Source: an uncultured Rhodospirillaceae bacterium (GTDB taxonomy: Bacteria; Pseudomonadota; Alphaproteobacteria; Rhodospirillales; Magnetospirillaceae). Taken from it: a stretch of DNA of 64,000 bases. Shown here piece by piece: positions 1-64,000 of this stretch. How positions within the stretch are numbered: the stretch's first letter is position 1; every line of letters starts with the position of its first letter. The notes beneath the pieces are model-generated. The model saw only the letters and a program-made list of their open reading frames with translations, was not told the DNA's origin and made no database searches. Location of the stretch: the NCBI GenBank assembly GCA_903899885.1, contig CAIULK010000014.1:18362-82361 (forward strand), read 5' to 3'. The position numbers and the translations under genes are program-made.

Positions 1-63
1 GGCCATGGCTTTGCGCACGAACGTGTGCCGTAATTCGGCGCCGGTCAAAATGACGATGTTCAT
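1..63 (-). CDS. 5' end (21 codons) of a divergently transcribed gene that runs off the window; product not assignable
   Basis: The reverse strand reads ATG (63..61) then MNIVILTGAELRHTFVRKAMA. This looks like a Rossmann-type N-terminus (formyltransferase-like is only a guess). Confidence 0.35.
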   Translation of the reverse strand, partial: MNIVILTGAELRHTFVRKAMA

Positions 64-143
64 GCTTACCCTTCGGCATCGGCGTAGGCGCAGCAGAGTA
101 TGCGGGTTCGGGCAAGGGTTCAAGGCCGACGTTCCAGATACGC

Positions 144-176
144 GGGATCACCTGTTGACACGAAAGACGTGATCCC
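144..176 (+). promoter_or_regulatory. Perfect 8-bp inverted repeat GGGATCAC-N17-GTGATCCC enclosing a consensus TTGACA (155..160); candidate operator/promoter of the MarR-like gene
   Basis: Read directly from the sequence. It ends 9 nt upstream of the ORF start at 185. MarR-family proteins typically bind palindromes that overlap their own promoters. Confidence 0.4.
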
Positions 177-184
177 TCAAGACT

Positions 185-829
185 ATGGCCCGTGTTCACG
201 GAATGAACGACATATTGGAATTCCCCCCCGTCATGGCGAAGGCCGACGATCAAATCACCCTGCACCTGCTTCAGGCGATTTCGGACGATTCCTCGCTCAC
301 GCAACGCTTTGCCGCCAAGCGGCTGGGGGTGGCGGTCGGACTGGTGAATTCCTATTTGCGCCGTTGCGTGAAAAAGGGTCATGTCAAGATCACGCAGATT
401 CCACCAAACCGTTATCTGTATTATCTGACACCTTCGGGCTTCGCCGAGAAAAGTCGCCTGTCGGCTGATTACTTGCTGGGTTCCTTGACCTTCTATCGCA
501 ACGCCCGGCGGGAATGCGAGGAACTGCTGGCTCGGTGCGCGCAAAATGGCTGGCGACGGGTGGGTTTGGCCGGTGTTGGTGATCTGGCTGAAATCGCCAC
601 CTTATGTTTTCATCAAAGCGAGGCGGAATTGGCCGGTGTCATTGATCCCAGGTCGTCGCAGACCTCGTTTCTGGGGCATCCCGTGGTGGCGGATGTTCAC
701 GGCCTGGAGCCACTGGATGCGGTTTTGTTGACCGATTTGACCGATCCGCAAGCCACCTTTAGCGAACTGCGCAGCCAAATGCCCGCGGTGCGCATTCTGG
801 TGCCCGCCATTCTGTGTTTGCCATCATGA
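185..829 (+). CDS. Winged-helix (MarR-like, EPS-locus-associated type) transcriptional regulator
   Basis: The N-terminal wHTH reads 'LTQRFAAKRLGVAVGLVNSYLRRCVKKGHV' and is followed by 'YLYYLTPSGFAEKSRL'. It is the first gene of the glycan locus. An alternative start lies at 203. Confidence 0.65.
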   Translation: MARVHGMNDILEFPPVMAKADDQITLHLLQAISDDSSLTQRFAAKRLGVAVGLVNSYLRRCVKKGHVKITQIPPNRYLYYLTPSGFAEKSRLSADYLLGSLTFYRNARRECEELLARCAQNGWRRVGLAGVGDLAEIATLCFHQSEAELAGVIDPRSSQTSFLGHPVVADVHGLEPLDAVLLTDLTDPQATFSELRSQMPAVRILVPAILCLPS

Positions 830-2457
830 TGGAACGGCTGTTTCCTGCGCTCCGCATGCTGGGGCGCACTATTTTTTGGCTGTCGCTGGCCTCGGTGCCG
901 TTGGGGGCGGCCTTGGGCGTGTTGGAAATTCTGTTGGGTATCGGTTTGCTGCAGGTGATGCGCCAGTTTGGGCTGGCCGCAGAAAGCGGGGGCATGGGCC
1001 TATCTTTCCCCGGTGGCCCGCTGACCGGATTGATCATGGTTTCGGCCGCCCTGACCGTGCTGCGCCTGCTGCGTTACGCCCTGCCCTGGATTACCGTTGA
1101 AATGTTCGGGCAACGGGTCCGTGATCATCTGATGGACCGGGTGCTGGGTGATCACCGCGAAACGGTACCCTTGGGCATGGCGGAGATTTCCAACATCTTG
1201 AGCGTGCTGTTGCCCAAGGGCGGCAAGATCCTGGATTCCGTTACTCAATCGGTGGCCTCGGCGATCCAGATCACCGCCCTGCTGGCTGCGATGTTGTACC
1301 TGGATATGCGGGTGACCGGATTGCTGTTGGTATCGGGCTTTGTCCTGGGCTTGCCGGTTTTGCTGCTGCGTCGTACCTTCCAGGGGTTCGCCGATCGCTC
1401 GCGCAAGGAGGTGGAGCGCTTCACCCGTCTTCTCGTCCGTAACGCCCAGAACGTTGTCTTCATTAAATTATGCGGCATGGGACGGATCGAGGCCGAACAG
1501 ATGCGCGCGATGTCGGCGCGCGGACAGCACCACTTCAATCAATTCACCTGGATCTTCGCCGCATCCTCGGCCTTGCCGCAATTCTCGGGCGTGCTGCTGA
1601 TCGCCTTTATGCTGGTCGCCAATGACAGCCGGCATTTCCTCAGCCCGGCAGTTCTGATTCCCTTCACCTATATGCTGTGGCGTTTGGCCAGCACGGCGGC
1701 ACAGCTGGGGTCATCCTCGGCTCAGACCAATGTTGCAATGCCGTTCTTTGTGCAGTTGATCGATCGGCTGGGGCCGATCGTCCAGGCGGTCCCTGAACCG
1801 GAGGACACTCAAGGTCCCGCTCCGGTGTTGCGTTCGCTTGATGTTCGCGGCCTGATCATCGGGCGCGAGCGGGCCTTGTTTTCCGGCCTTGATGTCAGCG
1901 TGGGGGCAGGGGATTGTTTGTTGATCGCCGGGCCGTCGGGGCGAGGCAAGACCACTTTGCTGATGACCGTGCTGGGGTTGTTGCTGCCGCACGGCGGAAT
2001 GGTGAGCTGGAACCATGTGCCGCTCGACGATTTTCCCCAAGCGGCTTTCCGCAGTCGGATCGGTTACGCCGGGCAGGATCCGTTCCTGTTCGAGGGCAGC
2101 CTGCGGGACAATCTGTTGTACGGCAACCGCCAGGACATCGACGATGACGCGGTGCACAAGGCGCTCGGTGCCGCCCGCTGCGGGTTCGTGCACGATTTCG
2201 CGGGCGGCCTGGATCATCCTTTGTCCGAGGACGGCGGCGGCATCTCGGCGGGCCAAAAGCAACGCTTGGCAATTGCCCGCGCGTTGCTGCGCCGTCCCGA
2301 TGTTTTGGTCTTTGACGAAGCTACCGCTAATATCGACGAGGCGACCGAGGCCGAGATCATGGCCAATATCCGGCGCGATTTTCCCACCGTGATGATTCTG
2401 GCAGTGTCGCACCGTGCTTCCATGCGCACCTTCGCGACCCGCGTTATCGAAATCTAG
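826..2457 (+). CDS. Fused ABC exporter (N-terminal permease plus C-terminal ATPase), MsbA/lipid or polysaccharide exporter type
   Basis: Walker A 'GPSGRGKTTLL', ABC signature 'ISAGQKQRLAIARALL' and Walker B 'VLVFDEATANID' are present. The N-terminal half has multiple hydrophobic helices. The ATG at 826 overlaps the upstream stop (ATGA); a GTG at 814 is also possible. Confidence 0.9.
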   Translation: MMERLFPALRMLGRTIFWLSLASVPLGAALGVLEILLGIGLLQVMRQFGLAAESGGMGLSFPGGPLTGLIMVSAALTVLRLLRYALPWITVEMFGQRVRDHLMDRVLGDHRETVPLGMAEISNILSVLLPKGGKILDSVTQSVASAIQITALLAAMLYLDMRVTGLLLVSGFVLGLPVLLLRRTFQGFADRSRKEVERFTRLLVRNAQNVVFIKLCGMGRIEAEQMRAMSARGQHHFNQFTWIFAASSALPQFSGVLLIAFMLVANDSRHFLSPAVLIPFTYMLWRLASTAAQLGSSSAQTNVAMPFFVQLIDRLGPIVQAVPEPEDTQGPAPVLRSLDVRGLIIGRERALFSGLDVSVGAGDCLLIAGPSGRGKTTLLMTVLGLLLPHGGMVSWNHVPLDDFPQAAFRSRIGYAGQDPFLFEGSLRDNLLYGNRQDIDDDAVHKALGAARCGFVHDFAGGLDHPLSEDGGGISAGQKQRLAIARALLRRPDVLVFDEATANIDEATEAEIMANIRRDFPTVMILAVSHRASMRTFATRVIEI

Positions 2458-2479
2458 TTCAGAACAACGAGAGCCCTTC

Positions 2480-4174
2480 ATGTCCCTGCGCGACGCCTTG
2501 TTGACGAGCCGCTTCGTTCCCGCGGCCATATTCGAATTGTACCGTTTGGGTCGCTATCCGAAACGGGTTGGCCCGTTGTATGTCGACTTGTGGCGCACGC
2601 GGCGCAAGGCGGCGTTCCTGCGCCAGATGACGGCACCCGCCTCGAACGGCAAAACGGTGTTCATTCCGTCGCTCAGCACGCGGCTGATGCAGATCAAGGC
2701 CGAGGCGATGCTGGCGATCGCCCTGAAACGCAGAGGTTGGCATCCGGTGGTGTTCCTGGCGTCACGTAAGGACCCGATTCCGCGCCGCTATTTCGAGGTC
2801 TTCGGCATCACCGATTTCGTCTATTATGACGATTTCCCGTTGAGCGCCGAGGATAAGGCAACCACCCAGGCGGAAGCTGACCGGATCGCTGGTGGCACGG
2901 TGACCACCCAGACCGTCAAGAACCTGCGGTTTGGTAAGGCGTGGCTGGGGCCACAGATCATTTCGACGATTTCACGCGAAACCTATCAAGGGGCACCGGA
3001 TATCACCAATCCCGCCGTGCTGGCCCGGGTGGTCGAAATGCTGCCCGAGATGATCGAACGCTGCCTGATCGCCGAGCGGGTGATGGAGGCGGTCAAGCCC
3101 GATCTGATCCTGACCAACGAACCCAACTATGCCTTTTATGGCCCGATTATCGACATCGCTATCGCCAATAATGTCGAGGTCATCCACTTCACCATGCCCT
3201 GGCGGGACGACGCCTTTAACTTCAAGCGCCTTGTGCCCTCGACCCGGCGCTTTCATCCCTCGTCGGTGGCGCAAAATTCCTTCGAGCGGGTGCGGCAGTT
3301 GGACTGGACGCCCGCAATGGATCAGACGGTCGACGAGGTCTTTCAGGTCCGCAGCTATGGCGGCCACCGGATGATGTCGATCAACCAAAACGGCGTGCGC
3401 CCCTTCGCCCGCGAGGAGATTTGCCGTGAATTGAACCTGGACCCGGCCAAGAAGATCGCCGTGGTCTTCTCGCATATCCTGTGGGACGCCAACCTGTTTT
3501 ACGGTGACGACCTGTTCGAGAACATGGGCGAATGGCTGGTCGAAACCGTCAAGGCGGCGGCGGCGAATCCGGCGGTCAATTGGGTGATCAAACTGCACCC
3601 CGCCAATATCTTCAAGCTCCAGCGCGACGACTGCGTCACCAAGGAAATCAACGATCTTCAGTTGATCCGCGATCATGTCGGCGACCTGCCGCCGCACGTT
3701 TTCATCTTGGCCCCCGACAGCCCGATCAGCAGCCTGTCTTTTTACCAGGGCGCCGATTACATTATCACCGTGCGCGGCACGGTTAGCGCCGAGGCGCCCT
3801 GTTTCGGGGTTCCCCTGCTGACCGCCGGAACCGGCCGCGCCGACCATTTGGGCTTCACCGTCGATTCCGAATCGCGCGAGGAGTATTTGGACCGGCTGGC
3901 CCATATTCAAGACATCCCGCGGCTGAGCGACGAGCAGGTGCGGCTGGCCCGCCAGCACGCTTATGCCGCGTTTTGCTGCCGCCCGTGGGTGCTGCGCAGT
4001 TTCCGGGTCGATCTGCGGTCCTTGACCGACGCCAGCGATGTTTTAGGATGGAACATGCATCTGGTCGCCAAATCCGAGGATGAGATCGACCGGTTTGGCG
4101 ATCTGCCCGCCTTCGCCGAATGGGTGGAAAACCCCGATCAGATCGACTACCTCAACCTGGACGTGGCCCGGTAA
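2480..4174 (+). CDS. Capsule-polysaccharide-biosynthesis (KpsS/KpsC/LpsZ-like) protein; candidate CMP-sugar-dependent glycosyltransferase
   Basis: The motifs 'NWVIKLHPAN' and 'YIITVRGTVSAEAPCFGVPLLTAGTGRADHLGFT' resemble the K-x-HP and C-terminal G-rich motifs of the KpsS/KpsC family. The gene itself is confident; the family call is from memory of motifs only. Confidence 0.45.
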   Translation: MSLRDALLTSRFVPAAIFELYRLGRYPKRVGPLYVDLWRTRRKAAFLRQMTAPASNGKTVFIPSLSTRLMQIKAEAMLAIALKRRGWHPVVFLASRKDPIPRRYFEVFGITDFVYYDDFPLSAEDKATTQAEADRIAGGTVTTQTVKNLRFGKAWLGPQIISTISRETYQGAPDITNPAVLARVVEMLPEMIERCLIAERVMEAVKPDLILTNEPNYAFYGPIIDIAIANNVEVIHFTMPWRDDAFNFKRLVPSTRRFHPSSVAQNSFERVRQLDWTPAMDQTVDEVFQVRSYGGHRMMSINQNGVRPFAREEICRELNLDPAKKIAVVFSHILWDANLFYGDDLFENMGEWLVETVKAAAANPAVNWVIKLHPANIFKLQRDDCVTKEINDLQLIRDHVGDLPPHVFILAPDSPISSLSFYQGADYIITVRGTVSAEAPCFGVPLLTAGTGRADHLGFTVDSESREEYLDRLAHIQDIPRLSDEQVRLARQHAYAAFCCRPWVLRSFRVDLRSLTDASDVLGWNMHLVAKSEDEIDRFGDLPAFAEWVENPDQIDYLNLDVAR

Positions 4175-4199
4175 CGGCGGAGCGGGGGGAGCCCATAGA

Positions 4200-5210
4200 A
4201 TGGAACGTCCGCTGATCATCGCCGAAGTCGCGCAAACCCACGACGGCAGTCTGGGTTTGGCGCATGCCTTCATCGACGCGGTGACGACGACCGGGGCCGA
4301 CGCCATCAAGTTCCAAACCCACATGGCCGAGGCGGAAAGCACGCCGGGCGAACCGTTCCGGGTGCCGTTCTCGTTCGAGGACAAAAGCCGCTTCGAGTAT
4401 TGGCGGCGGATGGAGTTCACGCCCGAGCAATGGGCGGGCCTGAAGGCGCATGCCGAGGCCAAAAGTTTGTTGTTCATCAGCTCGCCCTTTTCCATCGAGG
4501 CGGCCGACCTTCTGACCGGGATCGGCATCAAGCGCTGGAAGGTCGGTTCGGGCGAGTTCCGCTCGCGTCATCTGCTGGCTCATCTGGCGGCCACCGGAAA
4601 ACCGATGATCGTCTCGACCGGGCTGAGCCGCTGGGACGAGATCGAGGCAATGGCCGCCTTCTTGCGCGAACGTGGCGTCGCCGACCTGACCTTGCTGCAA
4701 TGCACCACCGCCTATCCGGCACCGTTCGAGAAAGCCGGTTTGAACGTGCTGGGCGAAATGGCGGCACGCACCGGCTGCGCGGTCGGGCTGTCCGATCATT
4801 CCGGCACGATCTTTCCCTCGCTGGCGGCGGTCACCTTGGGGGCATCGGTGGTCGAGGTTCATGTCACCCTCAGCCGCGAGATGTTCGGACCCGACGTCGC
4901 CGCCTCGCTGACCACGGCCGAGTTGCGGACCCTGGTCGAGGGCGTCCACGCCATCCACGTCATGAGAACCCACCCGGTCGATAAGGACGAGGCCGCCCGC
5001 GCGATGGAGCCGATGCGGACGATCTTTTCCAAGGGGGCCTACGCCGCCCGCGGCCTCGCCGCCGGGACGGCGTTGCAGCCGTCCGACCTGTGCTTCAAGA
5101 AACCCTGTGCCGGTTTGACCGAGGCCGAGTGCGACGCCCTGATCGGCCGTCCCTTGGCCCGTTCGGTGGAACGGGGGACCGCGCTTCGCAAAGAGGATTT
5201 CGAATCATGA
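4200..5210 (+). CDS. neuB: N-acylneuraminate (nonulosonate) synthase, NeuB/LegI family, with a C-terminal SAF domain
   Basis: 'RPLIIAEVAQTHDGSLGLAHAFIDAVTTTGADAIKFQTH' is the classic NeuB N-terminus. The C-terminal 'GRPLARSVERGTALRKEDF' is SAF-like. Confidence 0.9.
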   Translation: MERPLIIAEVAQTHDGSLGLAHAFIDAVTTTGADAIKFQTHMAEAESTPGEPFRVPFSFEDKSRFEYWRRMEFTPEQWAGLKAHAEAKSLLFISSPFSIEAADLLTGIGIKRWKVGSGEFRSRHLLAHLAATGKPMIVSTGLSRWDEIEAMAAFLRERGVADLTLLQCTTAYPAPFEKAGLNVLGEMAARTGCAVGLSDHSGTIFPSLAAVTLGASVVEVHVTLSREMFGPDVAASLTTAELRTLVEGVHAIHVMRTHPVDKDEAARAMEPMRTIFSKGAYAARGLAAGTALQPSDLCFKKPCAGLTEAECDALIGRPLARSVERGTALRKEDFES

Positions 5211-6373
5211 GCAAACGCAAAGTCTGCGTGATCGTCAACAGCCGGGCGAACTACGGCCGGATCAAGGCGTTCATGCAAGCGGTCCGCAATCATCCCGATC
5301 TAGAGCTTCAGCTCGTGGTGGGCGCGTCGGCGCTGCTTTACCGCTTCGGCAAATCGGTGGACGTCATCCGCTCGGACGGCTTCGAGCCGAACGCCACGAT
5401 CTATCTGGTGATCGAGGGGGAAAACCCGACGACGATGGCCAAATCGACCGGGCTGGCGATCGTCGAGCTGGCGACGGCGTTCGAGAATCTCAAGCCCGAC
5501 GTGGTGGTGACGGTCGCCGACCGTTACGAGACGTTGGCGACGGCGGTGGCGGCCAGCTACATGAACATTCCGGTCGCCCATACCCAGGGTGGCGAGGTCA
5601 GCGGTTCGATCGACGAGAACGTTCGCCACGCGATCACCAAATTGTCGCACATCCATTTTCCGGCAACCGAACTGGCCGCCAGCTATCTGGTCCGGATGGG
5701 CGAGGAGCCCGGCCGAGTGTTCCTAACCGGCTGCCCGTCGCTGGACATTCTGAACGGTCTTGATCTGTCCTTGACCCCGATGCTGTCGCATTTCGTGGGC
5801 GGGGCCGGGGCGCAACTGGATTGGACCAAACCCTATTTGCTGGTGGTGCAGCATCCGGTGACCACCGAGTTCGGCAGCGGCCTTGATCAGATCAACGAAA
5901 CCATCAGCGCGATCGATGGTCTGGAGATGCAGACCCTGTGGCTGTGGCCGAACGTCGATGCCGGATCGGACGACGTCGCCAAGGGCATCCGATTGTACCG
6001 CGAACGCCGCAATCCCAGTTTCGTCCACTTCTACCGCAACTTCTCGCCCGAGGATTATCTGCGGGTGATGAACAATTGCGTCTGCATCGTCGGCAACAGC
6101 AGCAGCGGCTTGCGCGAAGGGGCGTTCCTGGGAACGCCCTGTGTCAACATCGGCTCGCGCCAGGCGATGCGCGAACGCGGCGCCAATGTGATGGACGCGC
6201 CCTATGACGCCAAGCAAATCCGCCATGCCATCGAAACCCAGGTGGCGCACGGGCGCTATCCGTCCGATCCGATCTTCGGCAACGGCACCGCCGGACAGCA
6301 GATGGCCGACGTCCTGGCCCGGATTCCCTTGTCCATTCATAAGAAGCTGAACTACGTCTACGATAAGCAATGA
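5207..6373 (+). CDS. neuC: UDP-N-acetylglucosamine 2-epimerase (hydrolysing), NeuC/LegG family
   Basis: The motifs 'VAHTQGGEVSGSIDENVRHAITKLSHIHF' and 'VCIVGNSSSGLREGAFLGTPCVNIG' are present. The start overlaps the neuB stop (ATGA). Confidence 0.9.
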   Translation: MSKRKVCVIVNSRANYGRIKAFMQAVRNHPDLELQLVVGASALLYRFGKSVDVIRSDGFEPNATIYLVIEGENPTTMAKSTGLAIVELATAFENLKPDVVVTVADRYETLATAVAASYMNIPVAHTQGGEVSGSIDENVRHAITKLSHIHFPATELAASYLVRMGEEPGRVFLTGCPSLDILNGLDLSLTPMLSHFVGGAGAQLDWTKPYLLVVQHPVTTEFGSGLDQINETISAIDGLEMQTLWLWPNVDAGSDDVAKGIRLYRERRNPSFVHFYRNFSPEDYLRVMNNCVCIVGNSSSGLREGAFLGTPCVNIGSRQAMRERGANVMDAPYDAKQIRHAIETQVAHGRYPSDPIFGNGTAGQQMADVLARIPLSIHKKLNYVYDKQ

Positions 6374-7065
6374 AGGTCCTCGGCCTGATTCCGGCGCGCG
6401 GCGGCTCGAAGGGCGTGCCGCGCAAGAATGTCCGGCCGTTGGCCGGAATACCCTTGATCGCCCACACGATCCGGGCGGCCTTCGCCTCGGAACGGCTGAC
6501 CGACGTGGTGGTGACCACCGACGATGACGAGATCGCCGCCATCGCCGCGGCCGAAGGCGCGCGCGTGCTGCGCCGTCCCGCCGATCTGGCCGCCGACACC
6601 ACGCCGATGCCCCCCGTCGCCTTCCATGCGCTCGATTTTCTGGCGGGTGAACGGCGGGCCTACGACGTTCTGATGCTGCTGCAATGCACCTGCCCTGCCC
6701 GGACCGGCGCCGACATCGCCGCCGCCCTCGACCGGCTAAAGGATTCCGGGGCCGATGCCGTGATCAGCGTGACCCGTGTCGACGACACCCATCCGGCGCG
6801 GATGTACCGGATCGCCGACGATCGGCTGACCGCCTTCGACCCGGCCTTCGAGGGGATGCGCCGCCAGGATCTGCCGGCGCTGTATTTGCGCAGCGGGGTC
6901 ATCTATGGTATCCGCACCCAGGCGTTCCAGGCCGAGCGCACCTTTTTCTCGCGCAACGCCGTTCCCATCGAACTGCCGCGCGAACGGTCGGTCAATATCG
7001 ACAACGAGCTTGATTTCCAGTTCGCCGATTTTCTGATGAGACAGGCCCATGGCGCGCATTCTTAA
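6370..7065 (+). CDS. neuA: CMP-N-acylneuraminate (nonulosonate) cytidylyltransferase
   Basis: The N-terminus is 'MKVLGLIPARGGSKGVPRKNVRPLAGIPLIAHTI'. The start overlaps the neuC stop (ATGA). Confidence 0.85.
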   Translation: MKVLGLIPARGGSKGVPRKNVRPLAGIPLIAHTIRAAFASERLTDVVVTTDDDEIAAIAAAEGARVLRRPADLAADTTPMPPVAFHALDFLAGERRAYDVLMLLQCTCPARTGADIAAALDRLKDSGADAVISVTRVDDTHPARMYRIADDRLTAFDPAFEGMRRQDLPALYLRSGVIYGIRTQAFQAERTFFSRNAVPIELPRERSVNIDNELDFQFADFLMRQAHGAHS

Positions 7066-8011
7066 TCTGGATCCGTATGAATATTCGGCCGCCGCCCAGG
7101 ACACTCTGTCCGAGGCGGGAACGCTGGAGGGGATGCGCCTGGACCGCGCCGGGCTGCTGGAACGGATCGGCGACTACGACGCGCTGATCATGCGCTTCGC
7201 CCACCGGATGGATTCCGAGATTCTGGGCCGCGCGACACGGCTGAAGGTGATCGGCACCAACGCCACCGGGGTCGATCATATCGACGAGGCGGCGGCGGCC
7301 CAACGGAATATCGCCTTGGTCTGCCTGCGCGGCGAGACCGCCTTCCTGCAAGACGTTTCAGCGACCGCCGAACACACCTGGGGCCTTTTGCTGGCCCTCG
7401 TCCGCAATCTGGTTCCGGCCACCCGCTCGGTGCAATCGGGGGTCTGGAGCCGCGAGCTGTTCCTGGGCGGCGAGTTAGCGGGCAAGCGGCTGGGCATCAT
7501 CGGCCATGGCCGTTTGGGCCGGATGGTCGCGAAATTCGGCCTGGCCTTCGGGATGAACGTGCGGGTCTTCGACACCGCCCCGGTCGCGGTCGAGGCCCCG
7601 GTACAGGCGGCGGCTAGCCTGGAGGATCTGATCGCCGGATCCCACGTGCTGTCGATGCATGCCTCGTTGACCGAAAGCAGCCGCGACATGCTGACCCTGG
7701 AGCGGTTGTCGCTGTTGCCCAAGGGGGCCTTGCTGATCAACACGGCGCGCGGGGTCTTGATCGACGAGACGGCGGTGCTGACCTTGCTGGACAGCGGCCA
7801 TCTGGGCGGGGCGGCGCTGGACGTGCTGCACAACGAACTGGCGCCCGGTTTCCCCGCCCAAAGCGCCCTCGTCGCGGCGACCGCGCGTCACCCCAATCTG
7901 ATCATCACCCCCCATATCGGCGGGGCGACGCGGGAATCCTGGGCCAAGACCGAATTGTTCATCGCCCGCAAGGTCCGCGACGTTTTGATGAAGGGGATGG
8001 AGCGTGCGTAA
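7049..8011 (+). CDS. D-isomer-specific 2-hydroxyacid dehydrogenase (phosphoglycerate-dehydrogenase-like)
   Basis: The NAD-binding fold 'LGIIGHGRLGRMVAKF', plus 'LINTARG' and the catalytic-His region 'IITPHIGGAT', are present. Confidence 0.85.
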   Translation: MARILNLDPYEYSAAAQDTLSEAGTLEGMRLDRAGLLERIGDYDALIMRFAHRMDSEILGRATRLKVIGTNATGVDHIDEAAAAQRNIALVCLRGETAFLQDVSATAEHTWGLLLALVRNLVPATRSVQSGVWSRELFLGGELAGKRLGIIGHGRLGRMVAKFGLAFGMNVRVFDTAPVAVEAPVQAAASLEDLIAGSHVLSMHASLTESSRDMLTLERLSLLPKGALLINTARGVLIDETAVLTLLDSGHLGGAALDVLHNELAPGFPAQSALVAATARHPNLIITPHIGGATRESWAKTELFIARKVRDVLMKGMERA

Positions 8012-9005
8012 CCGCATCGTCTTGTTCGCGTTGTTCTGGATGATCGGCCTGTCCCTGGGCTATCCGACCCTGAACCGCTACGCGCCGGGCGAGACCTCGT
8101 CGGTCTCGGACGCCCGCTATTACGCCGACATCGTCGAACGCGGCCCGGAGGCCGTCGGCGATATCGGTCATTGGCGCTACCGGGCGCTGGTGCCCGCCTT
8201 GGCCCGTCCAGTCTTCACGCTGATCAAGGGGCATATCGGCAGCTGGGAACCGCGCTACGGCGCGCTGCTGGTGGTCAACGCCGCCTTTTGCGCCGGGGCG
8301 GCGCTGATCGTCCTGGATTTGGGCGCCCTGGCCGGAGCCGGAACGGCAACCGCGCTGATCGCGGCCCTGCTGCTGCTGGGCAGTTTCAACACGCCCAATT
8401 TCTATCTGTCGGGACTGGTCGATTCCTCGGAATTGTTCGTGCTGACGGCGGCCTTCTGGGCATTGGCCTCGGGACGATTCGCGCTTTTGCCGGTGATCGG
8501 CGTGCTCGGCGGCGTGGCCAAGGAAAGTACCGTGCCCTTCATGGCGGCCCTAACCGGGGGCTGGTTCCTGGTCGAACTTCTGAGGCGCCGTCCATTCCTG
8601 CGCGGCTCGGTGATCGCCGTGGCGAGCGTGGGACTGGGGCTGGCCACGGTGCTGGCGGTGCGCCACCTCATCGGCGGGCAGGCCAATGCCCTTGCTGGCG
8701 TATCCGGAGCGCCCTTGGATCGTCCGCTGTCCTCGATCCTCCACGATATCCTGGCGGTGCCGTTGGGGCGCTCGTTTCTGTATTCCTTCGCCGGGATCCT
8801 GCCGTTCAGCCTGTTCAGCTTGAAGCGGCTGCCCGCACCCTGGTTGGGCGCGTTGGCCAGCGCCTTGCTGGCGGCCCTGGTTCTCGCCGGGTGGGCGGGA
8901 CTGGGCGATAATGCCGGCCGACCGCTTTTCTCGACCACCGGGGCGATTCTGGTTGTCGCGGCGGCCCTAACCCTGACCCGTTGGCTGAAGGACGAGGCGA
9001 GGTGA
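8004..9005 (+). CDS. Polytopic membrane protein, short GT-C-like
   Basis: There are about 9 hydrophobic segments. The first-loop motif 'SDARYYADIVE' resembles the ArnT/PMT 'DE-x-RYA' loop. Confidence 0.5.
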   Translation: MRNRIVLFALFWMIGLSLGYPTLNRYAPGETSSVSDARYYADIVERGPEAVGDIGHWRYRALVPALARPVFTLIKGHIGSWEPRYGALLVVNAAFCAGAALIVLDLGALAGAGTATALIAALLLLGSFNTPNFYLSGLVDSSELFVLTAAFWALASGRFALLPVIGVLGGVAKESTVPFMAALTGGWFLVELLRRRPFLRGSVIAVASVGLGLATVLAVRHLIGGQANALAGVSGAPLDRPLSSILHDILAVPLGRSFLYSFAGILPFSLFSLKRLPAPWLGALASALLAALVLAGWAGLGDNAGRPLFSTTGAILVVAAALTLTRWLKDEAR

Positions 9006-9106
9006 CCGGCCGGGCGGCGGCGGCCCTGTGGGTGGCGGCGGTGCTTGCCCTTTATCTGGCTCAGTTCGGCGATGTTCTCGCCCGTCTGTCGGGTTGGACG
9101 CGATGA
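9002..9106 (+). CDS. Candidate 34-codon single-helix membrane peptide bridging two genes
   Basis: The GTG at 9002 overlaps the upstream stop (GTGA) and the TGA at 9104 overlaps the downstream ATG (ATGA). It translates to VTGRAAAALWVAAVLALYLAQFGDVLARLSGWTR. Open frames this short are common in GC-rich DNA. Confidence 0.3.
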   Translation: MTGRAAAALWVAAVLALYLAQFGDVLARLSGWTR

Positions 9107-10977
9107 GCGGAATCATGACCGCGCTGCTGATGGTCTTGTCCTCGGCGGGTTGGGGAACGCTGCTTTTGCGATTAACCGGGGCCGCGTCGATCACCACCCC
9201 AGCCGAACGGTTTGGATGGTCGTTCACGCTGGGGATGGGGGTGCTCGGTTGGCTGGGATTTTGGACGGCGGCGCTGTTCGGGGTATCGGCCGCGACGTTG
9301 TGGGCGCCGGTCGTGATCGGACTGGCCGGACTGGCGGTATTGGCGCGGGGGCCGCTGCGCCCGCCCCGTGATCCTTGGCTGTGGGCGCTGGGTGCGCTGG
9401 CGTTGACGGCGTTGGTCCTCGACGGCGCGTCGGCGCTGGTGCCGCCGGTTGATGGCGACAGCATGGCCTATCACTTCGCGCTGCCCAAGGCGTGGCTGCG
9501 AAGCGGACATCTCGATTTCGTGCCGCAAGCGGTCGAGGCGGCGGTGCCCCTGCTACTGCACGTCACCTATCTACAGGCGCTGGGTTTGGGCGGCGAAACC
9601 GGGCTGACCCTGTGGTGCGGACTGAACGCCTGGTTCCTGCCGCTGGCGGTGGCCGTCACCGGGATGCGGTACCTGCCGCCCCGCTGGGCTTTCGGCGTGG
9701 CCTTGCTGATCAAGCTGTTACCCGCCGTCGTCTACGGCTCTCCCGCCGGTCAGGTCGAGGTGCGGCTGGCCGCCTTCTTTTTCGTCGCGGTGTTCGCCGC
9801 CGCGCGGGCCCGGCGATCACAGGCGGCGGGCCCGGCGGCGCTGGCCGGACTGGCCGCCGGTCTGTGCATGGCGGTGAAATATTCCGGTTTGGTGGCCCCG
9901 GCGGCATGCGGCCTGCTGATGCTGGCCCCCGGCGCTTGGTTCCGCCGCGCGGTGGCGTTCGGTCTTCTGGCGCTGTTGGCGGGTGGTCAATGGTACGGCT
10001 GGAACGCGCTGCATACCGGCGACCCCTTGTTCCCGATGCTGTGGGGCCATCTGCCCTACCGGCCCGAAACCCATTGGGACGGGGCGATGGCCGAGGTGTT
10101 CAAGGGCTATCTCGCGATGGAACACGGTGTTCCGGCGACGTTCGGCTGGTTTCTGGCCTATCCCTTTCAGGCGACCTTCGACGGGTTGCCCGCCTTCGAA
10201 TCCGGACGGACCGGATTCGGCCCCTACGGCGTGCTGATCCTGCCCTTCGCCCTGATCGGCGCCTGGAAGGCCCGGCGGCACTGGCGCGATTCGGATTTGG
10301 GCTGGGTGCTGGCGGCCTGCGTCCTGGGATACGCCTTATGGTTCTTCGGCGGGTCCTCGCAGCGGGTTCGGCATTTCCTACCCTATTTCGTGCCCGCCGT
10401 GATCGCCCTGACGGCGGCGGCACGCCCCATTGCCCGGCCGGCGCCGGCGATCGCCTTGGGGCTGACCCTACTGATTCAGTTGGGCGGACTGGCCGTGTTC
10501 GCCCAGCAAAACGTGGTGTGGCTGCTAACCAGCCGCGACCGCGATGCCTATCTGTCGGCCAATCTGTCGTCCTGGCCGGTGGCGCGCTGGCTGAACGGCC
10601 ATCTCGGGCCGCACGACACGGTGCTGATCACCTTGCGCGAGATCAATTACTTGATCGACCCGCCGACCTTTCTGGCGATGCCGAACTATGAAGCGGTCAT
10701 TCCCTTGCCGCCCGGACCCGACGCGGCGCAAAATCTGGCCCGGTTGCGCGACCAGGGGATCACCCATCTGGTGGTCAACGGCGTGACACCGGGCCAAGCG
10801 GCGGACGGCGACATGGCGCGATTGGCCGGGCCCTTGCTGAACGCGGGCTGCCTGCGCCAAATCGGCGCCGTCGCCACGCCCGGTCTGTTAAGATCGCGGA
10901 CCCTGGGGCTTCGCGCCGAGGGTGAAGCACTGCATTATGTTTATGCCGTCGGCGGGCCGGACTGCCGTTTGCCGTGA
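9103..10977 (+). CDS. GT-C fold membrane glycosyltransferase (ArnT/PMT_2-like)
   Basis: There are more than 10 TM segments, an acidic first-loop motif 'PPVDGDSMAYHFALPKAW' and a C-terminal soluble domain. The GTG at 9028 is an alternative start. Confidence 0.65.
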   Translation: MSGIMTALLMVLSSAGWGTLLLRLTGAASITTPAERFGWSFTLGMGVLGWLGFWTAALFGVSAATLWAPVVIGLAGLAVLARGPLRPPRDPWLWALGALALTALVLDGASALVPPVDGDSMAYHFALPKAWLRSGHLDFVPQAVEAAVPLLLHVTYLQALGLGGETGLTLWCGLNAWFLPLAVAVTGMRYLPPRWAFGVALLIKLLPAVVYGSPAGQVEVRLAAFFFVAVFAAARARRSQAAGPAALAGLAAGLCMAVKYSGLVAPAACGLLMLAPGAWFRRAVAFGLLALLAGGQWYGWNALHTGDPLFPMLWGHLPYRPETHWDGAMAEVFKGYLAMEHGVPATFGWFLAYPFQATFDGLPAFESGRTGFGPYGVLILPFALIGAWKARRHWRDSDLGWVLAACVLGYALWFFGGSSQRVRHFLPYFVPAVIALTAAARPIARPAPAIALGLTLLIQLGGLAVFAQQNVVWLLTSRDRDAYLSANLSSWPVARWLNGHLGPHDTVLITLREINYLIDPPTFLAMPNYEAVIPLPPGPDAAQNLARLRDQGITHLVVNGVTPGQAADGDMARLAGPLLNAGCLRQIGAVATPGLLRSRTLGLRAEGEALHYVYAVGGPDCRLP

Positions 10978-11016
10978 TACGCCCAAAGTCATTTGGAAAC
11001 CTGAGGGGATGATAAA

Positions 11017-12219
11017 ATGTCCATAAAAGAAAAATTCATTAAAGGCTATTTAGGGCTTTCGATATCCGTCGCCATTTCCGTTGCCGGGCTCGGTGTTCTT
11101 GAATTGGCCGCGCGCTTACATGAAACGCCCCAGGTATCCCTATTGGATTGGACGACGTTCAAGATCAGCGACGAGGCGAATTCCGCCGCGTACCGTGGCG
11201 TCGATAGGACGCGGTCTTGCGACGAGGATTCGGCGTTCTCCTTCGACAGCCTGTTCGAATCGGCTCTCCCCGCTCCCCCTCCGGCAAAGATGGGAATGTG
11301 GGGGGCATCCTTGTACCGCCCGTTCATCATGCACTACATCCCGAACCGGATCGGCGGCGGCACGCTTTCGCAACCGGCGGCGCTGCCCCATACCGTGTTC
11401 GTATTCGGCGGCAGCACGGTGGCGGGCGACGGCATCCGCTGTAACGATGATCTGCTGACCGCGAAATTGCACGAAAGCCGTCCGATCCAAGCCTTTGCCA
11501 ATATGGCGGTGTCGGGGCACAACCACAACAATTCGTCGGCCTTATACCTCGAGCTGCTCAAATCGGGCTATCGGCCCGACGAGGTTTGGTTTTACGAGGG
11601 TTCAAACGACGCGACGCACCGGGTCGCCTTCGGCGTGCCCACCATGGGCTACGAGAATGCCGTCATGGCGGCGATGAATCGCGGCTTGGCCTTTCGTGTG
11701 ATCGGCGGCCTGACCCATGCGTCGGCGCTGGCACGGTTTGTTTTGCACAACGACCCCCGGCAGCAGCATCTGTATCAGACCGAGGCAGGCCCTCCGGCGA
11801 TGGCCGCCACCGTCGCGGCACTTACCGACCGCGCCTCCTTGCACGCACGGGCCGTTCGCACGGCCGGCCGGATGCTCGAGGATTTTCAGTTTCTGTCCGA
11901 TGTTTCGAAAATGAAGGGCATCACACTGCGCTTCGTGCTTCAGCCAACTCTGTTCACGCTAAAAAATCCGAGCGACGAGGAAACAACCATCCTAGCCAAG
12001 GTCGAGACCAACGCACCCTATATCGGCATTGCCCACGAGGAGTTGTATGCCGAACTGCGCACCCGTTTCGCCGCCGCCGTTCCGGCGGGCCAGTTCATCG
12101 ACGCGACGGATTGTCTGGACGGCAAGGACCGTTCGGTATTCGTTGATTTCGTCCACGTATCGCCGCCCGGTAACGCGCTGATCGCCCGCTGTTTGGCCGC
12201 TCGCATCGGTGCGCACTGA
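11017..12219 (+). CDS. SGNH/GDSL-type hydrolase or acyl-esterase with an N-terminal membrane anchor
   Basis: Block I-like 'VFVFGGSTVAGDG' and block V-like 'FVDFVHVSPPGN' (D-x-x-H) are present. The 5' end is AT-rich, with the RBS GAGGGGA upstream. Confidence 0.55.
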   Translation: MSIKEKFIKGYLGLSISVAISVAGLGVLELAARLHETPQVSLLDWTTFKISDEANSAAYRGVDRTRSCDEDSAFSFDSLFESALPAPPPAKMGMWGASLYRPFIMHYIPNRIGGGTLSQPAALPHTVFVFGGSTVAGDGIRCNDDLLTAKLHESRPIQAFANMAVSGHNHNNSSALYLELLKSGYRPDEVWFYEGSNDATHRVAFGVPTMGYENAVMAAMNRGLAFRVIGGLTHASALARFVLHNDPRQQHLYQTEAGPPAMAATVAALTDRASLHARAVRTAGRMLEDFQFLSDVSKMKGITLRFVLQPTLFTLKNPSDEETTILAKVETNAPYIGIAHEELYAELRTRFAAAVPAGQFIDATDCLDGKDRSVFVDFVHVSPPGNALIARCLAARIGAH

Positions 12220-12319
12220 AGCCGAATGGCCGAGCCACTTGACCAGAATCCTCGCCTCTTGATCGGCGGACCAAGCCCGCCTAATATCCAGAATTACGGT
12301 TCTCGCTGGAAAACTAAAT

Positions 12320-13702
12320 ATGGGCGAGCGGTTTTCCGGAGATGACATGGTGATCGCGCGTTGGTCCTTTAGGCTGTATCCGGCTTGCCTTGCCGCCAAC
12401 TTCATTCTGTTCCTGAATGGTCTTGCCGGAATCGGCGGATTGCAGGTTTTGCGGGCCGAAGGCCTGCTTGCCCTGGTGCTGACCTCTGTGGCGGCATGGC
12501 GCACCGGCGATCCCCGCGCCCTGCTGACACCCGCCCTGCCGCTTGCCGCCGTCGCCGACCTGTTCGTGCTGACCCTGCCGGGTTATCCGGCCAAGTTCGG
12601 CGCGCTGGGGGTCCGGTACGCCGATGCCATGGCGGCGGACGGACTGTTGGCCGGGCGCATCCTGGCCTGTTTTTGCGCCGCCGCCCTGACGGCAAGCCTG
12701 TTCGTCAGCTTCCGGTGGGCACGCCCGCCGGGCCGGATCCGCACCTCGCCCGGGTTGGCGCTCCCCATCGGCCTGACCGCCGCCGCGGTGATTTTGGCGG
12801 CGATCTACGGCGTGGGCTATACCAGTGAGCACGACTTCCTCACCCCGCTTCTGGGAGCGGTGTTGGCCGGCAACATCTATCAGGCCGTGCCGCCGCTTTT
12901 GTCGCTGATCATGGCCTTCCTCGCTCTTCAAGTGCCGGGCGCGCCGCGCGTGCTGCCGCTGCTGGTGGCGGTGGCGGCGGCCCTGGTGGCGGCGCTGGTC
13001 GCGACGTCATTCATCCGCACCGCGCTGATGGCGACCGCCGCCGTCCTGGTCTTGCTTTTTTTGGTGCCGGGCCGCCTGGACCGCCGCATCCTCGTCATTG
13101 GCGCCGTGGCGATGCTGCTGACCGGCATCGCGGGGGTTCTCGCCGTTCACAAGCGGCGCATCGGCTTCGAGGGTGATATGACCGCACTGGCGGCGAGAGC
13201 CGTCACGGATAAGGTGGGCGAACGTTTCACCGTAACCTTCAGTTGCCTTTCCCAGGGGTTGGCGAGAACCCTGAACGCGCCGCCGCGTCGCACGCCGGTC
13301 TATTTTTTCTCGGGCCTTGTGCCGAGGGTGTTGTGGCCGGACAAACCGGCCCTTTCATGGGGCGATTTCTATACCGTGGCCTATTGCGACGTGCCGATTC
13401 TCGACCCCGCCCATCCGGGCTCGATGTCGGTGACGCTGCTGGGCGAACCGCTGATCGAAGCGGGATGGCCCGGATTTTTTGCCGCCGGCGTGGCGTGGCT
13501 GGCACTGGTGCTCGGCTTCACCCGGCTCTGCATGAAATTGGGGGCGCCCGGAATGGGCTGGATGGCGGCGATGATTCCTTGGCTGGCCGATTTCGACCAG
13601 TCGTTTACGATGTATTGCGCGCTCGGCGTGAAAACGGCACTCATCATGGCGCCGTTCATAGCGGTTTGGTGGTGGTGGAATGGACGCTCTCAAGGCGCCT
13701 GA
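12320..13702 (+). CDS. Polytopic membrane protein; candidate Wzy-type polymerase/ligase (assigned by context only)
   Basis: There are at least 9 hydrophobic segments and no soluble catalytic motif. It lies between the tailoring and GT genes. The start is uncertain. Confidence 0.4.
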   Translation: MGERFSGDDMVIARWSFRLYPACLAANFILFLNGLAGIGGLQVLRAEGLLALVLTSVAAWRTGDPRALLTPALPLAAVADLFVLTLPGYPAKFGALGVRYADAMAADGLLAGRILACFCAAALTASLFVSFRWARPPGRIRTSPGLALPIGLTAAAVILAAIYGVGYTSEHDFLTPLLGAVLAGNIYQAVPPLLSLIMAFLALQVPGAPRVLPLLVAVAAALVAALVATSFIRTALMATAAVLVLLFLVPGRLDRRILVIGAVAMLLTGIAGVLAVHKRRIGFEGDMTALAARAVTDKVGERFTVTFSCLSQGLARTLNAPPRRTPVYFFSGLVPRVLWPDKPALSWGDFYTVAYCDVPILDPAHPGSMSVTLLGEPLIEAGWPGFFAAGVAWLALVLGFTRLCMKLGAPGMGWMAAMIPWLADFDQSFTMYCALGVKTALIMAPFIAVWWWWNGRSQGA

Positions 13703-14798
13703 CGGAAAGATCCGGGTGCTGATCAATGCGCTGCACTCGAAATCCGGGGGCGGCATGACCTATCTCAGCAATGTCGTTCCCGCCTTGGCGGCGGAGGGCG
13801 GCATCGAGCTGCATGTCGCCCTGCACGAGAACCAGCTGAACCGCTACGAGTGGTTGGTGGACCATGCCAACCTGCATGTCTTCGACTTTCCCGACCGCAT
13901 GGCGACGACGCTGTTGTGGGAGCAGTTCGCGCTGCCGGTGGTGGCACGCATGATGCGGGCCGACGTGGTCTATTCCCCCGCCAATTTCGGGCCGCTGCTG
14001 TTGCGCAACGGCGTCGTCCTGCTCGCCAATTCCCTGGCCGTGGCGGCGATGGAGGTTCGTCTCGGCAAGATCTTGTATTGGGCGGCGCTGACCGTGATGA
14101 CGGCGCTGTCGGTGATCGCGGCGCGGCGGGTGGCGGGGGTATCCCATTACGCGGTCGATGGCGTGCTGCGCGGGCCCTTGCGGCTGTTGCGGCGCAAGAG
14201 CGACGTGATCCATCTGGGGGTCGCGCCGCAATTCTCGCCCGCTCCGGTCGTCCGCGGGAGCAACCTTTTGGCGGTGGGCGACATCTATATCCAGAAAAAC
14301 TATCACACGCTGCTGCGGTCGTTCGCGCGGTTGGCCGAACGCCATCCGGACCTGACCCTCGACATCGCCGGGCGGGAGGTGGACAGCCATTACGCCGCCG
14401 GTCTGCGCCGGCTCGTCGCCGATCTGGGACTGCAGGAGCGGGTTTCATTCCTGGGATACGCGACGCCCGAGCAGTTGTGCGAGCGCTACCGGCGTTGCCG
14501 GGTGTTCGTCTTTCCGTCCACGGTGGAAACCTTCGGCATTCCCCTGATCGAGGCCATGGCCTGCGGCGCGCCCATCGCCGGATCCGACCGGGCGGCCATG
14601 CGCGAGGTGGCGGCGGACAACATGGCCTATTTCGATCCCGAGGACGTGGATTCGATGGCCGGGGTGATCGATGCCCTGCTGCACGACGAAGCCCGCCGCG
14701 CGGATCTGTCCCAAAGGGCCGTTGAACGGGCCGCGTTATTCTCGTGGCGGCATCACGCCGAACGGATCGCCGCAGTTCTTCAGCTGGCGGCACGCTGA
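13680..14798 (+). CDS. Glycosyltransferase, GT-B fold, family 4 type
   Basis: It carries the C-terminal motif 'VFVFPSTVETFGIPLIEAMACGAPIAGSD'. Confidence 0.85.
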   Translation: MDALKAPDGKIRVLINALHSKSGGGMTYLSNVVPALAAEGGIELHVALHENQLNRYEWLVDHANLHVFDFPDRMATTLLWEQFALPVVARMMRADVVYSPANFGPLLLRNGVVLLANSLAVAAMEVRLGKILYWAALTVMTALSVIAARRVAGVSHYAVDGVLRGPLRLLRRKSDVIHLGVAPQFSPAPVVRGSNLLAVGDIYIQKNYHTLLRSFARLAERHPDLTLDIAGREVDSHYAAGLRRLVADLGLQERVSFLGYATPEQLCERYRRCRVFVFPSTVETFGIPLIEAMACGAPIAGSDRAAMREVAADNMAYFDPEDVDSMAGVIDALLHDEARRADLSQRAVERAALFSWRHHAERIAAVLQLAAR

Positions 14799-14801
14799 TT
14801 C

Positions 14802-15998
14802 ATGAGCCGGGGATCGGTCCTGCTGGTGACGCTGCCGCCCTTCCGGGGCGGGGTTCCCGCGAAGGCGGCACTGCTGGCCCGCCACCTGCGCGAGCGGGGA
14901 TGGGACGTGCATGTGGCGTATTACGCCACCCTTGCCGATCATCCCGAACTGGTCGTTCCGTCCTGGCGGCTGCCGTCGGGGGCGCGGCCCGCCCGCCTCG
15001 ACGCGACCTGCTGGGATGATTTCCCCAGCCACGCCATCGGCTGCCGTTTTCCCGAACTGGAGGCGCCCTATACCATCCCCTCGCCGTCATGGCGGCGGTT
15101 GTTCGCGGGGTTCGACCGTCATATCGCGGTCGGGGGCACGCCGTTGATCTCCAACCTGCTGGTGGGCTGCGGCATCCGCCATCTTTTGTGGTGCGCCGCT
15201 CCCTTATCCGAGGACCGCCGGGCGCGGGAAGACGCGATGCCGGCGCCGCGCCGGATGCTCGACCGCGCGCTGATCCGGCCATGGCTGCGGCGCCAGGAAC
15301 GGCGGGTTCTGACCTCGCCTCTGTGCCGGGTGGCGGGCGTCAGCCGTTATACCTGCCGGACGTTGGCGGCGCTGGGCGCCGCCGAACCCGCGTGGCTGCC
15401 GATTCCCACCGATTCCGGACGGTTCGCGCCGCCGCTTCGGCCTGCCGCCGTTGGAACCATCGGTTTCGCCGGGCGTCTGGGTGATCCCCGCAAGCGGGTG
15501 GAGCTGCTGCTGCACGCGACGGCGCGGCTAATCGAGCAGGGCGTTCCAGCGCGGCTGCGCCTCGCCGGCGACGCGCCCGAGGAGCTAAAGCGGCATGCCG
15601 GACAGCTGGGTTTGGAGGGCGTGGTGGAATTCCTGGGCCACGTTCGGCCCGAGGATCTGCCCGCCTTCTATCAAGGCCTGGACCTGTTTGCCCTGCCGTC
15701 CAGCCAGGAGGGATTGGGGATCGTCGGCGTCGAGGCGATCGCCTCGGGCGTGCCGGTGGTGACGGCAACGCGGGGAAGCGGTCCCGACGATTACGTGATC
15801 GATGGCGTGACCGGCCGTTTCGTCGATCCCACGGCCGAATCCCTGGCCGACGAACTGGCGGCACTGATCGCCGACCCCGCCGCCCGTGCCGCGATGTCAG
15901 CGGCGGCGCGCGCCCTCGCGGTTGAACGCTATGGATTCCCGGCGTTTCACCAAGGGCTGGCGGCGGTCTGGGAACAGGTCTGGGGGGACCGGCCGTGA
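14802..15998 (+). CDS. Glycosyltransferase, GT-B fold, family 4 type
   Basis: It carries the motif 'DLFALPSSQEGLGIVGVEAIASGVPVVTA'. Confidence 0.85.
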   Translation: MSRGSVLLVTLPPFRGGVPAKAALLARHLRERGWDVHVAYYATLADHPELVVPSWRLPSGARPARLDATCWDDFPSHAIGCRFPELEAPYTIPSPSWRRLFAGFDRHIAVGGTPLISNLLVGCGIRHLLWCAAPLSEDRRAREDAMPAPRRMLDRALIRPWLRRQERRVLTSPLCRVAGVSRYTCRTLAALGAAEPAWLPIPTDSGRFAPPLRPAAVGTIGFAGRLGDPRKRVELLLHATARLIEQGVPARLRLAGDAPEELKRHAGQLGLEGVVEFLGHVRPEDLPAFYQGLDLFALPSSQEGLGIVGVEAIASGVPVVTATRGSGPDDYVIDGVTGRFVDPTAESLADELAALIADPAARAAMSAAARALAVERYGFPAFHQGLAAVWEQVWGDRP

Positions 15999-17098
15999 TC
16001 CGCCTGCTCTATGTGGTCAGCCACCCGATTCAGTATCAGGCGCCGCTGTTGCGGTTGATCGCCGCCCAGCCCGACATCCGTCTGAAGGTGCTGTTCCGGC
16101 GCATGCCCGACGGAGAAATCGATCCGGGTTTCGGCGTGCCGGTGCGCTGGGATGTTCCGCTGCTGGACGGCTACAACCACGCCCCGCTGGATTTCGCCGA
16201 TTTGAGCCGGGAGCTTGACGCCACCGACGCGGTCTGGCTGCACGGCTGGCAGGGAACGGCGATGAAACGCGTGCTTCTGGCCGCCCGCCCGCGGGGCCTG
16301 CCGGTACTGATGCGCGGCGAGAACTGGCTGGGCGCGATGCCCGAGGCGGGCTGGCGCGGCCGAGCCAAGCGGATCTATCTGCGCGCCCTATTCGCCCTGT
16401 GCGCCGGCTTCCTGGCGGTGGGCCGCGAAAACGCACGCTATTACGCCCGTCTGGGCGTGCCGCCCGCGCGGATCTTTCCGATGCCCTATGCGGTCGACAA
16501 CGGTTTTTTCGCTCGCGCGGCCACCGAATCCGATCCCGCCGCTTTGCGGGCCGCGCTTGGCTTGCCGGAGGGGCGGCCGATCGTGCTTTACGCGGGCAAG
16601 CTGGTGCGCCGCAAACATCCGCACACGTTGCTGAACGCTTGGCGCCGGGCATTCCCCGAGGAGGCCCGCCCATTATTGCTGTTTGTCGGCGACGGCGCGA
16701 TGCGGCCGGAGCTGGAGGCCGGGGCCGAATCCGGCGTCCATTTCCTCGGCTTTCGCAATCAGACCGAACTGCCCGCCCTTTACGCCCTGGCCGACGTTTT
16801 CGTGCTGGCGGCCGAAGCCGAGGCGTGGGGGTTGGCGATCAACGAGGCGATGGCCTGCGGCACGGCGGTGATCGCGGGCGACGGCTGCGGCGCCGCCCAT
16901 GATCTGGTCGATCCATCCGTCGGCCGGCTGGTGCCGTCCGGCGATATCGACGCGCTGGCCGATGCCCTGCGCGAGGTGCTGCCGAGGGCCGCGGAACTGG
17001 GGGCGGCGGCGGCCCGCCGGATCGCCGAGTGGGATTTCGCCGCCGATCTTCGCGGCCTGCGCGCCGCGCTATCGTGCGTGGCCGGGGGGCGGGGATGA
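15995..17098 (+). CDS. Glycosyltransferase, GT-B fold, family 4 type
   Basis: It carries the motif 'VFVLAAEAEAWGLAINEAMACGTAVIAGD'. There is a GTGA overlap with the upstream gene. Confidence 0.85.
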   Translation: MIRLLYVVSHPIQYQAPLLRLIAAQPDIRLKVLFRRMPDGEIDPGFGVPVRWDVPLLDGYNHAPLDFADLSRELDATDAVWLHGWQGTAMKRVLLAARPRGLPVLMRGENWLGAMPEAGWRGRAKRIYLRALFALCAGFLAVGRENARYYARLGVPPARIFPMPYAVDNGFFARAATESDPAALRAALGLPEGRPIVLYAGKLVRRKHPHTLLNAWRRAFPEEARPLLLFVGDGAMRPELEAGAESGVHFLGFRNQTELPALYALADVFVLAAEAEAWGLAINEAMACGTAVIAGDGCGAAHDLVDPSVGRLVPSGDIDALADALREVLPRAAELGAAAARRIAEWDFAADLRGLRAALSCVAGGRG

Positions 17099-18144
17099 CG
17101 GCGCCGCTCTCCATCTTGTTCGTGGCCGAGGCGGTGACCGGTTCGCGGTCGGCGCAACGGCTGAACGCGCTGCGCGGCCTGGGGCACCGCGTCGTCTTCG
17201 TGCCGACCACCCCGCCGGGCTTTTGTTGCGAGGATTCACCCAGCCTGGCCTATCGCGTCAGCTATCGGCTGCGGCTGCCCCTCGACCGCGCCGGGGTGAA
17301 CGCGGCACTGAACGGGATCGACGCGTCCGCGTTCGACGTCGTCCTTCTCGACAACGCCGCGATGATCCGCCGGACGGCCCTTATCGGCCTGAAACGGCGC
17401 AATCCCCGGCTGCGTCTGGTGTGGTTCTCGGAAGACGACCTGATGAATCCCCGCCATCGCAGCCGCTGGCTGGAAGCGGCGATTCCCCTGTTCGACCTGT
17501 GGGTGACCACCAAATCCTTCAACGCGGATCCGAACGAATTGCCGCGTCTTGGGGCCAAGCGGATCCTGTTCGTGAACAACTCCTTCGATCCCGATCTGCA
17601 TCGTCCGGTGAGCGTGGACGAGTCCGAGCGCCAAGCCTTCAGCGCCGATGTCAGCTTCGTCGGCACCTTCGAAGCACCCCGCGCCGCCAGCCTGCTGCAT
17701 CTCGCCCGCCAGGGAATTGCCTGCCGGGTGTGGGGCAACGGTTGGGGCGGGATGATCGGTCTGCACCCAAACCTTGTCGTCCGTAACAGGCCGGTTTATG
17801 GTCCGGATTATCCGCGGGTTCTGGCGGCCAGCGCGGTGAATCTCTGTTTCCTGCGCCATTTCAACCGCGACCGCCAAACCACCCGCTCGGTCGAGATTCC
17901 GGCGTGCGGCGCGTTCATGCTGCATGAACGGTCGGAGGAGATGATGGCGTTGCTGCGTGATGGGGTCGAGGCGGCCTATTTTTCGGACGATACCGAGCTG
18001 ACCGCTCAATGCCGCCGTTGGCTGGCCGATCCCGGCACCCGTTCGGCCGCCGCCGCCGCTGGCCGGGAACGGATCCGGGCGCTGGGACTGTCTCATGCGG
18101 AAACGATGGCGCGCGTTCTCGACGCGGCGGGGTGCCCTTCATGA
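17095..18144 (+). CDS. CgeB-like / Glyco_trans_1_2-type glycosyltransferase
   Basis: The motif 'TTRSVEIPACGAFMLHERSEEMMALL' is typical of the CgeB-like family. There is an ATGA overlap upstream. Confidence 0.65.
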   Translation: MTAPLSILFVAEAVTGSRSAQRLNALRGLGHRVVFVPTTPPGFCCEDSPSLAYRVSYRLRLPLDRAGVNAALNGIDASAFDVVLLDNAAMIRRTALIGLKRRNPRLRLVWFSEDDLMNPRHRSRWLEAAIPLFDLWVTTKSFNADPNELPRLGAKRILFVNNSFDPDLHRPVSVDESERQAFSADVSFVGTFEAPRAASLLHLARQGIACRVWGNGWGGMIGLHPNLVVRNRPVYGPDYPRVLAASAVNLCFLRHFNRDRQTTRSVEIPACGAFMLHERSEEMMALLRDGVEAAYFSDDTELTAQCRRWLADPGTRSAAAAAGRERIRALGLSHAETMARVLDAAGCPS

Positions 18145-19271
18145 AAGTGCTGATGAACGCGATCTCGGCCCGGCGGGGCGGGATTCTGACCTATACCGGT
18201 AACCTGCTGCGGTCACTGACCGACCGGGGTATTCGGCTGCAAGTCGCGGTGCCGCACGAATTCAAGGCGCCGGACGGCGTCGAGGCGATCCGGATCGGTG
18301 TCGCCAACTACAACCCCGCCCACCGTCTCATGTGGGAACAGACGGTCTGGCCGTTGATGATCCGCAAGTTGGCGCCGGACGTTTTGTTCTCGTCGGCCAA
18401 TTTCGGCCTGCTTCATTCCCCGGTTCCGCAATTGCTGCTGATGCGCGAGGGCGGATTGTTCGATCCGTTCTATCTCAGCCACGTCTCCCCCCATCTCGGG
18501 CTGCGGGCGGGCCTGTTCCGGGCGGCGCGGCGCCGCCTGATGCTGGCCTCGGTGGACCGTGCCGACTTGGTGATGACGCCGTCCCAGGCAATGAAGGATC
18601 TGATCACCCTGTGGCGGCCGGACGCCGCCCGCAAGATCGAGGTCAACCGCTACGGCACCCGCGAGGAGATGTTCGCCAACCCGATGCCGCGCCGGAGCTG
18701 GCGCGCGGACGGGGTGCTTCGGCTGCTGATGGTGTCGGTCTATTATCCGCACAAGCGGCCGGGGGACATCTGCCGGCTGGTGGAGCAATTGGAAGCCCAA
18801 GGCATCGCCGCCCACGCCACCATCACCATGACGTTGGACGAAGTCCGGCGCTCGCCCGGCTCGGCGCTCGACTGGATCGCCATGGAACGCCTGCTGGCGG
18901 CGGGAAAGCTGACCCTGGGCCCGATCCCCTATTCGGAATTGCCCGCGTTGTACGCTTCGCAGGATGTCTTCGTCTTTCCGGCGGTGGCCGAGACCTTCGG
19001 ACACCCCCTCGCCGAGGCGTTGAGCAGCGGCCTGCCGGTGATCGCGGCGGACACGCCGGTGGCCCGCGAGGTCTGTGGCGATCACGCGCTCTACGTCCAG
19101 CCGTTCCTGCCGCGCGCGCTGTTCGAGCGCGTGATGGAACTGGACGCCGATCCCGCCTTGCGCCAACGCCTGACGGCGGAGGGCCGGTCTCATATCCTGT
19201 CGGACCTGCGTTGGGAGGATCACGTCGACCGGCTAGTCGCCCTGTTCACGAAGCTCGCGCGGCGCCGATGA
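18141..19271 (+). CDS. Glycosyltransferase, GT-B fold, family 4 type
   Basis: It carries the motif 'VFVFPAVAETFGHPLAEALSSGLPVIAAD'. There is an ATGA overlap upstream. Confidence 0.8.
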   Translation: MKVLMNAISARRGGILTYTGNLLRSLTDRGIRLQVAVPHEFKAPDGVEAIRIGVANYNPAHRLMWEQTVWPLMIRKLAPDVLFSSANFGLLHSPVPQLLLMREGGLFDPFYLSHVSPHLGLRAGLFRAARRRLMLASVDRADLVMTPSQAMKDLITLWRPDAARKIEVNRYGTREEMFANPMPRRSWRADGVLRLLMVSVYYPHKRPGDICRLVEQLEAQGIAAHATITMTLDEVRRSPGSALDWIAMERLLAAGKLTLGPIPYSELPALYASQDVFVFPAVAETFGHPLAEALSSGLPVIAADTPVAREVCGDHALYVQPFLPRALFERVMELDADPALRQRLTAEGRSHILSDLRWEDHVDRLVALFTKLARRR

Positions 19272-20887
19272 CGCAACCTTCCCCCGGGCCCGCCCTGGCG
19301 CGGGCGCCTTTGGTCCTTGCCATCTACGCCGTGACCGCGGCCATCCTGGCGGCAAGCTGGTGGCGGGGCCTGGTGCCGTTTCCATTTCTCGGCGGCGACG
19401 CTGGCAACATCGCATCCTTTGCCGCCGGATGGAGCCATCCCGGTGCATGGACCGGCGACATGGTGCTGGCCAACCACGACAATTTCCGTTTTTACGCGAC
19501 GATCCACATCCCGCTGCTGATCGCGTTGGCACCGCTGACGGGGGATCTGGGCACCGCGTTCGTGGTTTTGCTCGCTCCCCTGATGTGGATTCAGGCGTTG
19601 GGTCATTGGCTGTTGGGACGGCTTTTGTTCCGTCATGCCGATGGTGCCTTCCTGCTCGGCCTGCTGTCCTTCGGCTCGGTGTCGATGACGCTGGATTACT
19701 ACGGCACCTATCCCGACGCACAGCCGCGCTTTCTGTTCCAGGCGGCCTTGCCGTTTCTGCTGGCCGGTTTGGTGAAGGCGGCCGAATCTCCCGGCCGTTG
19801 GCCCCGGCTGATGGGACTGCACGGCCTTGCCGTCTATCTGCATCCGGTCAGCGCCCCGTCGGTGGCGCTGGCGTCTTGGCTGACCCTTCTTCTTCGCGGG
19901 CCGCGTGGGCGGCCCGTGATGGCTGGATTGGCCTTCGTTCTGCCCGCGCTGCCGTTCGCGGCCATGTATCTGAGCGGGCATGAACACGGCCCCACCGCCG
20001 ATTACGCGGCGGCCTTGGCCCGTCAATCCCTTCTGTTCGGCCCGGAATTCACCGATGGGTGGGCGTATCTGCGCAGGGTGCTGACAACGTGGCAGATGCG
20101 CTGGTTCGTGCCGGTCTGGGGGTTCGGCGGGGCTGTGTTGGTCTGGTATCTGGCGCCGACGCAACGGCCCAGGCTGGTCTTGCTGACCGTCTGGATGTCC
20201 ATGGTGGTGGTGGCGTCGCTGGGGGTGACCTTGGCCGAGCAGGCCGTGACCCGGCACCTTCGGATGATGCCGGTGGAAATCGACACCATCCGCAACCTGC
20301 GTTACGCCGTGCCGGTACTGATGCTGTTCGGCCTGTGGGGGGCGGTGGAGGCGGCGCGGCGCCTGCCATATCGCTTCGCCCGTCTGGTGCCGGTCCTGTG
20401 CGCCGCCGTTTGGCTGGGGGCGAACAAACCGGGCGTGATGCCCGTCCGCGACACCGCCTCGTGCCTAGCCTCGGGGCATCTTCTGTGTCCGCCCGCGGAA
20501 TGGGGGGAGCGGCGCGCCATGCTCGATTTCCTGCGCGGCGATCTTGCGCCCGGCACAACGGTGTTACCCGCCCTCGACCGTCAGGAGGGCACCGACGCCG
20601 CCCTCGCCATCCGCTATTACACGCTGCGTCCGGTCGTGTTCTGTTTCAAGGATGGCGGCACGTCGTTGGGATATGCCAACCACGCGGTGCTGGAACGCTG
20701 GCTGTCCTTGGCTGGACGTCTCGACGCCGCCCACCGCGCGGCCGATTGGCCCGCCCTTGCCGCCCTGGCCGACGAACTGGCCGCGAACATCGTCGTCCTC
20801 GACATCCCGGTGATTGCTTCCGATGGCTGGACGGTGTTGTACCAAGCCGGACGTTATTCCGTGCTGGGCCGCCGGCCGACCCGCTGA
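19268..20887 (+). CDS. Large polytopic membrane protein (possible GT-C-like), function unknown
   Basis: The ATG at 19268 overlaps the upstream stop. There are about 12 hydrophobic segments followed by a soluble C-terminal region. The 851-aa ORF-track version is an upstream read-through artefact. Confidence 0.55.
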   Translation: MTQPSPGPALARAPLVLAIYAVTAAILAASWWRGLVPFPFLGGDAGNIASFAAGWSHPGAWTGDMVLANHDNFRFYATIHIPLLIALAPLTGDLGTAFVVLLAPLMWIQALGHWLLGRLLFRHADGAFLLGLLSFGSVSMTLDYYGTYPDAQPRFLFQAALPFLLAGLVKAAESPGRWPRLMGLHGLAVYLHPVSAPSVALASWLTLLLRGPRGRPVMAGLAFVLPALPFAAMYLSGHEHGPTADYAAALARQSLLFGPEFTDGWAYLRRVLTTWQMRWFVPVWGFGGAVLVWYLAPTQRPRLVLLTVWMSMVVVASLGVTLAEQAVTRHLRMMPVEIDTIRNLRYAVPVLMLFGLWGAVEAARRLPYRFARLVPVLCAAVWLGANKPGVMPVRDTASCLASGHLLCPPAEWGERRAMLDFLRGDLAPGTTVLPALDRQEGTDAALAIRYYTLRPVVFCFKDGGTSLGYANHAVLERWLSLAGRLDAAHRAADWPALAALADELAANIVVLDIPVIASDGWTVLYQAGRYSVLGRRPTR

Positions 20888-21012
20888 TCCGTGCATGCAA
20901 CGTTGCCGTCGGCGCCAAAGCCGTGGGAACCATCTGGCATCAGCACCGCGACAGACGACGCCGTTGGGGCTATTGTGTGTGGACGCTCCTGATTGGCTGG
21001 AATCCCGTGATA

Positions 21013-21939
21013 ATGGCTGTTGATACCTCCCCCCGTCCGACCTGGGAACCGCGCCTCAGCGTCGTCATTCCGGCCTATAACGAAGAGGACGGCATCGTTC
21101 CCACCCTGAACGGATTGCGCACCGCCTTGCCCGCCGCCGAAATCATCGTGGTCGATGACGGCAGCGCCGACCGGACCTTCGAGCGCGCCGCCACGGTGGG
21201 CGGGGTCACCGTGCTGCGCCACGACTATAATCGCGGATACGGCGCGGCCCTGAAGACCGGCATGCGCGCCGCCGGCCGCGACTATGTGGCCTGGTTCGAC
21301 GCCGACGACGAACACCGGGTCGAAAACCTGTCGCGCATCGTCGAGCGTTTGGACCGTGAACGGCTGGTGGCGGTGATCGGTCAGCGGCCGACCGGGGTGA
21401 ACCGATACCGCGCGACGGGCAAGGCCGTTATCCGCGCCTTCGCCTGGGCGCTCGGCTTGGGCGCCGGGTCCGACCTGAACTGCGGCCTGCGCGCCTTCCG
21501 CCGCGCCGCGATCCTGCCCTACCTGACCTTGCTGCCCAACCGCTACAGCGCCAGCATGACCTCGACCATGATCGTTACCCAACGCGGCTATCCGGTGGCG
21601 TTCGAGCCGGTCACCACCCGCCCGCGCATCGGCACCAGCAAGGTCGTTCTGGCCGACGGGCTTCAGGCCCTGGTCCTGGTCTTGCGCATGATCATGCTGT
21701 TCGCCCCCTTGCGCATCTTCGCGGCCCTCGGCGCCGGCATGGCCGCTTTCGGCCTCGTCTACGGCCTTGTGCTGGCGATGGTGCATGGGCTGGGCTTTCC
21801 CACGCTGTCGGTGGTGCTGGTTTTGGGCGGCCTGTTCCTGACCCTGCAAGGCCTGATCGCCGACCAAATCAGCTACATGCGTCTGGGGCAGTTGGAAAGT
21901 GCCCGCCTCGATGACGACGGCCGCGCGAATGTCGTCTGA
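21013..21939 (+). CDS. GT2 (GT-A) glycosyltransferase with C-terminal TM helices, polyprenyl-phosphate-sugar synthase (GtrB/DPM1-like)
   Basis: The motifs 'LSVVIPAYNEEDGI', 'IIVVDDGSADRT' and 'WFDADDEH' are present, followed by two C-terminal hydrophobic helices. Confidence 0.85.
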   Translation: MAVDTSPRPTWEPRLSVVIPAYNEEDGIVPTLNGLRTALPAAEIIVVDDGSADRTFERAATVGGVTVLRHDYNRGYGAALKTGMRAAGRDYVAWFDADDEHRVENLSRIVERLDRERLVAVIGQRPTGVNRYRATGKAVIRAFAWALGLGAGSDLNCGLRAFRRAAILPYLTLLPNRYSASMTSTMIVTQRGYPVAFEPVTTRPRIGTSKVVLADGLQALVLVLRMIMLFAPLRIFAALGAGMAAFGLVYGLVLAMVHGLGFPTLSVVLVLGGLFLTLQGLIADQISYMRLGQLESARLDDDGRANVV

Positions 21940-23188
21940 GCGGCACCCCCTTTCGGACGAAACCTCGGCCCCGGGAAAATGGATCGGCGTGTTCGCCCGC
22001 AAGGGCGGCCTGCTGGTGAGCAGCAATATCGCCCAGGCGGGAATCGCCTTTCTCAGCCAGTTGATCCTGATGCGGTCACTGACCCCCGCCGATTTCGGGG
22101 AGTTCGCACAGGCCTTGGCCATCGTCGGCCTCGTGCAGATGACGCTGTCGCCGCGCCTGGGCGTCCTCGCCTTCCGGACCCCGGACGCGGATTATACCGA
22201 GGCGTTCCGCCGCCGCCTGTATTCCGCGATGACCGTCGAGATGCTGATCTCGTTGCCGCTCATGCTGGGCTGGCTGGCGGTGGCCGGGCAGTGTTCGTCC
22301 CGCTCCGTTCTTTTGGCGGCAACGCTGGCGCTTGGTCAATGGGTGGCATCGGTCACCATGTTCTACGAACGCGCCCTGCCCTATCGCGGCATCGCGGTCA
22401 TCGAAACCGGCTCGCTTCTGGCCGGTCATGTGGTGGCGGTGCTGCTGGTGCTGGCCGGGGCCGGAGTTGCCAGCCTGTATCTGCGCGAGACGGCGGCCCT
22501 CGCCCTTAGGGCTCTGCTGCTGCTTCAAATCGGCGCCATTCCCCGCTGGCGCCCGCGCCGGGTTACCTTGGCCGAATGGCGCGCCCTGCTGATCGAGGCG
22601 CGGGTTCCCTGGATGGACGGCATCGTCGATGGCGGCTTCCAGCGCCTGACCGTGCTGGCGGCGGCGGCCTTGGGGGGGGCGCATGGCGCCGGTCTGTTCT
22701 TTCAGGCGCAACGCCTCGCGATGGTGCCCCATCAGATTCTGTCGCCGGTGGTCGTGCGGCTGGCGGGCAATATCTTCGGCCGGATCGAGACAAAACAGAC
22801 CCGCCGCCACACCCTGGCCCGGATGGCCGCGCTGATCGGCCTGCCACTGGCCTTGGCCGCCGCCGCCGCCTGGATGTTCGCGGGATCGGTGGTGCCCTGG
22901 CTGTTCGGCGCGAGCTGGCGCGAGGCGGGGCCGGTGCTGGCGGCAATGGCCGGAGTGGTGTTCGGATTCAGTCTGTTCGAGCTCGGCCGCTCCTATTGTC
23001 TGGCGCAACGGGTGCATGGCGTGCTTCTCGCGGGGCGGATGGTCCAATACGCCATCTTCGGCGCCGGTTGTCTGCTGGCGGCCAAGGGCGCGTCGGCGGT
23101 GACGCTGGGCGCCTTGCTGTCGGTGGTATCGGTGGCCTCGGCGGCGGCGATGCTGGCCGGTTTGGCCCTGACGCGGGGGCATTCCTAG
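21929..23188 (+). CDS. Wzx-like (MOP superfamily) oligosaccharide flippase
   Basis: There are about 12 TM segments. The N-terminus 'KGGLLVSSNIAQAGIAFLSQLILMRSL' is typical of polysaccharide flippases. The start is uncertain (21899, 21911 or 21929). Confidence 0.65.
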   Translation: MSSERHPLSDETSAPGKWIGVFARKGGLLVSSNIAQAGIAFLSQLILMRSLTPADFGEFAQALAIVGLVQMTLSPRLGVLAFRTPDADYTEAFRRRLYSAMTVEMLISLPLMLGWLAVAGQCSSRSVLLAATLALGQWVASVTMFYERALPYRGIAVIETGSLLAGHVVAVLLVLAGAGVASLYLRETAALALRALLLLQIGAIPRWRPRRVTLAEWRALLIEARVPWMDGIVDGGFQRLTVLAAAALGGAHGAGLFFQAQRLAMVPHQILSPVVVRLAGNIFGRIETKQTRRHTLARMAALIGLPLALAAAAAWMFAGSVVPWLFGASWREAGPVLAAMAGVVFGFSLFELGRSYCLAQRVHGVLLAGRMVQYAIFGAGCLLAAKGASAVTLGALLSVVSVASAAAMLAGLALTRGHS

Positions 23189-25078
23189 ATGTGCGGCATC
23201 GCGGGTCTGTGCGCCCGATATCCGGTCCGCCCGGCCGCCGTGGCGGCGATGACCGCGCGCATGGCCCATCGCGGTCCCGACGACGACGGGCTTTGGCATT
23301 CACCGGATCAGCGGGCGGTGCTGGGTCATCGCCGGCTCGCCATCCTCGACACCAGCGCGGCCGGTCATCAGCCGATGGAGCGAGACGGGCTGACGGCCGT
23401 CTTCAACGGCGAGATTTATAACTATCGCGAATTGCGCGACGAATTGGCGGCGGAGGGCGAAACCTTCCAGGGCGGTTCGGACACCGAGGTTCTGCTGGCG
23501 GCCTATCGCCGCTGGGGGCCGGATTGCGTCGAACGGCTGAACGGCATGTTCGCTTTCGCCATCTTGGACAGGGAACGGCACCGGCTGTTCTGCGCCCGCG
23601 ACCGCTTCGGCGAAAAGCCGTTCCTGTTCGCCGAGGGCGACGGCTTTTTCGCCTTCGCCTCCGAATACAAGGCGCTGCTGGCTCTGGAGGGAGTCGATCG
23701 GAGCATCGAGGCTCCGCTGGTGCTGTCTTATCTGATCGATACCGCCCACGGCCTCGACGACCGGCGGGAAACCGCGTTCCGGGGCATCCGCCAACTGCTT
23801 GCCGCCGAAACCCTGACGCTGAATCTGGACAGTCTGACCTGGCGCGTCGCCACCTATTGGCGGCCCCGTTTCGAACCCGGCGGGGCCGCCCTGGATTTCC
23901 CGGCGGCGGTGACCCGGTTTCGCGAACTGCTGGCCGATTCGGTGGCGTTGCGCCTGCGCAGCGATGTTCCGGTCGGGTCTTGTCTGTCGGGGGGACTGGA
24001 TTCCAGCACCATCGTCGGACTGGCGCGCGAACGGCTACCGGCCGACGCCCCCTATCACGTCTTCACCGGCCGCTTTCCCGGTACCAGCGCCGACGAATGG
24101 GAGCGGGCCGAACTGGTCGTGCGGGCCAGCGGGGCCTCGTCGCACGTCGTCGTCCCGACTCCCCAGGGTTTCCTTGCCGATCTTCCCGATTTCATCTGGA
24201 TGAACGAACTGCCGGTCGGCAGCACCAGCCAGTACGCCCAGTACTGCGTGTTCCGGCTGGCCGCCGAGACCGGAATCACCGTGCTGCTGGACGGCCAAGG
24301 CGCCGACGAGCTGCTGGGCGGCTACGAACAGTATTTCCGCCAATACCTGGAATCGCTTCCCTTCGGCCGCCGCCGGAGCGAGGAAGAACGTATCCGCCGC
24401 CGCTATCCCCTGGCCCTGCCCTCCCCTCGCCAAACGCTGTCGAAAGCACTGCCGGGCGCGGTCCGCCGGGCCCTCGCCCAGGCCACCGGACGGGGCAGCG
24501 ATCCGCTGTTCGGACTGTCCGGCGCGGCGCGGGCGGCGTTGCCGCCCCGCCCGGCGCCGCGCGACGGGATGGGTCATCCGCTGGCCGACGCCTTGCGGCA
24601 CGACAGCCTGGAGGGGCACCTGCCCACCTTGCTGCGCTACGGCGACCGCAATTCGATGGCCCATTCCCGCGAGGTCCGGCTGCCGTTCTGCGATCACCGC
24701 ATCGCCGAGTTCGTGCTGTCCCTGCCGCCCGAACACCTGATGGGCGACGCCCAGACCAAACGGCTGCTGCGCGAGGCCGCGCGGGGACTGTTGCCCGAGG
24801 GCGTGCGCGCCCATTGGCCCAAGCAGGGGTTCCGGCCGCCGCAGGAACTGTGGTTCACCGGCCCATTGTTCCAAGCGGCGCTGGACGCGGTGGAGGATCC
24901 GGACTTCGCCGCCTCGGGTTGGTGGAACCAGCACTGGTGGCGGTGCGTGCTGCGGCGCTTCCAGGCGGGCGAGACCCATTTGGCCTGGGTGCTATGGCGG
25001 CCGCTGATCACCCAGGCGTGGCGGCGCCATTTCGTCGAGCGTATTCTGTCCACCCCTCCCGAAGCCGTCCGCGCGTGA
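23189..25078 (+). CDS. Asparagine synthase (glutamine-hydrolysing) family amidotransferase
   Basis: It has the Ntn nucleophile 'MCGIAGL' and the PP-loop 'SCLSGGLDSS'. The start directly follows the upstream TAG. Confidence 0.9.
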   Translation: MCGIAGLCARYPVRPAAVAAMTARMAHRGPDDDGLWHSPDQRAVLGHRRLAILDTSAAGHQPMERDGLTAVFNGEIYNYRELRDELAAEGETFQGGSDTEVLLAAYRRWGPDCVERLNGMFAFAILDRERHRLFCARDRFGEKPFLFAEGDGFFAFASEYKALLALEGVDRSIEAPLVLSYLIDTAHGLDDRRETAFRGIRQLLAAETLTLNLDSLTWRVATYWRPRFEPGGAALDFPAAVTRFRELLADSVALRLRSDVPVGSCLSGGLDSSTIVGLARERLPADAPYHVFTGRFPGTSADEWERAELVVRASGASSHVVVPTPQGFLADLPDFIWMNELPVGSTSQYAQYCVFRLAAETGITVLLDGQGADELLGGYEQYFRQYLESLPFGRRRSEEERIRRRYPLALPSPRQTLSKALPGAVRRALAQATGRGSDPLFGLSGAARAALPPRPAPRDGMGHPLADALRHDSLEGHLPTLLRYGDRNSMAHSREVRLPFCDHRIAEFVLSLPPEHLMGDAQTKRLLREAARGLLPEGVRAHWPKQGFRPPQELWFTGPLFQAALDAVEDPDFAASGWWNQHWWRCVLRRFQAGETHLAWVLWRPLITQAWRRHFVERILSTPPEAVRA

Positions 25079-26295
25079 TGCGGATCGTCGTGGTCAACCA
25101 TCATCATCCGCAAGCCCGCGCCATCGGCGCGGTGCGGATGGCCCGCTTCGCCGAGGCGCTGACGGACCGGGGACACCGGGTGGTGCTGCTGACCGGACCG
25201 TTGGACGATGCCGATCCCCCGCTCGCCCCGGACGCCGTGGCCGACGCCCTGGCCGCCCACGATTGGACCCGGCCCTTTCATCTGGCCTGTCCGCTCCATC
25301 CCCTGCCCCTTTTGGCGGCGGCGCGCGAGGGCCGCCTGCCCCGGCCGCCGCGCTGGGCCGTCCTGGGCTGGCATTATCTGCGTCACGGTGGGGTCTTCAC
25401 CGATTGGACGCGGGGCTGCCGTCCGTATTGGCCGGTTCTGGCCGAGGTTTTCCGGCCCGAGGTAACCTGGGGCACCTTCGGCAATACCGACGCTTGGGCG
25501 ATCGCCCGGGGTATCGCCCGGTTATCCGATTGCCCTTGGGCGATGGACATCAAGGATTCTTGGAACGGCTTCATCCCCCGCCCGTTCCGCCATTTGCTGG
25601 CCTGGCGCTACGACGATGCGGCCACCTGCACCGGCTTGTCCCAGGGCTATCTCGACCGTTCCGGCCGATGGTTCCGGGCACCCAAGACAGTCGTCTATAG
25701 CGGTATTCCCGCCGGTCTGCTCGATGCCCCCCGCCCCGTTGCACCGCCGTTTCGGATCACCGTGACCGGCAGCACCTATGGCCATCTGGACGTCATGATC
25801 GACGGAATCCGCCGGTTTCTCGATCACGTGCCCGAGAGCCAGATCGTTTTCACCTATGCCGGACGCGAACACGAAGCCGCCGCCCGCCGGACGCAAGGGC
25901 TGGCGGGACACTGTACCCTCGACATCCGCCCCTATGTCGCGCTCGACGAATTGGCGGCCTTGCAACGCGAAGCGTTCGTCAACGTCTATGGCCGGGCAAT
26001 GGATCAGCCGGACATTTTTCACCACAAACTGTTCGAGCTGCTGTGCGCCGACCGCCCGATCGCCTGCGTTCCCACCGAAATGCCCGAGGCGGTGACCATC
26101 GCCGCCGACCTGAACGCCGACTTCACCCGCTGTGAAAACGCCGACGCCTTGGCCACGCGGCTGGAGCGGGCATGGCGCGAGCGGCACCACCCAGGCACCG
26201 TCGATCATCGGGCGCTGGCCTTCCACACCTGGGCGGCGCAGGCCGAACGACTGGAAACCGCCCTGGCGGCGGCGGTCGCGGGGGGCGGTCGATGA
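25078..26295 (+). CDS. Putative GT-B-like glycosyltransferase (divergent)
   Basis: The N-terminus 'MRIVVVNHHHPQARAIGAVRMARFAEALTDRGHRVVLLTGP' resembles a GT4 N-domain. No clear E-x7-E motif is seen. Confidence 0.45.
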   Translation: MRIVVVNHHHPQARAIGAVRMARFAEALTDRGHRVVLLTGPLDDADPPLAPDAVADALAAHDWTRPFHLACPLHPLPLLAAAREGRLPRPPRWAVLGWHYLRHGGVFTDWTRGCRPYWPVLAEVFRPEVTWGTFGNTDAWAIARGIARLSDCPWAMDIKDSWNGFIPRPFRHLLAWRYDDAATCTGLSQGYLDRSGRWFRAPKTVVYSGIPAGLLDAPRPVAPPFRITVTGSTYGHLDVMIDGIRRFLDHVPESQIVFTYAGREHEAAARRTQGLAGHCTLDIRPYVALDELAALQREAFVNVYGRAMDQPDIFHHKLFELLCADRPIACVPTEMPEAVTIAADLNADFTRCENADALATRLERAWRERHHPGTVDHRALAFHTWAAQAERLETALAAAVAGGGR

Positions 26296-27431
26296 AGGTC
26301 GCGGTCTGCGTCCACGGGCGGTTCCACGCCTTCGAACTGGCGGGCGAGCTGTTTCGTCAGGGCTGTCTGGCGCAACTGGCCACCACCTATCCCGCCACCG
26401 TCGCCCGGCGGTTCCTGCCCGGCGGCGTTGCGATCCGAAGCGCACCGATGCTGGAGCTGCTGCGCCGCCTGCACGGACGCTTCGGCGGCCCTTCGCCCGA
26501 TCACTGGATCGCCACCCGTTTCGGCGCCTTCGCCGCCGCCACCTTGCCCAAGGACGCCGACATCCTGGTCGGCTGGAGCGGCGCCTCGCTGGAAGCGGCG
26601 CGCGCGGCGCGCCAGCGCGGCATGGCGGTGGTGATCGAGCGCGGCTCCACCCATATCGCCCATCAGAACGCGGTGTTGGCCGAGGCCCACGCCCGTCTGG
26701 GCCTGCCCCATGGCGGCATCGACCCCCGGATCATCGCGCGCGAGACCGAGGAATACGCCCTGGCCGACCTCGTGGTCACCGGATCGTCCGCCGCCGCAGC
26801 GACCTTCGGGCCGTGGGGCGTCGATACCGCCAAGGTGGCGGTCAATCCCTATGGGGTCGATCTCGGCCGTTTCGCGGCCCGAACGCCGGAGCGCGGCGCC
26901 GGTCCGGTGCGCCTGTTGTTCGTCGGGCAGGTCGGCGTCCGCAAGGGGGTGCCGTGGCTGTTGGAGGCCTTTGCCCGGCTGGGCGGCGGAACCGAGCTGC
27001 ATCTGGTCGGCCCGGTGGACCCGGCGTTCCGCCCGTTGCTGGCACGGCTGCCGCTGGACCGGGTGCGGATTCACGGCCCCTTGCGCGGAGCAGCCCTTCT
27101 GCAACGCTTCGCCGAAAGCGACCTGTTCTGCCTGCCCTCGATCGAGGAAGGGTTCGGAATGGTCGTGCTACAGGCGATGGCGGCGGGCCTGCCGGTGGTC
27201 GCCAGCACCGCCACCGGCGCCCTCGACGTTCCGGCCGCCCTGCCGGTGCTGGTTCCGCCCGGCAATACCGAAGCCTTGGCCGAGGGGCTGTCCGGCCTGC
27301 TGGATGATCCGGAACGCCAGGCCGCCATGGCGGCGGCGGGACCGCGCGCGGTGGCGGCGGGCTTTACCTGGGCCGATCACGGCACGCGCGCCGTGGCCTT
27401 GTACCGCCGACTTGCCACGCTTTCCGCGTAA
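26292..27431 (+). CDS. Glycosyltransferase, GT-B fold, family 4 type
   Basis: It carries the motif 'DLFCLPSIEEGFGMVVLQAMAAGLPVVAS'. There is an ATGA overlap upstream. Confidence 0.8.
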   Translation: MKVAVCVHGRFHAFELAGELFRQGCLAQLATTYPATVARRFLPGGVAIRSAPMLELLRRLHGRFGGPSPDHWIATRFGAFAAATLPKDADILVGWSGASLEAARAARQRGMAVVIERGSTHIAHQNAVLAEAHARLGLPHGGIDPRIIARETEEYALADLVVTGSSAAAATFGPWGVDTAKVAVNPYGVDLGRFAARTPERGAGPVRLLFVGQVGVRKGVPWLLEAFARLGGGTELHLVGPVDPAFRPLLARLPLDRVRIHGPLRGAALLQRFAESDLFCLPSIEEGFGMVVLQAMAAGLPVVASTATGALDVPAALPVLVPPGNTEALAEGLSGLLDDPERQAAMAAAGPRAVAAGFTWADHGTRAVALYRRLATLSA

Positions 27432-27439
27432 ATGCTAGG

Positions 27440-28492
27440 TTGGCCGCCGTCCTCGGGAGTTTCCTCTTGAAAATCACCGCCCTGATCCCCGCCTATCGCC
27501 CCACCCAGGCGCTCGTCGATGTGGTGCGCGGGCTGAAGCGAGAGGGATTCGACCGTATCGTCGTCGTCGATGACGGCAGCGGGCCGGACTTTGCCGCCCA
27601 CTTCGAGGCGGTACGCGCGGAAGGTGCCGAACTTCTGCGCCATGCGGTCAATCTCGGCAAGGGAGCCGCGCTCAAAACCGGCATCAACGCGATTTACGTC
27701 GAGGGCGAAGCGGATTCCGGCGTGGTGACCGTCGATGCCGACGGCCAGCATCTGGCCGAGGATGCCGCCCGGGTGGCGGACTCGCTACGGCAAGCGCCCG
27801 GCGCCCTTGTCCTAGGTGCCCGCGCCTTCGGCGATGCCCCCTTGCGGTCACGGATCGGCAATGAGCTGACGCGGTTTTTGTTCCGCCTCGTCCACTCGAT
27901 CACGCTCAAGGACACCCAGACCGGCCTGCGGGCTTTCGGACCCGATTTCGCGCGGCGGCTCCTGACGCTACCCTCGCAGCGATATGAATTCGAACTGGAC
28001 ATGCTGATTCTCGCCCGTCGGCTCGGCCTGGATTTCGTCGAAACGCCGATCGCCACGGTCTATCTGGACGGCAACCGCGCATCGCATTTCGATCCGGTTC
28101 TGGACTCGGTCCGAATTTACTTTTCGCTGTTCCGCTTTTCCATCGCGGGCCTTGTCGCGGCGCTGATCGACAATTCGGTTTTCGCCTTGGCCTTCGCCTT
28201 GGGCGCGTCCGTCTTGGCCAGTCAGTGCGCGGGCCGCGCCGTGGCGGTGGTCGTCAACTATCTGATGCTCAAGCGGATGGTTTTTCATTCCGTCGAGAAC
28301 GACAAGGTGGCGGGGGCGAAATACTTGGCGTCGGTCGTCGTGTTCGGCGCCGTTTCGTATGGCCTGATCATGGCCGGGCAAGGGCTTCTCGGCATGCCGG
28401 TGCTGGCGACCAAGATCGTCGTGGAAACCGCTATCTTCCTCGCCAATTACCTTGTCCAACGCTTGATGGTCTTCAAGGAGGGCCAGCCGTGA
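27440..28492 (+). CDS. GT2 glycosyltransferase fused to a C-terminal GtrA-like 4-TM domain
   Basis: The GT2 motifs 'ITALIPAYRP', 'IVVVDDGSGPDF' and 'TVDADGQH' are followed by about 120 aa of four hydrophobic helices ending 'ANYLVQRLMVF' (GtrA-like). The start codon is TTG. Confidence 0.8.
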   Translation: MAAVLGSFLLKITALIPAYRPTQALVDVVRGLKREGFDRIVVVDDGSGPDFAAHFEAVRAEGAELLRHAVNLGKGAALKTGINAIYVEGEADSGVVTVDADGQHLAEDAARVADSLRQAPGALVLGARAFGDAPLRSRIGNELTRFLFRLVHSITLKDTQTGLRAFGPDFARRLLTLPSQRYEFELDMLILARRLGLDFVETPIATVYLDGNRASHFDPVLDSVRIYFSLFRFSIAGLVAALIDNSVFALAFALGASVLASQCAGRAVAVVVNYLMLKRMVFHSVENDKVAGAKYLASVVVFGAVSYGLIMAGQGLLGMPVLATKIVVETAIFLANYLVQRLMVFKEGQP

Positions 28493-30375
28493 TCGCGGGT
28501 CTGATCATGACGGCCGCGCTGGCCGCCGGATTTGGCGCCCCCTTCGCCGCGCTTGGACCAGGCGCCGCCTTTGCTTCGGGCATGCTGCTGACCGTACTCG
28601 CCTTTTTCATCGCGACCGTCTTCGCCGGTCTCGGCCTCGGCGCGGCCGGATGGGCCGTCGCCGCGCTGGCCGCGGCCACCTTCGGCCTTGCGCTGTGGAC
28701 ACGGCCTTTGAAACCCGATGCCGTTTGGGCCCTTCATCCGGTCTGGTGGTTGTCGGCGCTGGTGATCGCGGTGGGATCGATCCACGGGGTTCCGCCTTAT
28801 GTCGCGGTCAATTGGGACGAGATGTCGGCCTGGGCCAAATGGCCGCTGCAAATGCTGGCCGCCGACGCGTGGTGGCGCCCGGACATGGAGATGATCCCGT
28901 TCCTCGCCGCCTATACCAAGGGCTGGCCGATCCTGGCGGCGGGCGTTACGCGTCTGCTCGGCCGCGACGATCTCGCGGTCGGCATCGGCGTCCTGACCTT
29001 TTGGAACATCAGCGTGTTGGCCGCCGCCTACGACTTGGCCCTGGTCCTGTTCGCGCGTCGAACCGCCTTGTCCGCCAACGCGATTCGGATAGTTGCCTGG
29101 GTGATTGTGCTGATCCTCGCGCTGGGCGAGGCGACATGGAAGCTGGTGCCCCACTCCTATCTGGTCGAACAGCCGGAGATCTACGCGGAAACCGCCTTCT
29201 TTATTCTTGGCGGTTTGGCGTCGCGGGGGCGTTCGGGCACCTTGGCCTTTGTCGCGGCGGGATTGGCGATGGCCGCCGGTTATGCGGTCAAGACACCGCT
29301 GGCGACCTTGGCCGTACCGGCTCTGGTCTTTCTTGCCGCCGTGCCCGGGCGGCGCTGGCGCCACGCCTGCGCGTTGTTCGCCCCCCTGGCCGTGGTCGCG
29401 GTCGGCTGGACGTTGGTGCGCTCGCACCAAACCAGCATTGCACATTTCAGTTTGGCCGATACGCTGGAGAACGGCTCGCTGGCACAGCTGTACACTGTTT
29501 TAGCGCTGCTGGCGCGGGCCTTTCCCGCTTATCTCGGGCTTTGGAAACTGCCGATGACCCTCTTGGGTGTTTCCGGACTTATATTCGCACTGCGGTCCCG
29601 GGACGAGGGACGGATCCTGACCTTGGCGATCGTCCTTTTCACCGCGTTCTTCTTTATTGGTCTTGTTCCGCTTTTTCTTTTCGTCATCCCTCCATTTCAC
29701 GGCGAGCTGCCGTCCTTTCCCCGTTACGTCAATGTTCCGCTCCGTGCCATTCACCTGCTGGGATGCCTGTTAGCGATGGCCGAACTGTCGCGGCTTGTGG
29801 AACGGTGGTCGCCGCCCGCTTTTTTGAAAAGCCGGCATCTCGCGGCGGCGATGATCGCCGGCATGGTGATTTTGATGGGAGCCCTGGGATGGCAGGTTTC
29901 CTCCAGCATGGCGGCGATGGCGGATCACCCCGATTTCGGCCGGGATGACTTCGCCTACGTGCGTGCGGTCACCACCAAGGCCGCGGCTCTCAAGCGGATC
30001 GTCGCCGGAATGGGCGGCGACGTTCCGAACATTGTCATCATCGACCAAGGCGGCGACGGATGGGCACAGATCATCGCGGCCTATATCGGCATTCGCGGCC
30101 CCGGTCCCGCCGCGACCACCGACATTAACGCCTTTCATATGATCGGTCCGTGGAGTTTCGGGCCGAAATCCCTCAATTCCTGGATGTTGCCGACGGACGA
30201 TGATTCGTTCGAGGCCGCGATGCGCAAGGCGGACATGATCTGGACCTACCGCCTCGACCCGTGGGCACGCGGCCAACTGGCGCGGCTGGCGCCCGACTGC
30301 GCCACCGACTTGGACGGGCGCCTTTTGGTGCGCGACGGCTCGGGCCATTATCGTTGCCGTGATTTTCTGGATTGA
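28489..30375 (+). CDS. Polytopic membrane protein, GT-C-like
   Basis: The GTG at 28489 overlaps the upstream stop. There are more than 12 TM segments, a loop motif 'VNWDEMSAWAKW' and a soluble C-terminal domain. Confidence 0.55.
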   Translation: MIAGLIMTAALAAGFGAPFAALGPGAAFASGMLLTVLAFFIATVFAGLGLGAAGWAVAALAAATFGLALWTRPLKPDAVWALHPVWWLSALVIAVGSIHGVPPYVAVNWDEMSAWAKWPLQMLAADAWWRPDMEMIPFLAAYTKGWPILAAGVTRLLGRDDLAVGIGVLTFWNISVLAAAYDLALVLFARRTALSANAIRIVAWVIVLILALGEATWKLVPHSYLVEQPEIYAETAFFILGGLASRGRSGTLAFVAAGLAMAAGYAVKTPLATLAVPALVFLAAVPGRRWRHACALFAPLAVVAVGWTLVRSHQTSIAHFSLADTLENGSLAQLYTVLALLARAFPAYLGLWKLPMTLLGVSGLIFALRSRDEGRILTLAIVLFTAFFFIGLVPLFLFVIPPFHGELPSFPRYVNVPLRAIHLLGCLLAMAELSRLVERWSPPAFLKSRHLAAAMIAGMVILMGALGWQVSSSMAAMADHPDFGRDDFAYVRAVTTKAAALKRIVAGMGGDVPNIVIIDQGGDGWAQIIAAYIGIRGPGPAATTDINAFHMIGPWSFGPKSLNSWMLPTDDDSFEAAMRKADMIWTYRLDPWARGQLARLAPDCATDLDGRLLVRDGSGHYRCRDFLD

Positions 30376-31306
30376 TGGGAAGGAACCCCCGTTGAGCAGC
30401 ACCCCTCCTTGCACTCTTTGCGGCGGCACCAGCGCCACCCTCTTGTTTCCGGGTAATATCGGCGAGGATATCGGCTCGCGATTTTCCCAATACGCCTATT
30501 ACGACGATATTTTCCGCTGCGATTCCTGCGGTCTCGTGGTTCAGCGCCGCCGCCATGATCTGGACGTGATCGCGGCGCTGCTCAAGGCCGAGAAATACCT
30601 GGACGAGGCCATCGGCACCCTCAACCTGATCGAGAAGCACGTCCAGTTCGAGGCCTTGATCCGTCTGATCGAGAAGCACCGCGGCCTGTCCGGCGTCCGT
30701 CTGCTGGACGTCGGCGCCAATACCGGCGTTTTTCTGAAGACCGTCAAGGACCGCGTCGGCACGGCCCGGGGCGTTGAACCGTCCCGCGAGGCGGCGGCAC
30801 AAGCGCGGTCCCAGGGCCTCGACGTTCAAGCGGGCCTGCTGGCCAACGCCGTTCTCGACGACCAAGCCTTCGACGTCATCACCCTGTTCGACGTGATCGA
30901 GCATCTGACCGATCCCGGGGCCGACCTCGCCACGCTGTTTCGCAAGCTCGCGCCCGGCGGCGCCATCTTCATCAGCACCCACGATATCGGAAGCCTACTG
31001 GCCCGCCTGTCCGGTCCGCACTATCCGATGCTGATGTATCAGCATTTCTATCATTTCACCCCGCGGACGCTGTCCGCGCTGCTGGAAAAAACCGGTTTCC
31101 GCGTCTTGGGTTACGACCGTTTCCTGAAGTCGTGGAGCGTCGAGTATCTCTACAACCTGATCGCCAAGAAATGGCCGGACTCCGGTCTCGCCCGGCGGTT
31201 CGAGGCCTTGCTGTCGCCGCTCTTGCGAGTACCCGCCATCCGCCGGGCCCGTATCACCTCGCCGCAGCGCGATTTCTTTCTTCTGGCGGCGGAAAAGCCC
31301 CGTTAG
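30359..31306 (+). CDS. Class I SAM-dependent methyltransferase with an N-terminal Cys4 zinc-ribbon
   Basis: The Cys pairs 'CTLCGG...CDSCG' and motif I 'LLDVGANTGVF' are present. The likelier start is the TTG at 30392, preceded by GAAGGA. Confidence 0.8.
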   Translation: MIFWIDGKEPPLSSTPPCTLCGGTSATLLFPGNIGEDIGSRFSQYAYYDDIFRCDSCGLVVQRRRHDLDVIAALLKAEKYLDEAIGTLNLIEKHVQFEALIRLIEKHRGLSGVRLLDVGANTGVFLKTVKDRVGTARGVEPSREAAAQARSQGLDVQAGLLANAVLDDQAFDVITLFDVIEHLTDPGADLATLFRKLAPGGAIFISTHDIGSLLARLSGPHYPMLMYQHFYHFTPRTLSALLEKTGFRVLGYDRFLKSWSVEYLYNLIAKKWPDSGLARRFEALLSPLLRVPAIRRARITSPQRDFFLLAAEKPR

Positions 31307-31318
31307 GGAGTCCCACCC

Positions 31319-32017
31319 CTATTCCCAACGCTTGGCTGGCAACGGAAGATCGGTGACGAAAATGCCGAAGGACATGCGGTCGTCGCGGTAAATGTTCGGA
31401 GCCGGCAAACCGTGTCGCGAAGCGACGGCCGCGATCTCCCCGACCGTGTGATATTGTGGCACATACCCCGCGCAGCGATGACCATACGAGAGATGAACGT
31501 AAAGGCGATGAATCATCTGTTGCAAGGACCGCCGCCTTTCGGCGATGGCATGAAAGTAATGTCCCTCACACCCGGCTCGGAAGACATGGTCGATTTCCGC
31601 CGGTGTCAGCCAATCAAACAGCCCGAGCGAAAAGATGACGGCCGCCCCCAAGGGCGGCAACCCGCTCACCGGACCGGCCTCGAACCGAATGGCCTCGGCA
31701 TGGCGCGAGGCGGCAACCCGCTCCCTGGCCCGGGCGATCGCCTTCTCCGAGATGTCGATGCCGCGATAACCGCGCGCACCCAGGTCCATTAGCTGTTCCG
31801 CCAGCAGGCCCGAACCGCACCCCAATTCGACCACGTCCCGGCCGGCGATCGACGGAGCCAGCAACGCGACGGCGGCGCGAATACGGAACCGCAGCGATGA
31901 CGAGGCCCGTCCGGCGATTTTTTCCATCCATCCGCGCGAACGATCGCCATAGCGGCTGTCTTCCCAGCCGAGGATTTTCTCTTCCCAGAATATCTTGGGG
32001 TCGATCGCTTCCGTCAT
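31319..32017 (-). CDS. Class I SAM-dependent methyltransferase
   Basis: Motif I 'VVELGCGSGLLAEQL' is present. The start overlaps the upstream stop (ATGA). Confidence 0.8.
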   Translation of the reverse strand: MTEAIDPKIFWEEKILGWEDSRYGDRSRGWMEKIAGRASSSLRFRIRAAVALLAPSIAGRDVVELGCGSGLLAEQLMDLGARGYRGIDISEKAIARARERVAASRHAEAIRFEAGPVSGLPPLGAAVIFSLGLFDWLTPAEIDHVFRAGCEGHYFHAIAERRRSLQQMIHRLYVHLSYGHRCAGYVPQYHTVGEIAAVASRHGLPAPNIYRDDRMSFGIFVTDLPLPAKRWE

Positions 32018-34029
32018 GGGCTCTTGATCCTGCCGAAGGGAGTGACATCAATGCGTTCACGACCATCGACGGTCGTGAGGGCACCGTTCAGCCGTATCCC
32101 GGAGACGGTCGCGAACGGAACGGGCAACTCGGTTCGCCAGGGCGTGCGAACCGGATTATTCTGGCTTCCCAGGCGGCCATCGACCAACCTCCCCTCGGCC
32201 AAGGTCCGCCCATCGGCATCCATCAAGCCTATGCTCGGATGATCAAGGGCCAACATATCGCTTGGATAGCCGGTATAGCCCCTCAACTGGGTGGAGGTCA
32301 GGGTCACCAGGGTTCCGCCATCCGCCGCCGCCACCACGTCCAGGCCCGCGCAGAATCGAAACCCGTCCGCCGTCCGGCGGATGACGAGACGCGCCCCCTC
32401 GCCCAACGGCACGGTTTCCACGCCATCCGCCACCATGTGCCGGCAGACCGCGTTGACCGCGTCTTCAACGGGGAACGGATGATAGGGATTATCGACATTG
32501 CGCCAGCAATTACCGTGCGGCAAACGGTAGCCGATGGTCCAGCCGCCCTCCGGCGACGGCTTGCTCCAAAGCCGCTCCACCGGTTCGATGCCGGAGGTCT
32601 GTTCGAGAGCTTGGAGGGCCTGCTCGGCGGCCTGTTCACCGCCCACGGGCAGCAGGGCGACACATGAGCCATCGTCACGCCCTTTCGACGGCTCGTTTTC
32701 GAGAAGATAATCCATGTAAACTTGGGTTGTCCCCAGCACCATGACCCGCTCGCGCACGGCGGCGGGATCGAGGCCCGCGCGGGTCAGCGACAGAACGGCG
32801 CGCTGTACCGGCTCTGGCCAATCGCCATGCGCGCGGACGGGCCAAGCGAACAGCGCCGACCACCCCAGGGCCGACACGACAACCGACACCGCCGCCAGGG
32901 CGGCAACGGGCTTGCCCCGGCGTTCGATCCAATCCAACGCGGCGGCGGCGGCGGCGGCGGCCATCATGACCAAGGGAACCGTCAGCGGGGTCGCGTAGCG
33001 CAGGTAGATCGTGGAATTGCGATTGACGACCAGCAGCACCGAAATGACAAGAACAACGATGGCCAGCGCTAGGAACGCGCGGCGCTCCTCCGATGCCGCC
33101 GCCAACCGTGCCCGCCACGCCAACGGATTGACGCCGAGCCGGATCCCAACCGCCGCCAGCACCGTCGCGACGAAGAGTCCGGCCAGTCCGGTCCAGGCGG
33201 CGGCCCGGACAAGGCGGGCCGGAATTCCCGGGGGCAATGCGGTCAGGTCGCTGTCCGGACTGCCCAGGATCGCGGTTAAGGCGCGTAGAAGATCAAGGAA
33301 ATGCGGCTTACTGATTGGCGGCTGTCCTTGGCCCTGGAATATCAACACCGTATTGGTCCAACCATCCCGCCAATCGGTCAGGATATAAGGGGCCAGCACC
33401 GCCACTCCCACCAGCAAGGCGGCCACGCCGTGGCGCGGCCGCACTCCCCGCGCGGTCAAGACGGCGGCCACGATGCAGCCCAAGGCGAGGGCCAAGTTCG
33501 ACAGATGAACCTGAACCGCGATCGACACCGCGAACACCAGCAAGGGCAAGGCCCAACCGCGCCCCTGGGCCAACCGCACCAAGGCAATCATCGCCAGACC
33601 GACCAGAGGGATGCTGAGGGCAGGATTCCACACCTGGACGGTCAAACCGGCAATCGCCGGAGACGACAGCAGAAGCAGCGGGGCAATCATCGCCGCGCGG
33701 GCGCCCCACAGGCCGCGAACCTGAATCGCCACCGCCAACAACACGGCCGCCAGCAGCGCGAACTGCGCCAGCTTCACCGAAGGCGGATCGCCCCCTCCCA
33801 GCATCAACAACCGCAACAGCAAATAATAGGCGCCGCCGGGAACGCGCGCCATGTAGGTGCCGTTCATCTCGGCCCCGGTGGTGGGAAACAAGGTCCAGGG
33901 GGACGCGGCCCGCAAAAGATCGCGGTCGCTCCAGATGGTGTAGGTCAAGTGGCTGCTGGCGGCGGCGGCAAGACCGACGGCAAGGGCGAGCGACGTGGCG
34001 AGAATCACCTGGATTAAACGGCGGAGCAT
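32014..34029 (-). CDS. GT-C fold membrane glycosyltransferase (family 39/ArnT-like) with a C-terminal periplasmic domain
   Basis: The first loop reads 'IWSDRDLLRAASPW'. There are about 12 TM segments and a roughly 250-aa soluble C-terminus. The ATG at 34029 overlaps the gtrA-like stop. Confidence 0.7.
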   Translation of the reverse strand: MLRRLIQVILATSLALAVGLAAAASSHLTYTIWSDRDLLRAASPWTLFPTTGAEMNGTYMARVPGGAYYLLLRLLMLGGGDPPSVKLAQFALLAAVLLAVAIQVRGLWGARAAMIAPLLLLSSPAIAGLTVQVWNPALSIPLVGLAMIALVRLAQGRGWALPLLVFAVSIAVQVHLSNLALALGCIVAAVLTARGVRPRHGVAALLVGVAVLAPYILTDWRDGWTNTVLIFQGQGQPPISKPHFLDLLRALTAILGSPDSDLTALPPGIPARLVRAAAWTGLAGLFVATVLAAVGIRLGVNPLAWRARLAAASEERRAFLALAIVVLVISVLLVVNRNSTIYLRYATPLTVPLVMMAAAAAAAALDWIERRGKPVAALAAVSVVVSALGWSALFAWPVRAHGDWPEPVQRAVLSLTRAGLDPAAVRERVMVLGTTQVYMDYLLENEPSKGRDDGSCVALLPVGGEQAAEQALQALEQTSGIEPVERLWSKPSPEGGWTIGYRLPHGNCWRNVDNPYHPFPVEDAVNAVCRHMVADGVETVPLGEGARLVIRRTADGFRFCAGLDVVAAADGGTLVTLTSTQLRGYTGYPSDMLALDHPSIGLMDADGRTLAEGRLVDGRLGSQNNPVRTPWRTELPVPFATVSGIRLNGALTTVDGRERIDVTPFGRIKSP

Positions 34030-34466
34030 CACGGCGGAACGCTCCTTCCGGAAAGCGAGGCAAGCAACGCGGTCAGCCCGCCGCGCTGGTGATATACGTA
34101 CGCGTGCATCATCAAGTAATTCAGCAGGAAACAAAGGACATCGGTCACCAATTTAGCCGGATAGGCGGGAACCGCGAGAACCTCGTGCAAACCACTGAAA
34201 AGGGCGACGGATAGGCCATAACTAACGGCATACAGCACCAGGAACCGCCGCCCCTGCTGCGTCAGGGCGATATGACGTTTTTCACCCCAGGTCCAATAGC
34301 GGTTGCTGAAGAACGACACCACGCCGCCGACTAGGCGGGCTATCATCAAACTTTCCAGATGGGGCGCCCCCAGCAACGAGATCAGGACGGAAAACGCCAG
34401 CCAGTCTCCGCCCGCCGCCAGAACCGCCACCGAGACATAGCGGCTGAAATGGGTCAAGCGGATCAT
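34029..34466 (-). CDS. GtrA-family small membrane protein
   Basis: It is 145 aa with four helices and carries 'VVSFFSNRYWTWG'. Confidence 0.85.
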   Translation of the reverse strand: MIRLTHFSRYVSVAVLAAGGDWLAFSVLISLLGAPHLESLMIARLVGGVVSFFSNRYWTWGEKRHIALTQQGRRFLVLYAVSYGLSVALFSGLHEVLAVPAYPAKLVTDVLCFLLNYLMMHAYVYHQRGGLTALLASLSGRSVPP

Positions 34467-35557
34467 GCGCGGCCCCCCCCGGCCACGGCCAGGATCAGCT
34501 CGGCCGATCGCGGCGAGCCACTGACGATTTCCGAACCGAGGGCCCGGTAGCCGTCACGGAAGCGATCAATGCGGCCAACCGCTTCTTCCAGGGCCGCTTC
34601 CAAACGGTCCTCGGCGGCACTCATGCCGATACCGAGGTGAGCGATCGTGCGGCCGTTCACCCATTGCTCGGAATGACGGGGGACGGGAATAACCACCAAC
34701 GGCTTTTGCAACCGCATAACCTCGCTGACGGCACTGAAGCCGCCGTTGACGACAACCAGATCGGCCTGGGCCAACAACGGCAGCGAATTGCGCAATTTAC
34801 CGTGGAAGGTCACGTTGGCCGCCATCTTGCCTTCCGCCGGTTCCGAACGGCCGATGACGTCGATTTGCAGATTGGAATGAGAGCGGGCCAAATGAACCTG
34901 GCTGCCGAAGGCTGATCCGGACAACATGATCACCACCCGCCGGGGCGGTCCCTCGGACAGAGGAACTGGCCGGCATTCCCGACGCACGATCAATCCGACC
35001 CGGCGAAAAGTCCCTCCCTGATCCTGGTCGGCGGGATCAAGGCGAGGACTTAACACCAGATCGGGGACGAAGCGGTGATACAGATAATCCAGGCACTCGA
35101 TGCAGGTGAACTGCGGCAGGACCGACACGGGCCAGTCGGTGAAGCGCCGCATCCCCCGCACAACCATGTCGGAATTGTTGAGCGCGACCAGTTTCAACCC
35201 GGCCCGTCGAACTGGCCGGAAGCTGTAGGTGGAATCGGTGACGACGGCATCGGGACGGAAACGTTCAATAACGCCGCTGATGATGCTATCGGCGGCGGCC
35301 AGCGTGGCGCGCATTTCACCGGCCATGCTCAGTGTCGCCGACACGCTGATATGACCGTCCTTCTTGCCGTAACGCAGCGATGAGATCTTGGTCAACCGGC
35401 CGATTTCGGGCTTGTCGGCGAAGTACCATTCGCCATTGTCCGACGTCACCACCTCGATTTCGGCGCCGCGTTCGATCAGCTCTTGCATGATCGCGTGGCA
35501 GCGGGTCGAATTCCCGAGGCCAAGGCCGTTCACCAGAAAAAGAATCCGTCGGCTCAT
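34463..35557 (-). CDS. GT-B glycosyltransferase, MurG/GT28-like
   Basis: The N-terminal motif 'ILFLVNGLGLGNSTRCHAIMQEL' and the C-terminal motif 'LVVVNGGFSAVSEVMRLQKPLVVIP' are present. The 510-aa ORF-track version is an upstream extension. Confidence 0.7.
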   Translation of the reverse strand: MSRRILFLVNGLGLGNSTRCHAIMQELIERGAEIEVVTSDNGEWYFADKPEIGRLTKISSLRYGKKDGHISVSATLSMAGEMRATLAAADSIISGVIERFRPDAVVTDSTYSFRPVRRAGLKLVALNNSDMVVRGMRRFTDWPVSVLPQFTCIECLDYLYHRFVPDLVLSPRLDPADQDQGGTFRRVGLIVRRECRPVPLSEGPPRRVVIMLSGSAFGSQVHLARSHSNLQIDVIGRSEPAEGKMAANVTFHGKLRNSLPLLAQADLVVVNGGFSAVSEVMRLQKPLVVIPVPRHSEQWVNGRTIAHLGIGMSAAEDRLEAALEEAVGRIDRFRDGYRALGSEIVSGSPRSAELILAVAGGGRA

Positions 35558-36150
35558 GACATCACCAGCATATGCACATCGCTGTACGGAAAGACCCGGC
35601 GGCTGTTCGTCAGCCGCAAGCCGTTGGCCGCACCCAAGGCGGCGATGACATCGCCTGGGTAAAGACGCACGGTAAAGCCGTGTCGGCGATGAAACCGGCG
35701 ATACAACCGGCCCGCGGCGTTTTCGGGCGGGACCAAGACCACCAACCGGCCGTCCGGTTTGAGATGGCGCCGGGCGTTGGCCAGAACCGCCCCCGGATCG
35801 GCGACGAATTCCATGAGACCGGCGGCGACCACAATATCGAATCTTTGCTCCACCGCGACGGTTGCCGCATCCCCCGCGACGGGTGTGACGGCGGGATCCC
35901 CGATGGCGGCCAGCATCGACGGCGAGGCATCGACGGCCACCACCGGACACGCGCCGGCGGCAACGAAACGGCGCGCATAGTAACCCGTGCCGCATCCCAG
36001 ATCGAGTACGGCCCGCCCCCCGGCATCACCGGCCAACGCCATCACGGCCGCCGCCTCGCGCCCGCGTTGCCAAGCCCATACCCCGCGCTCGGCCCGCTGC
36101 CGGTAGGCGGCGGCACGACTTTCGAAATATGCGATGGGAGCGTCATCCAC
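35554..36150 (-). CDS. Class I SAM-dependent methyltransferase
   Basis: Motif I 'VLDLGCGTGYYARRF' is present. Confidence 0.8.
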   Translation of the reverse strand: MDDAPIAYFESRAAAYRQRAERGVWAWQRGREAAAVMALAGDAGGRAVLDLGCGTGYYARRFVAAGACPVVAVDASPSMLAAIGDPAVTPVAGDAATVAVEQRFDIVVAAGLMEFVADPGAVLANARRHLKPDGRLVVLVPPENAAGRLYRRFHRRHGFTVRLYPGDVIAALGAANGLRLTNSRRVFPYSDVHMLVMS

Positions 36151-37045
36151 GTCGGCGCCCCCTCCCCCGAAAAGACCGCCGGATCGCCATCGAAACCCAC
36201 GCGAGGCACACCGCCAAGGCCAAGGCGGCGACCTTCGTGGTCAAGACTCGCGGATCGTGCCGAGACCCCGGCCCATAAACCGCCCAGCCGATGATGATGT
36301 CGTTCCTCAACGCGACCGCAAGGAATCCGGTCGGACGCAAGTTGACCACGGGCTGATCGAGCAGACGGCTGACGAACATATAGTCCTCGGTCGTTGGCCC
36401 GCGTCCCTTGCTCCGCATGACCGCGTCAAACGGACCGTAATCGACGACCACATCGTCTTCGGCGCCGTCGTTCCGCCGCCGCAACACCTCCGCCATATCG
36501 AGAGGGCGGCCCGCCTTATCGGTGATGACGGCCGCGTGCTGTCCGTCCACCAACTGCCAGCGGCCCGTCGCGGGATTGAGAAACTCCACCATCGAGTGAC
36601 CCATCCCCGGCGGCCAGCCTGGCGGAAGAAGCCACCACTCGCGGGTCTTCAAGCCCTGGGCCCAGGCGGAAATCTCGAACAGCAAGGTCCCGTCGGTGCA
36701 CTGCATCGACACCGATTTCATCAGCGCGACCCAACCGGCGAAATCGGTGACGTCGGGCCGCGGGCCCATTGCACGGAACGGACTGAGTGCTTGTATGTCG
36801 CTTAAGCCCTGACGCAGGCCGTCCGCGGTAGTGAGGTCGGCACGAGTGGGAATGAAATCGCCCCGGGCGGCCATCGGCGTCGGCACCGAGAAAGGCCCCT
36901 GGTACAGAATCGACACGGCGGACATCGGCAGCGGCATGAACCGCAGGAAATAGCGCTCGTGGAACAGCCACGTGGACAATCCGACGATAAGCGCCAAAAG
37001 AATGAGGATCAGCCCCATCCGTTCCAATTTCAGCGCCCGCGTCAT
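36143..37045 (-). CDS. Membrane-anchored transglutaminase-like (Cys-His-Asp) domain protein
   Basis: It has N- and C-terminal TM helices. A candidate triad is seen in 'MQCTDG', 'GHSMVEF' and 'QLVDGQ', with the spacing expected for transglutaminase-like cores. Confidence 0.45.
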   Translation of the reverse strand: MTRALKLERMGLILILLALIVGLSTWLFHERYFLRFMPLPMSAVSILYQGPFSVPTPMAARGDFIPTRADLTTADGLRQGLSDIQALSPFRAMGPRPDVTDFAGWVALMKSVSMQCTDGTLLFEISAWAQGLKTREWWLLPPGWPPGMGHSMVEFLNPATGRWQLVDGQHAAVITDKAGRPLDMAEVLRRRNDGAEDDVVVDYGPFDAVMRSKGRGPTTEDYMFVSRLLDQPVVNLRPTGFLAVALRNDIIIGWAVYGPGSRHDPRVLTTKVAALALAVCLAWVSMAIRRSFRGRGRRRG

Positions 37046-37205
37046 CGCCCCCTCACCTCAAAACCGTCGAGCCGCCGACGCGGCGAACATTAACCCTCTC
37101 AAACAACGGGCGAAAGTGAAATTTCGGTGAGGGCTGGGCGATTTCGGGCAGTATCGCCGTATTCTGGCTCAAGTCGAGTTTCCGTTCCGCTGCCGCCCAG
37201 ACCCC

Positions 37206-38942
37206 TTAGGAAATCCCCTTGCGCTCGATCAGCGCCTGAAGACTGCGCGCGGTTTCGCGGCGCTGGGCTTGGGATTTGTTGAGGGGAATCCTCTCGCCCT
37301 CGACGGATTCATATCCCTCGGGCAGAATATGGGCGGGTTTGAGCGGTTCCTCGACGCTCTCGATGTCGAAGTCGGCCTCGGTCAGGCCGCGGTACTTGAC
37401 GACGATGGTCGACCACACCGCGAACCAGACCAGGAAATAGCCCCACCGCCCCGGAATATGGTCGCGTCCGGCCGTCAGCACGGCACCTCGGGCAAGGTGC
37501 CACAGATTGGCGGGCCGCCGGGCGAACGCCCACAGGCGGCTGAGGGTAAGGCGCAGGGCCTGGGGATTGTTGCGCACCACCCGCAGGGCTAGGCGCGGGT
37601 CGAAATAGCCCTTGCCGGAAACCGGCACATAATGGCCGCGATTCAGATTGTCGAGAAACGCCGTCAGGCGGGCGACCTGATAACCGCCGTCGCACACCCG
37701 CCGCGAAAAGCGCATGAAGCCCGCGATGATCGTGTCGCGCGGCAGCAGATAGCGGATGTTGGTGTGGTACTTGTGTCCGCCTAGCCCCAGCTTGCCGGCA
37801 CGGATGCGCCCGGCCAGCGTCATGCGCCGGTACAGCGGCGTGCCCGGCAGGGCCGTCAGCAGCGACGGATCGCCCGACAACAGGCCCGCCCGCAACAGGC
37901 CGTCGATCGTCGTGTCGAAGCTCGCCTCGGTGTCGGAATCGAAGCCGAAGATCAGCCCGGCCATGACGGGGAAGCCGAACGACTGAATCGCGCGCACCGC
38001 CTCGACGACCCCGGCCGCCGAATTCTGCACCTTGGCGGTTTCCAGAAGCGAGTTCGCATCGAAGCTTTCGACGCCGATGAACAGGTTGTCGAAACCGGCC
38101 TCGCGCATCTTGCGCATCAGGTTCGGGTACTTGCACAGATTGATGGTCAGCCACGTATAGAAAACCGGCCGGTAACCGCTTCGTTCCCGCCACGCCAGGA
38201 GCGCATCGACCACCTCCTCGGCCCAGCGCGGGTCGCCGATGAAATTGTCGCAGGCCAGCAGGAAGGTGCCGACCCCCAGCGAACACAGATGGTCGATCTC
38301 GGCGACGATCAGGGCGGACGGGGCGCAATGGGCCCGGTTGTTGTCGGGCAGAATGCGGATATCACAGAATTCGCATAAAAAGGGACATCCGCGCGAGACT
38401 TCGAGCACGGCGCCGTAATAGCGGCCCACCGTCGCATCCATCAGCCCCCGGTGCATCGGGCGCGCCTGGGCCAGCGGAAAGCGTTCGCGGGCGCGGATGA
38501 CGCGTTCGGGGCGGTCGCCGGCCAGGATGCGCGCCGCCAGAGGGGCGATCTCGGCCTCGCCGTCGCCGATGACCAGGTGATCGAAGGCGGCCAGTCTTTC
38601 CAGTTCCCCCGCCTGATCGAACGACCAGCAGATCGGCCCGCCCAAAACATGAACGGACCGGGGAAAACGGCGTTTCAGCCGATCATGCACCGAGAGCAGC
38701 GAATCCGTATCCTGGTTGACCCCCGAATAGAGGAACAACTCGGCCTCGGCGATCCGGTCCGCATCGATGAAACGGGTATCGACAAGCGCAAGGACGGTGC
38801 GGCCGTCGCCGGGCAGATGCGCGGCCAGGGTATAGGCCCACACCGGCATGAAGATCACGCCGTTGTTCTGGACCTCGGAATACAGCCGGTCGGGAGCGTG
38901 GACAAAGGTGATCCTAAACGGACCGGACGGCCTATTCCCCAT
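37206..38942 (-). CDS. B12-binding-domain radical SAM enzyme
   Basis: It has the Cx3Cx2C motif 'VSRGCPFLCEFCDI' and an N-terminal cobalamin-binding-like domain. The ATG at 38942 has an AAGGTGAG RBS; the GTG at 38954 is an alternative start. Confidence 0.85.
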   Translation of the reverse strand: MGNRPSGPFRITFVHAPDRLYSEVQNNGVIFMPVWAYTLAAHLPGDGRTVLALVDTRFIDADRIAEAELFLYSGVNQDTDSLLSVHDRLKRRFPRSVHVLGGPICWSFDQAGELERLAAFDHLVIGDGEAEIAPLAARILAGDRPERVIRARERFPLAQARPMHRGLMDATVGRYYGAVLEVSRGCPFLCEFCDIRILPDNNRAHCAPSALIVAEIDHLCSLGVGTFLLACDNFIGDPRWAEEVVDALLAWRERSGYRPVFYTWLTINLCKYPNLMRKMREAGFDNLFIGVESFDANSLLETAKVQNSAAGVVEAVRAIQSFGFPVMAGLIFGFDSDTEASFDTTIDGLLRAGLLSGDPSLLTALPGTPLYRRMTLAGRIRAGKLGLGGHKYHTNIRYLLPRDTIIAGFMRFSRRVCDGGYQVARLTAFLDNLNRGHYVPVSGKGYFDPRLALRVVRNNPQALRLTLSRLWAFARRPANLWHLARGAVLTAGRDHIPGRWGYFLVWFAVWSTIVVKYRGLTEADFDIESVEEPLKPAHILPEGYESVEGERIPLNKSQAQRRETARSLQALIERKGIS

Positions 38943-40197
38943 GAGTGATCTCACCTTTCCCGGGATGCTCGCCGAACGGACGGGCGGCGGTTTCGAGCAC
39001 CTGAATCATTTCCTCCGCCTGACGCTGGCGCGTGTGCTGGGGCGCCGCGTTCAGGCTGGCGGCGGCCAAACCGGCGCGCAACGCCCCGTCGTCGGCCAGA
39101 CGTTCCGCCGCCTGGGCGAACGCGGGCGGATCCTCGGGCGGTACCCACAGCCCGGCGCCGTGCGTGGTCACGATCTCGGCCGCTTCGCCCATCGGGATCA
39201 CCGCCAGCAACGGCAGTCCCATCGCCATCGCCTCGAAAATCTTCGACGGAATCACCTCGGCGAACACCGGCGAATCGCGAAGATGGATCAAGGCCGCGTC
39301 GCACAGACTCCAGATTCGGCACATCTCGGCCTTGGGCTGCATCGGCATCATCACGACATTGGTCAGGCCGCGCCGCTCGCGCTCGTCGAGCAGCATCGGC
39401 CGCTCCGCGCCGTCGCCCACCAGCAAGAAGCGGATATCGTCGCGGTGGCGCAGCCGGCCGGCCGCGTTCAACACATTCGTCAGGCCGTGCGCCATGCCGT
39501 GGGTGCCGATATAACCGATGACGAATTTGCCGCTTAGGCCCCATTGGGCGGCCAACGCCTCGTCGCGCGGCGTCGGGCGATAGCGCGATAGGTCAACACC
39601 ATTGCGCACCACCGCGATCTTATCGGCCGGAATGCCCCGCCCGGTCAGATTGGTCTTGAAGGCCCGCGTCAACGCCACGATCGCCGCCGACCGGCGGTAC
39701 AAAAACAGCTCCAGCCCCTCCATTAGGCGCAGGCCGAAACTGGGACGCATGGCGCCGACCGCTATAATCGATGCGGGCCAGATGTCGCCCAGCTCGAACA
39801 CGAAGGGCCGCCGGAACCGCAAACCCAGCAGCCAACCAGCGACCGCCGCGAAAAACTGCGGCGACGTCGCCGCCACCACGTCGGGGCGCGGCAAAAACGC
39901 CCCGATGACCACCGCCATGACCATGAAGCTGAGAAAATCCAGCATCCGCAGTACCGTGCCGCGATTGGCCGCGATGAAGGTCTTGACCCGGATGACGCGC
40001 ACGCCGTCGCGCGTTTCCTCGCCGTACCAGTCGTTGCGGAAACCGTCGTGGATCTTGCCCTGGGGGAAGTTGGGAAACGAGGTGATCACCGTCACCCGAT
40101 GCCCCCACGCCGCCCAATAGGCGGCGCGCTCCGACACCCGGGTCGCCGCGGCGTTGGTTTCCGGAGGGTAATTGTCGGCAAGAAACAGAATATTCAT
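38932..40197 (-). CDS. WcaI-like GT4 glycosyltransferase
   Basis: The N-terminus 'MNILFLADNYPPETNAAATRVSERAAYWAAWGHRVTVITSFPNFPQGK' is present, together with 'AALIHLRDSPVFAEVIPSKIFEAMAMGLPLL'. Confidence 0.85.
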   Translation of the reverse strand: MNILFLADNYPPETNAAATRVSERAAYWAAWGHRVTVITSFPNFPQGKIHDGFRNDWYGEETRDGVRVIRVKTFIAANRGTVLRMLDFLSFMVMAVVIGAFLPRPDVVAATSPQFFAAVAGWLLGLRFRRPFVFELGDIWPASIIAVGAMRPSFGLRLMEGLELFLYRRSAAIVALTRAFKTNLTGRGIPADKIAVVRNGVDLSRYRPTPRDEALAAQWGLSGKFVIGYIGTHGMAHGLTNVLNAAGRLRHRDDIRFLLVGDGAERPMLLDERERRGLTNVVMMPMQPKAEMCRIWSLCDAALIHLRDSPVFAEVIPSKIFEAMAMGLPLLAVIPMGEAAEIVTTHGAGLWVPPEDPPAFAQAAERLADDGALRAGLAAASLNAAPQHTRQRQAEEMIQVLETAARPFGEHPGKGEITHGE

Positions 40198-40213
40198 CGT
40201 CGGTCCAAACCGA

Positions 40214-40241
40214 TTGCCACGCGTCTCCCCATGGGTATCAT
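40214..40241 (+). promoter_or_regulatory. Candidate sigma70-type promoter TTGCCA-N16-TATCAT for the 40329 gene
   Basis: Read in the divergent intergenic region, about 90 nt upstream of the ATG. This is a pattern match only. Confidence 0.3.
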
Positions 40242-40328
40242 ACCGGCACGGTCCATTGAAACCGGCCAATAAACGCGAAGACGGTGGCGCCCCCTTTCCC
40301 GGACGGCCACAAGATGGGGAATTGATCA

Positions 40329-42101
40329 ATGGCGACCACGTCGTCCGTCCGCAAAGCGGCATCCTTGTGCGTGGGCGCGCTGGGCGCGCTGGGGTTGGTT
40401 CTGCTCTGGGCGGTGCCGTTTTCCGTGCTGGCGGCGCTCGCCGATTCCCTGGCGGTGACCGGCCATTCCACTCTGTTCACCCCGGAATTGTTCGGCCATT
40501 TGCGCTCCGGCACGGCCCCGCTGTGCGCGGCGGCCCTGATCCTGGGCGCGGCCGGACTGGCCCTCGGCGCCCGGATCGATCCGTTCCTATCCGCCCTCGC
40601 CGCCGATCTGCGGCGAATGCTGGCCGACGGTGTAATCTCGTTCCGAAACAGGCTGCTGTCGGGACCCGATCGTTGGGGGATCGCCGCCGTGATCCTGACC
40701 GCGCTGGTCTTGCGGCTGTCGGTGCTTGGCCAGCCGATCCGAAATGATGAGGCGGTCAGCTATGTGGAGATCGCGGCGCGCTCGCTGCGCACGGTCCTCA
40801 TGGATCCGTGGAGCAAGTATCACGCCCTGAACAACATTCTGGTCTTCGTCTCCACCCGTCTGTTGGGCGATGCCGAGTGGGCGATCCGGCTTCCGGTGTT
40901 CCTGGCGGGAATGGCGGTGGTCGTTCTTACCATCTGGCTTGGGGCCAGCCGCTTCTCGCCGAGGACCGGGCTGGTCGGCGGCACGCTGGTGGGGGTGGCG
41001 TGGCCGATGGTGGAATATTCCGCCAATGCCCGTGGGTACATGTTGGGAACGGCCTTCATGCTGGCCTGCGCCCAGATGCTGCATTACGCCCGGGAACGCG
41101 ACAATCGGGCGGCGTGGATCGGGGGGGCCCTGGCGGCGGCCGTGTCGATTTTCAGCGTTCCCACCATGGTCGTTCCGCTGTTGGGCGTTGCACTTTGGCT
41201 GATCGGACTGACGGCGATCGAACGCAAGCCGTCCTTCGGCCGGCTGCTGCGGCGCGCGGTTCCAGCCGCGTTCATCGCGGCCGCCGCGACGCTGATCTTG
41301 TATTTTCCCTACTGGGTCATCGAAGGCCCGCGCAGCTTGTTCGTCACCCCGTCCATGTTGCTGCCCTCGCCCGACGCGACGTTCTTCACGGCCTGGTCCG
41401 AAATGCTGGGTGCCTTTCGGCTGATATGCGATTTCGCGCTCTCCACGCCCGTCCTGGCGGGAGCGTGCGTCTTGGCGCTGATCGGCATCATCACCGCACC
41501 GGAGGCGGCGGCTCTGTTCGCCGGACATCTGATCGCGGCGACCGCCTTTTTGTTTCTCACGCATTTCGGCCCCATTGTGGCGCGGATCTACATTCCCTTC
41601 TTTCCGTTCTTCGCCCTGCTGGCCGGCCGCGGCGTTTCGCGGCTGGAGCGGGTGTCGCATCGATCGACACCGGTCCTCGCGCTCTTGGTTCTGATGGCGG
41701 CGGGTGCCGCCGGGTGGAACAGTCTGGACCTTCCCGAGCGCCTTCAACAGGACCCGATCGGGGCCGTGCGGGACGCGCGCTGCCGGGCCGCGGAGATTCT
41801 GGACCGCCTGGAACCTGGAGACGGTGTCGTCGGAACTGGGCTGAACGCGCCGCTGATCTACGATCTGATCCGGGAGGGGAGAAAACGGGGCCGCCTCATG
41901 GTTCACGGCACCGCCCCGCTTCCCGAAACGCAGGATTACGGCATGGTCCAGGAGTGTCCAGCCGCCACATGCGCCGCCCAGCCTCGCGGCTATATCTTCG
42001 TGACGTCGAACAATTCGGATACCGTGCCGCCGCTTTTGGCCCAACTTCCGATCCGGCTGGTCCTGCCGTTCACTCACTGCGCCAAGGGGATCGTCCGGTG
42101 A
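40329..42101 (+). CDS. GT-C fold membrane glycosyltransferase (family 39/PMT_2-like)
   Basis: The first-loop motif is 'GQPIRNDEAVSYVEIA'. There are about 12 TM segments and a soluble C-terminal domain. Confidence 0.7.
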   Translation: MATTSSVRKAASLCVGALGALGLVLLWAVPFSVLAALADSLAVTGHSTLFTPELFGHLRSGTAPLCAAALILGAAGLALGARIDPFLSALAADLRRMLADGVISFRNRLLSGPDRWGIAAVILTALVLRLSVLGQPIRNDEAVSYVEIAARSLRTVLMDPWSKYHALNNILVFVSTRLLGDAEWAIRLPVFLAGMAVVVLTIWLGASRFSPRTGLVGGTLVGVAWPMVEYSANARGYMLGTAFMLACAQMLHYARERDNRAAWIGGALAAAVSIFSVPTMVVPLLGVALWLIGLTAIERKPSFGRLLRRAVPAAFIAAAATLILYFPYWVIEGPRSLFVTPSMLLPSPDATFFTAWSEMLGAFRLICDFALSTPVLAGACVLALIGIITAPEAAALFAGHLIAATAFLFLTHFGPIVARIYIPFFPFFALLAGRGVSRLERVSHRSTPVLALLVLMAAGAAGWNSLDLPERLQQDPIGAVRDARCRAAEILDRLEPGDGVVGTGLNAPLIYDLIREGRKRGRLMVHGTAPLPETQDYGMVQECPAATCAAQPRGYIFVTSNNSDTVPPLLAQLPIRLVLPFTHCAKGIVR

Positions 42102-42126
42102 TTTTTGATGGGGGGGATCTTTCGGC

Positions 42127-42933
42127 ATGTCGTTGATCGAACTCGACGATGCGATTATTTACGCCGGACACGATCTGGAGATTCTGTCCGAGGCGCCCTA
42201 TTACCATGCCTGGATCGTCGATTACTTCCTGCCCTATCTGCGCGGCCATGTGGTGGAAATCGGCGCGGGAACCGGGTCGATGTCGGTTCGTCTGGCGCCG
42301 CTGGCCGAGCGCTTGGACGTGATTGAGCCGTCCGCCAATCTGATTCCGGTTCTGGAACACCGGTTGGCCGCCCACCCCCACGCACGGGTCAGCCGGGGAC
42401 TGTTGTTCGACGATTTGGTCCGCCGTCCCGATAATTCGGTTGACGCGGTGGTGTTGATCAACGTGCTGGAACATATCGACGATGACGATGCGGCTCTTGC
42501 CGAAATCGCCCGGGTGTTGGTCCCCGGAGGTCATCTGCTGCTGTACGTTCCGGCGCTACCGATGCTGATGAGCAATCTCGACCGGGTGCATGGGCATTTT
42601 CGCCGCTATATGCGACGGAGCCTGACCGCCAAGGTCGGTCTGGCTGGTCTTGTTCCCCTGGACACCCGCTATATGGATTTGCCGGGCGTCCCGGCATGGC
42701 TGCTGTTGAATACCTGGGGCGGCAAGGTGACGTTCAACCCGCGTCTGATCCGTGTTTACGACCGGCTGGTCGTGCCGCTGGCCCGGCGCTTGGAAAGCTT
42801 GATCCCCCCCCCGATCGGCAAGAACCTGATCATGGTCGCCGAAAAAGTGATGGATTCAGCTTTTCGCCAGCATCCGGAAGAAGACCTTGATGAAAACTGG
42901 CAGGTCACTCTTGAAGGAACGGATCGGACTTAG
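42127..42933 (+). CDS. Class I SAM-dependent methyltransferase
   Basis: Motif I 'VVEIGAGTGSMS' and 'LINVLEHIDDD' are present. Confidence 0.8.
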   Translation: MSLIELDDAIIYAGHDLEILSEAPYYHAWIVDYFLPYLRGHVVEIGAGTGSMSVRLAPLAERLDVIEPSANLIPVLEHRLAAHPHARVSRGLLFDDLVRRPDNSVDAVVLINVLEHIDDDDAALAEIARVLVPGGHLLLYVPALPMLMSNLDRVHGHFRRYMRRSLTAKVGLAGLVPLDTRYMDLPGVPAWLLLNTWGGKVTFNPRLIRVYDRLVVPLARRLESLIPPPIGKNLIMVAEKVMDSAFRQHPEEDLDENWQVTLEGTDRT

Positions 42934-44310
42934 CTTTATCTTAAGGCAGTATCCATACCATAAATAATACAGCACAGAATAAAACGACGTAAGCGGAAGG
43001 CTACACAGAAAATCGACATGCTTTCTAAGGAACGGAAAACGCACGATAATTCCAAAAAGTTTATGAAGATTTTCTATACGGCGTTTTTCCATGTCCGATG
43101 AAAATTTTAGAACGGATGTTTTCTTGTTCGTCTCCAAGAACGGTACGGTTCCCGTCATGTGGCCGGATTGGCGGGCGGCGGCTTCGATCCCGGTGCCGGG
43201 ATAGGGATAAAGAATCGACGACCAGCCGAACGCGGGCCGGATCGCGATATTCAGATCCAATGTTTTCAGATCGGTCACATAGGCGTCGGCGACCGGCAAA
43301 CCCACCAAATTCTGCGTGATCAACCGGACGCCGTTGTCCGCCAGAACGCGGGCGGCATTGCGGATTTGACCATTGGTCAGTCCGCGTTTCAGCAGATGAT
43401 TGGCGGCCTCCTCGTCGCCGCATTCGACACCCATCCAGGTGAACCGCAACCCCGCGTCCTTCAGCATCCGGATGGTTTCATCCCGCACCACGTTGGCTCG
43501 CACCGTGCACGAAAACGGCACCCCGATCTCGCGCTTGAACAGGGTGGCGAATTCCTCCAGCCATCCGGGCGGTTTCAGCAAGAAGAGGTCGTCGATGAAA
43601 TAGACGTGATCCAAGGGATAGCGGTCCTTGACCCAGCGGACTTCCTCCACCACCCGTCTCGGCGAATGGGTCCGCACCACCTTGCCCTTGTTTTTGTAGG
43701 TCGCGTTGTAGGTGGAATTGAAGCAGTAGGTGCAGTGATACGGGCACCCCCGGGCGGTCATGAAATGTTTGGTGCCGATACGCGCCAGTTCGGGATCGGC
43801 GTCGTACAAAACGGTCCGATCCGGAAGCGGCAGGCTGTCCATCTCGGCGACGAGCGGGCGAATCTCGTTTTTGAAAATCCGGCCGTCGTGCTTCACATGA
43901 AAGTTAGGGGTCAGCCAAAACGGCTCGCCGGCCCCCAGGCGCGAGCAGAATTCCGGAAAGGCCTCGTCCCCCTCCCCGATGCAGATGGCATCGACGCCCT
44001 CTTCCTCGATCATTTGCGGAAAAAAAGTGGGATGCGCGCCGCCGAATACCGCCACGAAGTCGTTTTCGGCCTTCAGGTCGCGATTCAAGGCCGCCAGCGC
44101 GGTATGCTCGCCGGTCATGGCGGTATAACCGACGACGTCGGGCTTGACCTCGCGCACCTTGCGCAACAGGTCGCCGGGTTCATGGTGCCCCGCCACGATC
44201 AACGATACCGTGTGGCCCCGCGCTTTCAGCCCGGCGCTTAACGCCAGCACCCCGATTCGTTCGTAGGCTATGGAATCCCGAACGAGGATCAACACTCGGA
44301 TGCCGGTCAT
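42856..44310 (-). CDS. B12-binding-domain radical SAM enzyme
   Basis: It has the Cx3Cx2C motif 'TARGCPYHCTYCFN' and an N-terminal B12-binding-like domain ('ILVRDSIAYERIGVLALSAGLKARGHTV'). Confidence 0.85.
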   Translation of the reverse strand: MTGIRVLILVRDSIAYERIGVLALSAGLKARGHTVSLIVAGHHEPGDLLRKVREVKPDVVGYTAMTGEHTALAALNRDLKAENDFVAVFGGAHPTFFPQMIEEEGVDAICIGEGDEAFPEFCSRLGAGEPFWLTPNFHVKHDGRIFKNEIRPLVAEMDSLPLPDRTVLYDADPELARIGTKHFMTARGCPYHCTYCFNSTYNATYKNKGKVVRTHSPRRVVEEVRWVKDRYPLDHVYFIDDLFLLKPPGWLEEFATLFKREIGVPFSCTVRANVVRDETIRMLKDAGLRFTWMGVECGDEEAANHLLKRGLTNGQIRNAARVLADNGVRLITQNLVGLPVADAYVTDLKTLDLNIAIRPAFGWSSILYPYPGTGIEAAARQSGHMTGTVPFLETNKKTSVLKFSSDMEKRRIENLHKLFGIIVRFPFLRKHVDFLCSLPLTSFYSVLYYLWYGYCLKIKLSPIRSFKSDLPVFIKVFFRMLAKS

Positions 44311-44327
44311 CTTTCCTATCCGTTGCC

Positions 44328-45680
44328 CTATCCCGGCGGGGCGGGGGGCGTTCCGCTGGCGGCCTCGGCCTCCATCCGGCCCATCGCGCCCAGCAGTTCA
44401 TAGGATGCCGCCACCATGTCGTAATAAGCGCCGAGATAGTTGATGCGGGCGTCGTTGATCTTGATTTCGCTGTCGAGAACCTCGGTGATGGTGGCCTTGC
44501 CCGCTTCGTGACGCTCGCGCATCGCCTTCCACAGCGCCTCGGCCAGATTGGCGGCGTTGTTGAGCAGCCCCATCCGCTCGCGGGCGGTCGATAGCTTGTA
44601 CCATGAGGTCCGGGTCAGCTCGAACACCTTGCGCCCGGCATAGACGTGATTGTCCAGGCTGGCGCCATGTTCGTGGGCGGCCTGCTTGACCAGCGATTGG
44701 GTTTTGAAGCCCGAGAATATTTCCCAATTGGCGGCCACCAACACCGACATGTCGCGCTTCAGCCCGGTGACGGCGTCGTTGCCGTCATTGTAGGCGGCGT
44801 GCCCGACCAGATCGAGCGTGGGATACCACCCCGCCTCGGCGCCTCGGCGTTTTTGGCCAGTCAGTTCGACATTGTCGCGGGCGGTTTCGATCGATGGATT
44901 TTCCTTGTCGGCAACGGCCAGGGCCTCGTCGATCGTCTTGGGAAGCAGGGCTTCGGGCAGGGGCGGCTCGGCCAGGGCGGCCAAATCGGGGGCATGGCCG
45001 AAAACCTGGGTGTATTTGGCGACGGCGGCCTGAAACTCGCCCTCGTAACGCACGCGGGCCTCCTTGGCGGTTTGCAGCCGCTGCTTGGCGGCCAAGACGT
45101 CCGAGGCCAGACCGGCGCCCTTTTCGACCCGTTCGTCTTCCAACTGAAGCTGCTCTTGAACCTTGCGCTCGCTTTCATGGGCAAGGTCGATCATCCGGGT
45201 TGCCTTGAGCACCGACACATAGGCGGTCACCCCTTCGAGCATGACGTTCTGGCGGGTGGTGCGCAGATCGGCATCCGAAATGTCGCGGCTAACCTCGGCG
45301 GCCGACACGGCCGCCTGGGTGGCCTCGCCGTCGTAAAGATGCTGGGTGACGGTCAGCCCGCTGGTTTCGCGGTTACGGAAATAGGGTTGGCCTTGGTTCT
45401 CGCGCCGATCCTGGCTATCGACATATTGCGGCCCGACGTCGCCGTTCAATTTGACGGTCGGCAGAAAGCCAGCGCGGGCGGCGCCAATACCCTCGGCCGC
45501 GGCCGAGACCGATTTGGCCTTGGATTGAATTTGCGGATGATCGGTAAGAAGGTTTTGCAGCTCGTCACCCAGGGATTGGGCATGGGACGGCGACGCGCAA
45601 AGACATGCCGCGACACACACCGCCCATCGGATTTTGGAATCCCGCCGAGCCAAAGAAACGCCCCTTCGCAAGTTCGACAA
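44328..45680 (-). CDS. TolC-family outer-membrane efflux/type I secretion protein
   Basis: It has a signal peptide ending 'SPSHAQS' and the two-fold repeated alpha/beta architecture typical of TolC. Confidence 0.8.
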   Translation of the reverse strand: MSNLRRGVSLARRDSKIRWAVCVAACLCASPSHAQSLGDELQNLLTDHPQIQSKAKSVSAAAEGIGAARAGFLPTVKLNGDVGPQYVDSQDRRENQGQPYFRNRETSGLTVTQHLYDGEATQAAVSAAEVSRDISDADLRTTRQNVMLEGVTAYVSVLKATRMIDLAHESERKVQEQLQLEDERVEKGAGLASDVLAAKQRLQTAKEARVRYEGEFQAAVAKYTQVFGHAPDLAALAEPPLPEALLPKTIDEALAVADKENPSIETARDNVELTGQKRRGAEAGWYPTLDLVGHAAYNDGNDAVTGLKRDMSVLVAANWEIFSGFKTQSLVKQAAHEHGASLDNHVYAGRKVFELTRTSWYKLSTARERMGLLNNAANLAEALWKAMRERHEAGKATITEVLDSEIKINDARINYLGAYYDMVAASYELLGAMGRMEAEAASGTPPAPPG

Positions 45681-45721
45681 ACAACCTTTCAGGAAAGGGT
45701 ATACTGCGAAAGTTAACGAAG

Positions 45722-45748
45722 GAAAAGCAAATCCCCCCCGGCGGGATT
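45722..45748 (-). terminator. Candidate intrinsic terminator after the AsnB-like gene
   Basis: On the minus strand the sequence reads AATCCC-GCCGGGG-GGGATT followed by TGCTTTTCC. The hairpin overlaps the stop codon. Confidence 0.35.
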
Positions 45749-47561
45749 ATTCCCTCCCCCTAATCGGGGGCATGTTCTGCCCCTTCCCGGCCGATATTGT
45801 TCCGTCCTTGCCCGAAAACGCCGCATGAACCATCCGCGCCCAGCCGCGTAAATCACGCCCGCCCGCGATCCATTGCGAAACGGGGGTGAAAAAGCCGGTT
45901 TTGCGCCGCGTCCGCATCTCCTCGGGGACAAGGGCGGCGGCGCACGCGGCCATGTCGCTTTTGGAAGGCGGGCGAGGCCCGGCCAGCATCGGTGCCAAGG
46001 TCCGATACAAGACGGAATCGACCAGCGGCACCCGGATCTCCAGGGAGTGGCTCATTCCGGCCCAGTCCGCGTCTCGTAATAGCTGATTGCGCATGTAGAA
46101 GCTGGTTTCGAGCCGGGTCACGGCGAGCCGGCCCGAAGGCAAGCCGGACACCGCTTTGGTCAAACGTTCGCGCATCGCCAACCGCGCCCAACCGGTCCGG
46201 ACAAGATCGGCGTCCAGAACGCCGGGCAGTTCCCACGGCATCATCAGACCGCGCCGCAATAGATAGGCGTCGCCGGTACGGGTGCCCAATTCCAGGAGCC
46301 CAGCCATCTTGGGCGACGCGAAGCGCCCGATCCATCCGGCGGTCACCATCCGCAATCCCCGTCCCAGCGCGGGCACGCGCCCGAACGGCCTGAGCATCCG
46401 CGCAAGACGGGGCACCTGACGGAAGGTGTCGTAACCGGCGAACAGTTCATCGCCGCCCAGCCCGGACAGCACCGCCTTCAGTCCCGTCCGGGCGGCGGCT
46501 TGCGATACGAACCATGTGTTGACGCCGTCGATGCTGGGTTGATCCATCGCGGCCAAGATATCGTTTCGAGCGGCGGCGAAATCAGCGGCGGCGATTGTGG
46601 TGGTGACATGCTCCGAGCCGATCCGCCGCGCCATGGCCTCGGCCAGCGGAGCCTCGTCGCAAGGCCCGCCGCGAAATTCGTCGAAGGCCAGGGTGATGGT
46701 CCTGGGCGGACGACCGGCCAAGGCGCCGATGGTGGCGGAATCCAGACCGCCCGATAGGAACAGCCCCACCGGCACGTCCGCCGTCAAATGACGGGCGACG
46801 CTGTCGGCCAAGGCCGCGCGCAGACGGTCCGGATCGAACGGCTGGGGCGCCGCCGCCGCCTCGACCAGCAGCGCGCCGAGATCGAAGAAACACTCCTCGC
46901 GGCGGGTTCCATCCGCGCCGATCCACAGCGTCGAGCCCGGCGGCAGCGCGGTGATGCCGCGATACAGCGTGAACGGCTCGGCGACATGGCCTAACAGGAA
47001 GAACGAGACATGCCCGGCGGGCTCGGGCGCGGTATCGACGGCGCCGCCCGCCAGCAGCGCCTTGACCTGCGACGCCACCCGCAGCGTCCGCCCGTCATCG
47101 GCGAGATAAAGCGGCTTGATGCCGAAAGGATCGCGGGCCAGCAACAGCCCCCGCCGCTCACCATCCCACAGCGCGAAGGCGAACATTCCGCGCAGACGGC
47201 CGACCATGGCGCTGCCATGCCGACGATACAGCGCGAGGATTACCTCGGTATCGCTTTGCGAGCGAAAGGGTATTCCGTCCTGCTCCAACTCTTGGCGCAG
47301 CTCGGCGAAGTTGTAGATCTCGCCGTTGAAGACCACGACATGTCTTCCGTCGGCACTTGCCATGGGTTGGGCGCCGAGCACGCTGGTATCGATGATCGAT
47401 AGCCGCCGATGGGCGAGCCCCACCCGCCCGTGATCGAGAAGAAGGCTACCGGCGCCATCGGGCCCGCGCGGGCGCATGGCGTCGCGGACCGTATCCAATT
47501 CGCCGGGGCTGACGGGCGGGGCATCCGGTCGGTAAGCGAAGATCGCGGCCAATCCGCACAT
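45747..47561 (-). CDS. Asparagine synthase (glutamine-hydrolysing) family amidotransferase, second copy
   Basis: It has the nucleophile 'MCGLAAIF' and the PP-loop 'LFLSGGLDSA'. Confidence 0.9.
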   Translation of the reverse strand: MCGLAAIFAYRPDAPPVSPGELDTVRDAMRPRGPDGAGSLLLDHGRVGLAHRRLSIIDTSVLGAQPMASADGRHVVVFNGEIYNFAELRQELEQDGIPFRSQSDTEVILALYRRHGSAMVGRLRGMFAFALWDGERRGLLLARDPFGIKPLYLADDGRTLRVASQVKALLAGGAVDTAPEPAGHVSFFLLGHVAEPFTLYRGITALPPGSTLWIGADGTRREECFFDLGALLVEAAAAPQPFDPDRLRAALADSVARHLTADVPVGLFLSGGLDSATIGALAGRPPRTITLAFDEFRGGPCDEAPLAEAMARRIGSEHVTTTIAAADFAAARNDILAAMDQPSIDGVNTWFVSQAAARTGLKAVLSGLGGDELFAGYDTFRQVPRLARMLRPFGRVPALGRGLRMVTAGWIGRFASPKMAGLLELGTRTGDAYLLRRGLMMPWELPGVLDADLVRTGWARLAMRERLTKAVSGLPSGRLAVTRLETSFYMRNQLLRDADWAGMSHSLEIRVPLVDSVLYRTLAPMLAGPRPPSKSDMAACAAALVPEEMRTRRKTGFFTPVSQWIAGGRDLRGWARMVHAAFSGKDGTISAGKGQNMPPIRGRE

Positions 47562-47595
47562 GAGCGGTCCTTGCGTTCGTCCGGAAAACGCGAAT

Positions 47596-48207
47596 TCACG
47601 CCTCGGCGCGGACCCGCTGGATCAAATAAGCCCCGACCAAGTGATCGATCACCATGTGCATATCCTCGACCGGGCCGTATTCGCCCTTGTCCGTGCCGAT
47701 ATGGATGATGACATCGCCCAGGGCCGCCGCCTTCCCGCCGTCGAAGCCGGTCAACGCCACGGTCGGATTACCGCGCGCGCGCGCGAATTCCAGCGCCTTG
47801 ACGATATTGGGCGAATTCCCCGACGCCGAAAGCGCCACCACCATGTCGCCCGGTTCCAGCAACACCTGAAGCTGTCGGACGAAAATCTGGTCGTAGCCAT
47901 CGTCATTGGCGATCGCGGTGATCACCGCGATATTGTCGCCCAGGCTGACCGCCTTGAAGGGCCGGTCGCCGGCGCGGGTGCCGATGGCGATGTCGTTGGC
48001 GAAGTGCGAGGCGGTGGCGGCGCTGCCGCCGTTGCCGCAAAAAAAGATATGCCGCCCCGCCGCCCGAGCCTCCAGCAGCAATTCGATGAATCGGCCGACC
48101 GCCGGGATATCCAGTGCGGCCAACAGGTCGCGCAGATGCTCGACATAACCGGCGGCGAAACCGGACGGATCGGAGTGGCGGGCGAAAAGGGCATCAAGCG
48201 GATTCAT
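47596..48207 (-). CDS. SIS-domain sugar-phosphate isomerase (GmhA/sedoheptulose-7-P isomerase-like)
   Basis: The motifs 'IFFCGNGGSAATASHFANDIA' and 'VALSASGNSPN' are present. The ORF-track N-terminal extension is rejected. Confidence 0.75.
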   Translation of the reverse strand: MNPLDALFARHSDPSGFAAGYVEHLRDLLAALDIPAVGRFIELLLEARAAGRHIFFCGNGGSAATASHFANDIAIGTRAGDRPFKAVSLGDNIAVITAIANDDGYDQIFVRQLQVLLEPGDMVVALSASGNSPNIVKALEFARARGNPTVALTGFDGGKAAALGDVIIHIGTDKGEYGPVEDMHMVIDHLVGAYLIQRVRAEA

Positions 48208-48244
48208 CGGAAAAAAGGCGGGGATTCCTCCCCGCCCGTTCGCT

Positions 48245-48451
48245 TTACATGGCCGGCTTCGGCTTGTTCCACGAGCAATTCGCCTTCGAGGCGCGCGGGT
48301 CGCCATAGGTGCCGTCGGCGTTGGCTTGCTGGGTGAAGGAAACCGACCCGTCAGGCATGCACACCGGATCGAGGAACGAGCCTTGAGGTTCGGCCCGGCC
48401 GGAGCAGGCCGCGAGAAGCAGGGCAAAACCCAGCGCGGTGACGATTTTCAT
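48245..48451 (-). CDS. Small lipoprotein (68 aa)
   Basis: It has the lipobox 'LLAAC' and a strong RBS (GGGAGA) 8 nt upstream. Confidence 0.6.
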   Translation of the reverse strand: MKIVTALGFALLLAACSGRAEPQGSFLDPVCMPDGSVSFTQQANADGTYGDPRASKANCSWNKPKPAM

Positions 48452-48560
48452 GAGTCAATCTCCCTGACAGAAATGAAGCTTACGAGTTGTTAATTCTGCC
48501 AGAGCGGCGGAATTTGTCCAGAGTGGACTCCGCCACCGCTAGCCGCCGGACCTCATCCGC

Positions 48561-50381
48561 TCAATATTTGAATTGGGCTGCCCGCTCGAAACCGGTGAAC
48601 GGCCACGTTGCAAGCGTCGTCCAGCCATCCGGACCGCGCGCCAGCAAACTGGCCGCTCGCTCCTTGGGCGGAAATCCCAAGGCTTGGGCGACCGCGGGCG
48701 AAGACGACAGCACAAAGGCGTATGGTACCGCCGGATTGGCCAGAAGAAGCGCGACCGAGGCGGGTGACGCGAAGGCCGAAATGCCGGGCGCCGGGTGATA
48801 CCGAACCCCCAGATTCCATTTAAGGAAGTTGTCCATGAAGCCGGATCCCTCGGGATCGACCATCATCACCCTCGAACCGGGCGGCAAAAGCGCCGTCAGA
48901 TCCGGGGTCAGCGACCGCACGAAATTCTTCACCGGGTGCCAGTCGAAGCGCAGAACCGGCACCGCCGCCACCGGCACCGCCACCACGAGACCGATCGCCA
49001 AGATACCGAAAGCCGCCGTCAGGCGCGCCGACGGCCGCATTTTCAAGCCCGACAGCCATGCCGCAGCAGCCGCCAGTTCGAATCCGCCCAACTCGGTATG
49101 GTATCGCCAGAACGATGCCGCCGAAGAGCTTTCATAGTCGGTGTAGACCGCCAGATAGACCCACAGCAGAAATCCCGAGAAGCCGATCACCGTCACCGCG
49201 AACAACACCGCGAGACGCTCGGCGGGCACAACCCCGCGCGACAGCGCGCGGCCCGCCACACCGGCCAGAATCAACGCCAGCCCGAAATAGCCCCCCTTGT
49301 TTACCACCACCAACCCGATGCTGTGCAGGGTTTGCCCCATCAGGGCCCAATGCCACTGGGCGAAGGCCATCGGATGTTGCTCGCCGCCGCCAATCTCGGC
49401 GACTCGAACCCGCCAAGCCAGCGCCACCAGTCCAGCCGCCGCCGCCGCCAGCAGCAACGGCCCGATCCGGCGTGGCGCCAAGACAAGCGCGCCGGCGCCC
49501 AACAGCAGCAGAAACACCAGATTGGCCTGTTTGATGAGAATCAGGATCGTCGCCGCGGCCGCCAACTGGATGATCAGCCCGATCCCGACGGGCCGTTCCC
49601 CCTCCAGACAGCGGGCGGCCAGCATCGCCGTGAAGGCCAGAGCCACCGCGGTCGCGCAATCGGCGTAATTCGACAAGACCAGCTTGGGCACGAAGGTCGG
49701 CGACAGCAGTGTCGCGAAGGCCAAGCCCAGCGCGGCGGCCCGCCATCCGACCCGTTGGTTCGGCCGAACCAGTGAAATCAGCGCCAGTCCCAAACTGGCC
49801 AATAGCAACATATTGAAGCGGTTGCCGGTGGTATCGGCGATGCCGCCGGCCAGTCGGCTGACGAAGTAGCCGACGAACGCCGTTACATAGGGATAGGCCG
49901 GAAAAACACTGTCCGATGGCGGCAGGCCAACGCCTGGGAAATGGTCGGTCCACAGCAGATAGCGCAAATTCGGCAGCCATTGGGCGAAATCATCGTTTTC
50001 CGAGGGTTGCATCGACAGCGTGACCAGCAGCAACGGCACCAGCAGGATCAATATCCGCCCCGCCCCTGGCGCCAGCAGCGGTTGTTTACGGCGCCACAGC
50101 ACCGCCCCCGCGGCCAATGCGGCCACCGCCACGATAATGGCCAAAACGGTGAACGGAATCCCGGTCAGCCCGCCCACCACGACCAGGAACGACGCCACCA
50201 CGCTCCACCCGACCAGCAAATCGGCCTCGGGCATCGTCCGGGAATCGTTTCCGATGGATCGTAAGACCGCCCCGATGGCCGTAAATCCGCCCACGACCGG
50301 AATCAACGCCAACGCCTGGGCGACCTGAAGCGTCGAGGGAACAAGATCGCGCATGACGGCGGGAGACAGCATCCAGGTCAT
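48561..50381 (-). CDS. Polytopic membrane protein, GT-C-like
   Basis: There are more than 12 TM segments. The acidic loop motif 'MQPSENDDFAQWLPN' is present, and there is a soluble C-terminal domain. Confidence 0.55.
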   Translation of the reverse strand: MTWMLSPAVMRDLVPSTLQVAQALALIPVVGGFTAIGAVLRSIGNDSRTMPEADLLVGWSVVASFLVVVGGLTGIPFTVLAIIVAVAALAAGAVLWRRKQPLLAPGAGRILILLVPLLLVTLSMQPSENDDFAQWLPNLRYLLWTDHFPGVGLPPSDSVFPAYPYVTAFVGYFVSRLAGGIADTTGNRFNMLLLASLGLALISLVRPNQRVGWRAAALGLAFATLLSPTFVPKLVLSNYADCATAVALAFTAMLAARCLEGERPVGIGLIIQLAAAATILILIKQANLVFLLLLGAGALVLAPRRIGPLLLAAAAAGLVALAWRVRVAEIGGGEQHPMAFAQWHWALMGQTLHSIGLVVVNKGGYFGLALILAGVAGRALSRGVVPAERLAVLFAVTVIGFSGFLLWVYLAVYTDYESSSAASFWRYHTELGGFELAAAAAWLSGLKMRPSARLTAAFGILAIGLVVAVPVAAVPVLRFDWHPVKNFVRSLTPDLTALLPPGSRVMMVDPEGSGFMDNFLKWNLGVRYHPAPGISAFASPASVALLLANPAVPYAFVLSSSPAVAQALGFPPKERAASLLARGPDGWTTLATWPFTGFERAAQFKY

Positions 50382-50531
50382 CGGTTGTCCTTAACCATGG
50401 TGGGAATGCGGCATCCAACCGGTCGCCGGGCCGCGCCGCAACAAAAAAGAATCCCCCAAGAGGGACACGCGATCATCCGGTCCCGCCGTCGCGGATCAAG
50501 TTTTGAAAGGATCGGCGGGCAGTAAGGCCGT

Positions 50532-50747
50532 CACTGGTGTTCCCGTGGCATTGGTGCCGTTTCGTCACCGTGACCGACGGTCACTACTGCCGCGTTGGCA
50601 CCGGTGTCATCGCGTCATGCGTGTAAACGCGGCAGTCGTGCCGATTTACGCCTATTTCCTACATTTCCCCTGCGTATGTTCCATTCTATGCGTGACCGCA
50701 TCACACTAGTGCCACCGCTACACTATTGCCACTTTCTCACTGGTGTT
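50532..50747 (+). repeat. Five copies of CACT-N2-TG-YY upstream of parA; candidate centromere/operator repeats
   Basis: The copies are cactggtgtt (50532), cactactgcc (50582), cactagtgcc (50704), cactattgcc (50721) and cactggtgtt (50738). Iteron-like ATGCGTG half-sites also occur at about 50617 and 50688. Confidence 0.3.
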
Positions 50748-50803
50748 TGATCGGCAGTGATGATAGCGTGCCGCGCGTCGATTTGCCGGAAAGGACCGTT
50801 GCC

Positions 50804-51496
50804 ATGGCCATGATCATCACCGTCGCCAACGAAAAGGGCGGCGTCGCGAAAACCACCGCCTCGTGCGAACTGGCTCTGCTCGCACAGCACAACGGCTACA
50901 AGACCGTGCTGATCGATACCGATCATCAGCAGGGGGCAACCAAGTTCAAATTGCGCCGCGATCAAGTGAGCGCCGAATTGCCGCCGCTGCGCGTCGTGCC
51001 CATCGTCGGTAAATCAGTCGGGTCGCAAATCGTTGATTTCGCGCGTGAAAACGACATTGTCGTGGTCGATGCGGGTGGCCGTGACAGCCAGGAGATGCGG
51101 CTTGCCATGTTGGTCTCGCACTTGGTGCTAATTCCGACGTCCGAGGGTGACGCCGATACCGACGGTTTGAACAAGATGGCGATGCTGATCAACGAAAGCC
51201 GGCTGCGGAATCCCGAGCTGAAGGCTTGGATCATGCCGGCCCGCATTCCGCCGACCAATTTTGGCGCGACCCGCGCCTTGATCGAGGAAGAACTGAATAA
51301 ACCGATCGATCCCTCGGTGCCGAACGAGCGTATCCGCGACGTGCTCGGCACGGTGACCCGCTGTTTTCTTGTTCAGCGTTCAGCCTATAAGACGGCCTAT
51401 GGATGGGGGCGCAGCGTGCGCGAGATGGACGGCCGCGATCCCAAGGCGGCAAGCGAGGTTCAGGCGTTTTATCAAGAGGTTGTCGATCATGGCTAA
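50804..51496 (+). CDS. parA: ParA-family partition ATPase (small, type Ib-like)
   Basis: It has the deviant Walker A 'ANEKGGVAKTT' and is about 230 aa long. Confidence 0.9.
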   Translation: MAMIITVANEKGGVAKTTASCELALLAQHNGYKTVLIDTDHQQGATKFKLRRDQVSAELPPLRVVPIVGKSVGSQIVDFARENDIVVVDAGGRDSQEMRLAMLVSHLVLIPTSEGDADTDGLNKMAMLINESRLRNPELKAWIMPARIPPTNFGATRALIEEELNKPIDPSVPNERIRDVLGTVTRCFLVQRSAYKTAYGWGRSVREMDGRDPKAASEVQAFYQEVVDHG

Positions 51497-51911
51497 GGCA
51501 CCGCCGATGGTTAACGCGGGGGCGATTACGGTTGGTGGTGATCGCTTGCGGCGCGATTTTTCATCGCGTCCCTTGCCGACGGTGGATCCTGATCCCGATA
51601 CCAACCAGGATATCGCGCGGTTGGTCGGGGGGGCACCGGTCCGCACCGATGACACAACGGCACCACTGCCACACACGCCAGCGGCGACACCAGTGCCACC
51701 AAAAGCGTCACGAGCGCAGCCGCGATTTTATCTAATCGACGAGGATATCGCGCGGATCAAGGCGGAAATCGCTAATTTTCGCCGCTATACCGGCGAGGAC
51801 GCCAGCCCGTCGCGGGTGATCCGAGCGGCGTTGAAAGCGTTCGGTGATGAGCTGTCCGGTCAAGACCGCGCGAAGCGGATGGGCCTGATTCCCGACGGAC
51901 GGCGCAGATAA
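51489..51911 (+). CDS. Ribbon-helix-helix centromere-binding partner (ParG-like)
   Basis: It overlaps the parA stop. A disordered N-terminus is followed by the C-terminal 'RFYLIDEDIARIKAEI...SRVIRAALKAF', which gives a beta-alpha-alpha pattern. Confidence 0.5.
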   Translation: MAKAPPMVNAGAITVGGDRLRRDFSSRPLPTVDPDPDTNQDIARLVGGAPVRTDDTTAPLPHTPAATPVPPKASRAQPRFYLIDEDIARIKAEIANFRRYTGEDASPSRVIRAALKAFGDELSGQDRAKRMGLIPDGRRR

Positions 51912-52185
51912 GCCGCAAGGGCGACTCAACCCGTTGTTTCCGATCGGTTTTTCTACGGCAATGTCCCAGCTTATGCGCCCAACATATTGAATCCCTTGTG
52001 GGAATCCCGCTTGTGGCGCAGCGGGGCGTTTGGTACCGGATATTGTGGGTCGAGGGGTCTCAATGTCCCCGATTATGCGTGGAACGCCGGGCCAAACTCC
52101 GTTCTTGATGGAAAATTCTTTCGGATGTCGCCGTTTATGCGGATGAGGGTGGTGAAGCGATCCGGTGTCTAGCAGACCCTATCGG

Positions 52186-52220
52186 AGTTTTTTTAGTATA
52201 AGGAAATAACTATAGGTATG
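52186..52220. promoter_or_regulatory. AT-rich patch; candidate DNA-unwinding element
   Basis: The sequence 'agtttttttagtataaggaaataactataggtatg' lies inside an otherwise GC-rich region, flanked by iterons. Confidence 0.4.
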
Positions 52221-52234
52221 TGACCCGGATTATG

Positions 52235-52243
52235 CGTGGATAA
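52235..52243 (+). promoter_or_regulatory. DnaA-box-like site CGTGGATAA (8/9 match to TGTGGATAA), fused to an iteron
   Basis: Read directly from the sequence. This is a pattern match only. Confidence 0.35.
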
Positions 52244-52366
52244 GGACGCGTTTTATCCCGGATTATGCGGACTTGACTGTCGGAAAGAGACTCGGATTAT
52301 GCGGAGATTGGTCCCCAGTTATGCGTGGCTTTTCTCCCATTATTCTCGTCCTTATCCTCGATTATG

Positions 52367-52375
52367 CGTGGATAA
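52367..52375 (+). promoter_or_regulatory. Second DnaA-box-like site CGTGGATAA, fused to an iteron
   Basis: Read directly from the sequence. This is a pattern match only. Confidence 0.35.
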
Positions 52376-52400
52376 GTCCAGCGGGAAGGATGGGGTCGCA

Positions 52401-52455
52401 CGCATAATCCGGGACATCGGGGCCGGTTCTCGAATCAAATGTCCCGGATTATGCG
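52401..52455. promoter_or_regulatory. Perfect 17-bp inverted iteron pair (CGCATAATCCGGGACAT-N21-ATGTCCCGGATTATGCG); candidate repA operator
   Basis: The arms are 52401..52417 and 52439..52455, exact reverse complements. The pair ends 20 bp upstream of the putative repA -35 box. Confidence 0.7.
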
Positions 52456-52474
52456 TATCCGAATGATTCAAGGG

Positions 52475-52502
52475 TTGAACCCACCACAACATCTAGTAAT
52501 TA
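52475..52502 (+). promoter_or_regulatory. Candidate repA promoter TTGAAC-N16-TAATTA
   Basis: This is a pattern match about 60 nt upstream of the repA ATG. Confidence 0.3.
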
Positions 52503-52559
52503 TTGGCGACCGAGGGTGAATATCCTGTGATGGCACGCGGATAGGCGGGCAGGGAACGG

Positions 52560-53576
52560 ATGATGAGCGCAAAGCTGGCGAGGACGGCGTTGGCCGACGA
52601 TCAGGGACGGACGATACATTCGCAACTGGAATTGTTCGGTCTCGATACGTGCCTGGAGATGATGCGTACCGACCGCGCGCTCCCCGCCACCGTGGTCGTG
52701 GCGCGGCAGAGACAACTCACCGCCGCGCATCGTGTGATGTGCGAGGATTCCATCGAGGATGTTTCGTTCCTGCATGCCGGTCTGTGCCAAACCTCGTTGC
52801 CACATTCGCGTCCGGCGGCCAATAACGAGCCCTGGCAACGCAGCAACGGCCGTTTCCATCTGGTCGTTGAACCCGGCACGGTGATCGATCCGGCGACCGG
52901 GCGGGCGGCTTGGGTGGGCGTGCCGTTCGGCACCCGGGCGCGGTTGATCATGCTGTATCTGAATCGGCACGGCACGCGCGGACGGCGGGTGCATCTGGGC
53001 AATTCGATGACCGACTGGATGGACCGGTTGGGGATCAAGGCGACCGGCGGCAAGAATGGCAGCATCCGGGCGGTCAAGGAACAGTCGGTGCGGTTGGGCC
53101 GCGCCCGCTTCTCGTTGCAGTTCGAGAACCCGGAAACCGGCGCGTTGGGAATTTCCGACACGCAGTTGGCCGACCACCTGCATCTGTGGGTCACCGATGC
53201 CGAAGGGCCGTGGCTTGAGGAAATCGAACTGACCGAGAAGTTTCACGAGCATCTGCGCGAGCATGCGGTGCCGCTCAGCGACGGGGCAATCTCGTATTTG
53301 TCGGGCTCGAGCCTGAAGCTTGATCTTTATGCCTGGGCCGCGTGGCGGCTGCCGCGCCTGGAGCGCAGTTTGCGCCTGAATTGGACCCAGGTCGCGGCCA
53401 CCTTTTCGGCGGCCGGCGAAGCCAACAAGGTGGCCGCCAAGGTGCGCGAGGCGTTGGTTGATGTGCAGACGGTCTACCGCGATATGAAGATCGAGACCGC
53501 GCGGCACGGGCTGTTGCTGCATCCGTCGAAACCGCCGATCCCGCGCACGCTGATTCAAGTGGGCGGCAAACGATAA
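52560..53576 (+). CDS. repA: Replication initiator protein A (alphaproteobacterial plasmid RepA type)
   Basis: The motifs 'SFLHAGLCQTSLPHSR', 'GVPFGTRARLIMLYL' and 'LKLDLYAWAAWRLPRL' match my memory of this family. The gene is adjacent to the iterons. Confidence 0.8.
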   Translation: MMSAKLARTALADDQGRTIHSQLELFGLDTCLEMMRTDRALPATVVVARQRQLTAAHRVMCEDSIEDVSFLHAGLCQTSLPHSRPAANNEPWQRSNGRFHLVVEPGTVIDPATGRAAWVGVPFGTRARLIMLYLNRHGTRGRRVHLGNSMTDWMDRLGIKATGGKNGSIRAVKEQSVRLGRARFSLQFENPETGALGISDTQLADHLHLWVTDAEGPWLEEIELTEKFHEHLREHAVPLSDGAISYLSGSSLKLDLYAWAAWRLPRLERSLRLNWTQVAATFSAAGEANKVAAKVREALVDVQTVYRDMKIETARHGLLLHPSKPPIPRTLIQVGGKR

Positions 53577-53578
53577 GA

Positions 53579-54523
53579 TCAGGCCGAAATTAACCCCTGA
53601 ACGGCGTCCAGGACCATATCGACTGTCAGGTCCAGCATCAGGCAATCGGATTTGCGGTGGTCGAAATCGGGTGCCCAGCAAATATCCTCGAAACCGCGAG
53701 GGCCGCGCACGCTGGCGCATCGTGGGCCCCAGGGTCCATAAAACACCTCGGACGACGGCCCGAACAGCCCCAAGGTCGGCACGCCCGAGGCCGCGGCGAT
53801 ATGCATCAGCCCGGAATCGTTGCCGATATACAGGGCGCAGCGCTTCAGGCAGGCGTGGGTTGTCGGCAAATCGACCGTTCCCACCAGATCGATCGCCTGC
53901 CCGGCCGGAAGGGAATCCAGGACCGGTTGCGCCGCCGCCCGCTCGGACGCGGCGGCCAGCACGGCGACGCGTGCCCCTGGAAAGCGCCCGTTTGCCGCGG
54001 TCAGGCAGGCGGCAAGCCGGGCGAAACGCTCGGCGGGCCATTGTTTCGGGCTCCAATTGGCGGTCGGCCCCAGAGCCAGCACCGGCGGCCCGGACGGGAC
54101 GCGCCGGGCGGCCTCGGCCTCCTGCTCCGGGGTATTCCACAGACGGGGCGGGAAGGGGGTGTCCCGGCCGATCACCGAAGACATATGCACCAACCGGTGT
54201 TTGGCGTCCCACGACGAACGCAGGACGCGGCGGCGCAAGGTGGGTACCGTCCACGCCAAGGCCGATCCGCGCAGATCGACCACCATCGACCACCAGGTTC
54301 CGGCGACCGTCCGCCACAAGTCCCGCCAATGACCGGCGCGACGGCGCTTGATCATCGGGATTACCCGCTCGACGAACGGCATGGGCTCGAACAAGGGTGC
54401 CGGCACGACGCCGCAGGCCACGGTGAAGCGGGCCCGCGGGTAAATCTCGGCCAAGTGGTTCAACAGTCCGGTGGTCAGGACCGCGTCGCCGATCCGGCTT
54501 TGGGTGATGAAGAGGATGCGCAA
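53579..54523 (-). CDS. GT9 glycosyltransferase (ADP-heptose:LPS heptosyltransferase family)
   Basis: The motifs 'MRILFITQSRIGDAVLTTGLLNHL' and 'LYIGNDSGLMHIAAASGVPTLGLFGPS' are present. Confidence 0.85.
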   Translation of the reverse strand: MRILFITQSRIGDAVLTTGLLNHLAEIYPRARFTVACGVVPAPLFEPMPFVERVIPMIKRRRAGHWRDLWRTVAGTWWSMVVDLRGSALAWTVPTLRRRVLRSSWDAKHRLVHMSSVIGRDTPFPPRLWNTPEQEAEAARRVPSGPPVLALGPTANWSPKQWPAERFARLAACLTAANGRFPGARVAVLAAASERAAAQPVLDSLPAGQAIDLVGTVDLPTTHACLKRCALYIGNDSGLMHIAAASGVPTLGLFGPSSEVFYGPWGPRCASVRGPRGFEDICWAPDFDHRKSDCLMLDLTVDMVLDAVQGLISA

Positions 54524-54530
54524 GGCCGCT

Positions 54531-55799
54531 CTACGGCCGCCAGACGCGCGACGAATCCGGGAAAGGAAGGGTGCGCCACATTCCCTTGATGTCGGCGACC
54601 AGTCCGCCCGGCTTCAAGAATGCCGCCAGCTCCTCGACCGTGTAGGCGACGTAGGCGTCGTGCGGCACGGCGCCGACGACACAATCATAGTTCGTGGCCG
54701 AGGCAAGATCGGACAGCAGCGTGACGCCGTATTCATGAGCCGCCTCCGCCGGGTCGGCGAAGGGGTCGTGAATATCGACCGAATGGCCGCGCACGGTCAG
54801 TGCCCGAATAAGATCGATCACCTTGCTGTTGCGCAAATCGGGGACGTTTTCCTTGAAGGTCAGGCCCAGCATTAGAACGCGCGAGCTGGGAGCCAATCGC
54901 TCGGCGATGCGTGCCGCCAGCCAGCCGCCCATGCCGTCGTTGATCCGGCGTCCGGCCAGGATGATTTCGGGGTTATGACCGTTCGAAAGGGCGCAGGTCG
55001 CCAGATAGAACGGATCGACGCCGATGCAGTGGCCACCGACCAAACCCGGACGAAAATTCAGGAAGTTCCACTTGGTGGCCGAGGCGTCGAGCACGTCGTA
55101 AATCGAAATTCCCAATCGTTGGAAGATCATGGTGATTTCGTTGATGAAGGCGATGTTGATGTCGCGCTGGGCGTTCTCGATCACCTTGGCGGCCTCGGCG
55201 GCGCGGATCGAGGCGGCGCGGAAAACGCCGCCGGTGGTGACGGCGCCGTAAACCTTGGCCAACAGCTCGGTCACCTCGGGCGTTTGACCGGCGATCACCT
55301 TGACGATGCGATCGACGGTGTGTTCGCGGTCGCCGGGATTGATGCGTTCCGGCGAATAGCCCAGGAAGAAATCCCGGCCGCAGACCAGACCGGAATGTTT
55401 TTCCAATTCGGGCCCGCACAGATCCTCGGTCACGCCGGGATAGACGGTGCTTTCGAACACCACCACGGCGCCCTTTTTTAGGGCGCGGCCGACGGTGGCG
55501 CAGGCCTTCATCACCGGGGTCAGGTCGGGGCGGTTTTCCAGATCGACCGGGGTCGGCACGGTGACGATGTAAACGTCGTGCCCCTCGATATCCTTGGGGT
55601 TGGCCGACATCTTCAGGGTGCTGGCGCGCAGCCGGTCCGAATCGATTTCGCCGGTTCGGTCATGATGCTTGTGCAGCTCCGCCACCCGCTCGGCCGAAAT
55701 ATCGAACCCGAGAGTGGGGAAATGGTGGGCGATGCCAACGGCCAGCGGCAGACCGACATAGCCGAGACCAACGACGACAATGGAGCTGTTCTGAGACAT
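54531..55799 (-). CDS. UDP-N-acetyl-hexosamine 6-dehydrogenase (TviB/WbpO/CapL-like nucleotide-sugar dehydrogenase)
   Basis: It has the NAD fold 'IVVVGLGYVGLPLAVG' and the catalytic-Cys region 'PGLVGGHCIGVDPFY'. Confidence 0.85.
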   Translation of the reverse strand: MSQNSSIVVVGLGYVGLPLAVGIAHHFPTLGFDISAERVAELHKHHDRTGEIDSDRLRASTLKMSANPKDIEGHDVYIVTVPTPVDLENRPDLTPVMKACATVGRALKKGAVVVFESTVYPGVTEDLCGPELEKHSGLVCGRDFFLGYSPERINPGDREHTVDRIVKVIAGQTPEVTELLAKVYGAVTTGGVFRAASIRAAEAAKVIENAQRDINIAFINEITMIFQRLGISIYDVLDASATKWNFLNFRPGLVGGHCIGVDPFYLATCALSNGHNPEIILAGRRINDGMGGWLAARIAERLAPSSRVLMLGLTFKENVPDLRNSKVIDLIRALTVRGHSVDIHDPFADPAEAAHEYGVTLLSDLASATNYDCVVGAVPHDAYVAYTVEELAAFLKPGGLVADIKGMWRTLPFPDSSRVWRP

Positions 55800-55835
55800 G
55801 GACGACGCGCGACCCCTAAAATTCGAATGGGAAGG

Positions 55836-55864
55836 ACTAAAGTGTCAAGTCGCCGTCAAGTCAA
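55836..55864 (-). promoter_or_regulatory. Candidate promoter TTGACT-N17-TTTAGT within a triple CTTGAC repeat
   Basis: The minus strand reads 'CTTGACTTGACGGCGACTTGACACTTTAGT', about 35 nt upstream of the dehydrogenase ATG. Confidence 0.3.
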
Positions 55865-55878
55865 GCCGGATCGAGTGT

Positions 55879-58800
55879 CTACGCCCCGACCATGTAGAAC
55901 GCCGACCAGATGTAGGGCGCGCTCCATTGCGGGTTGCGCAGCATTTCCAGCTGGGTCTCGCGCAGGGCCTGGTGCGGCGCCACGCCCGCCATCAGCCGTT
56001 TGTACAGCGCGGCCATCAGGGTTTGGGTGCCGGCGTCGCTGACCTCCCACAAGGATGAGATCACCGATTGGGCGCCCGCTTCCTGGAAAGCGCGGCGCAG
56101 GCCGTAGACGCCTTCGCCCTCGTGGATTTCGCCCAGGCCGGTTTCGCAGGCCGACAAGATCGCCAGCCGGGTGCCCGACAGATCCAGCCCAAGCACTTCC
56201 AGCGCGGTCAGAACCCCGTCGTTGTCCGTGTCGATTTCGCCCAGCACCGGGGCGTTGGCGTTGATTCCGGCAAAGGCAAGACCAGAGCGCAGCAACGGGT
56301 TGTCGCCGGGCGGCGGCACCGGCAGATCGTTGCCGCCGCTGCGTTGCAAGGCCAGCAGGCGCCGGCGCAGCGAATCGTCGGGCTTCAGAAAAAAGCCGTG
56401 CGTGGCGATATGCAGGAATTCCGGCGGGTCGGCGCGGTCGCGCAACACCTGCTCCTGGGCGTCGGCCTTGCTGAACAGCACCGATTGACGGGCGTCGCCC
56501 TCGGGCGTGCTGGCTTGAATGGTCTTTTCGATCAGGCGCCCTTCGCGTTCGGCGCCCGGCAGCGGGTCGAAATGCAGCCCGCGCATGCCCGATGCCAAGC
56601 CCCGCATCGACTCTTGGACCGTGGCACTCCGGCGTTTCAAGGTTTCGACGGTGGTCTTGTCGGCCAGAATGTCGAGATTGTAGTCGGGACCGGCGGCCAC
56701 CACGAAGCCGCCCTTGGCGGGCGGCACATGGGTGGGCAGCAGATCGCGGGCCGATCCCAGGATATGCAGGTCGATCCGTTCCATCAGATAGCGGCCGTTC
56801 TTTTCGACCAAGGCGGCGAAAGGCAGGATGTTCAAGGTGCCGTCGGGCACGACATACACATTGGTGCGCTTTCCGATCACCCGCTCCAACGGTTGCCAAA
56901 TCCGGCCGTAGACCGCCTGACCGCTGTCTTGCAGATCGTCGAGCTCGATATCCTCGTTTTGGATGTCCGCGCGGTATTTTAAAATGGCGGCGTCAATATC
57001 GGCGGCGTGGTCGTAGACCACCGTTTGATAGACCGGCTTGCCGTCTTCCTTATGCACCGCCCCGGCGACCAGACGCCGCGCCGATCCCTCGCCCAGCGTG
57101 AAGAAATCGACCAACACGGCGTCGTCGGGCAAGGCGGCGGCCACCTGTTCGGCCGTCACCGGCGCCACCTGTTCGCGGAAGCGCTGGCTGGCGCGCCCCA
57201 AATCGCCTTCCAGACGGTGAATCTGGTCCTCCAGATCGGCCATCACCTCAAGATGATGCTCGTGGGTTTCCGGGGTCGGGCCGGACAGGGTCAGCGCCGC
57301 CAGTTTCTTGCGCGCCAGTTCCAGTTGTCCGGCCAGTTTGGCCATTTCCGGGTCACGCGACAGCCGGGTGATTTGCTGAATTTGCGAGGCGACCGACAAC
57401 AGCAAGCCCTTGCGGGCGACGGTGACGTCGAGCATGCCCTTGCCGCTGACCGCTTCGCTCTTCTTGAGCAGCGCGTTCACGTAGTCGGCCAGTTCCGGGG
57501 CGTGCAGGCGGACATAGCCTTCGCGCGCGTTGTCGCCGGTTACCGGCAGCATGCGTTCGTAGAAGATGTTGCGCCGCTCGAAGATGGTCCGCCGGGTGGT
57601 CAGCGCCGCATCGACATCGCCCAGATCCTCTTGAACCCCGGCCAGGGTGTTTAGGACCTCGAAGGTATAGGGATGGCTGGGACCCAGGACGATCTCGTCG
57701 GTGGCCAGCGTGACCTTCAACAAGGCCAGTGCCTTGTCGAAACGCTTGGTCTGACGGTAGAGCGCCGCCAGATCGTGCATCGAGCGCAAGGTGTCCAGAT
57801 GGTTGGGGCCCAAGGCGGCGCGGCGGGCGGCCAGCGCTTGGTCGAACAGGGTTTCGGCTTCCTTGACGTGACCGGCGCCCGCTTCGGCGCGGGCCAGATT
57901 GTTGAGAGCCTTCAGTGTGTCTTGGTGGGTGGGGCCCAGCGTCTTTTTCCACGCCTCATGCACCGCCCGGAAGCGGGGGGCGGCGTCGGCGTAGCGGCCT
58001 TGCAACAGGTACAGATAGGCCAGATTATTGTCGGCGGCGGCGGCCTCGGGGTGGCGCGGCCCGCTCATTTTCGCCTCGGTCGCCGCGACGGTTTTGTAAA
58101 GCGGCTCGGCGCGGTCGAACAGTCCTTGCGATTCATACAGCAGGGCCAAATTGTTCATGCCCGCCAAGGTCGTCGGGTGGGTGTCGCCGTAAATCTTGTG
58201 TTCGGAGTCGAAGGCGGCGCGCAAGGGGGGTTCGGCCTGATCGAACAGGCCCTCCTTCTCCAGGATTTCGCCGAGATTGCCCGCCGCGACGGCGGTCGCC
58301 GGATGGCTGTCGCCCAGAATTTTGTGATACCCGGCGTAGGCGGTGGCGAATCCGTTCTCCGCCTCGGCCAAGCGGCCCTGCTTGCGGTGAATGGCGGCCA
58401 GCGTGCCGGTCGCCGCCAGGGTTTGCGGATGGTCGGGACCAAGGGTTTTGGTGGCGTGGTCCAGAACCTCGGCCGCCAGTTTTTCGGCCGCCTCCAGATC
58501 GTCCTGATCCGAGAGAACCTCGGCCAAGTCGGCCTTGGCGCGCCACGAGGTCAAGGGTTCCAGGGCCGTCCTCGCCTCGGCCAATCGTCCTTGCGCCCGA
58601 AAGGTTTCGCCCCGTCCGGCTTGCAGTCCGGGGACGGCTGGGTCGCTGGCGGGCAGGCCCGCCAGGGCCTTGTCGTATGCGGTCACCGCGTCGGGAAACA
58701 GGCCCCGCTCGCGTGCCAGATCCGCCGACAGGCCCAGGCAGTGCAGGCTGTCGAGATGGCTGTCGCCCAGGATTTTGCGGGTGGTGGCGCACAGGCCGGG

Positions 58801-59412
58801 CAGCACCCCGGCGGCGGCCTCCAACCGTCCGGCGGTCAGATCGGATTGCACCAAGGCTTGCTTGGCGGCCAAGGTCAGCGGATGGGTCCGGCCCAAGGCG
58901 GTGCCGGCGTTGGCGACATTGGCGGTGCGGTATTCGCGGGCCTTGGCGAACAGCCCGTTCGCCTCGTACATCTGGGCGGCAAGGCCCCGGATGCGCAGGG
59001 TCTCGGGATGGCCGTTGCCCAAAACCGCGTCGGCCGAGGCCAGCGCCGTGGTGAACGCGGTTTCGGCGGCCTCGACATGCCCGGCGCGGCCTTCCAACTG
59101 CCCCAGATCGGTGGCGGAAATGATTGTGGCGATGTGATTCTCACCCAGATTGTCGCGGGCGATCGACAGCGCCATCCGGGCGGCATCCAACGCCGCGTCT
59201 TGGGGGGTGGCGGGATCGACCGCCTTGGCGTGGGTGCGGTTCCACATCACCGCGGCGCGGCGCTTGGCGTCGGGCACGTCCGAGGCGGCTTGCCGCTTCG
59301 CATCGACCCAGGCGGGCAGGGCCGAGGGGTCGGCCGCCGAACCGGAGTGCGGGGCCAGGGCCAGGGCCAATCCCAGATACAGCGCCAGCGGCAGCCTTTG
59401 GTCGCGCATCAT
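55879..59412 (-). CDS. Secreted TPR-repeat / CHAT (caspase-like peptidase) domain protein, 1177 aa
   Basis: The signal peptide is 'LALYLGLALALAPHSGSAADP'. About a dozen TPR_12-type repeats follow ('LG..HP.T'). The C-terminal CHAT domain has His in 'HIATHGFF' (codon 56398..56400) and Cys in 'ILSACETG' (codon 56146..56148). Confidence 0.85.
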   Translation of the reverse strand: MMRDQRLPLALYLGLALALAPHSGSAADPSALPAWVDAKRQAASDVPDAKRRAAVMWNRTHAKAVDPATPQDAALDAARMALSIARDNLGENHIATIISATDLGQLEGRAGHVEAAETAFTTALASADAVLGNGHPETLRIRGLAAQMYEANGLFAKAREYRTANVANAGTALGRTHPLTLAAKQALVQSDLTAGRLEAAAGVLPGLCATTRKILGDSHLDSLHCLGLSADLARERGLFPDAVTAYDKALAGLPASDPAVPGLQAGRGETFRAQGRLAEARTALEPLTSWRAKADLAEVLSDQDDLEAAEKLAAEVLDHATKTLGPDHPQTLAATGTLAAIHRKQGRLAEAENGFATAYAGYHKILGDSHPATAVAAGNLGEILEKEGLFDQAEPPLRAAFDSEHKIYGDTHPTTLAGMNNLALLYESQGLFDRAEPLYKTVAATEAKMSGPRHPEAAAADNNLAYLYLLQGRYADAAPRFRAVHEAWKKTLGPTHQDTLKALNNLARAEAGAGHVKEAETLFDQALAARRAALGPNHLDTLRSMHDLAALYRQTKRFDKALALLKVTLATDEIVLGPSHPYTFEVLNTLAGVQEDLGDVDAALTTRRTIFERRNIFYERMLPVTGDNAREGYVRLHAPELADYVNALLKKSEAVSGKGMLDVTVARKGLLLSVASQIQQITRLSRDPEMAKLAGQLELARKKLAALTLSGPTPETHEHHLEVMADLEDQIHRLEGDLGRASQRFREQVAPVTAEQVAAALPDDAVLVDFFTLGEGSARRLVAGAVHKEDGKPVYQTVVYDHAADIDAAILKYRADIQNEDIELDDLQDSGQAVYGRIWQPLERVIGKRTNVYVVPDGTLNILPFAALVEKNGRYLMERIDLHILGSARDLLPTHVPPAKGGFVVAAGPDYNLDILADKTTVETLKRRSATVQESMRGLASGMRGLHFDPLPGAEREGRLIEKTIQASTPEGDARQSVLFSKADAQEQVLRDRADPPEFLHIATHGFFLKPDDSLRRRLLALQRSGGNDLPVPPPGDNPLLRSGLAFAGINANAPVLGEIDTDNDGVLTALEVLGLDLSGTRLAILSACETGLGEIHEGEGVYGLRRAFQEAGAQSVISSLWEVSDAGTQTLMAALYKRLMAGVAPHQALRETQLEMLRNPQWSAPYIWSAFYMVGA

Positions 59413-61469
59413 TTTTCCTTATGGGTATAGACGCCGTCCCAGTCGGTACCGGGCGGTTCGGCCTCGAAATGAGCGATCCGGTCGAGGTAGATCGTGTAGA
59501 TCATCCGGTTGGGTTCCAAGGCGGTCAGGGCCTGGAATCCGGCCTTGGCGGTGGCCCAATCTTGAGCGCGGAAGGCGGCCAGGGCCGCGTGATGGCGGGC
59601 CAGAACGGCCAGGGTGTCGGCGGAAACCTCGCCCTCGAAACCCAAGGGTTCGAACAGATGGACCGGCTGATCCTTGCCCTTGACCCGCACGCGGTCGATT
59701 TCGCGGCAAATCAGATCGGGCACGGCGGCGCGGGTGAATTCGCTGATCATCGCGCCGACCCCGTATTGCTTGGTCAGGCTTTCGATGCGCGAACCCAGAT
59801 TGACCGCGTCACCCATCACCGTATAGGCCAACCGGAAATCGGATCCCATGTTGCCGACGCTCATCACGCCGGAATTCAGGCCGATGCCGACCTTGATCGG
59901 TTTCCAGCCGCGCGCCACGAAATCGACCGACAGATCCTCCATGGTCTTGCCCATCGCCATCGCCGCTTGCACGGCGTGCCGCGCGTGATCGGGATCGGTC
60001 AAGGGCGCGCCCCAAAAGGCCATGATCGCGTCGCCCATGTATTTGTCGATGGTGCCGTGATTTTGGTGGATCACCCGGGTCATCGGCGACAGGAAGGCGT
60101 TCATCAGGACGGTGAGTTCCTGCGGCGCCAAGCCCTCTGAAATCGAGGTGAAGCCGCGAACATCGGAAAACAGCACGGTCATTTCACGCGATTCGCCGCC
60201 GACCGAGACTTCCTGGCCGGTCCGGCTCATCTCGGCGACCAGTTCGGCGGGGATATATTGGCCGAAGGTCCGCGAAATTTGGCGCCGCTGGCGGCGTTCG
60301 AGGATGAATTGGCGGAACTCGACCACCAAATGGCCAAGGATCAGGGCCGCCAGGATATAGCTCATCGGCACGATCAGACCGCGCGACACATACAGCACGG
60401 TGGCGGTCGCGATGAAGCCGCCGACGATCGCGAAGAAGCCCAGCGCACGGCGGAACGGCGAATGGACCCACGCTTCCAGCAGCACCAGCAGCGCCATCAT
60501 GCCCAACGCCACGGCGGTTTCGAGCGGAGCGCCCAGCGGCTGCAAGGGGCCACCCTTGAGCAGGGTGGCGATGGTGTCGCCGATGATCTCGACCCCGTAG
60601 ACCGAGCCGACCGGCGTGTCGAACCAGTCGTGCGAGACATCCGAGGTATCGCCGATCAGCACGATCTTGTCGCGCACCCAGGTGGCCAGTTCCTCGCGGT
60701 CGCCCGGATCCATCGCGTCGAGATCGACCAGGAATTCGTTGGCGGAAATTCCGGTGGTCTGGCTGAGGAAGCGGGTGCCGGTCACCAGCGGGGGATAATC
60801 GATGGCGATCCGGCTGGATTCGTCCAAGGGCACCGCGCGGTCGCCCAGGATCAACCGGTTGGCGTCCAGCTTGGGCGTGACCCCCAGATAAGCGGCGACC
60901 GCCTTGACGGCGATCGGCCAGCCGCCCGGCTGACCGGTCGCCTCGGGATAGATCTTGACCCGCGACAAGTTGGTCATCAACCGGCTCGACGAGACCGCGT
61001 TGGCATAGCCGGTGTCTGCGGCGGCATCGAGAACCGGGGTCGGGTGATTGATGCGCCCCATCTTGCCGTTTTTCACCTCGCCCTGCGAGACCAGCAGGAC
61101 GTTTCCAGCCTCCCGCAAGGCGGCCGCCAGGATGGGGTCCTCGCCGTAGGACGAGGGGAAGTCCATCAACATATCGACCACGGCCACGCGGGCGCCAAGC
61201 GCCCGGACGTTGCGGACGATGGTCCCGATATCGGTGCGGCGTAGCGGAAAGCTTTTATAGGCCTTGAAGAACGCCTCGTCGGTGTTGACGAAGCCGACGT
61301 CGGGCAGGGGGGCGAGGGCGGCGGGGTCGCCGTAGGCCAAACGCATCTGGTGGCGAAAGCCGATGGTCTGATCCTCGATCAACGAGAACCATTCCTGCCG
61401 TTGGCCGAGAACGGCCAGCCCGCACAGCAAGACCACCAGAGCGAGGTCATAGCGTCTGGTGGTCTTCAT
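59409..61469 (-). CDS. CHASE2-sensor class III adenylate/guanylate cyclase
   Basis: An N-terminal TM helix and periplasmic CHASE2-like region are followed by a 3-TM block. The cyclase motifs 'VLFSDVRGFTSISE', 'GDAIMAFWGAP' and 'VNLGSRIES' are present. There is a helical-repeat C-terminal tail. The stop overlaps the CHAT start (ATGA). Confidence 0.85.
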   Translation of the reverse strand: MKTTRRYDLALVVLLCGLAVLGQRQEWFSLIEDQTIGFRHQMRLAYGDPAALAPLPDVGFVNTDEAFFKAYKSFPLRRTDIGTIVRNVRALGARVAVVDMLMDFPSSYGEDPILAAALREAGNVLLVSQGEVKNGKMGRINHPTPVLDAAADTGYANAVSSSRLMTNLSRVKIYPEATGQPGGWPIAVKAVAAYLGVTPKLDANRLILGDRAVPLDESSRIAIDYPPLVTGTRFLSQTTGISANEFLVDLDAMDPGDREELATWVRDKIVLIGDTSDVSHDWFDTPVGSVYGVEIIGDTIATLLKGGPLQPLGAPLETAVALGMMALLVLLEAWVHSPFRRALGFFAIVGGFIATATVLYVSRGLIVPMSYILAALILGHLVVEFRQFILERRQRRQISRTFGQYIPAELVAEMSRTGQEVSVGGESREMTVLFSDVRGFTSISEGLAPQELTVLMNAFLSPMTRVIHQNHGTIDKYMGDAIMAFWGAPLTDPDHARHAVQAAMAMGKTMEDLSVDFVARGWKPIKVGIGLNSGVMSVGNMGSDFRLAYTVMGDAVNLGSRIESLTKQYGVGAMISEFTRAAVPDLICREIDRVRVKGKDQPVHLFEPLGFEGEVSADTLAVLARHHAALAAFRAQDWATAKAGFQALTALEPNRMIYTIYLDRIAHFEAEPPGTDWDGVYTHKEK

Positions 61470-61498
61470 GTTGTCGTCTCCAAAAAAGGACGAACCGC

Positions 61499-62452
61499 CT
61501 AGTTCGTGCCCAGCATATCGTTGTAAAGCGTGGCTTCGGCCTGCTTCAGGTCGGCCAGCTTCAGCTCGTTGTAGATGCGGATCAACAGCGGACGCATGTC
61601 GTTGTCGTCCTTGTTTTCGTTGAAGTATTTACGGTAGGCATCCATCGCCGCGACCAGCACGCCTTTTTCATCGAGCAGATTGGCCAGCGGGAAGACGTCA
61701 TTGGGGGCACCGGCCTTGACGCGGGCGACGCTGTCGGCCAGCGCCTTGTCCTCGGCGGGCGACAACCAGATCAACGAGCCTTCCTTGTCGGCTTCCGACA
61801 CCACGTGACCGCCGCCATCCATCACCGCGACCGAGAAACCATGGGTTCCGGCCGACAGGGTGGGAACGTGGTAGCGGATCACCTTGTCGTCCGAGCCTTG
61901 CACCGTCGTCTTGGCGCCGTCGATGGTGATCACATAGGAATAGGCCTTGCCGAAGCTTTGCCAGACCAGATCGGGATAGGTCGCCGACAGCGTGACTTCA
62001 CGCGCCACCCGCAGTTTCGGCTGGCTGTCTTGCTGCACGCCCCGCCGCACGGCGGTATAGCGCTGCGCCTCGGCGAAGCGGTTGGCCAAACCGGCCGAGA
62101 GGTCGCCGCTTGCCGCCTCGGGGGCGGAGAGGCTGCCCGACACCACTTCGGGGGCCGCCGCGCCGATGCGAACCTGGGAACTGGGGCCCATCGTCCGGGC
62201 CATGTTGGTGGCTTGATCGACCAGCTTGCCCGAACCATCGGCGCCGGTCCGCACCAAGTCGCCCGCGAACAGGAATTTGTTTCGGGTGACCGCCTTCCAG
62301 CTGCTGCCGTCGCGGCTTTGTTCAACCGTCCCCATTACTTGGGTCAGCATCGCGACCGGCGGATCGGCCGCCAGCACGGGCATGCCGAACAGGATCGTGA
62401 AAAGCGCCAGAATTAGGGTGAACTTGGTCATCACAGCGAACTTGGTCGGCAT
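61499..62452 (-). CDS. Secreted FecR-domain protein
   Basis: The signal/anchor is '[22 protein letters not shown]'. The FecR-like beta region reads '[38 protein letters not shown]'. The ATG at 62452 has a GGGAGA RBS. Confidence 0.6.
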
Positions 62453-62540
62453 CGTGAATCTCCCGCATCGAGGATCCACAGTGTACGCGAGGTTCGCCAA
62501 AAAAACGATCCGTGTGTTACCCGATGATTCGCGCCATTTT

Positions 62541-63821
62541 TCATCCCATCGACATTAGCCCGCCGAGCGGGCTGGCCGAGGATGATCCGGTGGTTCCAGT
62601 GGATCCCGAGAGATAGGAGGTCAAGGACGGCATTTGCGCCATCAGGCTGCTGACTTCGCTTTCCAAGGTCGCCTTGATCGCCGCCTGGGCGCCGTCGCCG
62701 CTGGTCAAAACATTTTGGATCGCGGCGGTCGCCTTGTCCAACGTCGCGCGGGTGCCGCTGGGATCGGCGGCGTAGGCGGCGGCGAATTTACTGGAATCAA
62801 GGCTCAGCGTGCCGTCGCTGCCCACGGTGATCCCCAGCTTGGACAAGCTGGTGCCGTTCGCGGTCTGATCGATGGCTCCCAGCAATTTGCTGGCGACTCC
62901 GGTATCGCCGCTGAGGTCACCGCCGCTGGTGGTCAGTCCGCTCAAGGCGGTCAGCAGCGTGTTGACCCCGCCCACCAGGGCCGAGGCCGCGTTCACCGCG
63001 GCTCCCTGGCCGACGGGAATGCTAACGGTACCGGTGCCGGTGGCGCCGAGCGCGGTAGTGACGCCGGGTGCCAGGGTGACCAGATTGGTGGCGCTGGTTT
63101 GCGACGCGCCGCCGTTGACCGTGAAGGCCGCGTCCTGGGCGTTCTGGATCGCGTCGAGACCGGTGAACGAGGCCGAGTTGGGATCATGGGACAGAGCCGG
63201 GATCCCGCTGGTGGAAAAAGCGTTGGCGGCGCCGCTGGCTCCGGCCAGTTGCAATTCATACTGCCCCGCCGAAGCCTGGACCACCGTCGCGGTTACCCCC
63301 GCGTCGGCGGCATTGATCGCGCTGGCCGCGCCGTTCAGCGAACCGTCGCCGATCGCGATGCCGACGGGCGCGTTGGAACCGACGCTCAGGGTCAAGGTTC
63401 CGGTGCCCAGCACCGATTGACTGGGGCTGGCGTAGCTGCCGGTGGTGAGAATCTGCGCTTGTGCCAGTCGCGAGACATCGACGGTATAAGTCTGGGTCAC
63501 CGGCGTGCCGGTGTGGCCGTAGCTGGCGGTCACCGCCGGATTGTCGCGGTCGATCGCGCCCAGCGCGGTGGCGGCTTGGCTAACCATCTGGCCCAATTGA
63601 CCGTATCCCAGCAGGCTCGATTGGGTTTGGCTTTTTTGTTGACCCAGCGACAGCGTATAGGCCGGATCGGAGGCGGAGGTTCCGCTCGAGGCCGAGGAGG
63701 CGGTGCTTCCCGTTGCCGTTCCGCCCAACAGCGAGGAGGCCAAGGACGAATTCGCCGTGCCGCTGTTGTTTTGCAGCAGCGAGGCCAACAGCGACGGCGA
63801 TCCAAGCGACGAAATAGTCAT
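62541..63821 (-). CDS. fliD: Flagellar filament cap (hook-associated protein 2) FliD-like protein
   Basis: The motifs '[13 protein letters not shown]', '[31 protein letters not shown]' and '[28 protein letters not shown]' match characteristic FliD blocks. The protein is Ser/Thr/Gly-rich. The ATG at 63821 has an AAGGA RBS. Confidence 0.6.
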
Positions 63822-64000
63822 GGTCCGAATCCTTTGCAACGGGTGCATTGCGCCATGCATTTTCCGTGCCGATTGCTTCTTAAGGATAGATCCGAAAGCA
63901 GGTGCCGACAGTTTAATGCGATGTTGATATAATTACCGATTGGGCGGGGATGTCTTCGTTGAAGCGCGAGAGTTGGGGAGCCGGCATGGCCTTGATTGAG

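Follow-up and report, generated by a model that had tools for sequence, protein, structure and literature searches.

Does a single stretch of bacterial DNA really encode seven membrane glycosyltransferases of the GT-C type, and what would so many of them be doing side by side? The question is raised by a window of 64,000 nucleotides (the whole stretch of DNA that was analysed), where a sequence-only reading had counted seven candidate periplasmic enzymes, here c1 to c7, interleaved with genes for lipid-linked sugar donors. The reading favoured here, to which we give a probability of about 0.65, is that of a mosaic surface-glycan biosynthesis island of ~50 kb from a Magnetospirillum-like alphaproteobacterium, with several three-component modules for glycosylation in the periplasm. 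The mechanism is a known one, three-component glycosylation systems having already been described (PMC11127046), and what is new is the multiplicity of the enzymes and the presence of three unannotated GT-C-like families.

Seven polytopic proteins and their acidic motifs

8004..9005, plus strand: c1, 333-aa polytopic membrane protein, tentatively a small GT-C-like protein; first-loop motif SDARYYADIVE
9103..10977, plus strand: c2, 624 aa, PMT_2-type GT-C candidate with a C-terminal soluble region; motif VDGDSMAYHF
19268..20887, plus strand: c3, 539-aa membrane protein with a predicted GT-C fold; first-loop motif GGDAGNIASF
28489..30375, plus strand: c4, 628 aa, rare unannotated family; motif NWDEMSAW
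32014..34029, minus strand: c5, 671 aa, probably PMT_2-type, C-terminal soluble region of ~275 aa; first-loop motif WSDRDLL
40329..42101, plus strand: c6, 590-aa PMT_2-family GT-C; motif RNDEAVSY
48561..50381, minus strand: c7, 606 aa, distant c4 paralogue; motif SENDDFAQW (family consensus SEWDEFSQW)

All seven open reading frames were recovered at these coordinates, and their coding character is supported by GC3 frame analysis (GC3 0.72-0.85). Identical boundaries are already recorded as gene products in a public collection for c1, c3, c4, c6 and c7, the record for c5 being of 671 or 672 aa, and the start of c2 at 9103 is supported because its homologues align from residue 1. Every protein is polytopic, with roughly 8-14 Kyte-Doolittle hydrophobic segments, and the soluble C-terminal domain that had been described as usual is present in six of them as a non-membrane region of ~120-280 aa, but not in the small c1.

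The acidic motifs quoted earlier all occur in the translations, and the one that had been called unclear, that of c3, can now be read as GGDAGNIASF. Within the families, these acidic positions are fully or almost fully conserved: D44 and D64 among 31 c3 homologues, D110 and E111 in the c4 family, D130 in the c7 family, D119 (together with Y123, H124 and K259) in the c2 family and, in the c1 family, an invariant Y40 with an almost invariant D36. Each motif opens a loop of 30-68 aa, and the helix before it is preceded by a K/R-rich segment, as judged by a home-made hydropathy and positive-inside analysis rather than a trained predictor. This local charge distribution would place all seven loops on the non-cytoplasmic side. 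Their supposed position in the first loop holds for c1, c3 and c5, but not literally for c2, c4, c6 and c7, in which 2-4 additional helices at the N-terminus place the motif after predicted helix 3 or 4. In c2, c5 and c6 it lies 20-28 residues ahead of the start of the PMT_2 profile, the spacing of about 20 in c6 agreeing with that of the other two.

Assignment to the GT-C fold

None of the seven fell into Wzy/ligase, transporter or acyltransferase families, and four of them (c1, c3, c4 and c7) are without any assignment in Pfam or NCBIfam. PDB sequence searches with c5, c6 and the family profiles of c1, c2, c3, c4 and c7 gave no meaningful match, and profile-profile comparisons between families were not significant, with the exception of c4 against c7. 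The earlier attribution of the whole set to GT-C enzymes has to be graded: it is firm for c3, c6 and c2, probable for c4, c7 and c5, and only tentative for c1.

A firm structural argument comes from c3, whose family lacks NCBIfam annotation and whose 39 homologues are all devoid of a Pfam domain. Its AlphaFold model (pLDDT 92.7, pTM 0.92) retrieved with Foldseek a set of PDB entries of which the best 14 were all GT-C enzymes, namely DPY19, STT3A, AftA, PglB, ArnT, AftD, ALG3 and Pmt4 (probability 0.87-1.00, TMq 0.29-0.49), so that a GT-C fold is firmly predicted by the model. In the case of c6, a PMT_2 match of 30.7 bits (E 4.4e-7) exceeds the Pfam gathering score of 26.1 and firmly assigns the protein to this family. 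The match of c2 itself does not reach that score (19.9 bits, E 9.3e-4), but nine of ten members of its family match PMT_2 (best 9.7e-10), which makes its predicted membership firm as well. The match of c5 is also sub-threshold (18.9 bits, E 1.9e-3; profile positions 7-158 of 160); together with the GtrA gene directly upstream, it makes c5 a probable PMT_2-type GT-C. As a control, none of the remaining polytopic proteins of the window matched PMT_2, even at E<=10. Homologue searches with c5 and c6 retrieved none.

The families of c4, with only 6 members among 5.8 billion proteins, and of c7, with 36 homologues lacking any Pfam domain, are homologous, hhalign aligning them over 550 columns with a probability of 98.9% (E 3e-17). 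In a Foldseek search with the AlphaFold model of c4, the ten best PDB matches were STT3 and ArnT, with Pmt4, ALG3 and ALG6 ranking after them, which is only suggestive because the model is of low confidence (pLDDT 49) and the TM values are only ~0.25. The homology of both proteins, this ranking and a conserved adjacency to GT2-GtrA or GT2 genes make c4 and c7 probable GT-C enzymes, for which the evidence from the fold is weak and that from the gene context good.

A tentative place is left for c1, whose similarity to other families is remote and shows only at the level of its family; typical GT-C transferases are also much larger. Its family comprises 375 representatives, all of about 330-360 aa, and c1 itself has no Pfam match; 21 of 48 family members weakly match DUF2079 (best 2.8e-6) and 32 of 48 the AZOBR_p60025 family (best 1.1e-7). 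An hhalign alignment of low statistical weight (E 0.02) pairs D36, Y40 and K173 of c1 with D119, Y123 and K259 of c2, and in two comparison loci (L081, L082) the c2-like gene is immediately preceded by a c1-like one.

Putative donor genes beside the candidates

21013..21939, plus strand: GtrB/ArnC/DPMS-like GT2, candidate polyprenyl-phosphate sugar synthase (Glycos_transf_2 E 1.5e-30)
21899..23188, plus strand: Wzx-type flippase (Polysacc_synt_3 E 8.5e-14)
23189..25078, plus strand: AsnB-like amidotransferase 1 (Asn_synthase E 9e-77), part of a recurrent c3-AsnB-GT2 module
27440..28492, plus strand: GT2-GtrA fusion, candidate donor synthase and putative flippase (Glycos_transf_2 E 5e-11, GtrA_DPMS_TM E 2.5e-13)
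34029..34466, minus strand: free-standing GtrA, putative lipid-linked-sugar flippase (GtrA_DPMS_TM E 7.1e-17)
34463..35995, minus strand: GT-B of MJ1255/VC2487 and GT28-C type (Glyco_trans_1_3 E 2e-19, Glyco_tran_28_C E 8e-9)
37206..38954, minus strand: B12-rSAM-like radical SAM enzyme (Radical_SAM E 3e-13)
45747..47561, minus strand: AsnB-like amidotransferase 2, in the c7 operon (Asn_synthase E 5e-53)

The two GT2 genes and two GtrA-type units that had been proposed are borne out by Pfam matches to the GT2 at 21013-21939, the fusion and the free GtrA. Under the favoured reading they would work in three steps. A membrane-anchored GT2 (21013-21939, or the GT2 half of 27440-28492) would put one sugar on polyprenyl phosphate; a GtrA-type protein (the fused domain of 27440-28492, or 34029-34466) would carry the lipid-linked donor to the periplasmic face; and six, possibly seven, GT-C-fold enzymes of at least five unrelated sequence families, each specific for a linkage or site of its own, would pass the sugar to a periplasmic acceptor, most likely a lipid-linked or nascent surface polysaccharide from the same island. 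Decoration of a polymer and O-glycosylation of proteins are the two candidate functions. Both the donor chemistry and the periplasmic orientation of these modules are putative.

In unrelated genomes, the families of c2, c3, c4 and c7 repeatedly have GtrB-like GT2 genes as neighbours. Of 77 genome loci from many phyla with a c3-family gene, 51 have a GtrB-like GT2, and 24 an AsnB homologue, no more than 3 kb from it. The GT2 at 21013..21939, which shares 66-77% identity with the GT2 of c3 modules in three loci (L002, L003, L090), matches AglJ, PpgS, ArnC and PgfS of NCBIfam almost over its full length; its best PDB matches were ArnC (2.3e-12, residues 14-261), DPMS and GtrB sll0501, including the membrane region, with hydrophobic segments at 219-283 forming C-terminal membrane helices. 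The fusion, with a PpgS-like match (E 6e-26), overlaps the start of c4 by 4 bp with its stop, and the same fusion immediately precedes the c4 homologue in two further loci (L001, L091). There, a radical SAM gene 72-75% identical to 37206..38954 is divergent from the pair, so that elsewhere such an enzyme is the third gene of the module. In Paramagnetospirillum marisnigri, a c7-like gene is followed 65 bp on by a GT2, and GT2 genes were found near c2 homologues in six homologous loci.

Altogether, the GtrA/GtrB/GtrC logic is supported, unequally across the seven. Among the points against it, the window offers two or three candidate donor synthases to seven transferases and, in the minus-strand operon in which c5 immediately follows GtrA, the gene upstream of both encodes a GT-B enzyme, not a GT2. 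The true start of the latter gene is probably near 35557, as the initial 146 residues of the ORF are rich in Arg and seem non-coding. The sequence MSRRILFLVNG... resembles a true start.

The island and its density of transferases

12320..13702, plus strand: eighth polytopic membrane protein (mem460), 460 aa, unclassified, outside the original count
13680..19271, plus strand: five cytoplasmic GT-B (GT4-type) glycosyltransferase genes (Glycos_transf_1/Glyco_trans_1_4, E 1e-16 to 1e-34), ending 4 bp inside c3

On its cytoplasmic side the island encodes at least 10 GT-B and GT2 transferases, nonulosonic-acid genes and the Wzx flippase, in addition to an MsbA/PglK-like ABC exporter, the two AsnB-type amidotransferases, methyltransferases and radical SAM enzymes. 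Neither a priming transferase nor an acceptor was identified in the window, and the reported absence of priming phosphoglycosyltransferase and Wza/Wzc export genes agrees with the lack of Bac_transf, WecA, Poly_export or Wzz-type matches in any scanned ORF.

Six or seven extracytoplasmic sugar-adding membrane enzymes in one place, several of them from unannotated families, are unusual. HMMs of five candidate families matched five genes in the window, and the same HMMs matched one gene in 91 and two in 6 of 97 comparison loci, which were short (2-22 kb) and each seeded on one candidate family. In mycobacteria, the GT-C genes of arabinan synthesis cluster with their donor genes. The label of exceptional density needs qualifying, since mycobacterial arabinan synthesis likewise employs several different GT-C enzymes (PMC11127046). 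Conservation of the set in relatives is partial, as only two of the seven occur together, a c7-like gene abutting a c3-like one in Magnetospirillum XM-1 and Phaeospirillum GS7.

The protein mem460, with ~10 hydrophobic segments and no Pfam or NCBIfam match, is possibly polymerase- or ligase-like. A homologue is found close to a Wzy_C gene in the locus of Magnetospirillum XM-1, and others adjoin genes 59-62% identical to amidotransferase 2 in two loci (L084, L093).

Seven membrane proteins in a surface-glycan island

At the GC content of the window (~65%) long spurious ORFs are common, and genes were picked through third-position GC. This measure supported all seven ORFs that an earlier, sequence-only reading had put forward as GT-C-like membrane proteins, which are numbered here by position:

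8004-9005, + strand: c1
9103-10977, + strand: c2
19268-20887, + strand: c3
28489-30375, + strand: c4
32014-34029, - strand: c5
40329-42101, + strand: c6
48561-50381, - strand: c7

Five of the seven products (c1, c3, c4, c6 and c7) are already in the public record with identical boundaries, c5 being recorded there as well, with 671 or 672 aa, and the c2 start at 9103 is backed by homologues whose alignment begins at residue 1. None of the seven ORFs is interrupted, GC3 is host-like in all of them, and most are translationally coupled to neighbouring biosynthetic genes through overlaps of 1-8 bp. Hydropathy analysis indicated that all the products are polytopic, with roughly 8-14 hydrophobic segments each, and every acidic motif quoted in the sequence-only reading was found in the translations. 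The soluble C-terminal domain described there is present as a non-membrane region of ~120-280 aa in six of the proteins and absent from c1. Placement of the motif in the first loop does not hold literally for c2, c4, c6 and c7, where two to four extra helices precede it. In all seven proteins the motif opens a loop of 30-68 aa, and ahead of the helix that leads into this loop is a short K/R-rich segment or the N-terminus; for such an arrangement the positive-inside rule, judged locally, predicts an extracytoplasmic motif. In the c1, c2, c3, c4 and c7 families, conservation of the acidic residues is complete or nearly so.

The window is best read as a surface-glycan island of mosaic make-up that carries several three-component modules for extracytoplasmic glycosylation, in which at least five of the seven candidates would be GT-C transferases using polyprenyl-phosphate sugars on the periplasmic side (probability of about 0.65). 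That all seven are such enzymes falls slightly short of an even chance. The most economical guess for the acceptor is the polysaccharide made by the island itself, whose further genes include:

814-2457: MsbA/PglK-like ABC protein
4080-7065: NeuB, NeuC-like epimerase and cytidylyltransferase
12320-13702, + strand: mem460, a polytopic protein of 460 aa without any family
21899-23188: Wzx flippase
23189-25078 and 45747-47561: AsnB1 and AsnB2, the two asparagine-synthetase-like amidotransferases
37206-38954, - strand: rSAM, one of two radical SAM enzymes
Several positions: three methyltransferases
Several positions: GT-B-type genes (seven GT4-type, two further GT-B-like and one GT9)
Other genes: a TolC-like protein and a GmhA-like isomerase

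Three further ORFs deserve mention. A soluble protein of 586 aa precedes the nonulosonic-acid genes (NeuB, NeuC-like, cytidylyltransferase), with which it spans 2414-7065 (+); its sole match is Epimerase_2 (E 0.015), it is otherwise without family, and it could be an unrecognised sialic-acid-type transferase. An ORF of 405 aa at 25078-26295 (+) has a strong GC3 signal and a GT-B-glycosyltransferase-like N-terminus ('MRIVVVNHH...'); it found no match in Pfam or NCBIfam, and a simple longest-ORF list masks it within a read-through ORF of 923 aa. A 300-aa protein without family, with hydrophobic segments at its N- and C-terminal ends, is encoded at 36143-37045 (-), where its gene separates the radical SAM gene from the GT-B, GtrA and c5 genes.

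The absence of priming and export genes from the window was borne out, with no Bac_transf, WecA, Wza or Wzc-type protein among its scanned ORFs. ParA and RepA_C genes border the island at 50.7-53.6 kb. The ParA-like/RepA_C pair (50726-53576) lies directly beside it, at a dip in GC to 0.58-0.61, and GC content along the window varies between 0.58 and 0.70. The island could be plasmid- or chromid-borne, or could have been integrated as an element; a PLSDB search returned no near-identical DNA, and tblastn against plasmids gave no matches for c2, c5 or c6. The closest relatives are found in Magnetospirillum, Phaeospirillum and Paramagnetospirillum, the same group to which the MtxA gene of the window points.

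Donor-side genes and recurring modules

The sequence-only reading was correct in counting two GT2 genes and two GtrA units. The first GT2 (21013-21939) combines a GT2 domain (E 1.5e-30) with hydrophobic segments towards the C-terminus (219-283), aligns near full length with the AglJ, PpgS, ArnC and PgfS models, and has ArnC (E 2.3e-12, residues 14-261), DPMS and GtrB as its best solved relatives. The second (27440-28492) is a GT2-GtrA fusion, whose GT2 half matches the PpgS and AglJ models and whose GtrA part (PF04138) covers residues 232-345 (E 2.5e-13), and a free GtrA (PF04138, E 7e-17) is encoded at 34029-34466. Donor synthases in the window number only two or three. As for their position, the first GT2 follows c3 after 126 bp, the fusion gene overlaps c4 by 4 bp, and the free GtrA lies directly upstream of c5. 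The GT-B ORF upstream of this GtrA (34463-35995, -) is over-extended by ~146 Arg-rich codons, with a likely start near 35557; it is unusual that a GT-B and not a GT2 gene heads an operon of GtrA and a GT-C candidate.

The partnership with donor synthases is widespread for the c3 family. Of the 77 genome loci followed for it, which come from Chloroflexota, Planctomycetota, Legionella and Alphaproteobacteria among others, 51 have a GtrB-like GT2 no more than 3 kb from the c3 homologue, mostly on the same strand, and 24, in several phyla, have an AsnB homologue at that distance. The recurrent module of c3-like protein, AsnB-type amidotransferase and GtrB-like GT2 (e.g. comparison loci L002, 3908-8961; L003, 10001-15097; L090, 10001-15106) points to a sugar donor or product that is amidated, of the uronamide type. 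A Chloroflexia genome carries a tandem pair of full-length c3-family paralogues (L078, 6381-11563), and the c3 homologue is split over two ORFs in L053, L066 and L067, perhaps by frameshifts.

A second module contains c4. In two unrelated metagenomic contexts (L001 and L091) rSAM, GT2-GtrA and c4-like genes form a stand-alone three-gene unit, which keeps the 4-bp overlap between the last two genes, and to which the window genes are 72-75% (rSAM), 58-60% (GT2-GtrA) and 41-44% (c4) identical. The B12-rSAM-like gene is there a divergent neighbour of the GT2-GtrA/c4-like pair (L001, 7100-8827; L091, 67-1788); in the window it is found within the c5 operon, 7 kb from GT2-GtrA and c4. The rSAM enzyme may tailor the lipid-linked donor, which would make a possible four-component system. 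As regards c7, a GT2 gene follows the c7-like gene of Paramagnetospirillum marisnigri after 65 bp in a housekeeping neighbourhood, and two of three additional c7-family contexts are near glycan genes without an adjacent GT2. Proximity is loose for c1 and c2: a c1-like gene lies directly upstream of a c2-like gene in two loci, and GT2 genes are near the c2-like gene in six. It is this context, GtrB-like GT2 genes beside c3, c4, c7 and c2 family members here and in other genomes, that bears on the proposed use of lipid-phosphate-linked sugar donors, and it supports the GT-C/GtrB/GtrA logic unevenly across the seven.

The number of candidates per locus is also unusual. In Magnetospirillum sp. XM-1 and Phaeospirillum GS7 the gene order is c7-like, c3-like, methyltransferase, AsnB, GT2 and mem460-like, so that of the seven candidates only two are kept together within 10 kb. 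Five family HMMs gave one match in 91 comparison loci, two in 6 and five in the window, counts that are indicative only, the comparison loci being shorter than the window. The density that the sequence-only reading called exceptional is unusual for a proteobacterial polysaccharide locus, but has a precedent in the several GT-Cs of mycobacterial arabinan synthesis (PMC11127046). The mem460-like gene pairs with an AsnB2-like gene (59-62% identity) in L084 (7897-10970) and L093 (6475-8780), and mem460 and AsnB2 are 32 kb apart in the window; mem460 could be an unrecognised polymerase- or ligase-type protein.

These contexts bear on whether the density reflects one pathway or a plasmid-like or island element on which seroconversion-type modules of independent origin have piled up by horizontal transfer. 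Some of the modules would then be silent or act on other glycans, and the count would overstate the complexity of any one product. Such accretion is a serious possibility, although we lean against it. The modules recur in unrelated settings as self-contained units of two or three genes, their partners are scattered in the window (rSAM from GT2-GtrA/c4, mem460 from AsnB2), only two of the seven stay together in relatives, and the island has ParA/RepA_C at its edge and a GC content that ranges from 0.58 to 0.70. The intact ORFs with host-like GC3 and the translational coupling of most candidates to biosynthetic neighbours count against it. Accretion is in any case compatible with, and not opposed to, the mosaic island of three-component modules.

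Fold and family evidence for the candidates

The sequence-only reading had reserved a lower count for the case that most of the proteins fell into unrelated families. With Pfam at E<=10 and NCBIfam at E<=0.01, none of the seven matched Wzy_C, O-antigen polymerase, acyltransferase or transporter models, and an identity as Wzy or ligase found no profile support. Recent paralogy was likewise rejected, as all-against-all BLAST gave no significant similarity among the seven; the sole link between candidates is that of c4 and c7, at the profile level only, and profile-profile comparisons between the remaining families were not significant. Direct assignment of c1, c3, c4 and c7 through Pfam (E<=10) or NCBIfam yielded nothing, and sequence searches against the PDB returned no meaningful match for c5 and c6, or for c1, c2, c3, c4 and c7 as single proteins and profiles.

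The firmest structural evidence comes from c3, whose 39 homologues all lack a Pfam domain. An AlphaFold model built from 31 sequences was confident (pLDDT 92.7, pTM 0.92), and its secondary structure agrees with a polytopic membrane domain. When compared with the PDB by Foldseek, all of the top 14 matches were GT-C enzymes (probability 0.87-1.00, TMq 0.29-0.49), with DPY19, STT3A, AftA, PglB, ArnT, AftD, ALG3 and Pmt4 among the fold matches; below them came unrelated proteins at probability ~0.1, among which a few further GT-C enzymes appeared. In this regard, the comparison with known structures that the sequence-only reading had called for, available as a confident model for c3 only, found GT-C enzymes as the closest folds. 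The family has two invariant acidic residues, D44, which directly follows helix 1, and D64.

Three candidates match PMT_2 (PF13231), at different strengths. The gathering threshold of 26.1 bits is exceeded by c6 (30.7 bits), and the matches of c2 (19.9 bits) and c5 (18.9 bits, E 1.9e-3, profile positions 7-158 of 160) remain below it. For c2, of which eleven metagenomic relatives were recovered, nine of ten aligned family members match PMT_2 at E<=1 (best 9.7e-10), and D119, Y123, H124 and K259 are invariant. No homologue of c5 or c6 was retrieved, for c5 also not by a metagenome scan. In all three proteins the acidic motif lies 20-28 residues ahead of the profile start. The other polytopic proteins of the window do not match PMT_2 at E<=10, c1, c3, c4 and c7 among them, nor do members of the c7 family, which indicates that the weak matches of c2 and c5 do not merely reflect hydrophobic composition.

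The c4 family comprises only six proteins among 5.8 billion, and c7 has 36 homologues; no member of either family matches Pfam. A comparison by hhalign shows homology between the two families along 550 columns (probability 98.9%, E 3e-17), with 'NWDEMSAW' of c4 aligned to 'SEWDEFSQW' of the c7 family and the Asp invariant. In an alignment of the c2 and c4 families (E 0.007), c2 D119 pairs with c4 D110. The AlphaFold model of c4, from an alignment of six sequences, is poor (pLDDT 49); its top 10 PDB matches are STT3/ArnT, followed by Pmt4, ALG3 and ALG6, at a TM of only ~0.25. Fold matches of such a model lend weak backing to a GT-C identity, which would extend to c7 by homology. The most distant c4 relative (P0006) is flanked by two Wzy_C genes, and its 8.8 kb contig contains no GT2-GtrA.

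GT-C support is lowest for c1, a protein of 333 aa without a C-terminal soluble region, from a family of 375 representatives, all of 330-360 aa. It does not match DUF2079 (PF09852), which we take to belong to the Pfam GT-C clan, and scores 16.5 bits against a cut-off of 150 with NF046093, the NCBIfam model AZOBR_p60025 'cell surface glycopolymer formation'. Among 48 relatives, DUF2079 is found weakly in 21 (best E 2.8e-6) and NF046093 in 32 (best E 1.1e-7); a match of one relative to Acyl_transf_3 (E 0.66) is noise. A statistically weak hhalign comparison with the c2 family (E 0.02) aligns c1 D36, Y40 and K173 with the invariant c2 D119, Y123 and K259.

It follows from this gradation that the count itself has to be weighed. 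One to three of the seven might be polymerase- or ligase-like, or other glycan export or modification proteins, which would leave four to six true GT-Cs; we regard this as rather unlikely. The most likely non-glycosyltransferases would then be c1, small and with remote, sub-threshold family similarity, followed by c4 and c7, which have no profile match, the former with a poor model and a relative between two Wzy_C genes, the latter with the adjacent GT2 missing in two of three additional contexts. Against over-counting stand the lack of any Wzy_C, O-antigen polymerase, acyltransferase or transporter match even at E<=10, the invariant 'WDE' motif that starts a long loop in both c4 and c7, the exclusively GT-C nature of the ten best c4 fold matches, the conserved coupling of GT2-GtrA to c4, and the alignment of the c1 residues with invariant positions of a PMT_2-type family.

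Known systems and the likely acceptor

The Gtr systems for O-antigen glucosylation in Shigella and Salmonella provide the same kinds of parts, namely a GT2 with membrane helices, a small GtrA-family protein and an adjoining polytopic GT-C-type transferase, the likeness not extending to sequence similarity with a characterised Gtr transferase. Whereas Gtr has one transferase, the window has six or seven candidates from at least five unrelated families, one GtrA fused to GT2 and another placed after a GT-B gene, and its modules are part of a biosynthesis island, chromosomal or plasmid-like, and not of a prophage. With ArnC/ArnT of the lipid A aminoarabinose pathway the window shares a GT2 (21013) closest to ArnC among solved structures and the Pfam family of ArnT, PMT_2, to which c6 belongs directly, c2 via its family and c5 probably; ArnT is also one of the fold matches for both c3 and c4. 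In contrast, no candidate matches ArnT in the PDB at the sequence level, and the setting is a polysaccharide island instead of a lipid A modification operon. In the RgtE/RgtA-D system of Rhizobium, which transfers GalA, several PMT_2 paralogues are served by one GT2 donor synthase. Neither Ara4N nor GalA pathway genes, as in the Arn and Rgt systems, were identified in the window.

For this many GT-C genes in one pathway, the nearest precedent is the mycobacterial arabinan machinery, whose GT-C genes are clustered. It comprises a decaprenyl-phosphate arabinose donor, a small flippase candidate and the GT-C arabinosyltransferases EmbA/B/C and AftA-D, of which AftA and AftD are among the top c3 fold matches. 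The present host is however a Gram-negative alphaproteobacterium, with donor synthases of the GT2 and not the PRPP-using type, no DprE-like epimerases in the window, and candidate enzymes of 330-670 aa in comparison with >1000 aa for mycobacterial Emb and AftD. The three-component mechanism of periplasmic glycosylation has been established with O-antigen glucosylation, and new variants continue to be added, as in Citrobacter youngae, where ORF12 (GT136) belongs to a pentofuranose system and is a GT-C without similarity to existing families; it was recognised by predicted fold and gene context, and systems with multiple candidate GT-Cs were noted in the same work (PMC11127046). The donor of the GT136 system comes from a phosphoribosyl-type synthase and is flipped by a MATE protein, whereas the window has GT2-type synthases and GtrA-type candidate flippases.

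The mechanism is already known, and GT-C families are still being found, GT136 having been founded only in 2024 (PMC11127046). What is new is how many and how diverse the GT-C candidates of this single locus are; that three GT-C-like families, one of which (c3) has a confident predicted GT-C model and a partnership with GtrB-like GT2 across many phyla, lie outside current Pfam/NCBIfam coverage; and that radical SAM enzymes or AsnB-type amidotransferases recurrently accompany donor synthases. Such companions hint that lipid-linked donors are modified before transfer. Extracytoplasmic GT-C glycosylation makes much of the antigenic diversity on bacterial surfaces, and the island would be a natural test bed with many such enzymes acting in one locus. 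Confirmation would bring new CAZy-type families and widen the three-component paradigm; should nothing beyond the known mechanism be at work, this is an unusually rich but conventional glycan island.

The two recurrent modules (rSAM, GT2-GtrA and c4-like; c3-like, AsnB and GT2) are also the grounds for a bolder proposal, which we consider improbable: that in a Gram-negative alphaproteobacterium a complex branched surface glycan is assembled, and not just decorated, in the periplasm. Six or seven GT-Cs, two or three of their families outside current classifications, would build a whole branched domain stepwise from polyprenyl-phosphate monosaccharides tailored by dedicated radical SAM and AsnB-type enzymes, side-branch addition being minor. 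If true, this would be a proteobacterial counterpart, with new donor chemistry, of the arabinan and lipomannan that mycobacteria assemble outside the cytoplasm with Emb, Aft and Mpt enzymes. The proposal draws on the seven candidates from at least five families, where classical Gtr systems have a single GT-C, on the lack of a priming phosphoglycosyltransferase and of Wza/Wzc among the scanned ORFs, and on the soluble C-terminal domains of six candidates, which could bind glycan. Moreover, several different GT-Cs do act on one polymer with a polyprenyl-phosphate monosaccharide donor in mycobacterial arabinan synthesis (PMC11127046). Nevertheless, at least ten cytoplasmic GT-B/GT2 transferases, Wzx and a possible polymerase are enough for a Wzx/Wzy repeat unit, the two or three donor synthases are few, and modules that are single in other genomes fit add-on decoration units.

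Still more doubtful is that some PMT_2-type enzymes (c2, c5, c6) transfer sugars of polyprenyl-phosphate donors to periplasmic or surface proteins instead of polysaccharide. Protein mannosyltransferases gave PMT_2 its name, but ArnT and other transferases that act on lipid A or glycans belong to the family as well. Protein acceptors could be recognised by the large soluble domains at the C-terminus, yet all the candidate genes are embedded in polysaccharide-type operons and no acceptor protein gene is evident. The top c3 fold match is a protein C-mannosyltransferase, DPY19, but DPY19, STT3, AftA, PglB and ArnT score about equally, and the fold is therefore silent on the class of acceptor.

Maf/FlmG-type systems are not known to use GT-C enzymes. 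Flagellin glycosylation as the purpose of the island, weighed for the NeuB/NeuC/cytidylyltransferase and FliD genes, was set aside because the described pathway is cytoplasmic (PMC7591256), and the FliD gene is found on the far side of the ParA/RepA genes, 12 kb from the island. The genes for FliD (flagellar cap) and MtxA (magnetotaxis) occupy 61499-63860 (-), and upstream of them are those for a CHAT-TPR protein (55879-59412) and a CHASE2 adenylate/guanylate cyclase (59409-61469).

Follow-up and report, generated by a model that had tools for sequence, protein, structure and literature searches.

The window, a stretch of 64,000 nucleotides, carries on its minus strand three co-directional open reading frames with products of 317, 686 and 1177 aa (Table 1). 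Pfam scans of the neighbours place the cluster between FliD upstream and genes for a UDP-glucose dehydrogenase and a heptosyltransferase downstream. The initial annotation had described three close-packed genes between a flagellar gene and surface-glycan genes, with a 29-nt gap and a GGAGAC ribosome-binding site (RBS) at the first junction and an ATGA overlap at the second. We found all of these in the sequence.

Table 1. Features of the three-gene cluster, in window coordinates and protein residues.
Feature	Residues	Position	Strand	Basis
mtxA homologue	317 aa	61499..62452	-	Pfam, PDB 4Z29 match, AlphaFold model
mtxA RBS GGGAGA, 6 nt 5' of ATG			-	sequence read
MtxA signal-peptide-like N-terminus (...PVLA/AD)	1-28		-	crude hydropathy
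MtxA_N/DUF7354	30-116	62105..62365	-	Pfam E 1e-30
MtxA interdomain linker with family-wide AQRYTxVRR motif		RR = 62042..62047	-	
MtxA Ig-like domain (MtxA_IG-like)	147-230	61763..62014	-	Pfam E 3e-28
MtxA_C domain, TPR-like	233-312	61517..61756	-	Pfam E 5e-36
Terminator-like hairpin (ACGAAC-TAGG-CGGTTCGT) overlapping the mtxA stop codon, then T-run CCTTTTTTGG		61490..61507	-	scan match
Cyclase RBS GGAGAC, 6 nt 5' of ATG		61476..61481	-	sequence read
Receptor adenylyl cyclase	686 aa	59409..61469	-	Pfam, hydropathy, 3R5G match
N-terminal transmembrane segment	about 8-22		-	hydropathy
Periplasmic CHASE2	17-327	60489..61421	-	Pfam E 2e-26
Three further transmembrane segments	about 312-383		-	hydropathy
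Cytoplasmic class III cyclase domain (Guanylate_cyc)	428-601	59667..60188	-	Pfam E 6e-20
Cyclase catalytic residue	D436	60162..60164	-	
Cyclase catalytic residue	K476	60042..60044	-	
Cyclase catalytic residue	D480	60030..60032	-	
Cyclase catalytic residue	T550	59820..59822	-	
Cyclase catalytic residue	N557	59799..59801	-	
Cyclase catalytic residue	R561	59787..59789	-	
ATGA overlap, cyclase stop TGA / TPR-CHAT start ATG		59409..59412	-	sequence read
Exported TPR-CHAT protein	1177 aa	55879..59412	-	Pfam, crude hydropathy
TPR-CHAT signal-peptide-like N-terminus (...HSGSA/AD)	1-26		-	crude hydropathy
TPR_12/TPR_10 array	roughly 60-620		-	Pfam, seven TPR_12 stretches
CHAT caspase-fold domain	828-1177	55882..56931	-	Pfam E 4e-78, model 1-289 of 289
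CHAT dyad His (HIATHG)	1005	56398..56400	-	
CHAT dyad Cys (LSACETG)	1089	56146..56148	-	
Three CTTGAC copies (CTTGACTTGACGGCGACTTGAC), including a perfect TTGACA		55844..55865	-	sequence read; candidate only

We first consider the identity of the genes. The product of the first matches MtxA (PDB 4Z29) with E 3e-108, and the C-terminal half of its AlphaFold model (pLDDT 94.6) superimposes on this structure with an rmsd of 0.9. It had been annotated as a FecR-domain protein, an identity we dropped: Pfam returns MtxA_N/DUF7354, MtxA_IG-like and MtxA_C, and FecR matches none of 60 family members, with a cutoff as loose as E<=1. Judging from its sequence, MtxA is exported and built of three domains: a beta-rich one at the N-terminus, an Ig-like one and a short TPR-like one. 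The family is small (172 clusters at 50% identity among 1.84 billion representatives) and uniform in architecture. The triad is thus not a new system but an orthologous copy of 'mtx', a cluster of Magnetospirillum-like bacteria. The cluster was published by Richter 2007 and Davidov 2015, and mtxA with its adjoining CHASE2 adenylate cyclase has been in the literature since 2007 (PMC4439547; PMC5088516). An MtxA crystal structure and a deletion mutant are also published, which removes the proposed novelty of the triad; the cluster is named already but functionally unsolved.

The gene name suggests a function specific to magnetotaxis. The first comparative-genomics analysis called the genes 'MTB-specific', and the triad is found in Magnetospirillum and Magnetococcus. 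However, M. gryphiswaldense without mtxA showed no change in growth, in its magnetosomes, in motility or in magnetic swarm assays (PMC4439547), and the family also occurs in Phaeospirillum and on many marine and lake metagenome contigs, next to Na+-NQR-like and BolA genes. We regard such a function as highly improbable and largely refuted.

The second gene fits its earlier description as an extracytoplasmic CHASE2 domain ahead of a cytoplasmic class III cyclase: Pfam finds both domains, and a crude hydropathy calculation (not SignalP) gives a 1+3 transmembrane layout in which CHASE2 faces the periplasm and the cyclase domain the cytoplasm. The six catalytic residues are all kept, and are invariant across 52 MtxA-linked cyclases. 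Among solved structures, P. aeruginosa CyaB is nearest (3R5G, E 1.5e-36), with the motifs aligned, and Lys476 with Thr550 is the pair seen in purine (adenylyl) cyclases of class IIIb, CyaB among them. The protein is accordingly predicted to be a four-helix membrane receptor and a catalytically complete class IIIb adenylyl cyclase.

In the third protein a helical linker joins the TPR array to the CHAT domain. The catalytic His and Cys codons lie where they had been placed, and among 120 relatives the His is conserved in all and the Cys in 119, the exception being a contig-truncated sequence. Pfam profiles for CHASE2, Guanylate_cyc, CHAT and TPR_12 were all matched within the cluster. Sec-type signals had been proposed for the first and third products; both have signal-peptide-like N-termini, although all signal peptides and topologies here come from crude hydropathy rather than a dedicated predictor. 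Every TPR-CHAT orthologue from a triad locus carries an export signal, and in a crude test a signal-like N-terminus is seen in 22 of 43 full-length TPR-CHAT relatives. Moreover, DdvA of M. xanthus is a periplasmic TPR-CHAT protein with a solved structure (PMC11506125). TPR-CHAT fusions had been described as known mainly from cytoplasmic conflict systems, but exported ones are common, not exceptional. A profile of the relatives matches Csx29 and DdvA weakly across the Cys motif (E 0.03-0.11). In DdvA the active site of the CHAT domain is incomplete, and no activity has been demonstrated (PMC11506125), which raises the question of whether the mtx protein is a non-catalytic periplasmic scaffold. 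We consider this quite improbable, given that 119-120 of 120 relatives keep the dyad and the flanking HIATHG and LSACETG motifs unchanged, that the Pfam match covers the full CHAT model, and that an analogue replacing this protein elsewhere (see below) retains caspase motifs.

The two junctions differ. The cluster had been described as translationally coupled, which suits the cyclase and CHAT genes with their overlap (the spacing ranges from -4 to +116 nt in relatives) but not mtxA and the cyclase gene, where a hairpin and T-run lie at the mtxA stop codon. This hairpin is weak in the window (-10.9 kcal/mol, z -1.17 against shuffles). Hairpins of 9-14 bp, rich in G+C and in several cases followed by a T-run, occur in the same intergenic region of eleven relatives (L001-L006, L015, L020, L025, L030 and L033), and the four folded with shuffles were strong (z -3.0 to -4.7). 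The element is a possible attenuator. Downstream, the cluster had been given its own boundary with promoter-like CTTGAC repeats. The three copies exist, in a 79-nt spacer ahead of the UDP-glucose dehydrogenase gene, but the boundary is unproven because the sigma-70 scan called no minus-strand promoter there and the terminator scan found none 3' of the CHAT gene.

We then analysed the co-occurrence of these genes in genome and metagenome loci with at least 1.5 kb downstream. In 56 of 57 such loci, down to 40% MtxA identity, mtxA and a CHASE2-cyclase gene are immediate neighbours. The pair is near-obligate and reaches well beyond magnetotactic bacteria. The protease follows a different pattern. 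Within the clade defined by MtxA identity of 54% or more, a gene for an exported caspase-fold protease follows the cyclase in 18 of 18 informative loci (TPR-CHAT in 16, WD40 plus Peptidase_C14 in 2), while none of the 20 informative loci in the marine MtxA clade has one. Hence, the expected co-occurrence of all three genes is borne out for the pair and, for the protease, within one clade: it is clade-restricted rather than a fixed component of the module. The exported WD40-Peptidase_C14 protein (Pfam E 6e-10; motifs FLAGHG and DTCHSG) occupies the protease slot in L008, L036 and L038 and is unrelated to TPR-CHAT. Gene order also varies, since the CHAT gene is downstream in Rhodospirillales loci but upstream of mtxA in Magnetococcus sp. 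WYHC-3 (L100) and in L074. In Phaeospirillum molischianum the triad is kept together although the genes around it are unrelated. Finally, a Niveispirillum megaplasmid (L097) carries an independent combination of a lipoprotein TPR-CHAT, an exported 226-aa protein and a CHASE2-cyclase 30% identical to that of the window. The proposed genetic tie of an exported caspase-fold protease to a CHASE2 receptor cyclase and a small exported partner protein is therefore supported: it outlasts changes in gene order and non-orthologous replacement, and recurs with unrelated components.

This linkage bears on an alternative in which MtxA and the cyclase form a complete sensor, and the exported TPR-CHAT protein, loosely co-regulated, does a separate envelope job, for example LapG-like processing of large surface or adhesin proteins with FecR-like or retention-module-like periplasmic domains. 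Outside the cluster, the TPR-CHAT proteins closest to that of the window (50-54% identical over the CHAT region) adjoin OEP/HSP70 or FecR-cadherin genes and have neither MtxA nor CHASE2, so the protease is not intrinsically tied to the cyclase. Relatives adjoin an OEP (TolC-like) gene in L011 and L012, a 1178-aa FecR and cadherin protein followed by a giant RTX protein in L014, a 2075-aa cadherin protein in L101 and an MBG-repeat protein in L097. In addition, the marine pairs do without any protease, and when the MtxA N-domain model is compared with the PDB, a single entry falls under E = 1: 5IX9 (E 5e-3), the anchoring domain of MpIBP, which served as template for the LapA retention module (bioRxiv 10.1101/198937). 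Yet the protease is present throughout one clade, stays beside mtxA despite rearrangement and has a tight or overlapping junction with the cyclase gene (-4 to +58 nt in most loci). Refilling of the slot by an unrelated WD40-caspase would be unexpected for a neighbour of separate function. We find this alternative rather unlikely.

A role in conflict or defence would have the exported TPR-CHAT protein sense a signal that an invader leaves in the periplasm, which has been proposed for DdvA, and the cyclase raise the alarm with a cyclic nucleotide, as Pycsar does. PADLOC PycC models match the cyclase domain (best E 4e-32), the periplasmic TPR-CHAT of DdvA controls a CBASS/CRISPR island (PMC11506125), and a plasmid-like ParA/RepA_C module lies 2-5 kb from the cluster. 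Nevertheless, PADLOC models match neither MtxA nor TPR-CHAT, and no effector, cas or CBASS gene turned up in the Pfam scan of the neighbourhood, which covered 52.5-63.9 kb and ten ORFs at 34-51 kb. The Lys476/Thr550 pair is of the class IIIb adenylyl type, and the PycC match is generic class III homology. The cluster is also vertically conserved over a genus-level clade, and in Phaeospirillum molischianum it sits amid housekeeping genes. A defence role thus seems very improbable.

We somewhat favour a model in which mtx is an extracytoplasmic sensing module with cAMP as output. MtxA would be an obligate periplasmic partner, co-receptor or adaptor, of CHASE2, and together they would set cyclase activity on some periplasmic or envelope cue. 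A parallel exists in S. meliloti and Burkholderia, where small exported partners also adjoin CHASE2 receptors but carry FecR domains (PMC5498481; PMC5192318); in S. meliloti, the signal that these cyclases respond to is proteinaceous (PMC13001267). The hairpin 3' of mtxA hints at production of more MtxA than receptor and protease. In the window lineage the pair may have recruited the exported protease, which would most likely cut a periplasmic protein of the pathway (MtxA, a loop of CHASE2 or a protein ligand) and so switch or reset cAMP synthesis. By analogy with other TPR-CHAT enzymes, the TPR array may be a substrate- or signal-binding scaffold keeping the protease latent. No segment of MtxA stood out as a protease site, and the AQRYTTVRR linker motif, which is invariant, is no less conserved in loci lacking a protease gene. 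Both results count against the model, as do the absence of a phenotype in the sole genetic test, the mtxA deletion (PMC4439547), the protease-free marine loci and the outside TPR-CHAT relatives without MtxA or CHASE2. In 11 relatives the cluster is followed by a gene for a protein with an MBL fold, two cNMP-binding domains and hemerythrin, absent from the window; in many relatives this fourth operon gene probably reads the cAMP. The earlier idea of proteolysis-gated second-messenger signalling is compatible with our results in one part, an exported protease tied to a cAMP-making receptor.

The three genes lie co-directionally on the minus strand, where the initial annotation had placed them, and their products can be assigned to families with confidence. 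The first had been taken for a FecR-domain protein, a label that does not hold by the Pfam definition: PF04773 gave no match at E <= 0.01, nor did it match any of 60 diverse members of the family at E <= 1. Pfam recovered MtxA_N/DUF7354 (PF24045), MtxA_IG-like (PF22433) and MtxA_C (PF22121) in this order, with E-values of 1e-30, 3e-28 and 5e-36. We assigned to the MtxA family proteins of about 310 aa with these three domains in order and an N-terminal signal peptide, and the product of gene 1 is such a protein. Its residues 29-315 align with the structure of Magnetospirillum gryphiswaldense MtxA (4Z29, E 3e-108) at about two-thirds identity by inspection, and its predicted model superposes on 4Z29 with an rmsd of 0.9. 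An identical protein is also found on metagenome contigs and an NCBI contig. The family is small and uniform, with 172 clusters at 50% identity within 1.84 billion representatives, nearly all of about 310 aa.

Coordinates of the features discussed in the window and in the comparison loci (L-numbers; genome and metagenome contigs)
Feature	Locus	Coordinates	Strand	Source or remark
Gene 1, MtxA homologue, 317 aa	window	62452..61499	-	ORF
Gene 2, CHASE2-cyclase, 686 aa	window	61469..59409	-	ORF
Gene 3, TPR-CHAT, 1177 aa	window	59412..55879	-	ORF
Hairpin then T-run, enclosing the mtxA stop codon	window	61507..61490	-	terminator scan
MtxA linker motif, residues 128-137	window	62042..62071	-	
CTTGAC, three copies	window	55865..55844		
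OEP (TolC family) outer-membrane efflux gene	window	44328..45680	-	
ParA/MinD-like ATPase gene	window	50726..51496	+	
RepA_C (plasmid replication protein) gene	window	52560..53576	+	
WD40-Peptidase_C14 gene	L008	8417..12031		57-58% MtxA-identity subclade
WD40-Peptidase_C14 gene	L038	3123..6770		57-58% MtxA-identity subclade
WD40-Peptidase_C14 gene	L036	13062..end		57-58% MtxA-identity subclade
mtxA locus lacking a downstream cyclase	L022	1874..3667		
Fourth gene	L033	16947..19562		
Niveispirillum four-gene set	L097	39..8788		
Magnetococcales, giant cadherin/RTX proteins beside TPR-CHAT, no mtxA	L014	7168..10704, 10939..end		
Magnetococcales, giant cadherin/RTX protein beside TPR-CHAT, no mtxA	L101	12797..end		

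The second protein carries the two domains announced for it, CHASE2 (residues 17-327, E 2e-26) and Guanylate_cyc (428-601), both by Pfam. Hydrophobic segments at about residues 8-22, 312-330, 343-361 and 365-383 (crude hydropathy) complete the layout of a CHASE2 transmembrane receptor. One segment precedes CHASE2 and three follow it, which would put CHASE2 outside and the cyclase domain inside, as proposed, on a crude hydropathy profile and no dedicated predictor. The cyclase domain is closest to Pseudomonas aeruginosa CyaB (3R5G, E 1.5e-36). The metal-binding (D436, D480) and substrate-binding (K476, T550) residues, on which the proposal depended, are present and align with the 3R5G motifs, as do the transition-state residues N557 and R561; all six are invariant in 52 MtxA-linked cyclases. 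By this residue pattern the protein is a predicted class IIIb adenylyl cyclase, with cAMP as its predicted product.

The third protein consists of seven TPR_12 stretches followed by a CHAT domain (residues 828-1177, E 4e-78, model positions 1-289 of 289 of PF12770). The catalytic codons had been identified correctly: H1005 lies in HIATHG and C1089 in LSACETG. Since the match is full-length and includes the His-Gly and Ser-Ala-Cys motifs, this is a predicted protease of the caspase fold. The protein could conceivably act as a non-catalytic scaffold, and such a role is poorly supported: among relatives the His is kept in 120 of 120 and the Cys in 119 of 120, the exception being a contig-truncated sequence. 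The products of genes 1 and 3 both start, as stated, like secreted proteins, charged residues being followed by a hydrophobic segment and an AxA-like motif (crude hydropathy), and the TPR-CHAT orthologues of loci with all three genes have signal-peptide-like N-termini in all cases. To see TPR-CHAT proteins as mainly cytoplasmic is too narrow a premise, because 22 of 43 full-length relatives have signal-like N-termini (crude test) and the structure of a periplasmic TPR-CHAT domain has been solved for DdvA, an anti-sigma factor of Myxococcus xanthus (PMC11506125). Searching the PDB with a single CHAT-region sequence returned no match, and a CHAT-region profile gave only marginal ones, over the Cys motif (Csx29 chains, E 0.03; DdvA 8ROT, E 0.11).

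The junctions read as first described. A GGGAGA ribosome-binding site precedes the ATG of mtxA at 62452, a gap of 29 nt with GGAGAC 6 nt ahead of the ATG separates mtxA from the cyclase gene, and the cyclase and TPR-CHAT genes overlap by ATGA. The whole operon had been called translationally coupled. A hairpin with a T-run encloses the mtxA stop codon, so the term fits the cyclase-CHAT junction only. This hairpin is weak and degenerate in the window (z -1.17). About ten related loci have G+C-rich hairpins of 9-14 bp at the same position, several followed by a T-run, and when the hairpins of four relatives were folded against shuffled sequences they reached z-scores of -3 to -4.7, with none of 200 shuffles equally good. 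The position is kept and the sequence varies (including the spacers of L001, L015, L020, L030 and L033). This suggests attenuation that would leave MtxA more abundant than the cyclase and the protease.

The flanks also match the flagellar and glycan setting reported, with FliD at one end and, at the other, a gene of the UDP-glucose dehydrogenase family and a heptosyltransferase. A promoter-like CTTGAC cluster had been proposed as the downstream boundary: its three copies exist, but their role as a boundary is not established (the promoter scan made no call), and the scan of the window found no terminator after the CHAT gene. Just past the glycan genes lie a ParA/MinD-like ATPase gene and a RepA_C gene, and the window may belong to a plasmid or chromid, or carry an integrated element. 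An OEP gene is found amid genes for glycosyltransferase, asparagine synthase and B12-radical-SAM proteins, and the closest TPR-CHAT genes outside mtx clusters (L011, L012) are followed by OEP genes too.

This gene set had been regarded as an unrecognised module, and it is in fact the named, published mtx cluster (PMC4439547; PMC5088516). The gene mtxA (MGR_0208) was called 'magnetotactic-bacteria-specific' in 2007, with a conserved CHASE2 adenylate cyclase gene after it in an operon whose genes were putatively assigned to signal transduction; the crystal structure of the two C-terminal domains of MtxA followed in 2015, and a strain with mtxA deleted cannot be told from the wild type by its magnetosomes, its magnetic response or its motility (PMC4439547). 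The 'mtx cluster' described for Magnetococcus MC-1 and Magnetofaba IT-1 comprises genes for a Sel1/TPR protein, MtxA and an adenylate/guanylate cyclase (PMC5088516). The M. gryphiswaldense cluster shares with the window the three-domain MtxA, the CHASE2-cyclase directly downstream and the large TPR protein ('Sel1/TPR'). We found no discussion of a CHAT protease domain in the papers covered, of which PMC4439547 and PMC5088516 deal with the third gene, and none in the collection searched that combines CHASE2 with CHAT. The protease-cyclase genetic link put forward initially is genuine, but the system is not new.

We then analysed how far the cluster extends across 8 genome and 80 metagenome MtxA loci, the latter retrieved with a 17-sequence alignment as query. 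Co-occurrence of the three genes in relatives, which had been expected, holds for the MtxA-cyclase pair: of the 57 loci that extend 1.5 kb or more past mtxA, 56 have a CHASE2-cyclase gene next to it. In nearly all of these loci the two genes run in the same direction, with the cyclase gene immediately behind mtxA; in L039 it is on the other strand. The pairing persists down to 40% MtxA identity. The sole exception among loci with enough sequence is L022; the ORF after its mtxA has a CxxCH haem-binding motif near the truncated end and is possibly a c-type cytochrome. Many of the paired loci are marine or lake contigs with Na+-NQR-like, BolA and YgjP neighbours, and are not magnetotactic genomes. 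We rejected a function specific to magnetotaxis as poorly supported, as the mtxA mutant has no phenotype in the assays named above (PMC4439547) and the genes are spread in metagenomes and in Phaeospirillum molischianum, where all three lie amid unrelated housekeeping genes. Judged from these neighbourhoods, the core unit is the MtxA and CHASE2-cyclase pair, and its reach goes far beyond magnetotactic bacteria. In part of a marine clade (L053, L054, L067), genes for a CHASE2-Ser/Thr kinase (792-811 aa), a PP2C phosphatase and an FHA protein lie upstream of mtxA, so that one MtxA is flanked by two CHASE2 receptors.

The protease follows the pair only within one clade. At MtxA identities of at least 54%, TPR-CHAT is found in 16 of 18 loci with enough sequence to judge the neighbours; below 54%, none of 20 such loci has a TPR-CHAT or WD40-Peptidase_C14 protease gene within 10 kb. 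In the other two of the 18 (L008 and L038, and also in the partial L036), the exact position of TPR-CHAT is taken by an exported WD40 protein of about 1210 aa with a C-terminal caspase domain of the Peptidase_C14 family (Pfam E 6e-10; motifs FLAGHG and DTCHSG). The window gene order, with mtxA adjoining a CHASE2 adenylate cyclase gene and a large TPR protein gene as we required of an mtx cluster, recurs in L001-L007, L103 and L104. It is shared by L030 and L033, whose MtxA linker stretch shown equals that of 4Z29. In L074 and Magnetococcus sp. WYHC-3 (L100), the CHAT gene comes first, ahead of mtxA and then the cyclase gene. In eleven relatives (L001-L006, L015, L030, L033, L041 and L104) a fourth gene directly follows TPR-CHAT and encodes a protein of 871 aa with an MBL-fold hydrolase domain, two cNMP-binding domains and a hemerythrin domain; it likely serves as receptor or effector of cAMP, with a domain that senses O2 or iron. 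The window has no counterpart of this gene. It differs from the clusters of M. gryphiswaldense, MC-1 and IT-1 in coming from an uncultured relative, with an MtxA about 64% identical to those of Magnetospirillum, Paramagnetospirillum and Phaeospirillum, in lacking the fourth gene of the eleven relatives and in its degenerate hairpin.

A megaplasmid of Niveispirillum cyanobacteriorum (L097) encodes, in order, an MBG-repeat protein, a TPR-CHAT lipoprotein (994 aa, CHAT E 2e-52), an exported 226-aa protein without a Pfam match and a CHASE2-cyclase only 30% identical to that of the window. Here the same three kinds of function have come together independently. The nearest TPR-CHAT relatives outside mtx clusters adjoin other genes, without MtxA or CHASE2: OEP and HSP70 genes; a FecR and cadherin protein, then an RTX giant; or a cadherin giant. 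In the sample taken from the CHAT side, only one of seven loci has MtxA and the CHASE2-cyclase. The main alternative to a joint pathway is that the protease has envelope substrates of its own, with adhesin-like, FecR-like or retention-module-like domains, and is merely co-regulated with the cyclase. We favour a joint pathway, in which the exported caspase-fold protease would modulate the MtxA-cyclase pair by cutting a periplasmic protein of the pathway. What argues most strongly for such modulation is the replacement of TPR-CHAT behind the cyclase by an unrelated protease with the same fold and a different repeat scaffold; the second argument is that the CHAT gene remained beside mtxA after rearrangement.

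The predicted model of the MtxA N-domain is of high confidence (pLDDT 92.9), and its single good PDB match is 5IX9 (TM 0.63/0.76, rmsd 1.8, E 5e-3), the periplasmic anchoring domain of a Marinomonas ice-binding adhesin and the template for the LapA retention module (bioRxiv 10.1101/198937). The whole MtxA model retrieves mostly Ig/FN3 folds, and only the N-domain alone was informative. No FecR/PupR structure is among the 50 listed PDB matches of this model, and a profile search with the N-domain for FecR-annotated relatives yielded one fragment only. The hhalign evidence on a remote homology to FecR is mixed: the N-domain profile reached a probability of 56% (E 1e-4, 64 columns) against the true FecR domain of L014 and of 1% against the S. 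meliloti FecR protein. Magnetococcales TPR-CHAT genes that lack mtxA (L014, L101) adjoin genes for giant cadherin/RTX proteins, and it is one of these giants that has a true N-terminal FecR domain, weakly aligned with MtxA_N. Between the N-domain and the Ig-like domain, the motif AQRYT(T/A)VRR is present in all aligned MtxA shown, with or without a protease gene, and is a candidate CHASE2-docking element. We found no segment in the aligned linkers that tracks the presence of the protease; PEAASGDL differs between clades, but is confounded by phylogeny.

Known systems share parts of this architecture. In the CyaD1/CyaD2/CyaK-Clr system of S. meliloti, too, receptors made of CHASE2 and a class III cyclase have a small, beta-rich exported protein encoded nearby, the signal being of protein nature and the output cAMP (PMC5498481; PMC13001267); its cyclases respond to plant uL2 via the outer-membrane protein NsrA (PMC13001267). 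These cyclases are, however, about 29% identical to that of the window, the partner is a true FecR-domain protein (PF04773 E 9e-12 in L098) encoded convergently rather than in an operon, and no CHAT or caspase gene is nearby. The FecR-domain neighbour SMc02177 is dispensable for signal perception (PMC5498481). The cAMP-induced exported TPR protein SMb20495 is probably not a TPR-CHAT: S. meliloti is absent among the listed tblastn matches of the CHAT region to plasmids, and Sinorhizobium is not among the frequent genera, although the cyclase matches 143 Sinorhizobium records. In Burkholderia and Pseudomonas (BiofilmReg, PA4035/PA4036 type), a small exported partner gene directly precedes the CHASE2 receptor with tight junctions (PMC5192318), but the output is a histidine kinase/response regulator, the partner has LysM and FecR domains and there is no protease.

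On the protease side, DdvA is likewise a periplasmic TPR-CHAT with a His-Cys dyad and a role in transmembrane signalling, for which gating by proteolysis has been proposed (PMC11506125). It is membrane-anchored, with a cytoplasmic zinc anti-sigma domain and an ECF sigma output on defence genes, whereas the window protein is free, exported and cyclase-linked, has about 26 residues before its mature part and lacks a sigma70_r2/r4 neighbour. Type III-E Craspase (Cas7-11 and Csx29) also contains a TPR-CHAT with a latent caspase-type dyad. It is cytoplasmic, RNA-activated and beside cas genes, unlike the window protein, which has a signal-peptide-like N-terminus and mtxA, the cyclase, fliD and a ugd-like gene, and no cas gene, as neighbours. 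We rejected a defence system as poorly supported, since the window TPR-CHAT matches no PADLOC model and no effector gene is among the neighbours scanned with Pfam (52.5-63.9 kb and ten ORFs at 34-51 kb); the PycC profile of Pycsar matches the cyclase (E 4e-32), but the Lys/Thr of the cyclase are of the purine type. In Trichodesmium erythraeum, a metacaspase-CHASE2 fusion physically joins a caspase fold to a CHASE2 sensor (PMC3501461; PMC2853523). There the caspase is the cytoplasmic output of the receptor, while the mtx protease is exported as a protein of its own to the side of the membrane where the sensor lies.

The Lap system of P. fluorescens shares the logic of a periplasmic cysteine protease and an inner-membrane protein (LapD) linking periplasm to cyclic nucleotide. 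In its target LapA, too, a linker comes after a small beta-rich N-domain in the periplasm, and 5IX9, the template for the retention module, is matched by the MtxA_N model (bioRxiv 10.1101/198937). It differs in that LapG is transglutaminase-like, LapD binds c-di-GMP and works inside-out, and the target is a giant type-1-secreted adhesin. LapG (PF06035) and LapD domains are absent from the three proteins (Pfam), and we found no homology of mtx proteins to Lap beyond the N-domain fold.

At the level of sequence, the mtx proteins have intact catalytic sites, a likely topology and tight, persistent gene linkage. MtxA would be the periplasmic partner of the CHASE2 domain because the pairing is obligate and its TPR/Ig surfaces have been noted as protein-binding (PMC4439547), and by analogy with the FecR-domain partners of S. 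meliloti and Burkholderia (PMC5498481; PMC5192318). The protein signal of S. meliloti CHASE2 cyclases (PMC13001267) would, by the same kind of analogy, make a proteolytic step plausible. The most specific version, which we consider rather unlikely, is an outside-in counterpart of Lap, where a TPR-latched protease cuts MtxA or a ligand presented by it, and CHASE2 reads the cleavage state and sets cAMP synthesis.

To our knowledge, what CHASE2 domains sense has been an open question since the domain was described in 2003, and the mtx cluster, named since 2007, is still without a function. For the window itself the result is mainly a corrected annotation and less a discovery; proof that the protease gates cAMP synthesis would give it more weight. 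Since many freshwater and marine bacteria that are not magnetotactic have the MtxA-cyclase pair, the 'magnetotaxis' label misleads. M. gryphiswaldense is genetically tractable, and the comparative pattern (an obligate pair, an exported caspase-fold protease that can be exchanged for another, a hairpin conserved behind mtxA and, in relatives, a cNMP-binding/hemerythrin fourth gene) turns a vague 'signal-transduction operon' into specific, doable experiments. If the outside-in counterpart of Lap proved true, it would provide the first defined CHASE2 input mechanism and the first free periplasmic CHAT substrate. MtxA_N, FecR-domain proteins and the Niveispirillum 226-aa protein would then be general CHASE2 adaptors, and the same small beta-rich exported proteins would be general targets of exported caspase-fold proteases.
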